Below, piece after piece: positions 1 through 64,000 of a stretch of 64,000 bases of DNA; the stretch's first letter is position 1, and the number at the start of each line of letters is the position of its first letter. Below the pieces are notes generated by a model, which had not been told where the DNA came from, searched no databases, and was given only the letters and a program-made list of their open reading frames with translations. The DNA is from Chiloscyllium plagiosum (taxonomy: Eukaryota). A program made the translations under genes and the position numbers. Location of the stretch: positions 5,207,047 to 5,271,046 of the forward strand of contig NC_057759.1 of assembly GCF_004010195.1 (NCBI RefSeq). The letters run 5' to 3'.

Positions 1-1521
1 GAACACCACCGCATCCGGAACACCACCGCATCCAGGACACCACCGCATCCGGAACACCACCTGTCTGGAGCACCATTGCATCTGGAACACCATTGCGTCT
101 GGAACATCATCACATCCAGAACACCACTGTATCTTGAACATCATTGCGTCCGGAACACCACCGCATCCAGAACACCACCGCATCTGAAACACCATCACAT
201 CCGGAGCACCACTGCGTCCGGAACGCCACCGCATCTGGAACACAACCACATCTGGAACACCACCGCATCCGGAATACTACCGCATCTGGAATGCTAACAC
301 ATCCGGAACATCACCGCTTCTGGAACACCACCGCGTCTGGAACATGACCGCATCTGGAACACCACCACATCTGGAACACCACCGCATCTGGAACACCATT
401 GCGTCCGGAACACCACCACATCCAGAACACCACCGTATCCGGATCACCACCACATCCAGAACACCACCGCGTCTGGAACACATTGCATCCGGAACATCAT
501 CGCATCCGGAACACAACTGCATCCGGAACAACACCGTGTCCGGAACACCACCATGTCCGGATCGCCAACACATCTGGAACACCATTGCATCTGGAACACC
601 ACCACGTCCAGAACACCACCGCATCTGGAACACCACCACATCCGGAACACTACTGCGAATGGAACGCCACCGCATCTGGAACACTACCGCATCTGGAACA
701 CCACCGCGTCCGGAACACCACCGCGTCCGGAACACCATCGCGTCTGGAACACCACCGCGTCTGGAACACCACCGCGTACGGAACACCACCGCATCTGGAA
801 CACCACCGCGTCCGGAACACCACCGCATCCGGAACACCACCGCGTCCGGAACACCACCGCATCCGGAACACCATTGCGTCCAGAACACCACCGCGTCTGG
901 AACACCACCTCATCCAGAACACCACTGCGTCCAGAACACCATTGTGTCCAGAACATCATCGCATCCAGAACACCACTGCATCCGGATCACCACCACATCC
1001 GGAACACAACCGCATCTGGAATACCACTGCATTCGGAACACCACCACGTCCGGAACACCACCGCATCCGGAACACCACCGCGTCTGGAACACAACCGCAT
1101 CTGGAATACCACTACATTCGAAACACCACCACGTCCGGAACACCATTGCATCCGGAACACCACCGCATCCAGAACACCACTGCGTCCAGAACACAACCGC
1201 ATCTGGAACACCATTGCGTCCGGAACATCATTCCATCCAGAACACCACTGCATCAGTAGCACCACCGCATCTGGAACACCACTGCGTCTGGAACATCATA
1301 GCATCCAGAACACCACCACATCCGGAACACCACCGCATCCAGAACACCACCACATCCGGAACACCACCACATCCGGAACACCACCGCATCCGGAACACCA
1401 CCACATCCGGAACATCACCTCCGGAACACCATTGCGTCCGGAACACCACCGCATCCGGAACACCACCGTGTCCAGAACACCACCACGTCTGGAACACCAT
1501 TGCGTCCGGAACACCACCACA
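1..1521. repeat. 17-bp minisatellite (GAACACCACCGCATCCG)n, roughly 90 units, continuing off the window start
   Basis: Direct tandem units; explains the overlapping long ORFs in all frames. Confidence 0.95.
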
Positions 1522-1544
1522 TTTATAACTCATTCCTAAGCGAA

Positions 1545-1775
1545 GCCTCAATCACATTGCTGTGGGTCTGGGGTCACATGTAGGCCAGACCAGGCAAGGA
1601 TGGTAGTTTTCTTCCCTAAAGGACGTTAGTGAGCCAGATGGATTTTTTTTCCCCGACAATCAACAATGGATTCATGGTCATCATTAGACTCCTAATCCCA
1701 CCACTCAAACCAAGGTACCCAGAACATTATCTGGCTCTCCGGTTTAATAGTCCTGCAATAATAACACCAGGCCAT
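1545..1775 (-). mobile_element. tRNA-derived shark SINE fragment (same family as 15230-15545)
   Basis: Reverse complement matches the ccttacctggtctggcctacatgtgacnccagacccacagcaatgtg core of the 15230 element. Confidence 0.6.
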
Positions 1776-2042
1776 TTCTTCAGCTTCTGAAGAAGATCAG
1801 AGGATCAGAGTAATTCAAGTGAACAAAGGCAGGATGACAACAGGAACAGTGTTATATCTGTAGAGAGAGAGAGGACTTGGGCAGTGGTCAGTGCTGATTG
1901 GTCATGATCTTCTCAAACCCCAGAGATACCAAGCCTGACTGTCATGATTGTCACAGGCATTGGTTAACTTATTCAATCAGCTTAGCATAAAATCACTCCT
2001 TGAGTAATTACTCTGATCACCATTTAGATTTTTAAAGCAATT

Positions 2043-2048
2043 TTTATT
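2043..2048 (-). terminator. Candidate polyadenylation signal (AATAAA) for gene A
   Basis: First clear minus-strand AATAAA noticed downstream of the stop codon; implies a ~2.9 kb 3'UTR; unverified. Confidence 0.2.
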
Positions 2049-3225
2049 GAATGATTTAATGCACAAGTTATATTTGCATATCACACGGCAGCAAGCCTTG
2101 TTCCAGAGTCCCCGATATGGGTGTGGTGGAAATTAAATTGGTCTTTGTCAGTCGTGTGAAGCTCACAGTTAATCAGTGGCCAGTTTCAGGCTGTGCCAAA
2201 TTTCCATTCCAATCAAAGTCCATTTGGTAAAGATCAATTTCAGCCCTGGATGTGTAATGGATACCTTTGTCCCTCTGTGGGATCCCACGGATCCATCCTG
2301 TGTTAGTGAGGTCGATCTCTTCAAACAGATTCTATGCTGCAGTTGGTGAAAACGCACTTGCCCCGGCAGGGGTCAGTTTCCATTTGAATTCTGCTTGTTG
2401 CCCCTTTCCCGAAAATGGATGGATGGACAGAAAGACAGTTTGCAGTCATAGAGTCTTTCATAACCACAAGATGTTTCAGTATGCATTACAGTGAATGAAG
2501 AAACTTTGAAATATAGGAAATAGCAGCCAATCTGCACACAGCAAGCTTCTCTGAATAGTATTGTGATAATAACAAGTAAAATATTGACCTTAAAATAATG
2601 CCAAAGGACTCTTAAAGGCTAGCAGACAGATGAGAGGGGTCCTATCTTTAATGTTTCATCCAAAGGCAGCACCTTTGACACTGCAGCACTCCCTCAGTAT
2701 CTCTCTGTTAACCTGTATTGTGCACTCGATTGTCATTCAAATTTCCTGATACACATTTTCAGCCTGTGAAGTTTCGCAGTGAATCTCTAAACTCATGCTC
2801 CACATTCCTCAGGCGTCAACAAGCCATGCTCATCGCTACTAATTCTAAACAGCACTCCAGCAATATCAGGGTGATTACCCATTTCATGGACCAGCCTTCA
2901 TTACAGGCTCCCTCTCTGTCACTCTCACACTGAATGAGGTGCTGTGTTAGCCTGGAGGGTCAGGCAAAGCTGGGCAGAACACCTTTCACAACTCGATGTT
3001 ACAAGACAGAAAAGACTACTCTCTAGAGATCTAGACAGTCCCAGATGGAAAAGGTGAAAGGATATGGTGTTAAAGCTAGCATCAACAAAGCATTACTGGC
3101 ATAGAAAGGTCAGGTGATGAAGGAAAACCACTCTGAACATCACTGTTTCTGTTTTTCTTTGTTTCAGATCTCCTGTATCTTCAGGTTTTTTTATCTGCAT
3201 GTTTTAGCGCGCACTGTGCTAAGCG

Positions 3226-3712
3226 AGGTAAAAACAATGACTGCAGATGCTGGAAACCAGATTCTGGATCAGTGGTGCTGGAAGAGCACAGCAATTCAGG
3301 CAACATCCGAGGACAGGCAAAATCGACGTTTCGGGCAAAAGCCTTCATCAGGAATAAAGGCAGAGAGCCTGAAGCGTGGAGAGATAAGCTAGAGGAGGGT
3401 GGGGGTGCGGAGAAAGTAGCATAGAGTACAATAGGTCAGTGGGGGAGGAGATGAAGGTGATAGGTCAGGGAGGAGAGGGTGGAGTGGATAGGTGGAAAAG
3501 GAGCTGGGCAGGTCGGACAAGTCCGGACAAGTCAAGGGGACAGTGTTGCTGGAGGTTAGAAACTAGGATGAGGTGGGGGAAGGGGAAATGAGGAAGCTGT
3601 TGAAATCGACATTGATGCCCTGGGGTTGAAGTGTTCTGAGGCGGAAGATGAGGCGTTCTTCTTCCATGCGTCTGGTGGTGAGGGAGCGGTGGTGGAGGAG
3701 GCCCAGGACCTC
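3226..3712 (-). mobile_element. Penelope-like retroelement 3' fragment (GIY-YIG endonuclease C-terminus plus pseudo-LTR with hammerhead motif)
   Basis: Minus-strand peptide VLGLLHHRSLTTRRMEEERLIFRLRTLQPQGINVDFNSF, followed by CTGATGA...GAAACGTC at ~3324-3351. Confidence 0.75.
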
Positions 3713-4965
3713 CGTTAATACGGCTTGTGCTGAGTAGAATTGGCTTTTTGTCAGACCTACACTGCACCAGCTCTGGGTCCCCTCGCTCCTGATGATGGAG
3801 GCTAAAAATTGGATCTTGCTGCACCACAAACTACATTTGGCCAATTAAAGCTGAGACAGGTGGATGGTGAGTTGAACCGTAAGGGTTCACCCACAGCCTA
3901 TTTCGTTCAGAAAGACTCGCAGATCACACATCAATCAAGCTTCTGATTGGTTATCTACTAAAATTACAAAGCTGAAGCAGGGAGTCCCAGCAGACGCTGG
4001 GACAGTGGTTTCTGCTGGACCCTCAGGTGGAGGATCAGAATGAGTGAGATGTGTGATTTGCGCAGGAGAGGGTTGGGGGGAAGGGGGCTCTATGGGGTTG
4101 GGGTTCATGGGAAGAGGTGGGTCACCAGAGAGGGCAGTGAGGAGGCTCAATAGTCAGGAGTCCCGCACCCTGGGTCAAGCCCCTTGGACCTGCACAAATC
4201 AAGGACTGTTTCCCCTGTCGACCCACCTCAACAAGCTGACCTTCCTGCACCTGTTCACCAGTCGGCTCAACAAACTCAGAATCACCTTGTCTGGAACTGA
4301 AGTAATTGCAGTTCATATGGAATTAGGTCCTTAAAGTGATCATTAATGCAGCACTCCAGGCAACCTCATCATTTTGGAGTTGGTGGGCATATCCATTATC
4401 TGGCTTCCCAGCTCCCAGGAAGGAAAGAGGAAAATTCCTGACCCTAGTTTCAGTCCCAGTCTGTGAGTTCTAGTCATCACAACAAGAACAGAACATCAAT
4501 CACAAGGGGATGGAGCAGTTTGGGGGAGGGGACAGGATGTAATCGTTTAGGAGCTCACCTCCCAGACTATGGCAAGGTTCAGGGTAAAACCAATCTTCTA
4601 CTTATGTCGTACAACAAGTGTTAGACCCTTTACTACTGGACTCTGCCAGATGGACCTCTAAAGTCTGAATGTGGGTCAGCCCAGAGTTGCTGACAATTTG
4701 ATCGCAAAAACTTTGTCTTGATATCGGATTTCTCCTACACCCATTATATGAGCCAGGAGAAATAGTGCGGCAATAGCTAATTGCATCCATCCCGCCACAC
4801 AGCAACAGTCCTCCCCACCCCTTTCAGGTACCTGCAGTGGGAAAATATTCACTACCTGTTCCTGAATATGATAAGTCTAAGATATTAAAATATTTGTGAA
4901 AAACATGCACCACTATGAATTTAAACATGAAATCCTCCAGTTAGTCAACTGTGGCATGGTTTCCT

Positions 4966-5180
4966 CTATTTACAATAAATCGGATTTTCCTCCATTTTTA
5001 ACAGGTCATTTGCCTTCATGTCAGATTGTGGTACTGTATGTCTGAGACTCTCTTCCTCTGGGCTGCCAATCAAAGAGTACGTTGGGTCAGTCGGTAAAGC
5101 CATCGGATCTCCTTGGTTGAGCAGTGACCGGTTGTTGAGTTCGATGGGTGCAGAGGCCCTATGGCTCCTGTCATCTTTGC
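4966..5180 (-). CDS. Gene A exon 8: terminal cytoplasmic exon (SKDDRSH...PTYSLI...EENPIYCK*)
   Basis: tcttctcacatctag| acceptor; 70 open codons in phase 1 ending in TAG; YxxI and NPxY motifs; not in the ORF track. Confidence 0.8.
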
Positions 5181-6011
5181 CTAGATGTGAGAAGATAGCA
5201 TGTTTAATGAGATTTACAAAAAACCATGGACACCTGGGAGATGTTTCATTCCATTAAACTTTAGAATGTTTACAGAGTGTGATTAGATTCCAAGATCTAA
5301 ACTACTTACTTTCCACTTCCTGAATTTCAGTCTTGTCTCCATCTCTATGAAAACACAAAATGAAATATGAAGACACACAGACTCAGGCAATGTTAAACAA
5401 CAGTCTGCAGCTCTTGTTTTCTTAAAGTATGTGGAGAGCTGATTATGCAATATCCTCTTCGTTGTTTTGTCTCTCTCTTTTTCTTTCTCTCTCTCCCTCT
5501 GTTTCTCTTTATCTGTCTCTCTCTCTCTGTGTCTCTCTGTCTCTGTCTCTGTCTCTCTCTGTCTGTCTGTCTGTCTCTCTCTCTGTGTCTCTCTGTCTGT
5601 CTGTCTGTCTGTCTCTGTCTCTCTGTCGCTCTCTCTCTCTGTCTGTCTCTCTCCCCCCCACCCCCTCTCTCGGAAGGCTCCTCTGGATCGTTCAATCTCT
5701 CCGGCTCTGGCGACATGTTCATGGGAATGCAAGGGTTAAATGGGGATTCATATCCCGGCGCTCAGGTTGGTAACGCTCATGTTCTCTCAATGTTGGCTCG
5801 CGCGGCGCAGCGATCGTGTCCGTACCTCTGGACCAGGAGCTCTTAGGTTCAAAGTCCCTCCTGCTCCAGAGGTGTGTAATAACAGCAGCTTGGGTGGGTT
5901 AGTCGTGACCTATCTATGATGTAAGGTCATGGATGTGCGGGATTGCAATGGCTCTCTGTCTCTCTCTCTGCTGTCTGTCTGTCTCTGTCTCTCTGTCGCT
6001 CTCTCTCTCTG

Positions 6012-6044
<33 letters not shown>

Positions 6045-6098
6045 GTCTCTCTCTCTGCTGTCTGTCTGTCTCTGTCTCTCTGTCGCTCTCTCTCTCTG

Positions 6099-6131
<33 letters not shown>

Positions 6132-6247
6132 GTCTCTCTCTCTGCTGTCTGTCTGTCTCTGTCTCTCTGTCGCTCTCTCTCTCTGTCTCGGTCTCTCTCT
6201 CTCTCTCTCTGTGTCTGTCTCTGTCTCTCTCTCTCTCTCTCTGTGTC

Positions 6248-6278
<31 letters not shown>

Positions 6279-9200
6279 GTCTCCCTGTTTCTCTCTCTCT
6301 CTTTCTCTTCAGCTGGCTATCTCTAGAAATGTGAAAGATTTTGACGGATTGATGGCAGGAGTATGTACTGGGGATGGTGGGAAGAAGGAAGAAAGGGATG
6401 CTGTGTCTTAGGGTGGAAGTTAAGGGAGGGGGGAAGCCAAAGGGAGTGGTGTTGCGACAAGTAATTAAATAAAACATTTATCTGGAAGAGTTGTGAATGG
6501 CAGGAAAGCAGCTGTCTGATCACAAAGTAAAGGTTTTAACAGTAAACTACAAACTAGCAAAAGAAAAACACATAAAAATGAAATGAGGACAAAGGTTAGG
6601 ATCTAAAATGTTTAAACTTCCTGTTGAGTCTGACAGCTGTGAAGTACCTGATGAAAGACGAGGAGCATGCATTGAGCTTCATTGAAACACTACGGCAGGT
6701 TATGGACAGAGTGGTCAGACTGGGAGAAAGGTAGACAATTAAAATGACAGGCAAATGGGAGCTTGTGGTCAAGCTTGTGGATTGAATGAAGGTCTCAGTC
6801 TCATAATGTAGAGGAAACCACATCATGAGCAACAAATGCCTTGTATAAAATTGAAACAAATACAACTAAATCACTGTTTTATTTGGAAGGAGTGTTTGTG
6901 CTCTTAGACTATGAGAAAGGAGGATGCAAAAGGATTGATGTGCTTGGGTAATAAGGAGAACTCCATTTGGGAGTGATGGAGCTGTTAACCAGGTACCAAG
7001 GAGGAAGCAGTCCCTTCAGAGTGCTGAATGGAGAGACAGTGAAAAGGACTTTGTCCCACTTAAAATAAAAACAGAAAGGTTTTCTTGCACTCATGCCGTC
7101 TCACTCCTTCAGCCTACACACGTGTTCCTTATGCCTCAATCCAATCACCTACCATCTTCTCTCATACCAGCTCTGTTCCCATCCAGCTCCCAAGATCCCT
7201 CAAACTCTTTATGCCAAGTTAAGGTACTTTGATATCCATGTTTCCATAGTATAGACCTAATAGCCCCAGTGATAATAGGGTATGTTAAAAATAAAGCTAT
7301 AAAAACAGTTGGTCATTTAGTCATAACATTCCAATTTATTTTAAAAAGACAGATTTACTTAAGAAAAATGCAAATGTCAATCATCCAGGCCCTTGAAAAT
7401 ATCAAAAGCAGAAACTGCAAGTATACCTTACATATTTTACATTTGAGGAAATAAAAATTGTGCAACTGACAGGATACCAGATGAGACGAGATCTTATATT
7501 TTTCCGATATTCTTATATCCCTTGTTGCCCAATACCAGCCGAGGCCTGATGAAGGGCTCCAGACCAGAACGTCGATTTTCCAGCTCCTCGGATGCTGCCT
7601 GACCAACTTTTCCAGCACCGCACTCCCAACACAGGATACCAGAAATGTCAACCAAACAAACAATTTCTTACCCTGGGTGCCAAAGCTCCTCATAATGCAT
7701 ACAGCATACTGAAAGACCTGGGCGCCTTTAGACCTAGGCTGGTATGTCACACATTGGGCAACAAGGGACATAAGAACATCATAAAAACGTAAGATCTTAT
7801 TTCAGCCTCAACTTCACTTTCCTTCCTGCTTTCCACAATCCTTCAGCCCATTACTATTTAAAAATCTGTTTACCTCCTTAGAGTCATGGAGTCATCAAGT
7901 CCTACAGCATGAAGACAGGCCCTTTGGCCCAAACAGGTCCATGCCGACCAAAATGCCCATCAACATTAACCCCATTTCTCTGCACCTGGCCCATATTCTT
8001 CTCACCCTTTCCTATCTATGTATTTGTCCAAGTGCCTTTTAGATGTTGTGAATGCACCCATCTCAACCACTTCTGCTGACAGCTCATTCCATATGTGTAC
8101 CACCCTCTGTGTAAAATTCTTACATTTATTCAATGTCCCAGCATCCACTGCACTTTGGGGTAGTGAATTCCACAGATTCATGATCCTTGGAGAGAATTAA
8201 TGTCTCCTCATTTCTGTTTTAAATCTGCTACCCCAACCCTAATACTGCGACCTAGATTACCCCAGAAGGGGAAATATCCTGTCTACATCTACTTTATCCA
8301 TCCCTCTTAGCATCTTCTTAATCTTAATTAGATCTCCATTAATTCTTCTAAACTCCAGAGAGTTTAGGGCTAAATTGCTCAACCGCTCTTTATAAGAGAT
8401 CTCTAGAATCAATCTTGTGAATCTCCACTGAACTGTCTTCAATATAATTACATCTCTCCTCAAGTAAGGAGACTAAAATTGTACACAATACTCCAGGTGT
8501 GGTCTCACTAGTACTTTGTACAGTTGCAGTAACTACTTTTATACTTTATTTCTTTAACAGGTCCAGAAGGTGGAAAATGGGATTAGACTAGTTAGGTAGT
8601 TAGATACTAGAATAATTAGATGGTCCAAAGGGTCTTTTACAATGCTGTAGACCTCTATGGCTCTAATTCAATACCCAAATTAATATCTGAGCTCATTGCT
8701 AAGAATGCATAATGCACCTATTTTCACACCCAACTCCATGAAAATCCAACTCCCTGTGTCTGTAGGTCTCTCTCAGTCTGTCTGCCTCTTTACGTCTTTG
8801 TTTCTTTGGCTTTCTACATCTTTGTCACAAACTCTGACTCTGTTTCTCCCCAAGCTTTCTTGATGAGATAAGCTTTATCAGCTAGATCCACTGCGGTGAT
8901 AATGTGGAACTCGCTACCACAGAGTTATTAAAGTGAATAGTTTAGATACATGAAATGAGAGGTTGGACAACTTAGAAGAGAGAAGGCAATAGATGGTTAC
9001 TCTTGTGGATTTTGATGATGGAAAATGGGCAGACACTTAAGTGAAGCATAAACACCAATTTGGACTGGTTGGGCTGAATGACCTGTGCCATCTATCCTGC
9101 GTGATCCTATGTAGTAATGTAAAGAGCAGCAGCTAAACTGACACTTTGACTCAAACAGGCTGTGAAGTGTGAGAAGTGAAGATGTCCTAGCTCCACTGAG

Positions 9201-12200
9201 TTTGAAGTTGAGAAATCTTGTTAATAGAGTGTAGAGAGATCCCTACCCTGTAACCCAGCTGCACAGGCTGATGTACAGTGATTTAAATAATGCAGGGTTT
9301 CAAAGGAAGTGGAATACAGTAGAATCCTTACTGTGTGGAAGCAGACCATTTGACCCATTGAGTCCGCAGAGTACCCCATCCTATCCCTGTAACCCTACAT
9401 TTCCCATGGCTAATCCACCTAACCTGCACAACCCTGGACACTGTGAGCAATCCATCTAACCCGCACATCTTTAGCAGCTCCAAAAGCTAGTGCTTCCAAT
9501 TAAACCTGTTGCACTATAACCTGGTGTTGTGTGATTGTTAACTTTGTCCACCCCGGTCCAACATTGGCATCTCCTAATTGTTATGGTCTTCTAGGAGGGT
9601 CATGGTAGAGAAGAACCCATCTGTCAGTATGGGCTTCCACACAATTTAAATCATTTTCTGATCCTCCATAAACTTCCCTGCTGTCAGTTTTGTCAGTAAG
9701 AATATGGCTAGCTGTTTACCCTTTAACTGCTGGCTCTTTGATCAAACAATACACATGCTCTGTGGAAGCAGAGGTTGTGTGGATTTTCTCCTTCCCTTTG
9801 TCAGGCCTTGACTGGCTTGGTGGTGCTGGAACCTCTGTCACTGAGTAGGCAACAAGTTCCTTTTCAACCGACTTTTCCCTTCTGGGAACCACTGCGTATG
9901 CAACACCTAGACAGAAGAATGGATACGCATCGCGTGATTTTAGTTTCAACTCTGATTAAAAACAGACTTGGTAGAGGTGGAGAATAATTCAAGTCACTTA
10001 CATTCATTTTCCTGTGTTAGTTGAGCACTATTATCGCTATAGTTATTAAAAGAAAAGAAGAAACTGTGAATGTTTCATTAAATGAGCAGAAGTTACAACA
10101 AATTTGCCCAAAAACTGAGAAAAGCCCATTCATACCTCAGTCCTGTTGTTGAGAGTTCATCACAAGACATGTATGAGATTGGAAAGACAAAGTTAAAAAT
10201 TGCTGCGAGGAGTTTGCACTCAATTATAATTTTCTAAATTTGAATTCAACAATTTAAAGTTCTTACTTACCTTTGGCCATTTGTTGTTTTCTTCTGATTA
10301 AGTAAACTCCAACAATGCAAATTGGTACGACCACACATACTACAGCTACGATTGCAATGACTGGTTCTGCAGAAAAGAAGTAGCATTAATACGGGAACAA
10401 AACATATTTTCGTACCACAATTTATGGAATTATCAAGCTATGGATCAAATTCTGCAGCTTTAACCCAACTTGATATAACTTCAATTGTTTGAGACTCTAA
10501 GTGAATGTTTGTAACCTTAGCTTTTATGTTTACCTGTAGCTGCATGAAAATGTACCAGTCAAGTTAAAACCTGCACTCATCCAAAAGCTTTTGGGATGTG
10601 TGTGAGAATGTCCTCCCTTAGGAATGGAACTAATGTCCCATAGCAAAAACCAATGAGAAATCAATTACGTGGCACTGGTCAATTGGATCAAATGGTCTGT
10701 AAAGATTGAAGCCATTTAACTATTTCACGACATGAAAACAATGTTTACCAATAAATAAGAAAGTTTGTTCTGGGAAGGAGATATATTGATCAAGCATATG
10801 AGCCCAATCACATTGTTATTTGAATTTCAGACAACTTTGAAATAAAGAGGAAGACATGCACAATTGAACAGGTGAGTGAATTAAATGTGATATAATATAA
10901 AGTACAAACACAATGGTGGAATTTTATGAGGTCCTGAGTGACATTCATGAGGTGAGATTGTGACCGAGTTGTGAAAGAAGGCTAGTAAGGTCTTTCTTGA
11001 TGTCAGGAGCAACTTGCTGCATCGTTCATGCCAGTTGCTGCACAGTGAAGTAACAGCAAGTTGCCAATGAAAGGAGGATTCCAGTTTGTAAAGCACCTTA
11101 TTAATGATACAGCTCTCCTCAGTAATATTCAGATTCCTATTGACTGAATGTGCCAAACAAGCTGGACATCACAAATTCTTGATATGGAAATCAGAGAGGG
11201 TATCTGGCGTATTCAGCTCGCTGCTCACTCAAAAGGACCTCCATGTTGGACACCAGGCACCAACGTGGCAGGAGATGATCCATGGGCACTGCCACTCGTC
11301 CACAGACATTGGCATCTGACATGTGACAGTCTCCAAGAAAAACCCTCACAGAAAATCATCAGTGCACTTACTGGATGTTTCTATACTTCAGGGCTGCCCC
11401 TCAGGCTGTACTGGCAGCTCTCATTGAAATCCTATAGCAAGGATATTGTGTGCTCAGGGAGACACACCTAGCTCATGGACTGAACCAGGTGGTAACTCCA
11501 GGGTGTTCACCTACTGTCATAGCACTCACTCACTCTGTGTCTACCTTGATACCCTCAGTACCCTGGCCTCTCATTTTCTTTGGACATTTCCCCTCCCTAA
11601 TGAAAGGAAGCAGGTTCACGGTATTTCTGTTTTGCTGTGCTGTTTAGCACAGACATCAAGCCAAGAAGCTTGTCATGATGGCCTGCAGCTTTCAGTCAAG
11701 AGAAGGGAGATAGCCTTCACTCAGGGGCTGCCAGCACAGTCAGTCAAGGGTAATCCCCGATACCAGTCCAAGGGCTTGGATACAGTCAGGGAGATCAGGG
11801 TCAGGAAGAGCGAGCAACTGGATATTGGGCAACCCACCAATTCCCTTGACACTTTCCACCCTACTGTGAAGTGTTTCCCTCTTAGAATGAGAGACAGGCA
11901 GTTATTACAGGAGATGGAAGTGGTGGCACGACTATTACTGTTGGTGCAGCTGGGAGGTGTTCCAAGCAGGAGAGTAGGCAGTACAGAGGGAATGCAGGGG
12001 TTAATGATGTCAGGTTGGGGAGGGTGACAGTGAGTGTGGAAAGATGTTGCAGTCAATAGTGAGACTGTTATAGAATGAGCCTTAGTGGGAGCTGGGTGCA
12101 GTACAGACTGTAAGTAAGTCTGAGGTATCAGAGAGGAGATAATGGCATCTACCTTACCTAATCTTCTTCATACAGAAGCTGGGTATTCCTCCAGATGGCT

Positions 12201-15200
12201 GAGACTGCTTTAACCCAGGTGGCAATCTCAGACTAGGTGGTGATTGGGCCTAATGTGTGTTCCTGGGGAAGAGGAAGCATAGCTCTCCCCACCCCCACCC
12301 CCCATCCCTACTTTGCACCACCCGCACCACCCTGTTCAGTAGCACCCCCAGTTTCCTCCACACAAAGGTGGGACACTGATTTCCCCATTTCTGACATGTC
12401 TGGGGCAAATATCAGGAATGATGCAGAGCAGTTCCAGACTGACAGAGCTTGTCCCTGCGCACAACAGTCTTTTAAAGATTGCACTGGCACCACGAAAGCC
12501 AGTAATTTATGAGATATCCCTGCAGTGTGAGTTGATCCAAGGTGGGAATAGAATCAGACAAGAGGAATGGGAGTAAGATAGATAGTTAATGATGTGAGTT
12601 TATTAATACACAGCATGAAATCTCACCTGGGCTCCTGGACAAAATCTCTTTCAAACAACTCAACACGACCGGACACTTGGACAAAAAAAAGATTCAGCCC
12701 CCAATGTGTTAATGTGTTACTCTGGTAATGTATTACTGTGCTAATCTGTTACTCTGTTAATGTGTTACTGTAGTAATGTGTTACTCTGTTAATGCGTTAA
12801 TGTATTACTGTGTTAATGTGTTACTGTGGCAATGTTTTACTGTGTTACTATGTTAATGTGGTAATGTGTTACTGTGTTAATGTGTTATTGTAGTTAATGT
12901 GTTACTGTGGTAATGTGTTACTGTGTTAATGTATTACTGTGGTAATGTGTTAATGTGTCACTGCGTTAATGTATCACTGTGTCATAATGTCACTGTCACC
13001 GTATGGAATTAAATGTGAACAATTAATTTATATTTAACATTATAGGAACATTTTACTGAATAGTTATGTCTCTCCAGGCCTCCTCTATGAGATATAACTA
13101 TAAGTTCTTAGAATAAAAGATAGAATTCATTAAAATTGGTCCGACCCCAAAGGGAATTGGAATAACTAACCTCAGGCATACTCAAATATTGTCACCAATA
13201 TGGATAAAATATGGATTATCAATTTCCAAATTACATTATCAGATGAGTAATACCTGGCAACTTCTCAAACTGGAATAGTTTTAGAAATGAAAAGTACTAA
13301 CTGAAAATAGTCACAGTAATCAGCTGTCCACAGGTCCCGCTACATGAGAAAATTTGTGAAATAAACAAATGACCAGTCTCTCCTGAAATTGACATGTTAT
13401 CATTAGACACAGAACCTGCATTTCCTGCCTGACTTTACATGATGTTCTCATGCGGAAGATGAAAAAAAAAATCCCCTGCCATTTTCCAGTTTGGAGACAG
13501 TGAACTGATATGTGGGAAGAAACAACAAGGCTCATATTTCAAATAAACTAAAACAAAGAACTGCAGATCCTAGAAATCTGAAACAAATCTATAACAGTTC
13601 TGATGAAGGACCACTGAACCCAAAATATTGACTCTGCTTTCTCTCCACAGATGCTGCCAGACCTGCAAAGTTTCTCTAGCAATTCCTGTTGTTGAATATC
13701 AAGTAATTGTTTGTAGCAGAGCTAGACAGATGGATTTGTAACTAGAGAAAGCTCTGCCTGCTTTCTCAAGAAGGGCACTACTCCCAAAGGTAATGCTATT
13801 GGAGAAAAACAGCCAACATTGAGATCTGCAAAACACATGGCTATTGTTCATCCAAAGCATCCAAACCTACTGTGGTCTAGGTTAAACTGAACAACTCAAG
13901 AACATTAAAATGCGATAGTTCTAACAGCACCTGTGGAGACAGAAACAAACTGTCAAGTTCAATAAGACTCTTCTTTAGACAGTTCCAATACACTGGATTG
14001 GAAATGTTAGTACTGTTCTTTCTCTCTTCACAAATGATGCCAGATATGCTAAATGTCTCCAGCACTTTTGTTTTTATTGGAGATCTCCAGCACATGAACA
14101 TACAAACAAGGGGCAGGAGTCAGCTATTGGAATCTGCTGTGCCAGTCAATAAGGCCATGATAATTCTGATTTATTCCACATTCCCTCCTTACTTACCAAG
14201 AGTCAATCAACATGCACCTTCACTTTCACTGCCTTCAGTGAGAAAATATCTCTCTTCACCTCCACCTTAAAGGGTTTATACATTGTCATACATTTTCTCA
14301 TAAGAGGAAACATCCTTGCCACAGGTTAATGGTCCCCAAACAAGGGTGCCCATGTCATTGCAATTCTGTTCTGGTTATGGGTTGTGTCCCAAACTGTGGA
14401 CATAATATGAGGTGAAAGAAAGTTAGTTCTAGGCAAAAGGTAAAAATGGGCATTAAAAACTAATTGCAGCACCTGGCCTGTATGTGTTGAATGTGGGTAT
14501 GCTAGTGTTGGGGGACGTGTTTCATTATGATAAACAAATAGACATATGCACAAGGAGCAGGTTATGTTGGTGAGGAGGTACTGTCTCCTGTTCTTTACTC
14601 AACCCTTCCCTCCATTGTTTACAGCACGGTTAATTTAGAAAGCATCCCTTGCTTCGTGGATATTTTTATCCAAACCAAATGTATTTATATCTTGAAAGGG
14701 GTTAATCAAACCAAGTTTTTTTAAGTTCAAGAAGCAATGAGTTTATTTGCTACTTAAATGTGTTATGACTATAGGGTATGACTATAGAGATAATGGTCCC
14801 TCATTATCTCTGTAGTCACAGGATATTGCAGTTCAGGTTTTGCATACCATCTTTTATTTTGAAATATTGCTGTCTGAGGTACTGTTGATACTCTTCAGGT
14901 GCAACATCCAATAGTTCCTCTCAGGAATCTGTGTAATTACTGAATTTTTAGATACGATTGCTATTAAAAATAAACATATGTTGCACCTAAGAGATCAATA
15001 TATCTGTAACTGTTTTTAGGTTGTGGTCCATTGTCATGACAACATCCATCCTGTTAAGAGTCCTCTGGAATGTGTTTCAATAAAGTTGCTTCTTAGTCTA
15101 CAAAACATCAGTGAACACAAGCATTGCCTATGTAGCCTTTTCTCATAAGACAATCTTCCTATTTCAGGTATGAGTCAAATAAACCTTCTGTGAACTGCCT

Positions 15201-18200
15201 CCAATGTATTTACGTTCTTCAGGGAATGCAATGGCCTAGTGGTATTATCACTGGACTGTAAATCCTGAGACCCGGGTAATGTTTTGGTAATGTTTGAATC
15301 CTGCCATGGCAAATGGTGGAATTTGAATTCAATAAAAGGAAAAAAAACCAGCATTAATAATCTAATGATGATCATTAATCCACTGTTGATTGTTGGAAAA
15401 TCCGAGCTGGTCTTACCTGGTCTGGCATCCTTGTGACACCAGACCCACAGCATTGTGCTTGACTCTTAACTGCCCTCTGGGCAATTAGGGATGGGTAATA
15501 AATGCTGCCTAGCCAGCAATACTCTCATCCAGTGAATGGAAAAAATAGATAAGAAGACCAGTACAGTACAAAGAATTCCATATGTGATCTCATCGATATC
15601 CTGTATAACTGAATCATAACCTTTCGTCTAAACTTATTCCCCTTGCAATGAATGGTAATTTTTTTTAGCTTTCTGAATTGCTTGCTTTACCTTTTGTGAT
15701 TCATGCACGGTGGCAGTGGGTGGCACGGTGGCACAGTGGTTAGCACTGCTGCCTCACAGCGCCAGAGACCTGGGTTCAATTCCCGCCTCAGGCGACTGAC
15801 TGTGTGGAGTTTGCACATTCTCCCCGTGTCTGTGTNNNNNNNNNNNNNNNNNNNNNNNNNNNNNNNNNNNNNNNNNNNNNNNNNNNNNNNNNNNNNNNNN
15901 NNNNNNNNNNNNNNNNNNNNNNNNNNNNNNNNNNNNNNNNNNNNNNNNNNNNNNNNNNNNNNNNNNNNNNNNNNNNNNNNNNNNNNNNNNNNNNNNNNNN
16001 NNNNNNNNNNNNNNNNNNNNNNNNNNNNNNNNNNNNNNNNNNNNNNNNNNNNNNNNNNNNNNNNNNNNNNNNNNNNNNNNNNNNNNNNNNNNNNNNNNNN
16101 NNNNNNNNNNNNNNNNNNNNNNNNNNNNNNNNNNNNNNNNNNNNNNNNNNNNNNNNNNNNNNNNNNNNNNNNNNNNNNNNNNNNNNNNNNNNNNNNNNNN
16201 NNNNNNNNNNNNNNNNNNNNNNNNNNNNNNNNNNNNNNNNNNNNNNNNNNNNNNNNNNNNNNNNNNNNNNNNNNNNNNNNNNNNNNNNNNNNNNNNNNNN
16301 NNNNNNNNNNNNNNNNNNNNNNNNNNNNNNNNNNNGGTGGAGATGAGGCTGAGATATGATCAGCCACAGTTGTACAGAATGGGGGAAGCAGGTTTTGGAG
16401 GGACTGAATGGCCACGTTCTGCTTCTAACCCTTATATTCTAAAGTGAAACATACCTTGCACATCCACATATTTGTAAGCTGACGTGTATACAGGACCGTT
16501 GGGATACTTAACAAACTGCATTTGGCATCGATACCGTCCTGCATCCTCACACATAACCCGTTCCTTTTCAAAAGAAACACTTTTATTTCTTGTCCGGATC
16601 TCAGCCACAACAGAGCCTTCCCGATAAAATGTGTAAATGAATTCCTCTTGCATACGGAACGTGAATTGACAACTCAACTTCAGTGTCTGTGCATACCACA
16701 GAGCTTCTGGCTCAGATTCAATACTCATAAGCGAATCAGGAGCTGTCAAGAAAGAAATGACTTGAATTAATAACGGGGCGTAAGAACCAAGCAGACCAAT
16801 CAGCTGCTTGCTGCCAGCAAAGTCTCTACTCATACAAGTCCCCGACTCCAAGTCGCTGTGTAACCAACCCTTCCACTTATGATCATAAAACAAATTTCCA
16901 AAAGGGGCACCGTGTTTTGCTTTTGCAGTGTCTTTTCCCCATTTCAGCCCACTATCCAAAATACAGGAAAAAATAATCAGTAATTCTCAGGAGCAGTGCA
17001 TCCCATTGACAGGAAATATAGAGGAGCTGGATATTGTTTAAATGGAGAAAGGCTGCAGAAAGCTATGGATCAGAGGGATTTGAGGAGTCCTTGTTTGTGA
17101 ATCACAAAAAAAGCTAGCATGCAAATACAGTGGGTTACTGGGAACACAAATTGTTTTTATTTCAAAGGAAATGGGCTATAAAAGGTGGGAAGTTTTACTA
17201 AAGCTATACAGCCAACACATTAGTCAGACTGTAGCTAGGATCCAGTGAACAGTTTGGGCCCCATATCTAAGGAAGGTTAGACCAACATTGGAGGCAGTCC
17301 ACAGAAGGTTCACTCAGCTGAGCTGGGTAGGAAGGGACTGACTAATGAGGGAGAAATTGAGTACGTTGGGCCTGTTCTCATTGGAGTTTACAAGAAAGAG
17401 AGGCGACCTTATGGAATATTCTTCAAGNNNNNNNNNNNNNNNNNNNNNNNNNNNNNNNNNNNNNNNNNNNNNNNNNNNNNNNNNNNNNNNNNNNNNNNNN
17501 NNNNNNNNNNNNNNNNNNNNNNNNNNNNNNNNNNNNNNNNNNNNNNNNNNNNNNNNNNNNNNNNNNNNNNNNNNNNNNNNNNNNNNNNNNNNNNNNNNNN
17601 NNNNNNNNNNNNNNNNNNNNNNNNNNNNNNNNNNNNNNNNNNNNNNNNNNNNNNNNNNNNNNNNNNNNNNNNNNNNNNNNNNNNNNNNNNNNNNNNNNNN
17701 NNNNNNNNNNNNNNNNNNNNNNNNNNNNNNNNNNNNNNNNNNNNNNNNNNNNNNNNNNNNNNNNNNNNNNNNNNNNNNNNNNNNNNNNNNNNNNNNNNNN
17801 NNNNNNNNNNNNNNNNNNNNNNNNNNNNNNNNNNNNNNNNNNNNNNNNNNNNNNNNNNNNNNNNNNNNNNNNNNNNNNNNNNNNNNNNNNNNNAGATGCA
17901 ATGGGCTGAATGGCCTAATTCTGATCCCACATCTCAAGAATTTGAGAATGCAAGTGTCACAAGTCACTGCTCTGCTTATATAGCAGTTAGTGCCTGCTAC
18001 GTACGGAACAGATACTGCTGAGATCAACTATTCTTTCTGTGCTGTTAATGTTTGGAAAGGAGAACCATTTCTTAATGTCCTGCATTGACTGTGGAAGAGA
18101 AACTGTCAAGTGGGTGGGGGATTACAAAAGGATGAAAAGAATGCATCAGATTTAGCGTCATAGAGTCATCAACGCATAGGTTCATACAACACAGAAATGG

Positions 18201-21200
18201 ACGTTTTGGTCCAACAAGTCCAAGATGATCATAATCCCAAACTAAACTAGCCCCATCTGCCTGAGCTTGGCTCAGATCCCTGCAAACATTTTTTTTTTAA
18301 TTCATGCACTTAGCCAAATGTTTTTCAAACTTTACAACTGTACCCACATCCATCACTTCCTCTGAAAATTCATTCCACACATGAACCACGCTGTGTAAAA
18401 TCAATTGTCTTTCGTGTCCTTCTTAAATCTTTCTACTCTTATCTTAAAAATATGCCCACTTGTCTTGGGATCCCCCACCCTCGGGAAAAAAGATACCTGC
18501 CATCCTCTCATGATTTTAAAAACCTCTAAGATCACCCTTCTACCTCGTGCACTCCAGCCAATCCAACATCTTTTTATAACTCAAACCCTCCATTCCCAGC
18601 AATATTCTGGTAAATCCTTTCTGAACCCCCTTCTGCGTAATAACAACTTTCCTTTAACAGGGCAGCCAGAACTGGACACAGGACTCCGGAAGAGGCCTCA
18701 CCAACATACTGTACAACCTCAACATGACATCCAATCCCTATATTCAATGGTCTGAGCAATGAAGACAAACATGCTAAATGCCCTCTTAACCATCCTGTCT
18801 TCCTGTGATGCAAATTTGAAAGAATTGTGCTCCTGAATCCCAAGTCTCTCTATTCAATACACTACCCAAGGCCCTTTTAATTGTAGAAGCTCTGCCTTTG
18901 TTTGTTTTACCAAAAAGTAACACATCACATTTATCCAAATTAAACTCCTTCTCCCACTCCTCAGCCCACTGACCCAATCACTTTTTCAGGCCAGAGGTAG
19001 GCTTGTAGTTGAAGTAGTGGCTCCTCTTTTCCCGAAATGCATAATTGATGATCTGGATCTTGTTGTGCAGGGGCAGCATTTCCAACTTTACAGATTGCAT
19101 AAAATCCCAGGAGAATCGTAAACTGTAAGGAGAAATAGTGCGGAAATCCAATAGGACATTGACAAGTAGGTGGCATGGGCAGAGCGGTGGCAGATGCAAT
19201 TCAATGTAAAGAGAAGTGTGAGGTGCAGCACTTTGGTGGGAAGAACATTGAACGACAATACAAAGTAGGGGGATACAATTCTACAGAGGGGTGTAGGAGC
19301 AGAGGGAGCTGGGGCACATGTCCACAAATCAGTGAAGGTGGAACGACAAGGGGAGAGCAGTTAATAAAATACATAATGCCTTTGGCTTTATTAGTAGAGT
19401 TGTAGAGTCTGCCAGCAGGGCGGTGATTTTGAATATGTACAAGACACCAGTTAGACCTCAGCTGGAGTACTGTGTACACTTGTTGGCACCATGTTATAAC
19501 AACGTAATGGGGAATGGGGCAGGGTTTGGGGGAAGCACAGAAGCGGTTTACGGATGTGCTTTTCCAGCACCACTCTAATCTAGACTCTGGTTTCCAGCAT
19601 CTGCAGTCATTGTTTTTACCTAAGATTCCATGGATGAGAAACTTCAGCGCTCGAGCTTTAATGGAGTATCATGCTTTTCAGTCTATAACAGACTGCATTA
19701 AACAGTGAGCTTTGTTTTGACTTATAATTGGGAAATAACCAGGAATTTAGTTCATAAAGGGAGCTGGTTTTCTCTTAGCAAGAGATTGTTTCAGTTCAGA
19801 TCATTTCCCCTCTGGGAGTGCACCAGCAGGATGTTTTCTTCTTGTTTTTCTTTTAATTTGTGAAGTCTCCAAGCTAGGACAGTTTGATATAGAAATGTAA
19901 AATTCTCAGAGGTGTAAGATATATAATAAAACACTCACGCCCTCGAAATAGCGAGACTGTCACTCAAACAGACTCGTGGATGAAACATGACATTGAAAAG
20001 ACAGAAATGGAAAGAAGGAGCCAGTTAAATCGAAGACTTCAAGAGTTGGGTGACGATGATAGAAATATCGAAAATAGGAGAAGGAGTAGGCCATTTGGCC
20101 CTTCGAGAGAGCTCCGTCATTCAATGGGATAGTCTCAGTCCCATTCCCCATTTTAACGGCTTTAATAACGAACTCTATGTGAACTTAAGGGGCGGAGTCA
20201 TATGTACCGGACGTATCACAGATTAGCAATCGAGTGGACCAGGGTGACAATCCACAGGGTGAGTTTGAATCCCCCTGCTTTCCTATGAGAGCCGTTGGGT
20301 AACAGTGATCCAGGCTCTGTGAGATCTGCACATGAGATGGTATCTGTCGAAACCACGCCACCCACCCACTTCCCATCATCACAAGAGTCCTTCTGGTAGA
20401 CTGCTGCCTGTTCTTAGCACTTCCCTTTCCCTTTCCAGATCCAATTGCCTCCAACTTTCAAGTGGACAAGCTGCCCAGTCCAAGGGCATGTGGCTCACAA
20501 TGTGGCAGCAATGCCTGAGAAAGTTTGGGGGGTGGGGGGTGGGGGTGTGGAAGGCACCATCAATCGATTTAGTGAAGACCCATAAACCTTTGCGCATCAT
20601 AGCTGCACTGATGCTAACCCATGAGAAGACCAATATCCTTACTATTCCTACCCCTGTCTATCTTTGGGAATTATTAGAAACACACCCCAACTCACAGGAT
20701 ACTCTCACGAGAATGCTGTTACTGTAGGGTGTTTTATGTGCCGATGTGGAATATTGGCATCTGTACTCCCCAACATCCTCCTTTGTAACAGACTCAATGA
20801 TGTAAGTCTTCTCCCTGAACTCTTTGGTAGTTTCGTTTATGATCCAGTTATAGGTCGTCGAACGAAGCTCCCGACCGCCATCGCAGCTAAGAGTGATCCG
20901 GTCGCCCGTTAAGAATCTGTCCCACATTGGCTCCATCGTAAGTACAGGTGCTCCAGTCTCCATTGAGGAACCTAATCCATAGAAAAACATAGGAGAAAGT
21001 GAGGACTGCAGATGCTGGAGATCAGAGCTGAAAATGTGTTGCTGGAAAAGCGCAGCAGGTCTGGCAGCATCCAAGGAACAGGAGAATCGACGTTTCGGGC
21101 ATAAGCCCTTCTTCAGGAAACGTTGATTCTCCTGTTCCTTGGATGCTGCCTGACCTGCTGCGCTTTTTAAGCAACACATTTTCAGCATAGAAAAACATAC

Positions 21201-24200
21201 ACAGCCACAATGGGAAGCACTGAAATTTGCTTGCTGCAGTAGCTTGCCACTCAGACAACTCATGTTGGCTTAGGCTGATGAGTGGTAAGTAACATTCCCA
21301 ACTCACAAATTCCAGACAACGACTATCTCCAATAAGAGAGATTCGAACCATCACCCCTTGACATTCATTGGTGTTACCATCTCTGAATTGCCTCAATATC
21401 AATATATAGGGGTTACCAGTGAGAGAGAATCTCACCAGCCCCTTCACTTTCGAAGATATTACCATGACTGAATCCGTCACACTATCAGTATTGGGGGTGG
21501 GGGTGGGGGTGGGGGAGGTTTACCATTGAGAGAGAATTGAACCATCTCCCTTTGGTGTTCTATTGTGTTATTATCACCAAAGTCCCCACTATCAATATGC
21601 TGGGGTTACTATTGAGGGATAATTTAACCATCATCCCCTTAAATTTCCCTATTATCAACATTCTGGAGGCTATGTTGAGAGATCATAACCATTGCCACCC
21701 ATCCTCCCCGCTCCACAACAACATTTGGGTTGCTATCCTTAAAAGCAAATCTAATCATCGGCCCCTCATTGGTGTTAGCATCACTGAATCACTCATTATC
21801 AGCATCATGGGATGACCATCAAGAGAGAATTTAGCCAATGGGCTCTGACTTTCAATATTAATATCATCACTGAATCCCCCCACGATTAATATCCTGGGTA
21901 TGTCATTGACCAGAAACTGGATTGGACTCACCATGTAAACACAATAGCTACAAGAGCAGGTCAGAGGCTGGGAAGCCTGCAGTGAGTAACTCACCTTTGG
22001 ACTCCCCAAAGCCTGTCCACTATCAACAAGGTGCAGTGACAGGTAGCATAGTTTTGTGCGGGGAAAATCATATCTCAATATCGTGATTGAATTTTTGGAG
22101 AAGAGAGAAAAAAAAATTGATAAAGATAGAGTGGTGGATGTTGTCTATCTGGACTTCAGCAAGGTGTTTGACAAGGTTCTGCATAATAGACTGTTGAGTA
22201 AGGTTAGATCACATGGAATATAGGGAGAGCTAGCCATTGGACACTCAATTGGCAGGAAGGTAGGAGTCAGAAGGTGATGGGTTGCTTTTCAGAGAGAAGG
22301 CTTGGGATCAGTAGGGCCACAAGGATCGGTGCTGCATCCACTGCTTTTCCTTATTTAAATAATTTGGATGAGAATATAGGAGGTATAGTTTATAAAATAG
22401 CAGACAACACAGTTGATGGCAAGGTGGACAGTGAAGGAAGTTGTCTCAGAGTACAACGGGACCTTGATCAGATAGGCTGAAGAGTGGCAGATGGAGTTAA
22501 ATTTAGATAAATGTGAGGTGTTGCTTTTTCATAACGCAAATTAGGGCAGGACTTACACACATGATGGCAGGGTTCTGGGATTGTTATCAGACAAAGAGAA
22601 TGCAAGTTTGTAGTTCATTGAAGATAGCATTGCAGGTGAGGGACAAGGTGAAGAAGGTATTTGGTACGCTTGCCTTTAATGGTAAATGCATCGAATATAG
22701 GAGTTGGGAGGTCATATCATGGCTATACAGGACATGTGTACAGCCACATTGAGAATACCAATAGCCGCAAGATGTTGTGAAGTTTGAGAAAAGATTAACA
22801 AGGATGTTGCCAGGGTTGGAGGGTGTGAGCTGTGCGGAGAGATTGAATGAGCTGGGACTATTTTCCCTGGAATTTTGGAGGCTGAAGGGTGACATGACAG
22901 ATGTTCATAAAATCATGAGGAACATAGAGTGTGTGAATAGTCAAGGTATTATCCCCAGGTTTGGGGTGTACAAGAGGGCATAGGTTTAAAGTGAGAGGGA
23001 AAAGATTTAAAAGGGACCTAAGGGGGGACCTTTTTCATGCAGAGTGTGGTGGGTATGTATGGAATAAGCTGCCAGAGGAAGTGGTGAAGATAGGTACAAT
23101 TGCAAGATTTACAAGGCATCTGGATGGGTTTATGAATAGCACGGGTTTAGAAGGATATTGGCATAGTTGTGGCAAATGGGATAGATTAATTTAGGATATC
23201 TGGAGGGTAGCAAATGTTGTCCTCTTGTTCAAGAAGGGGAGTAGAGACAAGCCTAGCAATTATAGACCAGTGAGCCTTTCATCGGTTTTGTGTAAAGTTT
23301 TGGAAAAGATTATAAGAGATATGAGTTATATTCATCTGGAGAGCAATACATTGATAAGGGATAGTCAACATGGTTTTGTGAAGAGTAGGTCGTGCCTCCC
23401 AAATCTTATTGAGTTCTTTGAGAAGATGACCAAAGAGATGGAGGAGGATAAAGTGGTTGATTGTGGTGTATATGCATTTCAGTAAGGCATTTGACAAGCT
23501 TCTCCACGGTGGACTATTGCACAAAACACAGAGGCATGGGATTAAAGATAATTTAGCAGATTGGATCAGAAACTGGTTACCTGAAAGAAGATGGGGGTGG
23601 TGTTTGATGGGAAATGTTCATCCTGGAGTTAAGTTACTAGTGGTGTACTGCAAGGATTGGCTTTGGGACGACTGCTGTTTGTCATTTTTATAAATGACCT
23701 GGATCAGGGCATAGAAGGATGAGTTAGTAAATTTGTGGATGACATTAAGGTCAGTGGAGTTGTGGATAGTACTGAATGATGTTGGAGTTACAGAGGGGTA
23801 TAGATAAGGTGCAGAGCTGGGCTTAAAGATGGCAAATACAGTTTAATGCAGAAAAGTGTGAGGTGATTCACTTTGGAAGGAGCAACAGAAATAAAGAGTA
23901 CTGGGCTAATGGTAAGATTTTTGATAGTGTGAATAAGCAGAGCGATCTTGGTTTCCATGTGCATTGATCCCCAAAAGTTGTCACCGAGGTTGATAGGGTA
24001 ATTAAGAAGGCATTCGGTGTGTTAGTAGAGGGATCGAGTTTTGGAGCCATGAAGTCATGCTGCAGTTGTACAAACTTCTGGAGCGGCCGCACTTGGAGTA
24101 TTGTGTTCAGTTCTGGTAACCGCATTATAGGAAGGATGTGGAAGTTTTGGAAGGGGTTACGAAGAGATTTATTGGATGTCACCTGATATGGAGGTCAGGT

Positions 24201-27200
24201 CTTCACTTCTGGAGCGGCCGCACTTGGAGTATTGTGTTCAGTTCTGGTAACCGCATTATAGGAAGGATGTGGAAGTTTTGGAAGGGATTTATTGGATGTC
24301 ACCTGTTATGGAGGTCAGGTCTTCTGGGGAAAGGCTGAGGGACTTGAGACTGTTTTCATTGGAGAGAAGTAGGTTGAAAAATAACTTAATTGAGGCATAT
24401 AAGATAATCAGAGGGTTAGACAGGGTGGACAGTGAGAGCCTTTTTCCTTGGATGGTGATGGCTAGCACGAGGGGGCATAGCTTCAAATTGAGTGATGAAA
24501 GATATAGGGACAGATGTCAGAGGTAATTTGTTTATTTAGAGTAGTATGGGGCATGGAATGCACTGCCTGCAACAGTAGCAGAGTCACCAACTTTAAGGGT
24601 ATTTAAATGGTCATTGCATAAACATATGGATGAAAATGGAATAGTGTAGGATATGTGGGCTTAAGAGTCGTTCCACAGGTCGGTGCAACCTCGAGGGTCG
24701 AAGGGCCCCTGCTACACTGTGATGTTCTATGTTCTATGGTCAGTGTGGACGAGTTGAACCGAAGGGTCTGTTTCTGTGCTGTACAGTTCAATGACTCTAA
24801 ATCAGGAATATGATGGACACAAAATGTTAACTGTGTTTTTCTCTCTCCCTCTCAGCGCACAGATGCTGCCAGACCTGCTCAGCTTATCTAACACTGTGTT
24901 TGATTCAGACCTCTCAAACCTGCAAGACTTTGTTTTCCATGATGTAAACACTGATGCTAGTGCAGACACTGTGGGGTTCTTTAACATGAAAGGAAGGCAC
25001 AGTGGATCTTAACATACCTTCTCGTATTTGTAGAATCATCACTTGCTCTGAAATACACAATTAGACACAATCAATAAGTTTTAAGGAAAACGGAATTGAG
25101 GATGATCAGATCAGCCATGACCTAATCAAATGGCAGAGCATACTCGATGGGCCGAATGGCCTACTGTGATCCTATGCCTTGTCACGAGGGCCCTTGCTTT
25201 AATTTGCTCAGCGGTGATACATAATCAGACTCATTTGTTGAGGTCACATGTACGTTTTTGTGTTTGTGAGAAAAATTGTGTGTGCGTGAGAACCAGTGTG
25301 TGAGTGTGTGTGCGTGAGAGAATGAGACAGAGTGAGAGTGTATGCCTGTGTGAGGCAGTGTACATAAGGGAGTGCGGTCATGTGCCTGTAAGAGCGTGCA
25401 TGTGTGTGTTTGTGTGAGAGTGTGAGAGAGTGAGAGAGAGAGAGAAAGAGAGAGGGGTGTCTGTGTATAAGAGACAGGGGAGCCTGTGTATGTGTATGTG
25501 AGAGAGAGAGAGGAGTGTGTTTGTGGGAGAAGAAAGGAGTTGATTCCTGATGAAGGACTTTTGCCCGAAATGTTGATTTTTCTGCTCCTCAGATGCTGCC
25601 TGTCCAGCACCACTCTAATCTTGACTCGAATCTTAAGCATCTGCAGTACCCGCTTACGCCTGAGAGAGAGAGGGGTCTGTGTGTGAGAGGGAAAGTGTGC
25701 TTATATACTTAAGTGAGAGGTGGAGAGAGGGAAACAGATAGAGAGATGGAAGGGATAAACATCAAGGAATGCAGAGTGAGGGAGATGGAGAAAGGGAGAG
25801 AGACAGGGACAGAAGAGGGGTAAATAAAGAGAGAAGCAAGGACAATAACATGGAAGCACGGAGAGGGAGAGAGAGAAAGAAGGAGGAAGAGAAGTGTTCA
25901 GATAGAGATGGCGGTAGAGTGTTTACAGAGTAAGAGAGAAAAAGACCGTGACAAAGAATGTGAGAGATAGGGATAGACAGATATTAGAAAGGAAGACAAA
26001 AGAGAGAGAATGGGTAAAGAGAGTGAATGTGGGAGAAAAAATGGAAGGGGGGAGAGAAAGAGAGAGATGAGAAGATGAAGAGATGGAGAAGTGAGATGGG
26101 ACAGAAACAGATTCAGAGAGACACACAGGGAGAGAGATGTTCTCAGGACCTGCATTTAATTCCTAGTATGGCAGAGAGCAAATACTGAAATTATAAAAAT
26201 CTGCAACTAATGCTGGGCCCAACCAGCAATGCCTACATCCTGTGAATGCATTAAAAAGACACATCAATTACTAATGTGATTATGTTCAAAGTATCCATTC
26301 GGACCCTCAAGCTTGCTGCACTATTGAGTAGGATCATAGCTGATCCTGTATCTCAAAGCCATATCCATAGAATCCTTACAATGTGGAAATAGTACATTCA
26401 GCCCAATGAGCCCACACCAACCTTCCAAACAGCATCACACACAGACCCATCTCCCTAACCTAACCCTGCACTTGTCATGGCAAACCTACCTAGACTACAC
26501 ATCCCTGGACACTAAGGGTAATTCCCCTTGGCCAATTCAACTTAATCTGCACATCTTTGGATTTTGGAAGGGAACTGGAGCACTGGGAGGAAACCCACAC
26601 AGACATGGGCAGAATGTGCAAACTCCACACAGACAGTTGCCCAAAGGTGGAATCGAACCAGTGTCCCTGGTGCTATAAGGCAGCAGTACTAGCCATTGAG
26701 TCACCATGCTACCCCCACATTCCCCATTTTGTCTTCATTTCACTTGGTTCCTTTCAAATCTAAACAATTATCACTCGATTCAGATTCCTTTGTCTATCAC
26801 CATTTCGCTTTTTGTTTCTCCACATCTGTTTCACTTTTAGCCACGTTGTACTGCATCTGCTATGTCTTTGCCCACTCACTCAAATTGTCTAAATCACTTC
26901 CTTTGCATCCTCCTCACAATCCTGGCCAGTTTTGTGTCATGAGCAAACTTGGAACTGTTGCATTTGGCTCCCTCATCCAGGTCATTAATATATATTGAGA
27001 GTGGCTGGGGCCCATGTATTAGTTCCTGCAGTATCCCACTAGTCATGATTTGCCTCTTGGGTAAAAAACACATTTATTCCCACTCTCTCTCTTGTCCATC
27101 AACTAATTCTCAATTCACATCAATATACTACCATCAAACTCTTGTCCTTTCACTTTGCATATAAACCTTGTCTCAAATGTCTTCTGAAAAAGCCAAATAA

Positions 27201-29144
27201 GCTACATGTACTGTTTCTCCCTTATTTATCCTTAGACCCTCAGAAAATGACAGTTGATTTATTAAGATTCTTCTGCCTCTCATAACCCATTCTGGCTTTG
27301 TCCAACGTCTTTAATGCTTTCTAAGTGTTCTGTCATCACACCTTTTACAGGTATTTTCAGAATTCCCCCTAGAATGTTCAGCTATCTGGTCTGTAATACT
27401 GTGATTATTTTTATCTCTCTCTGCCGCCTACTTTTTAAACAGAGGGATTACATTACCTCTCCTCCAATATGTGGGAATTGTTCCCAAGTCTATAGAATCT
27501 AAAGCATTATCAACAATGCGCCCATTATATCCAGTTCCACTTTCTTAAAGATGCTGAGATATCAATTAAGAGTCCCTCAGGACTTATCAATCTTCAATCC
27601 CACTAATTTCCCCAATACCATTTCCCTACTATTACTGATTTCCTTCAGTTCCTCCCTCTCAATAGATGTTGGTTATCTGACATTTACTGAGAGATGATTT
27701 ATTTCCCTCTTTTGAGAAGACATAACCAAATTATGCATTCAAATCTCCTGCCATTATAATATCCCCTCGATTCAGACTGCAATGGACCTACAATTATCTT
27801 CATAAATACTTTTCTCTGCACATGTTTGCAGAAGCTTTTACAGGAGAAAGTGAGGACTGCAGATGCTGGAGATCAGAGCTGAAAATGTGTTGCTGGAAAA
27901 GCGCAGCAGGTCAGACAGCATCCAAGGAGCAGGAGAATTGACGTTTCGGGCATGAGCCCTTCTTCAGGAAGAAAGGCTCATGCCCGAAACGTCAATTCAC
28001 CTGCTTCTTGGATGCTGCCTGACCTGCTGCACTTTTCCAGCAACACATTAGAAGCTCTTAGAGTCAGTTTTTAATGTTCCCTGCAATTTTAAACTCATTC
28101 GCTATTGTCCTGCTCTTGATCAAAAATTTTGTCTTTGTTTTCCAAATTCTACAATTCAATCATGCATATTCATTTACATGTACACCAGCACATGTGTACT
28201 CACAAACACACACACTACCTTTATACACTCATGGGATTTGGGTATTGCTGACGAGACCAGCATTTATTGCTTGTCTTTAATTGTGCTCTCTCTCCTGTGG
28301 CCTCTTTCTCTCTAATTCCCCTGCACCCTCAATCTCCTGCTCTCCCGCACCCTCATTCTCTCTCTCCTGCACCCTCACACTCTCTCTCCCACACCCTTAC
28401 TCCTGCACCTACACTCTCTCCCGCACCTTCACTTTCTCTGGCTCTCCACCGCATCCTCACTGTCTCCCTTTCTCCCCCGCACTCTCACTCTCTGTCCCTC
28501 CTCTGTACCCTCAATCTCCCTCTCATGACATCACTCCCTCTCTCCTGCACACTCTCACACACACTGTCTCTCTCGTGCACCCTCAATCTCCTTTTCACCC
28601 CGCACCCTCTCTCTCTCTCTATCTCTCTCTCTCACACACACACACACCTTCACTCTCTCGCTCGCACCCTCACTCTCTCTGTCCTGCACGAGTGTATTTG
28701 AGAGAGCATTTGGATGAGAGAATCTGAGAGAGGGAGACTGTGCGTGAAAGCTGTGAGAGATTGTGAGGAGTGCATGTAAGAGAGGGTATTAGTGTGTACG
28801 TGAGAGAGATATATTGTGCGTGAGAGTGTGAGAGATTGTGAGAGTGCATGTAATAAGGTGTCTGTGTGGGAGAACAACAGTGTTGGAAAGTGTGTGTAAG
28901 TGTGTGAATAAGTGTGAGAGTGTGTGAGTGAGTGAGCGTGTGCGTGTGTACAATCTGGGAAATGCCAGCATGCATGTGCACTGCTGTCCGTACACAATAG
29001 GATTGTGCCTCTGTTCACATTCCCATTGTACACTGAGCTGAGGGCAGGAGCTGAATAACAGATTTATTCCTTGCACCCACCCTGAAATAGTGATAAAAGC
29101 TGGAGATACATACCGAGCAGTAAGAGAGCAGAGAAGATCTCCAT
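4966..29144 (-). CDS. FcR/FCRL/LITR-like two-Ig-domain transmembrane receptor with ITIM-bearing tail (gene A). 8 coding exons, 385 aa: 29144-29114, 25047-25018, 20971-20696, 16742-16455, 10366-10271, 9906-9720, 5344-5310, 5180-4966
   Basis: Manual splicing. Exon lengths 31+30+276+288+96+187+35+215=1158 nt give one open frame from ATG to TAG. All introns are GT..AG, with phases 1,1,1,1,1,2,1. Domain order is signal-Ig-Ig-TM-Tyr-motif tail. Confidence 0.85.
5310..5344 (-). CDS. Gene A exon 7: 35-nt cytoplasmic exon ([12 protein letters not shown])
   Basis: Strong acceptor ttttgtgttttcatag| and donor |gtaagt; converts phase 2 to phase 1 exactly as needed to join exons 6 and 8. Confidence 0.8.
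5468..5660. repeat. (CT/GTCT)n microsatellite
   Basis: Low-complexity TC/TGTC run. Confidence 0.95.
5790..5890 (+). mobile_element. tRNA-derived SINE head fragment
   Basis: A-box-like ggcgcagcga and B-box-like ggttcaaagtccc, followed by ctgctccagaggtgtgtaataac. Confidence 0.45.
5951..6310. repeat. (CT/GTCT)n compound microsatellite with higher-order repeat
   Basis: Low-complexity TC run with repeated ctgctgtctgtctg...tgtcgctctc blocks. Confidence 0.95.
7765..8545 (-). mobile_element. Nested CR1/HER1-type LINE 3' fragments
   Basis: Minus-strand [29 protein letters not shown] (CR1 ORF2 C-terminus) and typical 3' ends. Confidence 0.8.
9720..9906 (-). CDS. Gene A exon 6: cytoplasmic exon (GVAYAVV...VAYSVT...[12 protein letters not shown])
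   Basis: ttcttctgtctag| acceptor, phase 1-2, donor GG|gtaaac; contains the ITIM consensus VAYAVV. Confidence 0.8.
10271..10366 (-). CDS. Gene A exon 5: transmembrane exon ([32 protein letters not shown])
   Basis: 96 nt, phase 1-1, cttcttttctgcag| acceptor and AAAG|gtaagt donor; ~22 hydrophobic residues followed by an RRK stop-transfer motif; not in the ORF track. Confidence 0.9.
12703..13000. repeat. AT-rich minisatellite (~16-bp unit TGTTAATGTGTTACTG)
   Basis: Degenerate tandem units. Confidence 0.9.
15230..15546 (+). mobile_element. tRNA-derived SINE (SacSINE1/DeuSINE-like) with A-rich tail
   Basis: ggcctagtggta A-box head, ...ggcaattagggatgggtaataaatgctg... 3' tail and A-run; family name assigned from memory. 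Confidence 0.55.
15704..15835 (+). mobile_element. HE1-type SINE 5' part, truncated by gap
   Basis: ggcacggtggcacagtggttagcactgctgcctcacagcgccagagacctgggttcaattccc head. Confidence 0.85.
15836..16335. other. Assembly gap (500 N)
   Basis: N run. Confidence 1.
16455..16742 (-). CDS. Gene A exon 4: Ig domain 2 (TLKLSC...FIYTFYREG...EDAGRYRC)
   Basis: 288 nt, phase 1-1, ttctttcttgacag| acceptor and CAAG|gtatgt donor; FCRL-type C strand with F/Y instead of Trp. Confidence 0.92.
17428..17893. other. Assembly gap (466 N) inside a CR1 fragment
   Basis: N run; the paralogous position (~49350-49675) is CR1 3' sequence. Confidence 1.
18160..19650. mobile_element. Two CR1 LINE fragments in opposite orientation (minus 18160-18980, plus ~19040-19650)
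   Basis: [19 protein letters not shown] on the minus strand and [14 protein letters not shown] segment on the plus strand; shared with paralog B. Confidence 0.75.
20696..20971 (-). CDS. Gene A exon 3: Ig domain 1 (FcR D1-like; [22 protein letters not shown]...YNW...EDVGEYRC)
   Basis: 276 nt, phase 1-1, ttag| acceptor and |gtgag donor; Ig Cys-Trp-Cys core and DxGxYxC motif. Confidence 0.92.
20992..21185. mobile_element. Short inverted-arm Penelope-derived element with hammerhead core and 14-bp TSD
   Basis: TSD catagaaaaacata at 20978-20991 and 21186-21199; absent from paralog B. Confidence 0.85.
21335..21960 (+). repeat. Tandem ~85-90 bp repeats derived from a LINE RT segment (HPLTFNGITITESPTINILGVTI-like)
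   Basis: Repeated aaccatcaccccttgacattc..ccatcactgaatcc..atcctggggttaccattgagagagaa units; paralogous array at 57945-59530. Confidence 0.75.
22040..24800 (+). mobile_element. CR1 LINE (22040-23200) with a second CR1 (~23205-24733) nested in its 3' end
   Basis: RT motifs ([32 protein letters not shown]); the host 3' end resumes at ~24735. Confidence 0.85.
25018..25047 (-). CDS. Gene A exon 2: 30-nt signal-peptide mini-exon ([10 protein letters not shown])
   Basis: Acceptor tgtgtatttcag|, donor GAAG|gtatgt, phase 1-1; conserved in the paralog at 61361-61390. Confidence 0.8.
25255..26135. repeat. (GT)n/(GA)n low-complexity tract with an embedded Penelope-derived element (~25543-25660)
   Basis: Dinucleotide-rich; paralogous tract at 63350-64000. 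Confidence 0.85.
26368..26712 (-). mobile_element. HE1-type SINE (diverged)
   Basis: Reverse complement of the HE1 body (tgtgtggagtttgcacattct). Confidence 0.8.
27841..28049. mobile_element. Short inverted-arm Penelope-derived hammerhead element
   Basis: Inverted arms; imperfect 11-bp TSD agaagct(t/c)tta. Confidence 0.8.
28285..28950. repeat. CT/CA then GA/GT low-complexity tracts in intron 1
   Basis: Dinucleotide-rich sequence. Confidence 0.85.
29114..29144 (-). CDS. Gene A exon 1: signal peptide part 1 ([10 protein letters not shown])
   Basis: gtgATGG Kozak-like context, hydrophobic codons, phase-1 donor CTCG|gtatgt. Confidence 0.75.
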
Positions 29145-29179
29145 CACAGTGCCCTGTCTGATCGATGTGTGTATTCAGT

Positions 29180-29325
29180 CAGTGACTCAGTCTGCTGTTT
29201 CCTGCTTGTCTGATCCTGCTGATGGCAGGGAAGTGGGCGGCGAAGTGGGCACTGCCAAAGGGTCTGAGACAGATTGAGATGGGACACAGTTGTCAGTCAC
29301 CAGGACGTTTCTTCACCCACCACAC
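29180..29325 (-). promoter_or_regulatory. Putative TATA-less leukocyte-type proximal promoter of gene A
   Basis: Motif matches only, all within ~180 bp of the ATG: AP-1 TGACTCA 29183-29189, ETS core ~29199-29204, PU.1-like GGGAAGTG 29228-29235, GC box GGGCGG 29235-29240, RUNX ACCACA 29319-29324. Confidence 0.4.
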
Positions 29326-30219
29326 CCCATTACCCTCCATTCCCCCTCATGATTAAAAATCTCAGCCTTCAATATACTCAACGATGCAGCCTGGACAGCC
29401 CTCTGTGGTAAATAATTCCACAGATTGACTCCTTCTGGAGAGAAGAAATTCCTCGTCACTGACAGCACAGAAACTGACCCTTTGGGTCAGCTCTCTTCCC
29501 CTCATCCAGTTCTTGGGGCGAAATAGGCTCAGCCATTCCTCCCCATCTCTCTTTCCAATCTGTTCCATCCCATTGTCCTGAAACATTGATCCTCTCGTTT
29601 TAGATTACACCACACAAGGAAGCATTCTTTCTCCAACTTTTTGCCAATCACCTCTTCAGCATCTTATATCCCTCAGTTAGATCTCCTGTACAAGAGGGAT
29701 AGGTTGCATTCAAGCTGGAGGGCGATCAATATTCTGGCAGAGAGATTTGTTCAAGCCACTGGTAAGGGTTTAATCTGGTCTGGTAGGGAAGTGGGATCCA
29801 AAGCATTGTGGAGATGAAACAGAAGGTTGCGGTCAGTACAGAAGGTAATGACAGCAATTCAAAGGCAAAGGTAGTGTAGGTAATCCTAATATTAGACAGG
29901 ACAGAAACAGGCATGGCAGGAAGCAAGGGAAATCTTTATTTATTTCAAGGTGGGAAGCCTGATAGGTAAGGCAACTGAACTGAGGGCATGGATTGTTACA
30001 TGGGACTGGGATATTACAGCTATTACAGAAACATGGCTGAGGGAGGGACAGAACTTATAGCTCAATATTCCGGGGAACAGATGTTATAGGAAGGATACAG
30101 AGGGAGGCAAGAGAGCAGAGTGAGTTCATTTTTGATGAGGGAGAACATCACAGCAGTCCTGAGAAAGGACATTCTTGAGAGATGATTCACTGAGTTTATA
30201 TGGGTAGAACTGAGAAATA

Positions 30220-30484
30220 GCTGGAAATGTGTTGCTGGAAAAGCGCAGCAGGTCAGGCAGGATCCAGGGAACAGGAGAATCGACGTTTCGGGCATAAGCC
30301 CTTCTTCAGGACCTGGGGGGTGCAGTGAGAGAGGGACTCACTGAAATCTTTGTAGAGGGAGGAAGAGAGCTTCTTCAAGGAAGGCATCCTTGTAAGAGGA
30401 TTCTGCTGCCTGACCTGCTGCGCTTTTCCAGCAACACATTTCCAGCTCTGATCTCCAGCATCTGCAGACCTCACTTTCTCCTCA
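30220..30484. mobile_element. Penelope-derived hammerhead element with 15-bp TSD
   Basis: TSD tagaactgagaaata at 30205-30219 and 30485-30499. Confidence 0.85.
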
Positions 30485-31278
30485 TAGAACTGAGAAATAA
30501 AAAGGGCAAGATCACTTTAATGGCACCTACTATAGGCTTCCCCCAACAGACAGTGGGAGATTGAGAGCAAATATGTAAGGAGATCACAGAGAGCTGCAAG
30601 AATAATATTATGGTAATCATAGGGGCTTTCACTTTCCTAACATCGACTGGGGCTGCTAAAGTGTTGAGGACTTGGTTGGAGAGAAATGTGAATGCGCTCA
30701 GGAAGAATTTCTTACGAGTTTGTACATGGCCCTATTAGAGAAAAAGCAAAAGTTGACCTCCTCTTGTGAAATAAGGCAGGGTAAGTCTCAGAAGTGTTAC
30801 TAAGAGTGAATAGTGACCATAATTCCATTACTTTTAATAGCTATGGAAGAGGAAAGGTTCACAAGTTAAAGTTCTCAATTGGAGCAAGGCCAATTTCGAT
30901 GGTTTTTAACAGGAACGTTCAATGAGTTGATTCAGGGAAGCTGGTTGCAGGCAAAGGGACATCTGGTAAATAGGGGGCTCTCAAAAGTAATTTAATGAGT
31001 GTAGAGAGGCAGCATGTTCCAGGCAGAAGCAGGAAGCCCTGGATGACTAAAGTTATGGAGGCCTTGGTCTTGGAAAGGAAGGAGGCATTTGAAATATAGG
31101 CAGCTGCCATCCAGTGACTTCCTTGAAGAGTATAGAGGGTGTCAGAGTGTGCTTAAGAGAGAAATCAGTAGTGTGAAAAGGGGACATGAAAAGATATTGG
31201 CAGATAAGGTAAAGCAGAATTCAAAGTACGTGAAGGACAAAAGAGTAACTAAGAAGAGAATAGGGCCTCTTAAAAATC

Positions 31279-31366
31279 CTGAAGAAGGGCTTATTCCCGA
31301 AACGTCGATTCTCCTGTTCCCTGGATGCTGCCTGACCTGCTGCGCTTTTCCAGCAACACATTTTCA
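31279..31366 (+). mobile_element. 88-bp Penelope-derived hammerhead element with 13-bp TSD
   Basis: TSD cctcttaaaaatc at 31266-31278 and 31367-31379. Confidence 0.85.
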
Positions 31367-31445
31367 CCTCTTAAAAATCAGCAAAGTTACCTACATGCAG
31401 AGGGCCAAGAGATGGGTGAGGTTTTAAATGAAAATGTCAAATCAA

Positions 31446-32543
31446 TGTCAGGAGAATTACTTATTGCTTTGCATCTGCCCCAGTGTCACTCTTCCTACAT
31501 ACTGGGCCCAGTCTTTGGCAGGAACTGACAAGTCAAGCTTCACAAATAGCAGCATAATGTTAGAAATGCTTACCCCAATTTAAAGACAACTCTTGCAAGT
31601 GAATCACTTCAGGAGTACGCTGTTCCCTTATCACCACTGAAATAGCTCCATGAAGACCAGGATTCTGAAACCAATTCACCCTTTACTTACATGTGCATAG
31701 TACATGACACTGACCCAGCTAAACTGAGCCACCTCCCAAAGTGAACAGAACTCCTGATATTCCTGTTTATATTATTTTATTAAACAAATTACAAAAACAG
31801 TTTACAACAAACAGTTACACTTACAGCTGTATACAAGAGACAGCAATTTTACAAGGGAGAGGAGCAGCAAAGCCAGGCCCCAAACCCTACCATTCAAACA
31901 GTTTACAGGGACATGAGGACAAACCTCAAATCCCAGTTTCACAAAGATATAAAGAGACAACAGCAGTGACAGTTGTACATTAGACAGTACTGTTACATAC
32001 AAAAGTGCAGATAATACAGACCCAGCAAGCCCCCATCCCTCCCACCTTCCGACCACTAAGGCAACCCGCCCCTACCCACCTTCCGGTTCTCGGTCCACCC
32101 CATGCCCCTTCCAGTTCTCGGTCCGCCCTGACACACCTTTCGACCACTTCTAGGACAGCCCGCCCCGGTACCCGCCCAGGGTGACAGCGGTCAGGACAGC
32201 CTACCCACCTTCCGGCTTCACTAACCATCCTCAGCACCTTTCGACCACCTCTGGGGCAGCCCGCCCCAGTACCTGCCCGGGGTGACAGCGCTGAGGACGG
32301 CTACCCGCCTTCTGGCTCTCGGTTTGCCCCTACGTACCATTGGGCTCTCACCCACCCTGTTGCACCTCCAACCAGTGGGCTATCCTGGCACACCTTTCGG
32401 CCACCTCTAGGACAGCCTGTCCCCTTCCCTGGATATTCCTGTTTATATCTGTTAGCCAGGACTCCCTGATTGGACAAGACCATCAGCCCCGATGAGGGAA
32501 CTCAGATTCTATGAGGTCCACCTGACTGACCTCGTTCTAATCA
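31446..32543 (-). mobile_element. Truncated Gypsy-like LTR element: 5' LTR (32543-31638), PBS and degenerate gag start
   Basis: TG...CA LTR ends followed by a TGG PBS-like motif; ATG at 31555 gives MLLFVKLDLSVPAKDWAQYVGRV (Gypsy gag-like DWxxY motif). Confidence 0.65.
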
Positions 32544-32929
32544 TTATCGGAAGGGGCTCACGAAAATAGAACAAGGAGAATCTCCATGGATAAGCAGGGT
32601 CAGAGTTGGAAGCAGATGTTTCAAAACTATCAGTGAGAGTAAAAAAATCAGGTTAAAAAGCAGAACTCAACAAGAAATCAGAATCATACATGGTTGGAAA
32701 AGGCGGTCAATGAGCACTGTTCAATTCAAAACTTAAGGCAGACAAAGTGGAAAAATATCGAGGTAAGTCAGAGATTTGGACATCTTTCAGGAACACACAG
32801 ATGGTGTTTAAAACAGAAAAAGTTTATTGTGAAAATAAAAATATACAAAACAAGCTTCTGTGGTTATGTAAAAAGGAAAGAGAGTAGCAACCTATCAGAC
32901 ATACTCTAAAGACACAGGATTTTGGAAGA

Positions 32930-35330
32930 TTGCTGTTAAAAATGAAGGGGTGCTGTGCATCTTAGAAGTATTACGGGAGGTAAGTTCCTGGGCCCTGGTG
33001 GATCTATTCCAGAGTATTGAAACAGGCAAGTGAGCAAATTGCTGGAGCATTGACATGCATCTTTGTATCCGATTTGGCCACAGGTAAGGTCCCAGAGAAC
33101 AGGAGAATAGCCAATGTAGTTCCCATTGATTAACAAAAGGGAGCAGGGATAATCCTGGAAAATGCCAGCCTGTGAGTTTCATTTCGAGGTAGGTAATTTA
33201 TTTGAACAGATTCTCAGGGACAGGGGTCTAAACGCATTTTGAACCAGTTTTACTTATTAGTGATAGACATCTTTTTTTTGCAGGGGAGGTCATACCTCAT
33301 TAACTTGATCAGCTTTCAAGGAGGAGGCAAAGATGATTGATGTGGGAAAGGCAGTTTATATTGTCTACATGGACTTCAATAAAACCATTGACAAGATCCC
33401 TCCTCGCAGACTGATTCAAAAGGTGAATTAACATGGTATCAGGAGTGAGCAAGGCAAGGTGGATAGAGAACTGGCTCAGTCACAGGAGAGGGTAGCGATG
33501 GATAGATGCTTTTCGGAATGGAGGGTTGTGACTAGTTGTGTTCAACAAGGATTAGTACCGGGACCACTGATGTTCATGATCTACATGAATGATTTGGAGG
33601 AAAATGTGGATGGTCTAATTAGTAAGTTTGCGGACATTACAGAATTTGGTGGAGTTACAGATGATGAGGAAGATTGTTAGAGAATATATCAAGATCTACA
33701 TCAGCTGGAACACGGGCAAAAAAATGACGGATGGAATTGGACAAATGTGGTTTTCGGAATTCACGTACAGGTGGAAATTATACAGTGAATGGCAGAACTC
33801 GGTGTTGTATTGATGTGTAGGGAGATCTGGATGTGCGGGTCCACAGATCACTGAGGGTGACAGTGCAAGTAGATAATGTGGCCGGACAGGCTGCCCAAAA
33901 TAATTAATTTATGATGAACTTCACTATAGCGGCCATAAATTAAAGCATGCTGGGAAATGGAAACCAGCCTTGACTAAAGTGATTGTATCAATCCACATGC
34001 TGCAGAATACAGACAGGCTGCAGAATACAGACAGGCTGCAGAATACAGACAGACTGCAGCTGCCCACAAACCTGACAGCTGCCGACCCTGCAATACACAC
34101 CTGGAATTGGACACTGAATGGGACAATGGAATGTCGCCCTCGAGACAATCAGGAGCATCAAGTCATTCGCTAGACACAGAGGCACCCAGCACCCTGATTT
34201 GGAGGGGTCTGTGTGCACCCAGTGCCTACGATAATGGACACTTCAGGACCACACTGTCATGAAAGTGCCAACACCTGGTTGGGTCTGATCGAACAGGGTA
34301 ATGAAGCCTGATCAATCCATTGGCAGATCTTCAAGACACTTCCAAAAGGGCGTGAAGATTCAGAACAGTGAGAGTTGCCGCAAAATCCCGCTCAGCGCAG
34401 TAACTCAAGAATAACACCAAAAGAGAAGACACATCCAAGACTATGGAAGAAGAGGAAGACGCAGGCTCATGGAACCTACTTCAAGTGTGGTGGTATATGA
34501 TTATACAAAGTTAAGTAAAGTCTAAGATTGTTTGTAGTGTGTATCGTTAGTTTATAGTAAACTTTATTGTTCTAATTTTAATTGTGTCAAATAAATGAGT
34601 ATTATTGTGTATCATTATTAAGGTTCAACTCACAGTTCCTTTGCTGAATATAAGAATTTAAACACACTGTGTGGCAGGTGCAACAATAAGATAGTAAAAT
34701 ATGACTACGGCATGCTTGCCTTCATTGGAAGGGGCATTGAAGATAAGGTAGTCAGGTTATGCTGCAGCTCCAAACAACTTTAGTTAGGCCATGTTTGGAA
34801 TATTGTGTAGAGTTCTCGTCACCACACGATCAAAAGGATGTGAATGTTTTGGAAAAGGTTTGGAAAAGGTTTACAAGGATGTTGCCTGGTCGGTGGGATT
34901 TTAGCTATGAAGGAAGGTTGGATAGACTGGGTTTATTTTCACTGGTCTGCAGGACACCAAGGGCCAACCTAATAGAAATTTATAAGATTGTGAAAAACAT
35001 GGATACATGGAGGTATGATGCTTTATTCCCCTGGGTGGTGGGGTCAATTACTAGGAGACACTAGGAGACAGGTGCTGGGGGAGGGTGGTGGGGAAGTCTA
35101 AAAGAGATGCACAAGGCAAGTATTTCACACATATGACAATGAGTACCTGGAATCCATTGCCAGAGGTGGTGGTGGAAGCTGATAAAAGAGCTACATTCAA
35201 AAAACACCTGGACAAATGCATTCATAGGAAGGAGCAGAGGGTTACAGATTAGTATAGAATGGCAAAATGTGTTGGTGGAATTTTGGAGGTTTAAAGGACC
35301 TGTTCCCGTGCTGTGTTCTCCTTTGTTCTT
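32930..35330 (+). mobile_element. CR1 LINE ORF2 fragment interrupted by a solo LTR
   Basis: VYMDFNK, GPLMFMIYMNDL, KFAD and LEYCVEF..RFTRMLPG motifs. Confidence 0.85.
33877..34685 (+). mobile_element. Solo LTR (809 bp)
   Basis: TGTGGC...GCAACA termini, 4-bp TSD ATAA (33873-33876 and 34686-34689), internal AATAAA and a 3x 18-bp repeat; splits a contiguous CR1. Confidence 0.8.
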
Positions 35331-36469
35331 AATGCTTTAATGTTTCCAGGTGACCTTCATTCACTATTCCGAGTAATAGATGATCAGGTATTAGTGATTT
35401 GTCTACCAATAGCATCATTACATAGCCCAGCACCATTTCCTTCCTAATCACTTTTACCCTTCCAATCAACTCCTGGTTCTCTAACATTTCTGTCCTCTTG
35501 AGTCCTCTTTTGTGAAGACAGAAGTAAAATACATGTCCTAATCTTATGCCAGTTCTTTGTTCCCCAGTATAATTTCACTTGGATCCTTACTGCACTAGAT
35601 CTACATTTATCTTTACAGACTCGTTGTACTCACATATTTGTCGATGTTTTTACAGCCAATTTCTATGTTCACTACAATTTTACTGTCCTACACTATTTTC
35701 TACCCTTGAGCATTTATTATCCTTGATTTCTAAAATGCTCCCTATCCTTAGGCTTGCTGTCTTATTTTCTCAAGCAATCTTACGTCTCTGCTCTTTGTTT
35801 CTATACTCTCCAGGATCAATTTTGAAACTCATACCAGAGTCACCTTTCCTCCTTTTTCCCTTGCGTCAGACAGAAATGAGTAAATTCATAGGGTGCTCTC
35901 TTTAAACATGAACCATTCCCCATCCACCATCAACCACTTTAATATGGCTCACATCCATCCTTGCCAATTTGTGTCTCTTACACTCATAGTTCTCTTTATT
36001 TAGGTTCAGGATGCCAGCTTCTAGTTCAACAACTTGGCCCTTCGTCTTGATGAAGAATGCTGCATATTATGGTAACTCTTCCCCAAGGAAACTGTACATA
36101 ACAAGCTTGTTAGTTCATAATTTCTCATTGCAACATATTCTAGTTAGAACAGCCTGTTGGCTCATTGGTTCCTCAAGGTTTTGGTCAGAAGAACCATCTC
36201 TTTCTCAATCACACACAAACTTCAAGAAGGCAGTTCACCACCACCTTCTCAAGGACAACTAGGGATAAGCAGTAAATACTGGCCAGCCAGCAACACTCAC
36301 ATCTTATACATGAATACATGTCAAGAACACACATATACACCCATACTCATGGGAATAGTCCACCAGTTCATTTTGTCCAATCCAAATGCAAATTGAAGTC
36401 ATCCAGGATTACAGATGAACCATTACAACAGAAATCTCTGATGCTTTGCTTAATGCCAGAATGTGTTTG

Positions 36470-38830
36470 TAGGAAGGCTAATGGAATGTGAACCTTTATT
36501 CCAAGAGGATTTGAGCACAGGAGCAGTGAAGTCTTGTTTCAAACACATCAGACTTCGGTTAGGATGTACCTTCAGGACTGTGTGCAGTTTGGGTCTCCTT
36601 ACCTCAGGGAAGATGGTATTTCCATGTAGAGCAAGAGCCATGAAGATTCAGCACCTTTTCCTTGATTTGGGGACAATATCACATAAAGAGCAAGTGGGCA
36701 AACTGGGCCTGTGTTATTGAGGGATTGGACAGATGAGCAATGATATCATTGAAAATACAGTAACCCAACCCTTAAAGGGAGGGACAGGTTTAATGTTTGC
36801 TACTTAAGGGTAACGAGAGCCGGGCAGGATTTTGAAACAAGTGGGACTTTGGTCCGAGAAGAGAGTTTATTTTGTTTTGCTCAGTGGTTTGTGATCCTTT
36901 AGATTTCTATACCTGCAGGAGTCTGGGTCACACTACCTCTGTGTATGTTTAAGGTAGAGGCTGGTAGATTAATGAATATGATTGTTAATTGGGTTATGGG
37001 AATGGGGTATGTAAAATGCATTGAAATACTTGTTCAGCCCTGATCATGTTCACTAGAACAGCAGGTACAAGGGGCTGAATGGCCCACTCATGTTTGTATG
37101 TTTCTCTGTTGCGTAAGCAGCCCTTCGTGTTTCTTATCATTCTCAAAAATATTCTCAAATACTTTCCTCTCCTAATCATGAAACTCTGCTCGGAAATGTG
37201 CAATTTATAGACTTGTTAGCTCAAAGGTTTTTTTCCCAAATTAATGCAGTGGCAATGAAAATGTAATGTGTGAGATTAGACCCGAGCTGTCCTTTGTCTC
37301 AGGGAGGGACTGAAGATTAGCAATGACTGTGTCAAGCCAAATCGAAGCAAGTATGTCCAGTAAGAATATCGGACAATTTTGTGTTTCTGTAAATGACAGC
37401 TTCAACAGGTTTTTATTTAACTCTTGGCCCGGAAAAGCTGCATTAGCAACTCTGCTATTTCATGTACACTCCAAGTAAATTGGAGTCTAAGTGAAGAAAT
37501 TATGTCTGTGAAGAGAGATAGATTGGAAAAGATAGATTATATGAATAGATAGACATACAGATAAGACATTTCCTGCTTAAAGTTTGAACACTATGTTAAA
37601 CAATGTTGCAGTAACGACACCATTGTTTAAGAGAGACCCACAAAGGAGCACATATCCATCAAAATTTCACCATTCCTTTAACAATGTAACTACTGAGCCC
37701 TGGTTTAATGTACCTGACCACTTTTCAGACATCATCCCGTTGAGGGAAAAATATCAATTATTAATTGCAAGGATTTGTTGCTGAACAGACTGTTAAGGAT
37801 GGAGTTACTCCAGTGAGATTTAAAAGTAAAAAAAACATGTTCCAATCATAAACATTAACTCTTAACCTGTGTGTAAAAAAAGAGCCCTAATTCGACAACA
37901 ACAGAATACAGCAATTCTATAGAAATGCTACATCATCTGACAATGCTTCCCACTGAATTTGTGCTAGAATTTAAACACTTAATAAACCATTTGATGTGTT
38001 ACTTATTATCGTGGTAGAACAGGAGAATCCAGCTAATATTTGCACAAAACAGCTCACAACAAAAATGAACTATGCACCTGCACCCTTAGGTCTTTTTGTT
38101 CAGGAACACTGCCCAGAATCATCCCATTGCCCAGGTCCAGATGCAGGTGACAGTAAAGAAACTGCATATTGGCCTTCATAGTGAGAGGATTAGGTTATAG
38201 GAGCAGGGATGTCTTGCTGCAGTTGTACAGTGCATTGCTGAGGCCACGGTTAGAAGATTGAGTACAGTCTTGGTCTCCTTATCTGAGGAAGGATGTTCTT
38301 GCTCTCGAGGGGTTGCAGCAAAAGTTTATCAGATTAATTTCTGAAATGGTAGGACTGACGTACGAAGGAGATCGAGTCAGTTCGAATTATATTTGCTGGA
38401 GTTTAGACAAAGGAGAAGTTGCGGTGGGGTGGGAGAATGTCTTAAACCTACAAACATTCAAACATGACTTTGACAAGTTGGATGCAGGCAAGATGTTCCC
38501 AATGATCCACAGGATTCCAGAAACAGAAATTAAAGTTTACGGATAAGAAATAAATCTTTTAGAACTAAGGAGCCATGTCTTCTCTCAGAGAGTGGCAAGC
38601 CTGGGGGATTCACTACCACAGAAAGTAGCTGAGGGGAAGCATTGTGTTTTCAGGAATGGGGTAGATATCACTCTTGTGCCTGAAGGGACTAAGTGATGCA
38701 GTGGTGGCAGGGCAGCGGAGTGCAGAATTAGGGTACTGCGCTCGATGATCAGCCACAATCCTATTGAATGGTGAAGCTGCCTCGAGGGGTCGAATGTCGA
38801 GGGTCGTCCCGCCCTGTACCTTCTGTGTTT
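36470..38830 (+). mobile_element. Two degenerate CR1 3' fragments (~36470-37100 and ~38165-38830)
   Basis: CVQFGSPYLRED and SWSPYLRKDVLALEGLQQKFIRLI-like translations. Confidence 0.7.
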
Positions 38831-39999
38831 CTATGATTTTTCTTTGTAATTGTAACCCAGGTATTAACACCACCAATTTCCTACAGCAAAAATGCTTCAG
38901 TGTTTCCAAATAGGTTTCACACATCCTCGAAGACAATCCTCATGCACTCTTGAGGGCAATTCTGACAAAAAAACAATATTTCTCCTACAGGAGAGGAGAG
39001 TGTTGATTGCTTACCAAGTCAATTGTGCCTTGCAGAGGTGTTGCAATTGAGAATGCAGCCACTGATGCTGAGTGCCTTCACATGGCAGATATTGTTTCAG
39101 TTTTATACAACCAATTGGTCAGGGTATTGCTTTGGTAAAGCTCAGAGGGCACAGTCTCAAGATAAAAGAATGTTGATTTAAGTCTGAGATGAAGAGGAAT
39201 TCCTTCCCTCAGGGGTTGTGAGTCTTTGGAATTCCTTGCCACAGAATGCTTGTGTATATTGAAGGTGGAGACAGATTCTTGATTACTTGGGGAAATCAAG
39301 GGAAAGTGCAGGAAAGTGGACATCAGGAATGTCAGATCAGCTATGATCCTACTGAATGATGGTTTAGGCATGAGCGACTGAATGGCCTACTCCTTTTTCC
39401 ATTTCCTATGGGTTTATGAACTACCAAATTACTCCCACCCATTTTGTTCCTTTGTGAAAGACACATTGGGTAACCGATGTGTCTTTCACAAAGGGAACCA
39501 GGGCCTGGGTAGTGCACAAATAATGTTTCAATTGTTGTACACATATGAATGCTACATTGTGGCAAGTTGTGTCTGAAATTCTGAGTTAGCAATGGACTAA
39601 CTGTATTCATGTACTTACTGGTGTTTGAAACCATTGGAAACTGTCAGTCAGTGACAGTGATTGAGACTCACTCAGCAGTTACTAAGGAACCTCATCTTGT
39701 TCATTCATCTCCCCTACACAGTCAGCCAGCGGCCACCTTCATCTGATCAAGCCTTCTTAGTGACATTACCCTCCTCAGTCACTTTCTCCTGCACGGCCCC
39801 AAAATCCCAGGCCTGCAATCAACACGAGGAATAATGCAGCCCCTTTACTTGCTCAGACTATCAGGAATGCAGATTTTACAGGACATTGCTCCGTGTGACT
39901 CCAGTTCTACTCTCACATTGATGACACTTAATTGCCCTCGGAAAGGGCAACAGACACTGCTGTTCAACAGGAAATAAAGATTTTAATAAATGATTCTAG

Positions 40000-40400
40000 G
40001 GAGTGTGGGACTGTCGGAGGGTCAGAGCTGAGGCAGTGCCGCACTGTTGGAGGGTCAGTACTGAAGGAGTGGCGTAACATTCGAAGGTCAGTGCTGAGGC
40101 AGTGCCTCACTGTCACAGGGTCAGTGCTGAGGGGGTGGCGCATTGTCGCAGGTTAGTGCTCAGGGAGCGCTGCACCAGAGGGTCAGTACTGAGGGAATGC
40201 CGCACCGTCAGAATGTCAGTACTGAGACAGTGCCACACTGTTGGAAGGCCAGTGCTGAAGGAGCACTGCACCATCTGACAGTCAGTGCTGAGGGAGTGCC
40301 ACACTGGAGGATCAGAACTGAGGGAGTCCCACACTGATATAAGGTCAGTACTGAGGGACCGATGCACTGTCAGAGATTTCATACTGAGGCACTGCTGCAT
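40000..40400. repeat. ~32-bp tandem repeat (cactgtcggagggtcagtactgagggagtgccg-like)
   Basis: About 12 degenerate units. Confidence 0.9.
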
Positions 40401-41324
40401 TCTGTGAGCTGACGTCTTTTATGTGATATTTCAATGCAGCAGTGTGCATGGCCATTATTTTCATGTTGGTACAATTAATTACTTGAATACTGCTGTCCAA
40501 TGAAGTTTCTCCAGAAATGGATGGAGGTTTCATTTCCTGAGGAACTTGCTGATGAAATCACTATTTTGAAACAAAACCGGCTTGATTGAGGAGGGGCTGT
40601 TTTCGGAGATATCACTTTGAAAGGAGCAGCAGTGCTGGTGGAATTGAAGCTGATTTCATCATTGGGATTTGAACGGACCTATCAGTGACAATCACCGAGA
40701 ATCACTCAGCACTTACTGAGGAACCTCATCTTGTCCATTCATGTTTCCCCCCCCATCCCACTTCAATCAACCAGCAGCCATCTTCATCTGATCGAGCATT
40801 CTTAGTGACATTACCCTCCTCCATCACTTTCTCCAGCATGGCAGCAAACCCAAAGGAGTATAGCAAGTAACTGTGGAATGTGAACAAATAGGATACATAG
40901 AAAGATCCCAAGGCCGAGCGATTACAGTATCTGCTAATGACTTTGAGATCATGTGAACGTGGGGCTGTCCAATGGATGCCCATCATTGATTAGGTATCTC
41001 ATAGGATAGAGTATGCAAAGTAAAGGGAGGAACATATTAATCACGTTGTATGTGATTGTTCACAGACACTGTACAAAAGATACTGCATTTTTTACTGTAA
41101 AATCAGAGTGTGCCATGGATCTCTCCTCCGAGTCCATTCTCAGGGGAAGATCCTTTGGCCCTCTCCCTGCATTAACCGGTTTCTTATTGAATAAACACCT
41201 ACCACTTGCCTGAATCCTGCCTGCCTCCTGAGTCTTTCATCTCTGGTCAGGGATTATGCTCCTACAGAGGCCTTACTGTAGTCCATGTAAACTACATCAA
41301 CTGCACTACTCCCATCAGTATATT

Positions 41325-41790
41325 TCGTTGCCAGGACTGGAGGGTTTGAGTTGTGGGGAGATGCCAAATAGGCTGTTGCTTTTTCCCCCGGACTGTCTGA
41401 GGTTGAGGTATGACCTTATTGAGGTTAATAAAATCATGAGTGACATTGAGAGGGTGAATGTGCAAGGTCTTTTTTCTAATGTTGGGGAGTCCAAAAATAG
41501 AGGGCATAGGTTTAAGGTGAGAGGGAAAAGAGTTAAAAAACACTTGTGGGTTACTTTATCATTGCAGAGGGTGGTGCTTGTATGGAATGAGCTACCAGAG
41601 GAAGTGGAGGTGGTGGGTACAATTACAACCTTATGTAGGCACCTGGATCGGTACATGAATAGGAAGAGTTTAGAGGGAGACAGACCAAATGCTGGCAAAT
41701 GGGACTTGGTCAGATTAGGATCTCTGGTCAGCACTAACAACTTGGACCAAAGGACCTGTTTCTGTGCTGTACAACTGTATGACACTCTGA
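41325..41790 (+). mobile_element. CR1/HER1 3' fragment
   Basis: LRYDLIEVNKIM..RGHRFKV..WNELPEEV. Confidence 0.85.
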
Positions 41791-42885
41791 AGGCCAGACC
41801 TTGATATCACTAATCCCAGTTAGATTCCGTACTATCAGAATTGGAAAAGTCCATTGCTTTTCCCACCTTGACTTTTAAGAACAGCACAGACTCGTTTCTG
41901 TGGCAATGTGTTACAGTTTTACTTGTCTGTGAATTCTACAGATACAAACAATTACAGAAAATAAGATCTTTCCCATTCACTTCAGGAAACATGAACTGAG
42001 AACTCTCTCCTGTCCCACTCTACTAACTGGCTGTCCACTTTACAGCAAACATTTAAATTGCTCAGTGACACAACGCAGGAAGACTGAAGCAGGGTCAAGT
42101 GAGTATAGGCATCCTCCCTGTGTCATAACTGTTTCTTTCAAAAATCTTTTTATATATAAAATAAGTGTGTATACACAATGGAGAACAGCCCGAGTAGTCA
42201 ACATTAAATTTTATTTTCTAAGTTCTTCACTAGATAATGTGGCTCTACTCTGTGGCACACCTGAGCAGAGTTTTTAAGGACAGTCCCATTGAATAGCACA
42301 GACTGACAGGTAGATAGTAATTCCCAAGTATACAAGCCGTACAAGTGAATGGAAGAGCAGAGCAAATAGTTGCTGACTGCACCAGTTATTGTCCTTATTC
42401 ATGTAATGAAGGATGTGAAGGAAACTGATTTCTGGACGCAACAAAGAATGAGATAGTGCCATTACACAGTGGGTATAGAATAACTTGCAAAGCACATAAA
42501 TAGACCAGGTTAGTAGGTCCACAGGTAAAAATAGAAAAATCATTCTCACAAGGATCACATGGTTGGGAGAGCTAGCATTTCATTAATGAAGTTAAACAGG
42601 ACAGGGTAAGAGTGAAATATGTCAGTGTAAAAGTGAACTTCCAATCAAATTTAAATGCATAGCATCACATTGGTCACAAAGTAAACTCCACTTGTTTATT
42701 CAGAAATACTGAACTATTGCATGTTCACAATGTATTCCAGTTAAGTAGGGAAAGAAGTAAATAAACATTCAGATTAAGTATTCATCCAAATATCTCACCA
42801 TGGTTTAAACTTGCTGTCTGACTCTATGACTGTATGTAATTCGTGTATCAATTCTGTTTGTCCAGACTGGAGGAATTAGATAGCA

Positions 42886-43052
42886 GGGTACAAACAATGA
42901 CTGCAGATGCTGGAAACCAGATTCTGGATTAGTGGTGCTGGAAAAGCACAGCAATTCAGGCAGCATCTGAGGAGCAGTAAAATCGACAGTTCGGGCAAAA
43001 GCCCTTCATCAGGAATACAGCCAGAAACATCGATTTTACTGCTCCTCGGATC
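42886..43052. mobile_element. Penelope-derived hammerhead element
   Basis: Same sequence as 3226-3356, with an inverted arm. Confidence 0.75.
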
Positions 43053-43356
43053 ACTGGTTCTCTGCAGTCTCGGATCCACCTGCAATATCATCGGACTTCC
43101 TGAAATTGACAGAGTGGTTAAACTATTTTGTGATGTAAACCATGAGATTTTGATTAATCATTTTCAATGTCTGTTGCTTGGATATCTGCTTCACAGTTGT
43201 TGTGACTGTCACAATGTCAGCTGGGTGGAACTCATAGAATACGAGTTCACTGATTGGGGCTGTTAATATGGTCCAGAGAGTTCTGGCTGAAGGACATAAA
43301 CAGGAGTGACAGGGATTCTGCGACTCTGAGCTAGCTGGATCAGTGTCATGTGCTAG

Positions 43357-44138
43357 GGTTGTTTTTCAGACTGGAGGCCTGTGACGAGTGGAGTGTCACA
43401 AGGATTGGTGCTGGGTCCTCTACTTTTTGTCATTTACATAAATGATTTGGATGCGAACACAAAATGTAAGTTTGCAGATGACACCGAAATTGGAGGTGTA
43501 GTGGACAGCGAAGAAGGTTACCTCAGATTGCAACAGGATCTTGACCAGATGGGCCAATGGGCTGAGAAGTGGCAGATGGAGTTTAATTCAGATAAATGCG
43601 AGGTGATGTTGCATGCAATTCTGGTCTCCTTCCTATCGGAAAGATGTTGTGAAACTTGAAAGGGTTCAGAAAAGATTTACAAGGATGTTGCCAGAGTTGG
43701 AGGATTTGAGCTATAGGGAGAGGCTGAACACGCTGGAGCTGTTTTCGCTGGAGCATTGGAGGCTGAGGGGTGACCTTATAGAGGTTTACAAAATTTGATG
43801 GGAATGGATCAGGTAAATAGGCAAAATCTTTTCCCTGGATCGGGGAGTCCAGAACTAGAGAGCATAGGTTTAGGGTGAGAGGGGAAAGATATAAAAGAGA
43901 CCTACAGGGCAACTTTTTCACGCAGAGGGTAGTATGTGTATGGAATGAGCTGCCAGAGGAAGTGGTGGAGACTGGTACAATTGCAACATTTAAGAGGCAT
44001 TTGGATGGGTATATGAATAGGAAGGGTTTGAAGGGATATGGGCCAGGTGCTTGTACTAGATTGGGTTGGGATATCTGGTCGGCATGGACGGGTTGGACCG
44101 AAGGATCTGTTTCCATGCTGTACATCTCTATGACTCTA
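43357..44138 (+). mobile_element. CR1/HER1 3' fragment with internal deletion
   Basis: SGVSQGLVLGPLLFVIYINDL..FADDT; ends in ctctatgactcta. Confidence 0.9.
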
Positions 44139-46223
44139 TCACATATAGTTAAAGGGTGACTTGACTGAATACTGGCCTCCATGGAGTTATTTCACCAGCA
44201 ACTAACTGATACACTTTCATCTCTGCATCCGATGTTAGTCATTAACTAGCAGGTATTTCTGCACCATTCCATCAAAACGCAACTTGCAAGCCTGGATATA
44301 GCCAAAATAGCTTTAAGCATTTTGATTGCTTTTTGGTGGAATGATTGATAGGGCATTTGTAAGACTGCTTGGGGTGAACATTCATAATATGATACAATTC
44401 TTTCTTAAGATGGAGACTGAGATTCTGAGACTGGGTTCGTGAATCTTATTAAGGAAAACTATGATGGTATGAGGCATGTGTAAGCTATGATAGATTGGGA
44501 AATGTTTCTGAAAAGACCATTCAAAGAGTGAATGGGTGAACTACAAAAATTATTTATTCCAAAATGACCTAACAGTAGCCAAACTGTGTCTTACAGAGGA
44601 AGATTGAGATAGATTAGAAGCAAAAAAAAGGCATTCAGATTAGCAAGAAAAGAAACAAAAGAACAGTCCAGAAGTCAGAAAAAAAAACGACCAAAGCATT
44701 GATTGAGAAGAGGAAATTAAAGCATGAGTGTAAGCTTGCAGGGAACATAAAAGCTGACTGTAAATGTTTTTGCAAATGTGTAAAGAGAAAAAAATGCTGA
44801 AGACCAGTCTAAATCCCTTTCAATCAGAACCAGGGGAAATTATAATGAGGAACAAAGAAACTAAAGTCATACTTCAGTTCTGTCATCATACAGGATGATA
44901 TGAAAAATGTACTGGAAATGATGGGGAACAGAGAGGTTGGTGAGAGGGAGGAAGTAAAGAAATATTGCTAGGAAAATTGATGGGATTGAAGGGAGATAAA
45001 TCATCAGATCCTGACAATCTACATTCCAGAGTGGTGAAGGACCTGGCCTTACAATTATTGGATGCATTGGTGACTGTGCTTGAAGATCCCGCAGATGCTA
45101 AGATAGTTCTGGTATATGAGACGGTTGCTGATCGAAATTTCCTACTTAGAAAGGGAGGTAATTCATACAGTAATACAGCATGGTAACAGGCCCTTCAGCC
45201 CAAAATGCTCCATGCCAACCATTGTTCCCACTCACCGAGTTCAAATTACCTGCATTTGGTCCATATCCCTCTAAACCCTTCCCATCCATGTACCTACTCA
45301 CATGTTGTTTTGAATGTTGCAATTGTACCTCAAGCATTTTCTCTGGGATCCCATTCCATATAGGTAGCACATGCTGTGTGAAGAAGTCCTTAGGTCCTTA
45401 AATCCTTCCCCTCTCACCTTCAACCTCTAGTTTTTGTTTGCCATCCCTGGGAAAACAATTGTCAGCATTTATCCTATCTATGCCCCTCATGATTTTATAT
45501 ACATCAATAGAGTCACCCCTCATTCGTCCACGATCCAAGGAACCTAGCCCTATTCCGGCTAACCTCTCCCTCTAACTCAGACCTACTGGTCCTGACAACA
45601 TCTTCATAAATCTTCTTTGCACGCACTCCAGTTTAACTAGGTTTTCCTATAACAGAGTGACCAAAACTTTACACAATACTACAATTGTGCCTCACCAACA
45701 ACTTAGCCAAATGTAACAAAGTCGCAACTCCTATACTCAAAACCTCGACCGATGAAGGCCAGCATGCTAAATACCTTCTTAACCACCCTATCTACCTGTT
45801 AAGCTGCTTTCATCAAGCTATGTACTTGTATTTTTAGATTCCTTTGTTCCTCGACACTCCTCTGGACCTGACCACTTACTGTATGAGTCTTACCAGTTAC
45901 TGTATACCTTAGGTTTACCTTACAAAGTGTAACACCACACACTTATCTGTATTGAATTGCATTTGCTAATCTTTAGCCTACTTCCCCATCTCATCAAGAT
46001 CCCTCTGTCATTTGATAACCTCTTCTCTGCTATCAATGATACCTCCTAATTTTGTATCTTCCACCAATATACTAATCATGCCATGTGCATTCACATGCAG
46101 ATCATTTATGTAAATAACAAATAACAAAGGTCCCAGCACCTACCGCTCTGGTGCACCACCAGTCACAGGCCTCCAGTCCAAGAAATAACCTTCAACTATC
46201 ACTCTCTGCTACCTAGAGTTGAG

Positions 46224-46314
46224 TTGAAACTTTATTGCTGGAACAGCACAGCAGGTCAGGCAGCATCCAGGGAACAGGAGATTCGACGTTTCGGGCACAG
46301 GCCCTTCTTCAGGA
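46224..46314 (-). mobile_element. 91-bp Penelope-derived hammerhead element with 13-bp TSD
   Basis: TSD acctagagttgag at 46211-46223 and 46315-46327. Confidence 0.85.
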
Positions 46315-46317
46315 ACC
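46280..46317 (-). ncRNA. Putative minimal type I hammerhead ribozyme
   Basis: GGTTC-CTGAAGA-A-GGGC(CTGT)GCCC-GAA-ACGT-C^GAATC: intact core, 4-bp helix II, palindromic helix III, and a 5-bp helix I with one GU pair. Confidence 0.6.
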
Positions 46318-48577
46318 TAGAGTTGAGCCAACTTTGAATCCAATTAACTAGGTCTCCCTGGATCCCATGCGACCAAACCTTCATGAATAATCTGCTGTGT
46401 GGGCCCTTGTCAAAGACCTTACAAATGTCCATATAGACAAAATCCATTGACAATAATACAACAGTCAGCCTGATGTTGATGTTGAGAGTATCAAGGACAT
46501 GTTGTGGGTTCAACATTAGCCATCGTTTCAAGTCAACATGGGGGCAGTTTAACCTGGATGATGAGGTAAAAGCATAAGCATTAGAGCCAGCAATTGAAAT
46601 CAGAGCCAGCACCGTCCTGTTATCAACTAGAATTAATCTCTCAGATTATTACTGCCTTAGTAATGCCAATCACTCAGTGTCATACTTTCAGCTGCTGAAA
46701 TACATTTCCCTCTTGAGTTTTGAGAATTAAATCAATCAAATTGTGTAGCCAACTTCTGAAATCATATTCTTATCAAATCAGGGAATAACATTAGTTTAGA
46801 TAGCAATTGGCTTGCCAACAGACAACAGAGTCTGTTTGGCAAGCTATAGTGATTGGGAACACACAGGATTCACTCCTTGTTCCCAACTATATACAATCTA
46901 TATTCATGACTCAGGCACAGGGATAGAAGGTATGCTAAGCAAACTAAAACAGTTGTGAAACTAAGCTGCAAGGAAGAAATGAGACACTTAAAAATGGAAT
47001 TAAAAGGTTAAGTGATGGCACCAACATTTGACATTTTATGTGGATGCGGGTGATATTGGCCACTGTGGTCAAAGGAATAGAAATGCAACTTATTATTCAA
47101 GCGGGAGAGAAACCTCATAGTGATTAAGTCCAGAGGGATCTGGGTATCCTTGCGCATTAATCTTAGAAAGCTGGCACATAGGGACAGCAGGTAATAAGGA
47201 AGGCAACTGGCATTTGCTGAAATAATGGTATAAATGAGTAAGAAAGTACAACTGTACAAGGCATTAGGGTTTCTACATTCAGAATACTGTGTAGACATCT
47301 GCTCCCCTTATTTGAGGAGGAATATAGTTACATTGGAGGCAGTTCAGAGAAGATTCACTCAATCAATTCCAGAGATGAGTGGTTTGTCTTATGTGGAGAG
47401 ATTGAGCATTTCAGCTGATACTTTCTGTAGTTTAGAATCAGGAAAACTAATTGAGGGATATAAGATGCTAAAGGGTGGTGGAGGGGGAGTTATTGGCAAA
47501 GCAGATGGAGAGACGAAGTTGTCTCATGTGGGACAATCTAGAATGAGAGGTCATAGTCTCAGGATATGGAGCTGGGGTAGATTGAAACAGATAAGGAGAA
47601 ATGGCTTATTTCAAAGTTGGGGGTGGGGGGTGTTGGAAGCGTGAGTCTGTCAGAATTCACCCTACTCCCCACCCCACAGTGTGTGGATAGTGCCAGAATA
47701 CTGCATACATTTGAGGTGGAGACAGAAGGATTTTTGATTTTGCAATCCTCAACCCACTTGCCCATCTCATCAAGATCCTCTGTAATTTTGATAACCTTTC
47801 TTGCTATCAACTATACCTCCTAATTTTGTATCATCCTCCAATTTACTCATCATGCCTTGTACACTCACATCCAGATCATTTATGTAAATAACAAATAACT
47901 AAGGTCCCAGCACCGCACTCTGTGGTGTACCACTAGTCACAGGCCTCCAGTCTGAGAAGCAACCTTCAACCATCACTCTCTGCTTCTTGCAACCGATCAA
48001 ATTTTGACTCCAATTAGCTAGTTTTCCCGGATCCTAACCTTCATGACTTGTCTGCCGTGCCAGGCGGAATCAGGCTCTCGGGGGACAGAATGACGTCCTT
48101 TTGTTCCTAGCCTTTACATTCTAAAGTGACACGTATCTCACACATCCACATGTTGGTAAGCTGACGTATACATAGGACCATTGGGATAATTAGCAAGCAG
48201 CACTTGGCATCGATACCGTCCACTATCCTCAAACGTAACTCGTTCCTTTTCGAAAGAAACACTTTTATTTCTTGACCTGATCTCAGCCACAACAGAGCCT
48301 TCCCGATAAAATGTGTAAATAAATTCAACTTGCACGAGGTATGTGCAATTACAACTCAGCCCCAGTGTCTGTTCATACCACAAAGGTTCTGACGCAGACT
48401 CAATACACATAAATCGGATCAGGAGCTGTCACAAAATAAATGACTCAAATTAATAACTGGATATATGAGCACCAATCAGCCAAATCTCCACTCGGACACA
48501 TCCCTTGGTTCCACCTCATAGCACAGTACAATTTTCTCCCCTGCTTCAGTAGGCAACTGTGTAACCAACACTTTTTT

Positions 48578-48872
48578 TTACTTACAGTGTGGAAACAGGC
48601 CCTTTGGCCCAAGTCTGCACCATCCCTCCGAAGAATATCCCACCAAAACCCGTTACACTACATTTACCCCTGACTAATGCACCAAACCTACACACCCCTG
48701 AACACGATGGGCAATTTAGCATGGGCTGGAAGGAAACCAGAGGACCTGGAGGAAATCCACACAGATACCGGGAGAGCATGCAAACTCCAGACAGACAATC
48801 ACCTGAGGTTGGAATCGAACCCAGGTCCCTACCACTGTGAAGCATCAATGCTAACCACTGAGCCACTGTGTC
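48578..48872 (-). mobile_element. HE1-type SINE specific to copy B
   Basis: Reverse complement starts cacagtggctcagtggttagcattgatgc; absent at the paralogous site near 16870-16910. Confidence 0.8.
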
Positions 48873-51800
48873 GTCTGGTTTGTTTTCTTCGGTTCTTTTC
48901 CCCACTTCAGTCCATCATTTGAAATACAAAAGGAAATCTGTAATTCTTAGAAGTGGTGCATTCCATTAACAGGAAGCATAGAGGAGCTGGAGATTGTTTA
49001 AATTAAGAAGGACTATGAAAAGCTACGGGACTGTGGGATTTGGGAAGTACTTATCCTTGAATCACAAAAAAAACTTCCGCAAATTCAGTGGACTACAGAG
49101 AACATAAGTAGTCTTTATTTCAAAGGAAATGGAGTGTAAAAGATGGAGATTTTGTGAAAACTATACACCCAAGGCTAGGAGACTACAGCTAGGAGACAGT
49201 GAACAGTTTGGGCCCCATATCTAAGGAAGGGTAAACTGACATTGAAGGCAGTCCAGAGAAGATTCACTCAGCTGAGCCGTGTCTGATGAGGGACAGATTG
49301 AGCAGGTTGTGCCTGTCCACATTGGAGTTTCCAAGAAGGAGAGGGACCTTATCAAAGATTGTTCGAGGGTTCAAACAGCATAGATGTGGACGGAGGTTGT
49401 TTCCCCTTGCATCAGAGAGCCTGGGACCAGAGGGACATAGTTTCAGAATTAGGGGGAGGGGAGCAGGCACCCACTGACATGGAGATGAGTAGGAACTTTT
49501 TCTGTCCAAGAGGAGTTAGTTTGTGGAATTTCTTACTGCATGGGTCTGTTGAAGCTGGATCATTGAGTGTATCCAAGGATGAGATTTTTCTTTGGGAAGG
49601 TGAATCGAGGGTCATTGGGAAGAGTAACGTTGTGAATGCTCAGACTCATCGTGATCTCATTGAACGGTGGAGCAGAAACAATAGGCGGAATGGCCTAATT
49701 CTGATCCCACATTTCAAGAATTTGAGAATTTAAGTATCACAATACATTGTTCTGCTGAGGTAGCAGTCAGCGCCTGCTATGTACGGAACAGATACTGCTG
49801 AAATCAACTATTCTTTCTGTGCTGCAGCTAGTTAATATGTAGAAAGGAGAACCATTTCCTAATGTCCTGCATTGATTGTAGAAGAGAAACTGCCAAGTCA
49901 GGGTTATAAGAAAGGATTCAAAGAATGTATTACAGACAGGGTCTGAGAGTCTTAGAATCATAGAGTCATATATAGCACAGAAATAGATGCTTTGTTCCAA
50001 CGAGTTCATGCCGACCATAATCCCAAACTAAACTATACCCATCTGCCTGTGTTTGGTTCTTTTCCTTACAAACATATTTATTCATGTAATTGTCGAAATG
50101 TTTCTTAAATGTTGTAACTGTATCCACATCCATCACTTCCTCTGGAAGTTCATTCCACCCATGAATCTCTAAATGCGTATAAACAATTGCCCCTCATATA
50201 CTATTTAAATCTTTCTCCTCTCTTTATTAAAAAATATGCCTCCTAGTCTTGAAATCCCCCATCCTAGGTTAAAAAAAAGGACAACTGCCATTCACCTTAA
50301 CTATACCCATCATGATTTTATAAACCTCAATATCTCAACCTCCTACACTTCAGACTATCCAACCTCTCTTTCTAACTGAAACCTTCCGTTCCCAGCAATA
50401 TCCTGGTAAATATTTCTGAACCCTTTTCTGCTTAATAATATCTTTCCTAAAAGAGGTCAAACATAAGTGGACACAGTCCTCCAGAAGAGGCCTCACCAAC
50501 ATACTGTACAATCTCAACATGACGTACCAATTCCTATATGCAAAGGTCTGAGCAAGGAAGGCAAACATGGTAAATGCTACCTTAACCACCCTGTCTACCT
50601 GTGATGCAAATTTCAAAGAATTATGCACCTGACCTCCTAAGTCTCTCTGTTCAACTACACTATCTAAGGGCATAAACATTGCCCTTGTTTGTTTTACCAA
50701 ATTCAACACATCACATTTATCCAAATTAAACTCCATCTTCCACTCCTCAGCCCACTGACCCTTTTCAGCACCAGGGGGAGATTTGGAGTAGGAGTACTAG
50801 CTCCTTCGTTTTCCCGATATATATCAATAATGATTTGGATCTTGTAGGGCAGGGGGATCATTTCAAAGTTTGCAGATGGCACAAAACCTGCAAGAACCAT
50901 AAACTATAAGGAGAAATGATGGTGTGGAAATTCGATAGGGCATCAACAAATTGGTGGGCAGAGAGGTGGCAGATACAATTCAGTGTAAAGAGAAATATGA
51001 GGTGCTGCATTGGTGGGAAGGACGTTGAAAGACAATATAAAGAAGATAAATGCAATTCTGAAGAGGTTGGAGGAAAAGAGGGAGCTGGGGTGCATGTGCA
51101 AAGATCAGAGAAGGTAGCAGGAAAGGGGGAGCACAGTTAATAAAGCACATATTGCCTTTGACTTTATTAATAGAGGCTGCAGTTCTTTCTTGATTATATG
51201 TTTTTGGAGATAAGTCTCTTGATTAAACTTAAAATATAAGCCATAGCTTATAAGCCATTTAACCTGGGGCAATGATTGTAGAGGAATAAGACGGTGTTAT
51301 TTTCTGGGTCTGTAGATTGTGAAGGAGCAAAAATGGCCTTTGCAGTGATATGTACTTCTTGTCAGATGTGGGAGTTTAAAGAGAGTTTAAGGGTTACAGC
51401 GGATTATATCTGCCATAAATGTTGTTGGATGCAAATTTTATCAGATCGAGTGGATCGGTTGGAGAGACAAATAGAAGCGATGAGGAATTTGCAACAGCTA
51501 CAGTATGTGATGGATGGCAGTTATAGAAAGGGAGGAAAGTCTCAGATACAGTCACATAGATGGGTTAACTCCAGGAAGGGTAAGAGACGTAGGCAGCTAG
51601 AGCAGGAGTCTTTTGTGGACATACCCATTTCAAACAGGTATGCTGATTTGGAAAATGTAGGGGGTGATGGATTCTCAGGGGAACGTAGCACGAACAGCCA
51701 AGTTTCTGGTATTGAGACTGGCTCTAACACAACAAGGGGTATGTCAGCTTCCAAGAGATCAATTGTGTGAGGGGATTCTGTAGTCTGAGGTACAGACAGA

Positions 51801-53269
51801 TGTTTCTGTGGCCAGCAGAGAAAAAGCAGAATGGTGTGTTGTTTCCAGGATCAAAGATGTCTCAGAGAGGGTGCAGAATGTTCTCATGGAGGAGAGGGGG
51901 CAGCAAGAGGTCATTGTCCACATTGGAACCAACGACATTGGAAGGGAAAAGGTTGAGACTCTGAAGGGAGATTACAGAGAGTTAGGTAGAATTTTAAAAA
52001 GGAGGTCCTCGAGGGTAGTAATATCTGGATTACTTCCAGTGCTATGAACTAGTGAGGGCAGGAATAGGAGGATAGAGCAGATGAATGCATGGCTGAGGAG
52101 CTGGTGTATGGGAGAAGGATTCACAGTTTTGGATCATTGGAATCTCTTTTGGGGTAGAAGTGACCTGTACAAGAAGGACGGATTGCACCTGAATTGAAAG
52201 GGGACGAATATACTGGCAGGGAAATTTGCTAGAACTGCTTGGGAGGATTTAAACTAGTAAGGTGGGGGCATGGGACCCAGGGAGATAGTGAGGAAAGAGA
52301 TCGACCTGAGACAGGTACAGCTGAGAACAGAAGTGAGTCAAACAGTCATGGCAGGCAGGGACAAGGTAGGACTAATAAATTGAACTGTATTTATTTCAAT
52401 GCAAGGGGCCTAACAGGGAAAGCAGATGAACTCAGGGCATGGTTAGGAACATGGGACTGAGATATCATAGCAATTACGGAAACATGGCTCAGGGATGGGC
52501 AGGACTGGCAACTGAATGTTCCAGGATACAAATGCTACAGGAAGGATAGAAAGGGAGGCAAAAGAGGAGGGGGAGTGGCATTTTTGATAAGGGATGGCAT
52601 TACAGCTGTGCTAAGGGAGGATATTCCTGGAAATGCATCCAGGGAAGTTATTTGGGTGGAACTGAGAAATAAGAAAGGGATGATCACCTTATTGTGATAG
52701 TATTATAGACACCCCAATAGTCAGAGGGAAATTGAGAAACAAACTTGTAAGGAGATCTCAGCTATCTGTAAGAATAATAGGGTGGTTATGGGAGGGGATT
52801 TTAACTTTCCAAACATCAACTGGGACTGCCATAGTGTTAAAGGAGTAGATGGAGAGGAAATTCTTAAGTGTGTACAAGACAATTTTCTGATTCAATATGT
52901 GGATGTACCAACTAGAGAAGGTGCAAAACTTGACCTACGGGAAATAAGGCAGGGCAGGTGACTGAGGTGTCAGTGGGGGAGCACTTTGGGGCCAGTGACC
53001 ATAATTCTATTTGTTTTAAAATAGTGATGGAAAAGGATAGACCAGATCTAAAAGTTGATGTTCTAAATTGGAGAAAGGACAATTTTGATGGTATTAGGCA
53101 AGAACTTTCAAAAGCTGATTGAAGGCAGATATTTGCAGCTAAAGAGACGGTTGGAAAATGGGAAGCCTTCAGAAATGAGATAACAAGAATCCAGAGAAAG
53201 TATATTCCTGCCAGCGTGAAAGGGAAGGCTGGTAACTATAGGGAATGCTGGATGACTAAAGAAATTGAT

Positions 53270-53595
53270 GCCGCGGTGGGCGGCTCGGTGGCACAGTGGT
53301 TAGCACTGCTGCCTCACAGTGCCAGAGACCCGGGTTCAATTCCCGCCTCAGGCGACTGACTGTGTGGAGTTTGCACATTCTCCCCATGTCTGCGTGGGTT
53401 TCCTCCGGGTGCTCCGGTTTCCTCCCACAGTCCAAAAGATGTGCAGGTCAGGTGAATTGGACATGCTAAATTGCCCGTAGTGTTAGGTTAAAGGGGTAAA
53501 TGTAGGGGTATGGGTGGGTTGTGCTTCGTCGGGTCGGTGTGGACTTGTTGGGCCGAAGGGCCTGTTTCCACGCTGTAAGTAATCTAATCTAATCT
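53270..53595 (+). mobile_element. Full-length HE1-type SINE nested in the LINE
   Basis: tRNA-like head, HE1 body and (TAATC)n tail. Confidence 0.9.
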
Positions 53596-54419
53596 TTGGT
53601 TAAGAAAAAGAAGGAAGCATATGTAAAGGTATAGACAGGATAGATCGAGTGAATCCTTAAGGAAGTAGGAATATACTTTAGAGGGAAATCAGGAGGGTAA
53701 AACGAGGACATGAGATAGCTTTGGCGAATAGAATTAAGGAGATTCCAAAGGGGTTTTACAAATATATCAAGGACAAAAGGGTAACTAGGGAGAGAACAGG
53801 GCCCCTCAAAGATCAACAAGGCGGCCTTTGTGTGGAGCCACAGAAAATGGGGGAGATACTAAATAAATATTTTGCATCAGTATTTACTGAGAAAAGGATA
53901 TGGAAGATATAGAGTGTAGGGAAATAGATGGTGACATCTTGCAAAATGTCCAGATTACAGAGGTGGAAGTGCTGGATGTCTTAACGGTTAGAAGTGAATA
54001 AATCCCCAGAACTGATCAGGTGTACACGAGAACTCTGTGGGAAGCTAGAGAAGTATTTGCTGGGCCTCTTGCTGAGATATTTGTATCATCGATAGTCACA
54101 GGTGAGGTGCCGGAAGACTGGAGGCTGGCAAATGTGGTGCCATGTTTAAGAAGAGTGGTAAGGACAAGCCAGGGAACTATAGACCAGTTAGCCTGACCTC
54201 GGTGGTGGGCAAGTTGTTGGAGGGAATCCTGAGGGACAGGATGTACACGTATTTGGAAAGGCAAGGACTGATTCGGGATAGTCAACATGGCTTTGTGCGT
54301 GGGAAATCATGTCCCACAAACTTGAGTTTTTTGAAGAAGTAACAAAGAGGATTGATGAGGGCAGAGCAGTAGAGGTGATCTATATGGACTTCAGTAAGGC
54401 GTTCGACAAGGTTCCCCAT

Positions 54420-54965
54420 NNNNNNNNNNNNNNNNNNNNNNNNNNNNNNNNNNNNNNNNNNNNNNNNNNNNNNNNNNNNNNNNNNNNNNNNNNNNNNNNN
54501 NNNNNNNNNNNNNNNNNNNNNNNNNNNNNNNNNNNNNNNNNNNNNNGAGGTACAGTTAGTAGGTTTGCAGATGACACCAAAATTGGAGGTGTAGTGCACA
54601 GCGAAGAGGGTTACCTCAGATTACAACAGGATCTTGACCAGATTGGCCAATGGGCTGAGAAGTGGCAGATGGAGTTTAATTCAGATAAATGCGAGGTGCT
54701 GCATTTTGGGAAAGCAAATCTTAGCAGGACTTATACACTTAATGGTAAGGTCCTATGGAGTGTTGTGGAACAAAGAGACCTTGGAGTCTCTTTGTTCATA
54801 GCTCCTTGAAAGTGGAGTCGCAGGTAGATAGGGTAGTGAAGAAGGCGTTTGGTATGCTTTCCTTTATTGGTCAGAGTATTGAGTACAGGAGTTGGGAGGT
54901 CATGTTGCGGCTGTACAGGACATTGGNNNNNNNNNNNNNNNNNNNNNNNNNNNNNNNNNNNNNNN
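54420..54965. other. Two small assembly gaps (54420-54545 and 54927-54965) within the LINE
   Basis: N runs. Confidence 1.
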
Positions 54966-56323
54966 GGGGCTGTTTTCCCTGGAACGTCGGAGGCTGAAGG
55001 GTGACCTTATAGAGGTTTACAAAATTATGATGGACATGGATAGGATAAAAAAAAATGAAAACAAACTGCTGGTGCGCTCCCAGAGAGATAAACCTATGCC
55101 CTCTAGTTCTGGACTCCCCGACCCAGGGAAAAGATTTTGCCTGAGAGGGGAAAGATATAAAAGAGACCTAAGGGGCAACTTTTTCACGCAGTGGGTGGTA
55201 TGTGTATAGAATGAGCTGCCAGTGGATGTGGTGGAGGCTGGTACAATTGCAACATTTAAGAGGCATTTGGATGGGTATATGAATAGGAAGGGTTTGGAGG
55301 GATATGGGCCGGGTGCTGGCAGGTGGGACTAGATTGGGTTGGGATATCTGGTCAGCATGGACGAGTTGGACTGACGGGTCTGTTTCGATGCTGTACATCT
55401 CTATGACCCTAATAGGGGCAAAGAGTCTGAGAGCTGGGTAGTGACGTTGAATATCCACAAGACACCTGCTAGACCTCAGCTGGAGTATTGTGTACAGTTG
55501 TGGCATATTATAAGAACAGATTTGACATATTGGAATGTGGGAGTGGTTTGGGGAGCAGAGAAGGTTTTCCAGGCAAGGTTCCACGGATGAGAAACTTCAG
55601 CGCACAGGCCTCAATGAGGCATTATACTTTTCAGCCCATACAGACATGGTACATATATTAAACCATAAGCTTTGATTTAACTGAAATTGGGAAATAATCA
55701 GGAATTTGGTTTGAAATTGGAGCTGGTGTTTTTTTTTATATCAAAAGATTGCTTTGGTTCAGTTTTCATCTCTCTGGGAGCGCACCAGCAGTTTGTTTTC
55801 ATTTTTTTTTTAAATTTGTGAAGCCAGAACAGTTTGATATGGAAACTTAAAATTCTCAGAGGTGTAAGGTATATATAAAAAAAATGCTCTCACAAATCGT
55901 GAGAATGTCACACAATCAGAAACATTGATGAAACATAACATTAAAAAGACAAAAATGGAAGGAAGGAGCCAGTTAAGTAGAAAGCTGAAGAGTTGAGTGA
56001 GAATGCTAAGAACATAGAAAATAGGAGCAGGCGTAATTCAGCACCCTGTTACCCACTTTGACTGCTTTACTGTGACGAACAATATGTAAACCTAATGGGC
56101 GGGGTCTTATCTCCTGGGCATATCACAGACTAGTGATCGAGTGGGCCAGGGTAAAAATTCAAATTCCGCCCCCCAATCTTCTCCAGGAGAGCCGCTCGGT
56201 AACAGGGATCCAGTTTTAGTGCGATCTGGACTTGAGATGGTGTCTGTCGGACCCTCCCACCCAAGCCCCTTCCCATCATCAGAAGAGCCACTCTTGCAGC
56301 TTCTGCCTGTTCTTAGTCCTTTC

Positions 56324-57225
56324 AATAAACAATAGGTGTAGGAGTAGGCCATTCGGCCTTTCGAGCCAGCATTACCATTCATTATGATCATGGCTGACCA
56401 TCGTCAATCAGCATCCTGTTCCTGCCTTATCTCCATAACCCTGCACTCCACTGTCCTTAAGAGTTCTATCCAACTCTTTCTTGAAAGTACCCAGAGACCT
56501 GGCCTCCACAGCCTTCTGGGGCAGAGCATTCCACACACCCACCACTCTCTGGGTGAAGAAGTTTCTCCTCAACTCTGTTCTAAGTAGCCTTCCCCTTATT
56601 TTTAAACTGTGTCCTCTGGTTCGGGACTCCCCCATCAGCGGAAACATGCTTCCTGCCTCCAGAGTGTCCAATCCTTTAATAATCTTATATGTCTCAATCA
56701 GATCCCCTCTCAGCCTTCTAAAGTCAAGCGTATACAAGCCCAGTCGCTCCAATCTTTCAGCGTAAGATAGTCCCGCCATTCCGGGAATTGACCTCATGAA
56801 CCTCCGCTGCACTCCCTCAATAGCCAGAATGTCTTTCCTCAAATTTGGAGATCAAAATTGCACACAATATTCCAAGTGCAGTCTCACCAGGGCCCTGTAC
56901 AGCTGCAGAAGGACCTCTTTGCTTCTATACTCAATTCCTCTGGTTATGAAGGCCAGCATGCTATTAGCTTTCTTCACTGCCTGCTGTACCTGCATGCTTG
57001 CTTTCATTGACTGATATACAAGAACACCTAGATCTCGTTGTACTGCCCCTTTACCTAACTTGACTCCATTTAGGGAGTAATCTGCCTTCCTGTTCTTGCC
57101 ACCAAAGTGGATAACCACACATTTATCCACATTAAACTGCATCTGCCATGCATCCGTCCACTCACCTAGCCTGTCCAGGTCACCCTATATTCTCCTAACA
57201 TCCTCCTCACATTTCACCCTGCCAC
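56324..57225 (-). mobile_element. Young CR1 3' fragment specific to copy B
   Basis: Long open ORF2 C-terminus (RKDILAIEGVQRRFMRSIPG...; QFNVDKCVVIHFG); the paralogous site near 20425 is empty. Confidence 0.9.
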
Positions 57226-58427
57226 CCAGATCCCATTGCCACCAAAGTTTGGATAGGCAAGGGCATGTGGCTCACAATGTGGCAGAAAGGATTGGGAGTG
57301 AAGTGGACAAGATGGATGGAGGGCAGCATCAATCGAAGCAGTGAAGACCCACAAACCTTTGCACTTCACAGCTGCACAAGTGCTCGCCCAAGAGAAGACC
57401 AATATACTTGTTTTTCCCGACTATCCCTGGGAATTTGTATAAACATGCCCCAACACCTGGATGGGTGCATCTTGAGACAAAGAGATCAGTTCATCTAACA
57501 ACATGACTCACAGGATATTCTCAGGAGAATACTGTTACTGTAGGGTGTTGTATGTGTCGATGTGGAAGATTGGTATCTGTAATCCCCATCATGCTCCTTT
57601 TCAGCAGCCCCAATGATATAAGTCTTCCCCTTGAATTCTTTGCTAGTGTTGTTTACAATCCAGTTATAGCTCATCGAATGAAGCTCTCGATCTGCATTGC
57701 AGCTAAGAGTAATCCAGTCTCCAGTTAAGAATCTGTCCCACATTGGCTCCTTCATTAGCATGGGTGCTCCAGTTTCCACTGATGAACCTAACCCTCAGAG
57801 AAACACACACACTCAAGGGGGAAGAATTGAAATCACCTTAATGCAATAGCTTGCCACTCTGACAGCTCAAGCTGGCTTGGGCTGATGAGAGGTAAGTAAC
57901 ATTCTCACCTCACAAAATGTCAGGAAATGACCATCTCCAACAAGAAAGAATCTAACCATCACTCCATTGACATTCAAAAGTATTACCATCACTGATCCAA
58001 TCAATAGCAATATCCTGGGGGTTACCATTGAGAGAGAATCTTGCCATTGCCACTTGACATTCAATGGTGCTACTATCACTGAATCCGCTCAAAATCAATA
58101 TCCTGGAAGTGACCACTGAGACAGATTCTCACCATCACCCCTTGACATTCAATGGTATTACCATCACTGATTACCTGCACTATTAACATCCTGGGTGTTA
58201 CCATTGAAAGAGAATCGAACCATCATCCTTTGACATTCAATGGTGTACCATCAGTGAGTCCCTCTCACTATAAGCATTGGGGTGGGGGTGTAGGGTATTT
58301 ACAATTGAGAAATTAACCATCACCCCTTATTATTTAATAATGTTACTAACACTGAATCCCCCACTGGCAAAATCCTAGCAGTTACCATGGAGGGAAGATT
58401 GAACAATCGCCTCCTTGATGTTCAACG

Positions 58428-59290
58428 TGTGATGATGCTGACACTTTAAAAAATAGGTTATTTTGCCCTGGGTTTCTTTTATTTTGAAGCGAGAGTGCCA
58501 AGTCAGGCGTGCTCAAGTGTCTAGGTCAAAAGGTCTTTAGGTTTTTCTAAAACAAATGTTAACAATGGAAGGGGAGTCTAGATTGGAGTGGTGCTGGAAA
58601 AGCACAGCAGGTCAGGCAGCATCGAGGAGCAGGAAAATCGATATTTCGGGCAAAAGCTCTTCATCAGGCATAGGCCTCTATTCCTGATTAAGGGCTTTTG
58701 CCCGAAACGTCGATTTTCCTGCCCCCTCGGATGCTGCCTGACCTGCTGTGCTTTTCTTGCACCACTCGAATCTAGACTCTGGTTTCCAGCATCTGCAGTC
58801 CTTGTTTTTACCTCATGGAAGGGGAGTGGCTAGTTCTCCCAGACCAGGCTTCCTACATTTTTTTTCAATTGTAGCAGTCACAAGAAGGGTTGCAAGCTTC
58901 AGTAATTGACTTCCTCTGAGATCTCTCTTGTCGTTGTTCCCTCCTGAATTGGATTCATGCCTGTACGAATCTCTGTCTGAAGTTACCTTTTTGTCAAAGG
59001 ATGTATTATGAGATGTTCAAATATTGGAACAATAAATGAGTTAAGTTGCTGTATTGGGTTAGTTACATTTTCTAATAGTTGAGTTCCTCTAAATTCCCCT
59101 TTCTTTTGTTCATGTTTCAACTCTTGTGTTCAAATAAATTCTGCTTTGCTTAAAGCGAGTGGTTTAACCAATTTCATCACAATTGAAATGCCCACTTCAC
59201 ATCACCCTTTACAATAAGAAGGAAAAAACACAGGATCTCTAGGTTACCTTCTTAAAATGTTTGAAGTGGGTCTGGCCTGGTCCATATAAA
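58428..59290 (+). mobile_element. Probable solo LTR containing a Penelope-derived element (58578-58814, 13-bp TSD atggaaggggagt)
   Basis: Interrupts the LINE-derived tandem array, begins TG and has an internal AATAAA; the 3' end is imprecise. Confidence 0.5.
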
Positions 59291-59659
59291 ATTGCAGTAC
59301 CATCACTGAACTCCCTCTTCCCCACCGATCCATACCCAAGTAGTTACCATTTTGAGGGAGAATGTATCTATCGCCCCTTGAAACTCAATGGTGTCAGCAT
59401 CACTGAATTGCCCACCATCAACATCCTGGGGGTTACCATCGAGAGAGAATCAAACCATTAGCCCTTGGCATTGAAGGCTATTACCATGAGTGAATTCACC
59501 TCATTGTTAACAGCCTGGCAATTACATTAACCAGAAACAGAACTGGACTCGCCAGCTATGTGCAATGGCTACACGAGTAGGTCAGAGGCTGGGAAACCTG
59601 CAGTGAGTAACTCACCTCCTAACTCCCCCCAAAGCCTGTACACCATTAACAAGGCACAA

Positions 59660-62600
59660 TGGATAGTCATCATGGTATTATGCATAGGGAATCATGTCTC
59701 TAACTCGACTGAGTTTTTTTTTCCATATATGAACAAAAGGATTTATGAAGGCAGAGCAGTGGACAGTGCTTGAACGAACTTCAGTAAGCTTTGACAAGGT
59801 TCTGCACGGTAGATTGGTTAGCAAGGTTAGATCACATAGAATACAGGAAGAACAAGCCAATTGGATACAGAACTTGCTGCAAGGCAGGAGACAGAAGGTT
59901 GCTTTTCAAATGGAAGGCCCGTGATCAGCAGTGTGTCAAAAGGATCAGTGCTGGGTCCACTGTTTTTCATCATTTAAGTGAACAATTTGGATGTGAATAT
60001 AAGAGGTATGGATTCCTAAATTTGCAGATAACACCAAAATTGATGGTAAAACAGACAGGGGAGAAAGTTATTTCACAGTACAATTGGACCTTGATCAGAT
60101 GGGTCAAAGGGCCGAGGATTGGCAGTTGAAGTTTAATTTAGATCAGTGTGAGGTGTTGCATTTTAGTAAGGCAAATCTGGGCAGGAGTTACAAAACTGAT
60201 GGTAGAGTCTTGGGAACTATTGCCAAACAAAGAGACCGTGGAGTGCAGGTTCATATTTACTTAAAAGTGGCATTGCAGATGGAGAACATAGTGAAGAAGG
60301 CATTTAGCTTGCCTTTATTGGTTAGTACATCGAGAATAAGAGTAATGGTTTGGTTAGGTCACTTTTGGAATACTGCTAACGTTGGTTAGGTCACTTTTGG
60401 AATACTGCTAACGGAATGATGTTGTGAAACTTGATTGGGTTCAGAAAAGATTTACAAGGATGTTGCCAGGTTTGGAGCTTTGAGCTGAAGAGGCTGGAGC
60501 TGTTTTCCCTGGAATGTTGGAGGCTGAGGGATGTTTATAAAATCATGAAGGTCACGGATAGGATTAATAGCCAAGGTCTTTTTCCCAGGGGAGGCGAGTC
60601 CAAAACAAAAAGGCACAGGCTTAAAGTGAGAGGGAAAAGATTTAAAAAGGACCTAAGGGACACCGTTTTCATGCGGAGTGTGTTGTGTGTATGGAATGAG
60701 CTGCCAGTAGAAGTGGTGGAGGCTGGTACAATTACAACATTTAAATGGCATCCGGATGAGGACATGAATAGGAATGAATAGGATAGGGGAGAAAGTTATT
60801 TCACAGTACAATTGGACCTTGATCAGATGGGTCAAAGGGCCGAGGATTGGCAGTTGAAGTTTAATTTAGATCAGTGTGAGGTGTTGCATTTTAGTAAGGC
60901 AAATCTGGGCAGGAGTTACAAAACTGATGGTAGAGTCTTGGGAACTATTGCCAAACAAAGAGACCGTGGAGTGCAGGTTCATATTTACTTAAAAGTGGCA
61001 TTGCAGATGGGATTTAGAGGCTTTAGAGGGAAATGGGTCAAATGCTGGCAACTGGAACTAGGTTAGCTCGAGATACCTGATTAACATGGATGAGTTGGAC
61101 TGAAGTGTCTGGATCAGTGCTGTGCATCCTGTTGACTGTAAGTCAGAAGTTTGATGGACTTGAAATGTTAAATCTGAACTTTTTAATCTCTCTCTCCACA
61201 GACGTTGCCAGAGTTGCTGAGTTTCTTCTGCACTCTCAGGTTATGTTTCAGATCTCCCACACCGACAGTACTTTGCTTCAATTGCGTAAACACTGGCATT
61301 AGTGCTGACACTATGGAGTTCATCAATATGTAATAAAATAGGGACTGGGACTCAACATACCTTCTCATATTTGTAGAATCATCACTTGCCCTGAAAATAC
61401 ACAATTAGACACAATCAATAAGTTTCATGGGTCTTACGTGAATAAAGGGAAAACAATTCAATGGTTCCATCTTTGAAAATTGTTCTATCCAAAAGTCATG
61501 CTTTAAAATACAACCAAGTGATGTATCCTAGGCATTTGGTATGCTTTCCTTTATTGGTCAGAGTATTGAGTACAGGAGTTGGGAGGTCATGCTACCTTAT
61601 AGAGGTTTACAAAATTATGATGGGCATGGATAGGATAAATAGGCAAAGTCTTTTCCCTGGGGTCGGGGAGTCCAGAACTAGAGGGCATAGGTTTAGGGTG
61701 AGAGGGGAAAGATATAAAAGAGACTTAAGGGGCAACTTTTTCCATGCAGTGGAGGGTACGTGTATGGAATGAGCTGCCAGAGGAAGTGGTGGAGGCAGGT
61801 ACAGTTGCAACATTTAAGAGGCATTTGGATGGGTATATGAATAGGAAGGGTTTGGAGGGATATGGGCCAGGTGCTGGCAGGTGGGAGTAGATTGGGTTGG
61901 GATATCTGGTCAGCATGGACGGGTTGGACTGAAGGGTCTGTTTCCATGCTGTACATCTCTATGACTCTAATGTCTTTTCCATTATCCAAAGAAAACTGAA
62001 TTGGGATGTAGACTCAGGTCTGATATGGAGAGATTTTTCATCAGGATGGAGAATCGAAGGTCTTAGGGAAAAATGATCAGATTGGCCATGAACTCATCAA
62101 ATGGCTGTGCAGAGTCGATGGGCTGAATGACCTACTGCTGATGCCATGCTTTAACGTGAAGGCACAGGCTTTCATTTCTTCAGTGGTTATGCATAATACA
62201 GCTCATTTGTTGAGATCCCGTAGTAGGTTTTTGTACAAAATATGGAGTTTCTATATTGAAGGTGATTTACTGGTTTGGATCAGAAATTGGCTAGCTGAAA
62301 GAAGGAGGGTGGTGGTTGATGGGATGTATTCATCCTGGAGCTCAGTTACCAGTAGTGTGCCATGAGGATCTGTTTTGGGGCCGCTGCTCTTTGTCATTTT
62401 TATAAATGACCTGGATATGGGCATAGAAGGATGGGTTAGTAAATTTGTGGATGACAGTAAGGTAGGCAGAGTTGTGGATAGTGCCAAAGGATGTTGTGGT
62501 TTACAGAGGGACATAAATAAGATGCAGAACTGGGCTGAATAGTGGCAAATGAAGTTTAACGCAGAAAAGTGTGAGTAGTTTATTTCAGAAGAAATAACAG

Positions 62601-63325
62601 GAATGCAGAGTACTAGGCTAATGGTAAAATTCTTGTCAGTGTAGATGATCAGAGAGATCTCGGTGTCCAGGTGCCTAAATTCCTGAAAGTTGCCATCCAG
62701 GTTTATAGGTTGTTAAGAAGATATGTGGTGTGTTGGCGTTTATTGGTAGGGGGATTGAGTTTTGGAGCCAGGAGGTCATGTTGCAGCTGTACAAGACACT
62801 GGTAAGATCCCACTTGGAGTATTGCATACAGTTCTGGTCACTGCATTACAGGAAGGATGTGGAAGCTTTGGAAAGTGTTCAGAGGAGATTTAGTAGGATG
62901 TTGCCTGGTTGGAAGGAAGGCTTTACGAGGACAGGCTGAGGGAACTGAGGCTGTTTTCGTTGGAGAGAAGGAGGTTAAGAGGTGACTTAATCGAGATTTA
63001 TAAGATAATCAGAGGGTTAGATAGGATGGACAGTGAGAGCCTTTTCCCTCAGATGAAGGCTAACACGAGGGGAAATAGCTTTAAATTGAGGGGTGATAGA
63101 TAAAGGACAGATATTAGGGGTAGATTCTTCACTCAGAGAGCAGTAGGGGCATAGAACACCGTCTGCAACAGCAGTAGACTCGCCGGCGTTAAGGGCATTT
63201 TTAATAGGCATTGGACATACATATGGTTAATAATTGGTTAGATGAGCATCAGCTTATTTTTGCAGGTCGGTGCAACATCGCGTGCCGAAGAGCCTGTACT
63301 ATGCTGTAACATTCTATGTTCTATG
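59660..63325 (+). mobile_element. CR1 fragments (59660-61140, 61530-61968, 62220-63325)
   Basis: ORF2 C-terminal motifs and characteristic 3' ends. Confidence 0.85.
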
Positions 63326-63349
63326 TACTTGTTTGTGTCAGTACTTGAG

Positions 63350-64000
63350 TAAAAACGTGTGAATCTGTGTGCATGAGCGAGTGTGTGCATGCGTAAGTGT
63401 GGATGTGTGAACAGCAGTACGCTTGTGTGCGTGAGAATCTGCATTTGAGAGTGTACCGTGAGAGAGTGGAGTCCGTGTGTGTGCGCGCGTGAGAGAGTGG
63501 AGTGTGTGTGTTTGCGTCTGTGTGTGAGAGAGTAGAAGGTTATGGGTGTGCACGTTTTGTGAGAGAGTGTGTGCAAGAGTGTGGCTGTGTGTGTCTGAGA
63601 GGGAAAGACACAGACAGAGATGGAACAGGTACCGATCAAGAAAAGCAGAGAAAATGAGTGAGAGGGAGAGAGACAGGCAGCCAGAGACACAAGAAGGCTA
63701 AAGAAAGAGAGGGAAGCAGGGACAATGGTGGAGAGACAGAGCGCGAGAGCGAGAGCGAGAAAAAAAAATGGAGAGATAAACAGAAAAAAAAAGGTAGGGA
63801 GATCGAGGACCGGACGAGCGCGAGATAGACAGAGTCAGCAGGAGTCAGATGGAGGAAGAAGAGAGATGGTAATTAAGAGATCAGTTTTCGCAGAGAGAGA
63901 GATTATGAGTGAGAGGGATAGCAAGATACAGAGACAGATAGGATGGACAAAGAGCGAGTATGTGTGGGAGCAAGAAAAAAAAGGGGGAAACAGTTGGGAG
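63350..64000. repeat. (GT)n/(GA)n low-complexity tract
   Basis: Dinucleotide-rich; paralogous to 25255-26135. Confidence 0.9.

Follow-up and report, generated by a model that had tools for sequence, protein, structure and literature searches.

A 385-residue Fc-receptor-like reading frame in the bamboo shark genome is very probably an assembly chimera of two receptor genes

In mammalian FCRL genes and some XFL genes, the signal peptide is encoded on two exons that follow a 30/21 rule, and combinatorial exon joining is known in FcR-like families (PMC2413239). According to a survey from 2014 (PMC4016189) and a review from 2026 (PMC13337447), cartilaginous fishes have no FCRLs. B-cell expression of the FCRL-like ectodomain gene is nevertheless already in print. 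PMC11372145 refers to a locus as fcgr1a-like. Here we analysed a window, that is, a stretch of 64,000 nucleotides of Chiloscyllium plagiosum contig C50 (NC_057759.1, positions 5,207,047 to 5,271,046), for which an earlier note had proposed a complete inhibitory FcR-like receptor with a signal-Ig-Ig-TM-tail layout. Our analysis indicates that the 385-aa frame is very probably a chimera of two shark genes, created by the assembly across a scaffold gap, and not a real protein (Table 1).

Table 1. Features of the window discussed in the text (window coordinates)
Feature	Position	Strand	Remarks
Exon 1, FCRL-like copy A signal exon S1	29144-29114	-	31 nt coding, ATG at 29144, GT donor, residues identical to P0001/XP_043539744.1
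Exon 2, copy A signal mini-exon S2	25047-25018	-	30 nt, AG/GT sites
Exon 3, copy A Ig domain D1, FcR D1 type	20971-20696	-	276 nt, Pfam Ig_2/Ig_3, 100% to P0001
Exon 4, copy A Ig domain D2	16742-16455	-	288 nt, Pfam Ig_2; final in-window exon of the FCRL-like gene
Scaffold gap separating two genes	15836-16335	.	500 N; N run inside intron 4
Window part of 34.6-kb V-set-gene block (C50:5188259-5222881)	1-15835	.	flanked by a 500-N gap at either end; placement probably wrong
Exon 5, V-set receptor TM exon (LOC132834692-like)	10366-10271	-	96 nt, 88% to P0018 312-344
Tail micro-exon absent from 385-aa model	10142-10136	-	7 nt; run X1 joint with inserted letters (1/4 runs)
Tail exon absent from 385-aa model	10036-10002	-	35 nt; joints in runs X1, X2 (2/4 runs)
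Exon 6, V-set receptor tail exon	9906-9720	-	187 nt, 95% to P0017, 90% to P0018
Exon 7, V-set receptor tail exon	5344-5310	-	35 nt, AG/GT sites; loose end of X1 contig enters exon
Exon 8, V-set receptor tail, last coding exon	5180-4966	-	215 nt, 86% to P0018 419-492
Broken FCRL-like paralogue, copy C	43050-61390	-	S2 61390-61361, D1 57787-57512

The earlier note gave no exon coordinates, and the exon set in Table 1 is a reconstruction that agrees with the note in length, in the number of exons and at both ends. Spliced on paper, the eight exons sum to 1158 nt and encode 385 aa and a stop, with GT-AG sites at all seven introns; the claimed open frame with canonical splice sites is indeed present. 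Half of the exons (4/8) fall in a frame of the stop-to-stop ORF list (at least 70 aa). The D2 exon ends and the TM exon starts in phase 1; the D2-TM junction reads open because both flanking exons share this phase, and an open frame is expected by chance.

Exons 1 to 4 belong to a gene that is already annotated, automatically. Residues 1-208 of the model are those of RefSeq XP_043539744 (bamboo shark 'FcgammaRI-like'), and residues 1-212 showed 99.5% identity with P0001 (XP_043539744.1-747.1, 418 aa, 'high affinity immunoglobulin gamma Fc receptor I-like isoform X1', Chiloscyllium plagiosum). The S2 mini-exon is present in P0001, P0002 and P0005 and skipped in isoform P0003. D1 and D2 are Ig domains by Pfam Ig_2 (E 2.4e-8 and 2.4e-6, respectively), and the D2 exon had 10 genome matches, nine of them on C50. 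From D2 the P0001 model runs on to a D3 exon at C50:5154162, a junction that rests on the RefSeq model, and its D3, TM and tail lie 70-98 kb from the window exons. The TM (FALIIGGSAVAAVLLITFLLLF) is uncharged, and the tail, encoded beyond the window, carries three ITIM-consensus sites (IVYSAV, VTYASL and SIYQNI). The proposed layout with two Ig domains does not agree with this annotated gene, which has another tail and three Ig domains here, and four in isoforms of close relatives. Exons 1-4 encode the signal peptide, D1 and D2 of one member, copy A, of a tandem FCRL-like cluster. Copy A probably continues to D3 (and possibly D4), an uncharged TM of its own and a tail with three ITIMs, using either the downstream RefSeq exons or an unassembled copy of its own. 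Judging from the ITIM consensus, the product would be an inhibitory leukocyte receptor recruiting SH2 phosphatases, with shark Ig as a possible ligand.

Sequence comparisons support an FcR/FCRL-type signal-D1-D2 for exons 1-4. As the earlier note held, D1 is of the FcR/FCRL type: its best single-domain PDB match was FcgammaRIIIa D1 (47.5 bits, domain E 1.5e-11), and FCRL5 came next among the Fc-family entries. CEACAM was rejected as the D1 family because CEA topped the list only when the scores of six weak domains, the best at 19.7 bits, were added together. The D2 C strand reads YTFYRE without Trp, again as claimed; the PDB matches of D2 were weak (best E 0.008), which limits an assignment to the D3/D5 or LITR type. 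Membership in an FcR/FCRL-like family thus holds for signal-D1-D2 and fails for the TM and tail, which come from a V-set receptor. In classical Fc receptors, Fc binding features a Trp sandwich, formed by one Trp in the D1-D2 linker and one in the D2 BC loop. The shark ectodomain lacks both of them: its linker (RVSSPDSLMSI) and loop (CQFTFRMQ) contain no Trp, whereas FcgammaRIIIa has IGW and HSW there. Strabismus, RGS-like, UFC1, PEX19 and TCR_zetazeta served as markers of human 1q23 synteny, and none of these five families was matched on C50, in searches of a fragmented assembly that give floors. Strabismus and TCR_zetazeta matched C12 only, RGS-like matched C35 and two unplaced contigs, and UFC1 matched unplaced sequence; PEX19 had no match in the assembly, which is again a floor.

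Exons 5 to 8 resemble a different kind of receptor. Residues 208-385 of the model showed 82% identity with P0018 (Hemiscyllium LOC132834692) in a comparison with exon 7 placed 2 nt off, and the tail with exon 7 corrected showed 88%. The family has a TM and tail with conserved VAY/HVYCL/YSL/NPIY sites and a Ser/Thr stalk exon upstream; in exon 6 there are one ITIM-consensus site (VAYAVV) and two further tyrosines. The inhibitory tail attributed to the FcR-like receptor belongs to an unrelated V-set receptor, in which this tyrosine-bearing tail would presumably signal. Two tail exons are missing from the 385-aa model (Table 1). The 35-nt exon also occurs in P0017, P0019 and P0021, and the 7-nt micro-exon, which has a longer form in P0019 and P0020, is probably what is left of a 22-nt exon, with TG now standing at the acceptor position. 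A profile search of the PDB with the V-set receptor gave no match and identified no clear relative, a PDB search gave two marginal SCN4B matches (E 0.03-0.04), and Atlas matches were to generic V-set clusters (PD-1-like and CD200R-like, 0.91-0.94), which serve as leads only. Because the receptor is conserved in at least eight shark species and has a short-tailed twin, it may represent an undescribed paired-receptor family.

The two halves of the model did not occur together in any of the 190 proteins compared, of which 162 matched the N half, 13 matched the tail and none matched both. A search with a Hemiscyllium query returned 29 matches, 28 of them Ig proteins (39-100% identity) and the 29th named histone H4-like. 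A receptor formed by exon shuffling in this lineage, in which FCRL-type D1-D2 domains were joined to a V-set TM and tail, would account for seven in-frame GT-AG junctions on the same strand with plausible intron sizes, and combinatorial exon joining has the precedent mentioned above. If true, it would be a new immune receptor still in the process of forming. We consider such a gene highly improbable, however. Besides the lack of both halves in any one of the 190 proteins, only one residue separates D2 from the start of the hydrophobic stretch (EPVIAIV). A fusion by duplication would also leave a second copy of the V-set TM and tail, whereas this DNA had one match in the assembly and tail exon 9720-9906 is single copy.

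A contig assembled from sequencing reads, possibly of RNA, connects the TM exon to the V-set gene. Four sequencing runs were examined over 9640-10700, where contigs came from X1 and X2 only and none from the organism B runs X3 and X11; tail exon 9720-9906 was covered in both X1 and X2. In one X2 contig, 88 nt lie on the TM exon and 151 letters are loose; among the latter, an 18-nt piece matches the end of a V-set stalk exon on unplaced contig C30927, directly before its GT donor. In this contig (one of four runs), the TM exon is spliced to the stalk exon and not to D2. The contig has a depth of 2.6. Its run carries the label organism A, is only presumed to be RNA and may be from a sister species, given one differing letter within the covered exons. 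It is the sole contig that reaches the 5' end of the TM exon, and the stalk is the only upstream partner seen for that exon; rare variants are lost from contigs, and an infrequent D2-to-TM splice could therefore escape them.

A physical link between exons 4 and 5 is also missing from the assembly. The gap in intron 4 starts 119 nt past the D2 exon; by itself it does not prove a misjoin. Together with the match of the halves to two protein families and the splicing of the TM exon elsewhere, it argues against the view that the eight exons form one complete gene. The same gap (C50:5222882-5223381) and another of identical length (C50:5187759-5188258) bound the V-set block, which also carries a second V-set fragment, colinear with a copy on C40 (1463 nt, 86%) and with C93608 (703 nt, 97%). 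These two records bear related ectodomain exons. The 34.6-kb block was likely scaffolded by mistake into the FCRL cluster, and its true place would likely be another chromosome. A 190-kb search of C40 (2100001-2290000), however, found no matching 500-N gap to mark such a place, and C30927 cannot be joined directly to the block because it does not overlap the block's end. A translocation or insertion might instead have placed the block truly inside the cluster, with the genes still separate: D2 would then be spliced to D3, and the V-set gene alone would use the TM exon. The RefSeq P0001 model crosses the block as though it were an intron, and the cluster is dynamic, with split or stop-containing copies. 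Such a placement is nonetheless improbable: both ends of the block are identical 500-N gaps, the stalk exon that splices to the TM lies on a separate unplaced contig, and in all seven other shark species for which both families were matched, the two lie on different records, of different length.

The FCRL-like side of the gap shows what the cluster looks like. Copy A and its tandem twin, copy B, aligned in pieces that total 18.5 kb with a mean identity of 88%, and A tracked B at 96% to within 2 nt of the gap edge, with no biological breakpoint visible in the alignment there. Copy B has a 2-nt deletion in D1, and RefSeq merges the 5' exons of A with the 3' exons of B. This merging, the deletion and the single D3 found for the pair (84% to the Hemiscyllium relative; the count is a floor) would fit two haplotypes of one FCRL-like gene that the assembler placed in tandem. 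The window would then contain a false duplicate in addition to the false join, which is compatible with a chimeric 385-aa frame. We regard this as unlikely, if less so than the two alternatives above, since 12 of 95 D2 residues are different between A and B, no fewer than separate either copy from other species (11-15), a 3.4-kb insertion distinguishes them, and Hemiscyllium RefSeq has a second, D2-truncated protein (P0011). Copy C is broken: the second Cys of its D1 is replaced by Tyr, its D2 from 48425 lacks a GT donor and is disrupted by a frameshift and a stop, and its D3 is ended after 16 codons by repeat-like sequence.

A complete 385-aa receptor is very likely not made, and constructs for Ig-binding tests would suit the three- or four-domain form rather than this model. 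The FCRL-like cluster itself is real, in contrast to the published claims that cartilaginous fishes have none. Through the probably mis-scaffolded block, a single shark receptor gene ends up divided among three records, and the TM and tail come from an uncharacterised V-set receptor.

Compared with known systems, the two halves have separate relatives. XP_043539744.1 is identical to exons 1-4 over signal, D1 and D2 and has no overlap with exons 5-8. Automatically named RefSeq FCRL2/3/4/5 or Fc-receptor-like models from Hemiscyllium, C. punctatum, Stegostoma, Rhincodon, Scyliorhinus, Mustelus, Heterodontus and Pristiophorus have the same D1-D2 type, and none bears the TM or tail found in the window. 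Both of these instead correspond to those of LOC132834692, LOC125446882, LOC125487102, LOC121271932 and LOC144480561, with the same five tyrosine positions; the ectodomain of this family has no FcR-type C2 domains and consists of a Cys-rich N-terminal region, together with one V-set domain and a Ser/Thr stalk. Among classical receptors (FcgammaR and FcepsilonRIalpha), D1 is most like that of FcgammaRIIIa and D2 matches weakly. The four-domain Hemiscyllium relative P0009 is collinear with the ectodomains of FCRL4 and FCRL5: residues 17-388 of human FCRL4 (PDB 9mbz/9loc set, with FCRL5) align end to end with its residues 18-399, and human FCRL5 is its best match (E 1.6e-37, summed over repeats). 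FCRL4/FCRL5 and Xenopus XFL (PMC2413239) likewise have a split signal peptide, ITIM tails and a tandem cluster. The signal peptide of copy A is split into 31 + 30 nt, its second exon departing from the 30/21 rule with 30 nt, not 21; the likeness is one of similarity and does not imply orthology, and Ig binding in the FCRL/XFL family is known only for some mammalian members.

The eight minus-strand exons of the 385-aa model add up to 1158 nt, that is, 385 residues and a stop codon, and both large exons (D1 and D2) encode Ig domains. The canonical sites and open frame described in the earlier note were reproduced (GT-AG in seven of seven introns), but the single complete gene was not, as the two halves match two gene families and intron 4 contains a gap. 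The D1 and D2 exons are of phase 1-1, the usual pattern of Ig-superfamily genes, and the TM exon begins in phase 1. The frame across the D2/TM join is open because phase 1 occurs on both sides, and any such exon pair on the same strand would read open.

Coordinates of the model exons and related features (C50, contig NC_057759.1, on which the window occupies 5207047-5271046; C40, another contig of the assembly)
Feature	Position	Strand	Remarks
Exon 1 of 385-aa model	window 29144-29114	-	GT-AG introns
Exon 2 of 385-aa model	window 25047-25018	-	GT-AG introns
Exon 3 of 385-aa model (Ig domain D1)	window 20971-20696	-	GT-AG introns
Exon 4 of 385-aa model (Ig domain D2)	window 16742-16455	-	GT-AG introns
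Exon 5 of 385-aa model (TM)	window 10366-10271	-	GT-AG introns
Exon 6 of 385-aa model (tail)	window 9906-9720	-	GT-AG introns
Exon 7 of 385-aa model (tail)	window 5344-5310	-	GT-AG introns
Exon 8 of 385-aa model (tail)	window 5180-4966	-	GT-AG introns
P0001 D3 exon	C50:5154162		in copy B
P0001 TM exon	C50:5134468		in copy B
P0001 last tail exon	C50:5125920		in copy B
Copy B, tandem FCRL-like gene	C50:5125795-5173904	-	S1, S2, D1 (2-nt deletion), D2, D3, D4, TM, tail (L024-L029)
Copy C, broken FCRL-like paralogue	window 43050-61390	-	damaged D1, D2, D3
Short-tailed twin of V-set receptor	C40:2166002-2177189	-	His in TM (L031, L030)

The gap in intron 4 is a run of 500 N (window 15836-16335) that starts 119 nt past the D2 donor. 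The window's TM and tail exons lie on a 34,623-nt block flanked by two gaps of exactly 500 N, and a third 500-N gap was found at C50:5118363; the remaining gaps read were 39 to 1905 N long. We infer that the fixed 500-N runs are scaffolding joins. A partial V-set paralogue lies on the same block and is colinear with the copies on two other contigs, C40 and C93608. Copy A (the window's FCRL-like gene, exons 1-4) tracks its tandem twin, copy B, at 96% up to 2 nt from the Ns, indicating that what interrupts the FCRL gene is the gap, with no rearrangement visible there. The 385-aa receptor is almost certainly not made as a real protein, and its frame is very probably an assembly misjoin. Both of its parts are real: the ectodomain comes from an annotated FCRL-like gene, and an uncharacterised V-set receptor supplies the anchor and tail.

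The D1 exon is 100% identical to a C. plagiosum RefSeq protein (P0001, XP_043539744.1) named 'high affinity immunoglobulin gamma Fc receptor I-like', which follows exons 1-4 letter for letter and then continues with a third Ig domain, another TM and another tail. The D3, TM and tail exons of P0001 were not in the window; they lie 70-98 kb beyond D2 inside copy B, and the RefSeq model merges 5' exons of copy A with 3' exons of copy B. As to whether the receptor was already annotated, which the earlier note left undecided, the 5' half is a RefSeq model and the 3' half matches another, uncharacterised gene.

The FCRL-like cluster spans about 2.25-6.43 Mb of C50 and its first 13 kb, with at least 10 D1 loci and at least 7 TM-exon matches among at least 54 matches, several of which carry stops. 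In copy C, the second Cys of D1 is missing, D2 carries a frameshift and a stop and has no GT donor, and D3 is broken off after 16 codons by repeat-like sequence. None of five synteny markers was matched on C50, in searches that give floors in this fragmented assembly. Two 3.4-kb insertions, mutually 86% identical, were observed at C50:5191248-5194705 (L022) and 5174527-5177917 (L023-L024), one with a frame that we take to resemble a retroviral envelope fragment. An FCRL D1 fragment occurs in P0052, a RefSeq protein of 156 aa named 'histone H4-like', and the cluster may have histone genes interspersed in it. At window 1-1522, about 90 copies of a 17-bp unit are arrayed in tandem with 78% matches, and the long ORFs there are repeat-derived.

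The tail exon at 9906-9720 matched nine proteins among 40 candidates, all from sharks and labelled uncharacterised or generically. The full-length matches run from a Cys-rich N-terminal region through one V-set domain and a Ser/Thr stalk to the window's TM and tail. Among 190 proteins compared, 162 matched the N half, 13 the tail and none both. Furthermore, the two families lay on records of different length in all seven other species returning both, both records exceeding 15 Mb in five of them. The window's TM/tail DNA had one match in the assembly. The Hemiscyllium V-set receptor P0018 (LOC132834692) had nine, its ectodomain exons falling on C40 and C93608 and its TM/tail on C50; a 1283-nt contig, C30927, holds the end of the V exon and the stalk of this gene at 95%. 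The C40 copy is a paralogue, since its own short TM/tail is present there. A match to the alternative last exon of a C. punctatum V-set isoform (P0017) was seen at window 2351-2485 (-).

Reads from four sequencing runs were assembled on window 9640-10700; X3 and X11 yielded no contig. Three contigs, with joints at exon edges, came from X1 and X2, two runs of organism A that are presumed to be RNA; this organism differs by one letter and is possibly a sister species. The earlier note had proposed seven junctions for confirmation by RNA reads. D2 stood upstream of the TM exon in no X1 or X2 contig from this interval, contigs dropping rare forms. Instead, one X2 contig (depth 2.6) joined 88 nt of the TM exon to 151 further letters, an 18-nt piece of which matches the end of the C30927 stalk exon, immediately before its donor. 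This stalk-to-TM splice is consistent with all the other evidence, but a single contig would not suffice by itself. The X1 contigs showed extra 7-nt and 35-nt exons between the TM exon and 9906, and also ran from 9720 into 5344. With both extra exons, the tail is 14 residues longer than that of the 385-aa model, and the corrected tail is 88% identical to P0018. Window 10136-10157 (-) corresponds to a tail exon that is 22 nt long in other carpet sharks. Its AG acceptor has apparently been lost here (the position reads TG), and use of a cryptic AG yields a 7-nt micro-exon that keeps the frame.

Because P0001 has an uncharged TM and three ITIM-consensus sites in its tail, the FCRL-like gene product is likely to be inhibitory, and would recruit phosphatases through these sites. 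Three other shark FCRL-like proteins (P0043, P0048 and P0054) have an Arg at the TM start and a short tail without tyrosine, and are likely activating partners. Of the five tyrosines in the V-set receptor tail, one lies in an ITIM-consensus site and none in an ITSM, and structure searches gave no clear solved relative. Our best guess is that it is a leukocyte receptor that signals and may have an activating twin. The Carcharodon (P0027, Asp) and Mustelus (P0030, Asn) twins, like that on C40, have a polar TM residue, and the V-set receptor and its short-tailed twins could form a paired activating/inhibitory family.

Annotated relatives of the FCRL-like gene, named FCRL2/3/4/5-like or Fc-receptor-like, were present in eight other shark species (29 matches among 8000 scored candidates). 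Wang, Belosevic and Stafford reportedly described fcrl genes in elephant shark in 2021. PMC4016189 states that FCRL homologues were not found in sharks, and PMC13337447 (2026) again describes sharks as without them. Our literature search, with most subscription journals outside its reach, found no paper devoted to a shark FCRL cluster.

The FcR/FCRL-like nature claimed for the ectodomain held: D1 is closest to FcgammaRIIIa D1 (47.5 bits, single domain), and a four-domain isoform from Hemiscyllium aligns over its full ectodomain with that of FCRL4, its best match being FCRL5. CEA, rejected as the D1 family, ranked first solely by the sum of six weak domains. Classical FcgammaRs contact Fc through a Trp pair, whereas the window gene lacks that pair and is thus FCRL-like rather than a classical FcR. 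XFL and mammalian FcR-like genes (PMC2413239) share with the window gene a signal peptide split over two exons, although the second of these is 30 nt in the window gene and 21 nt in mammalian FCRL and some XFL genes.
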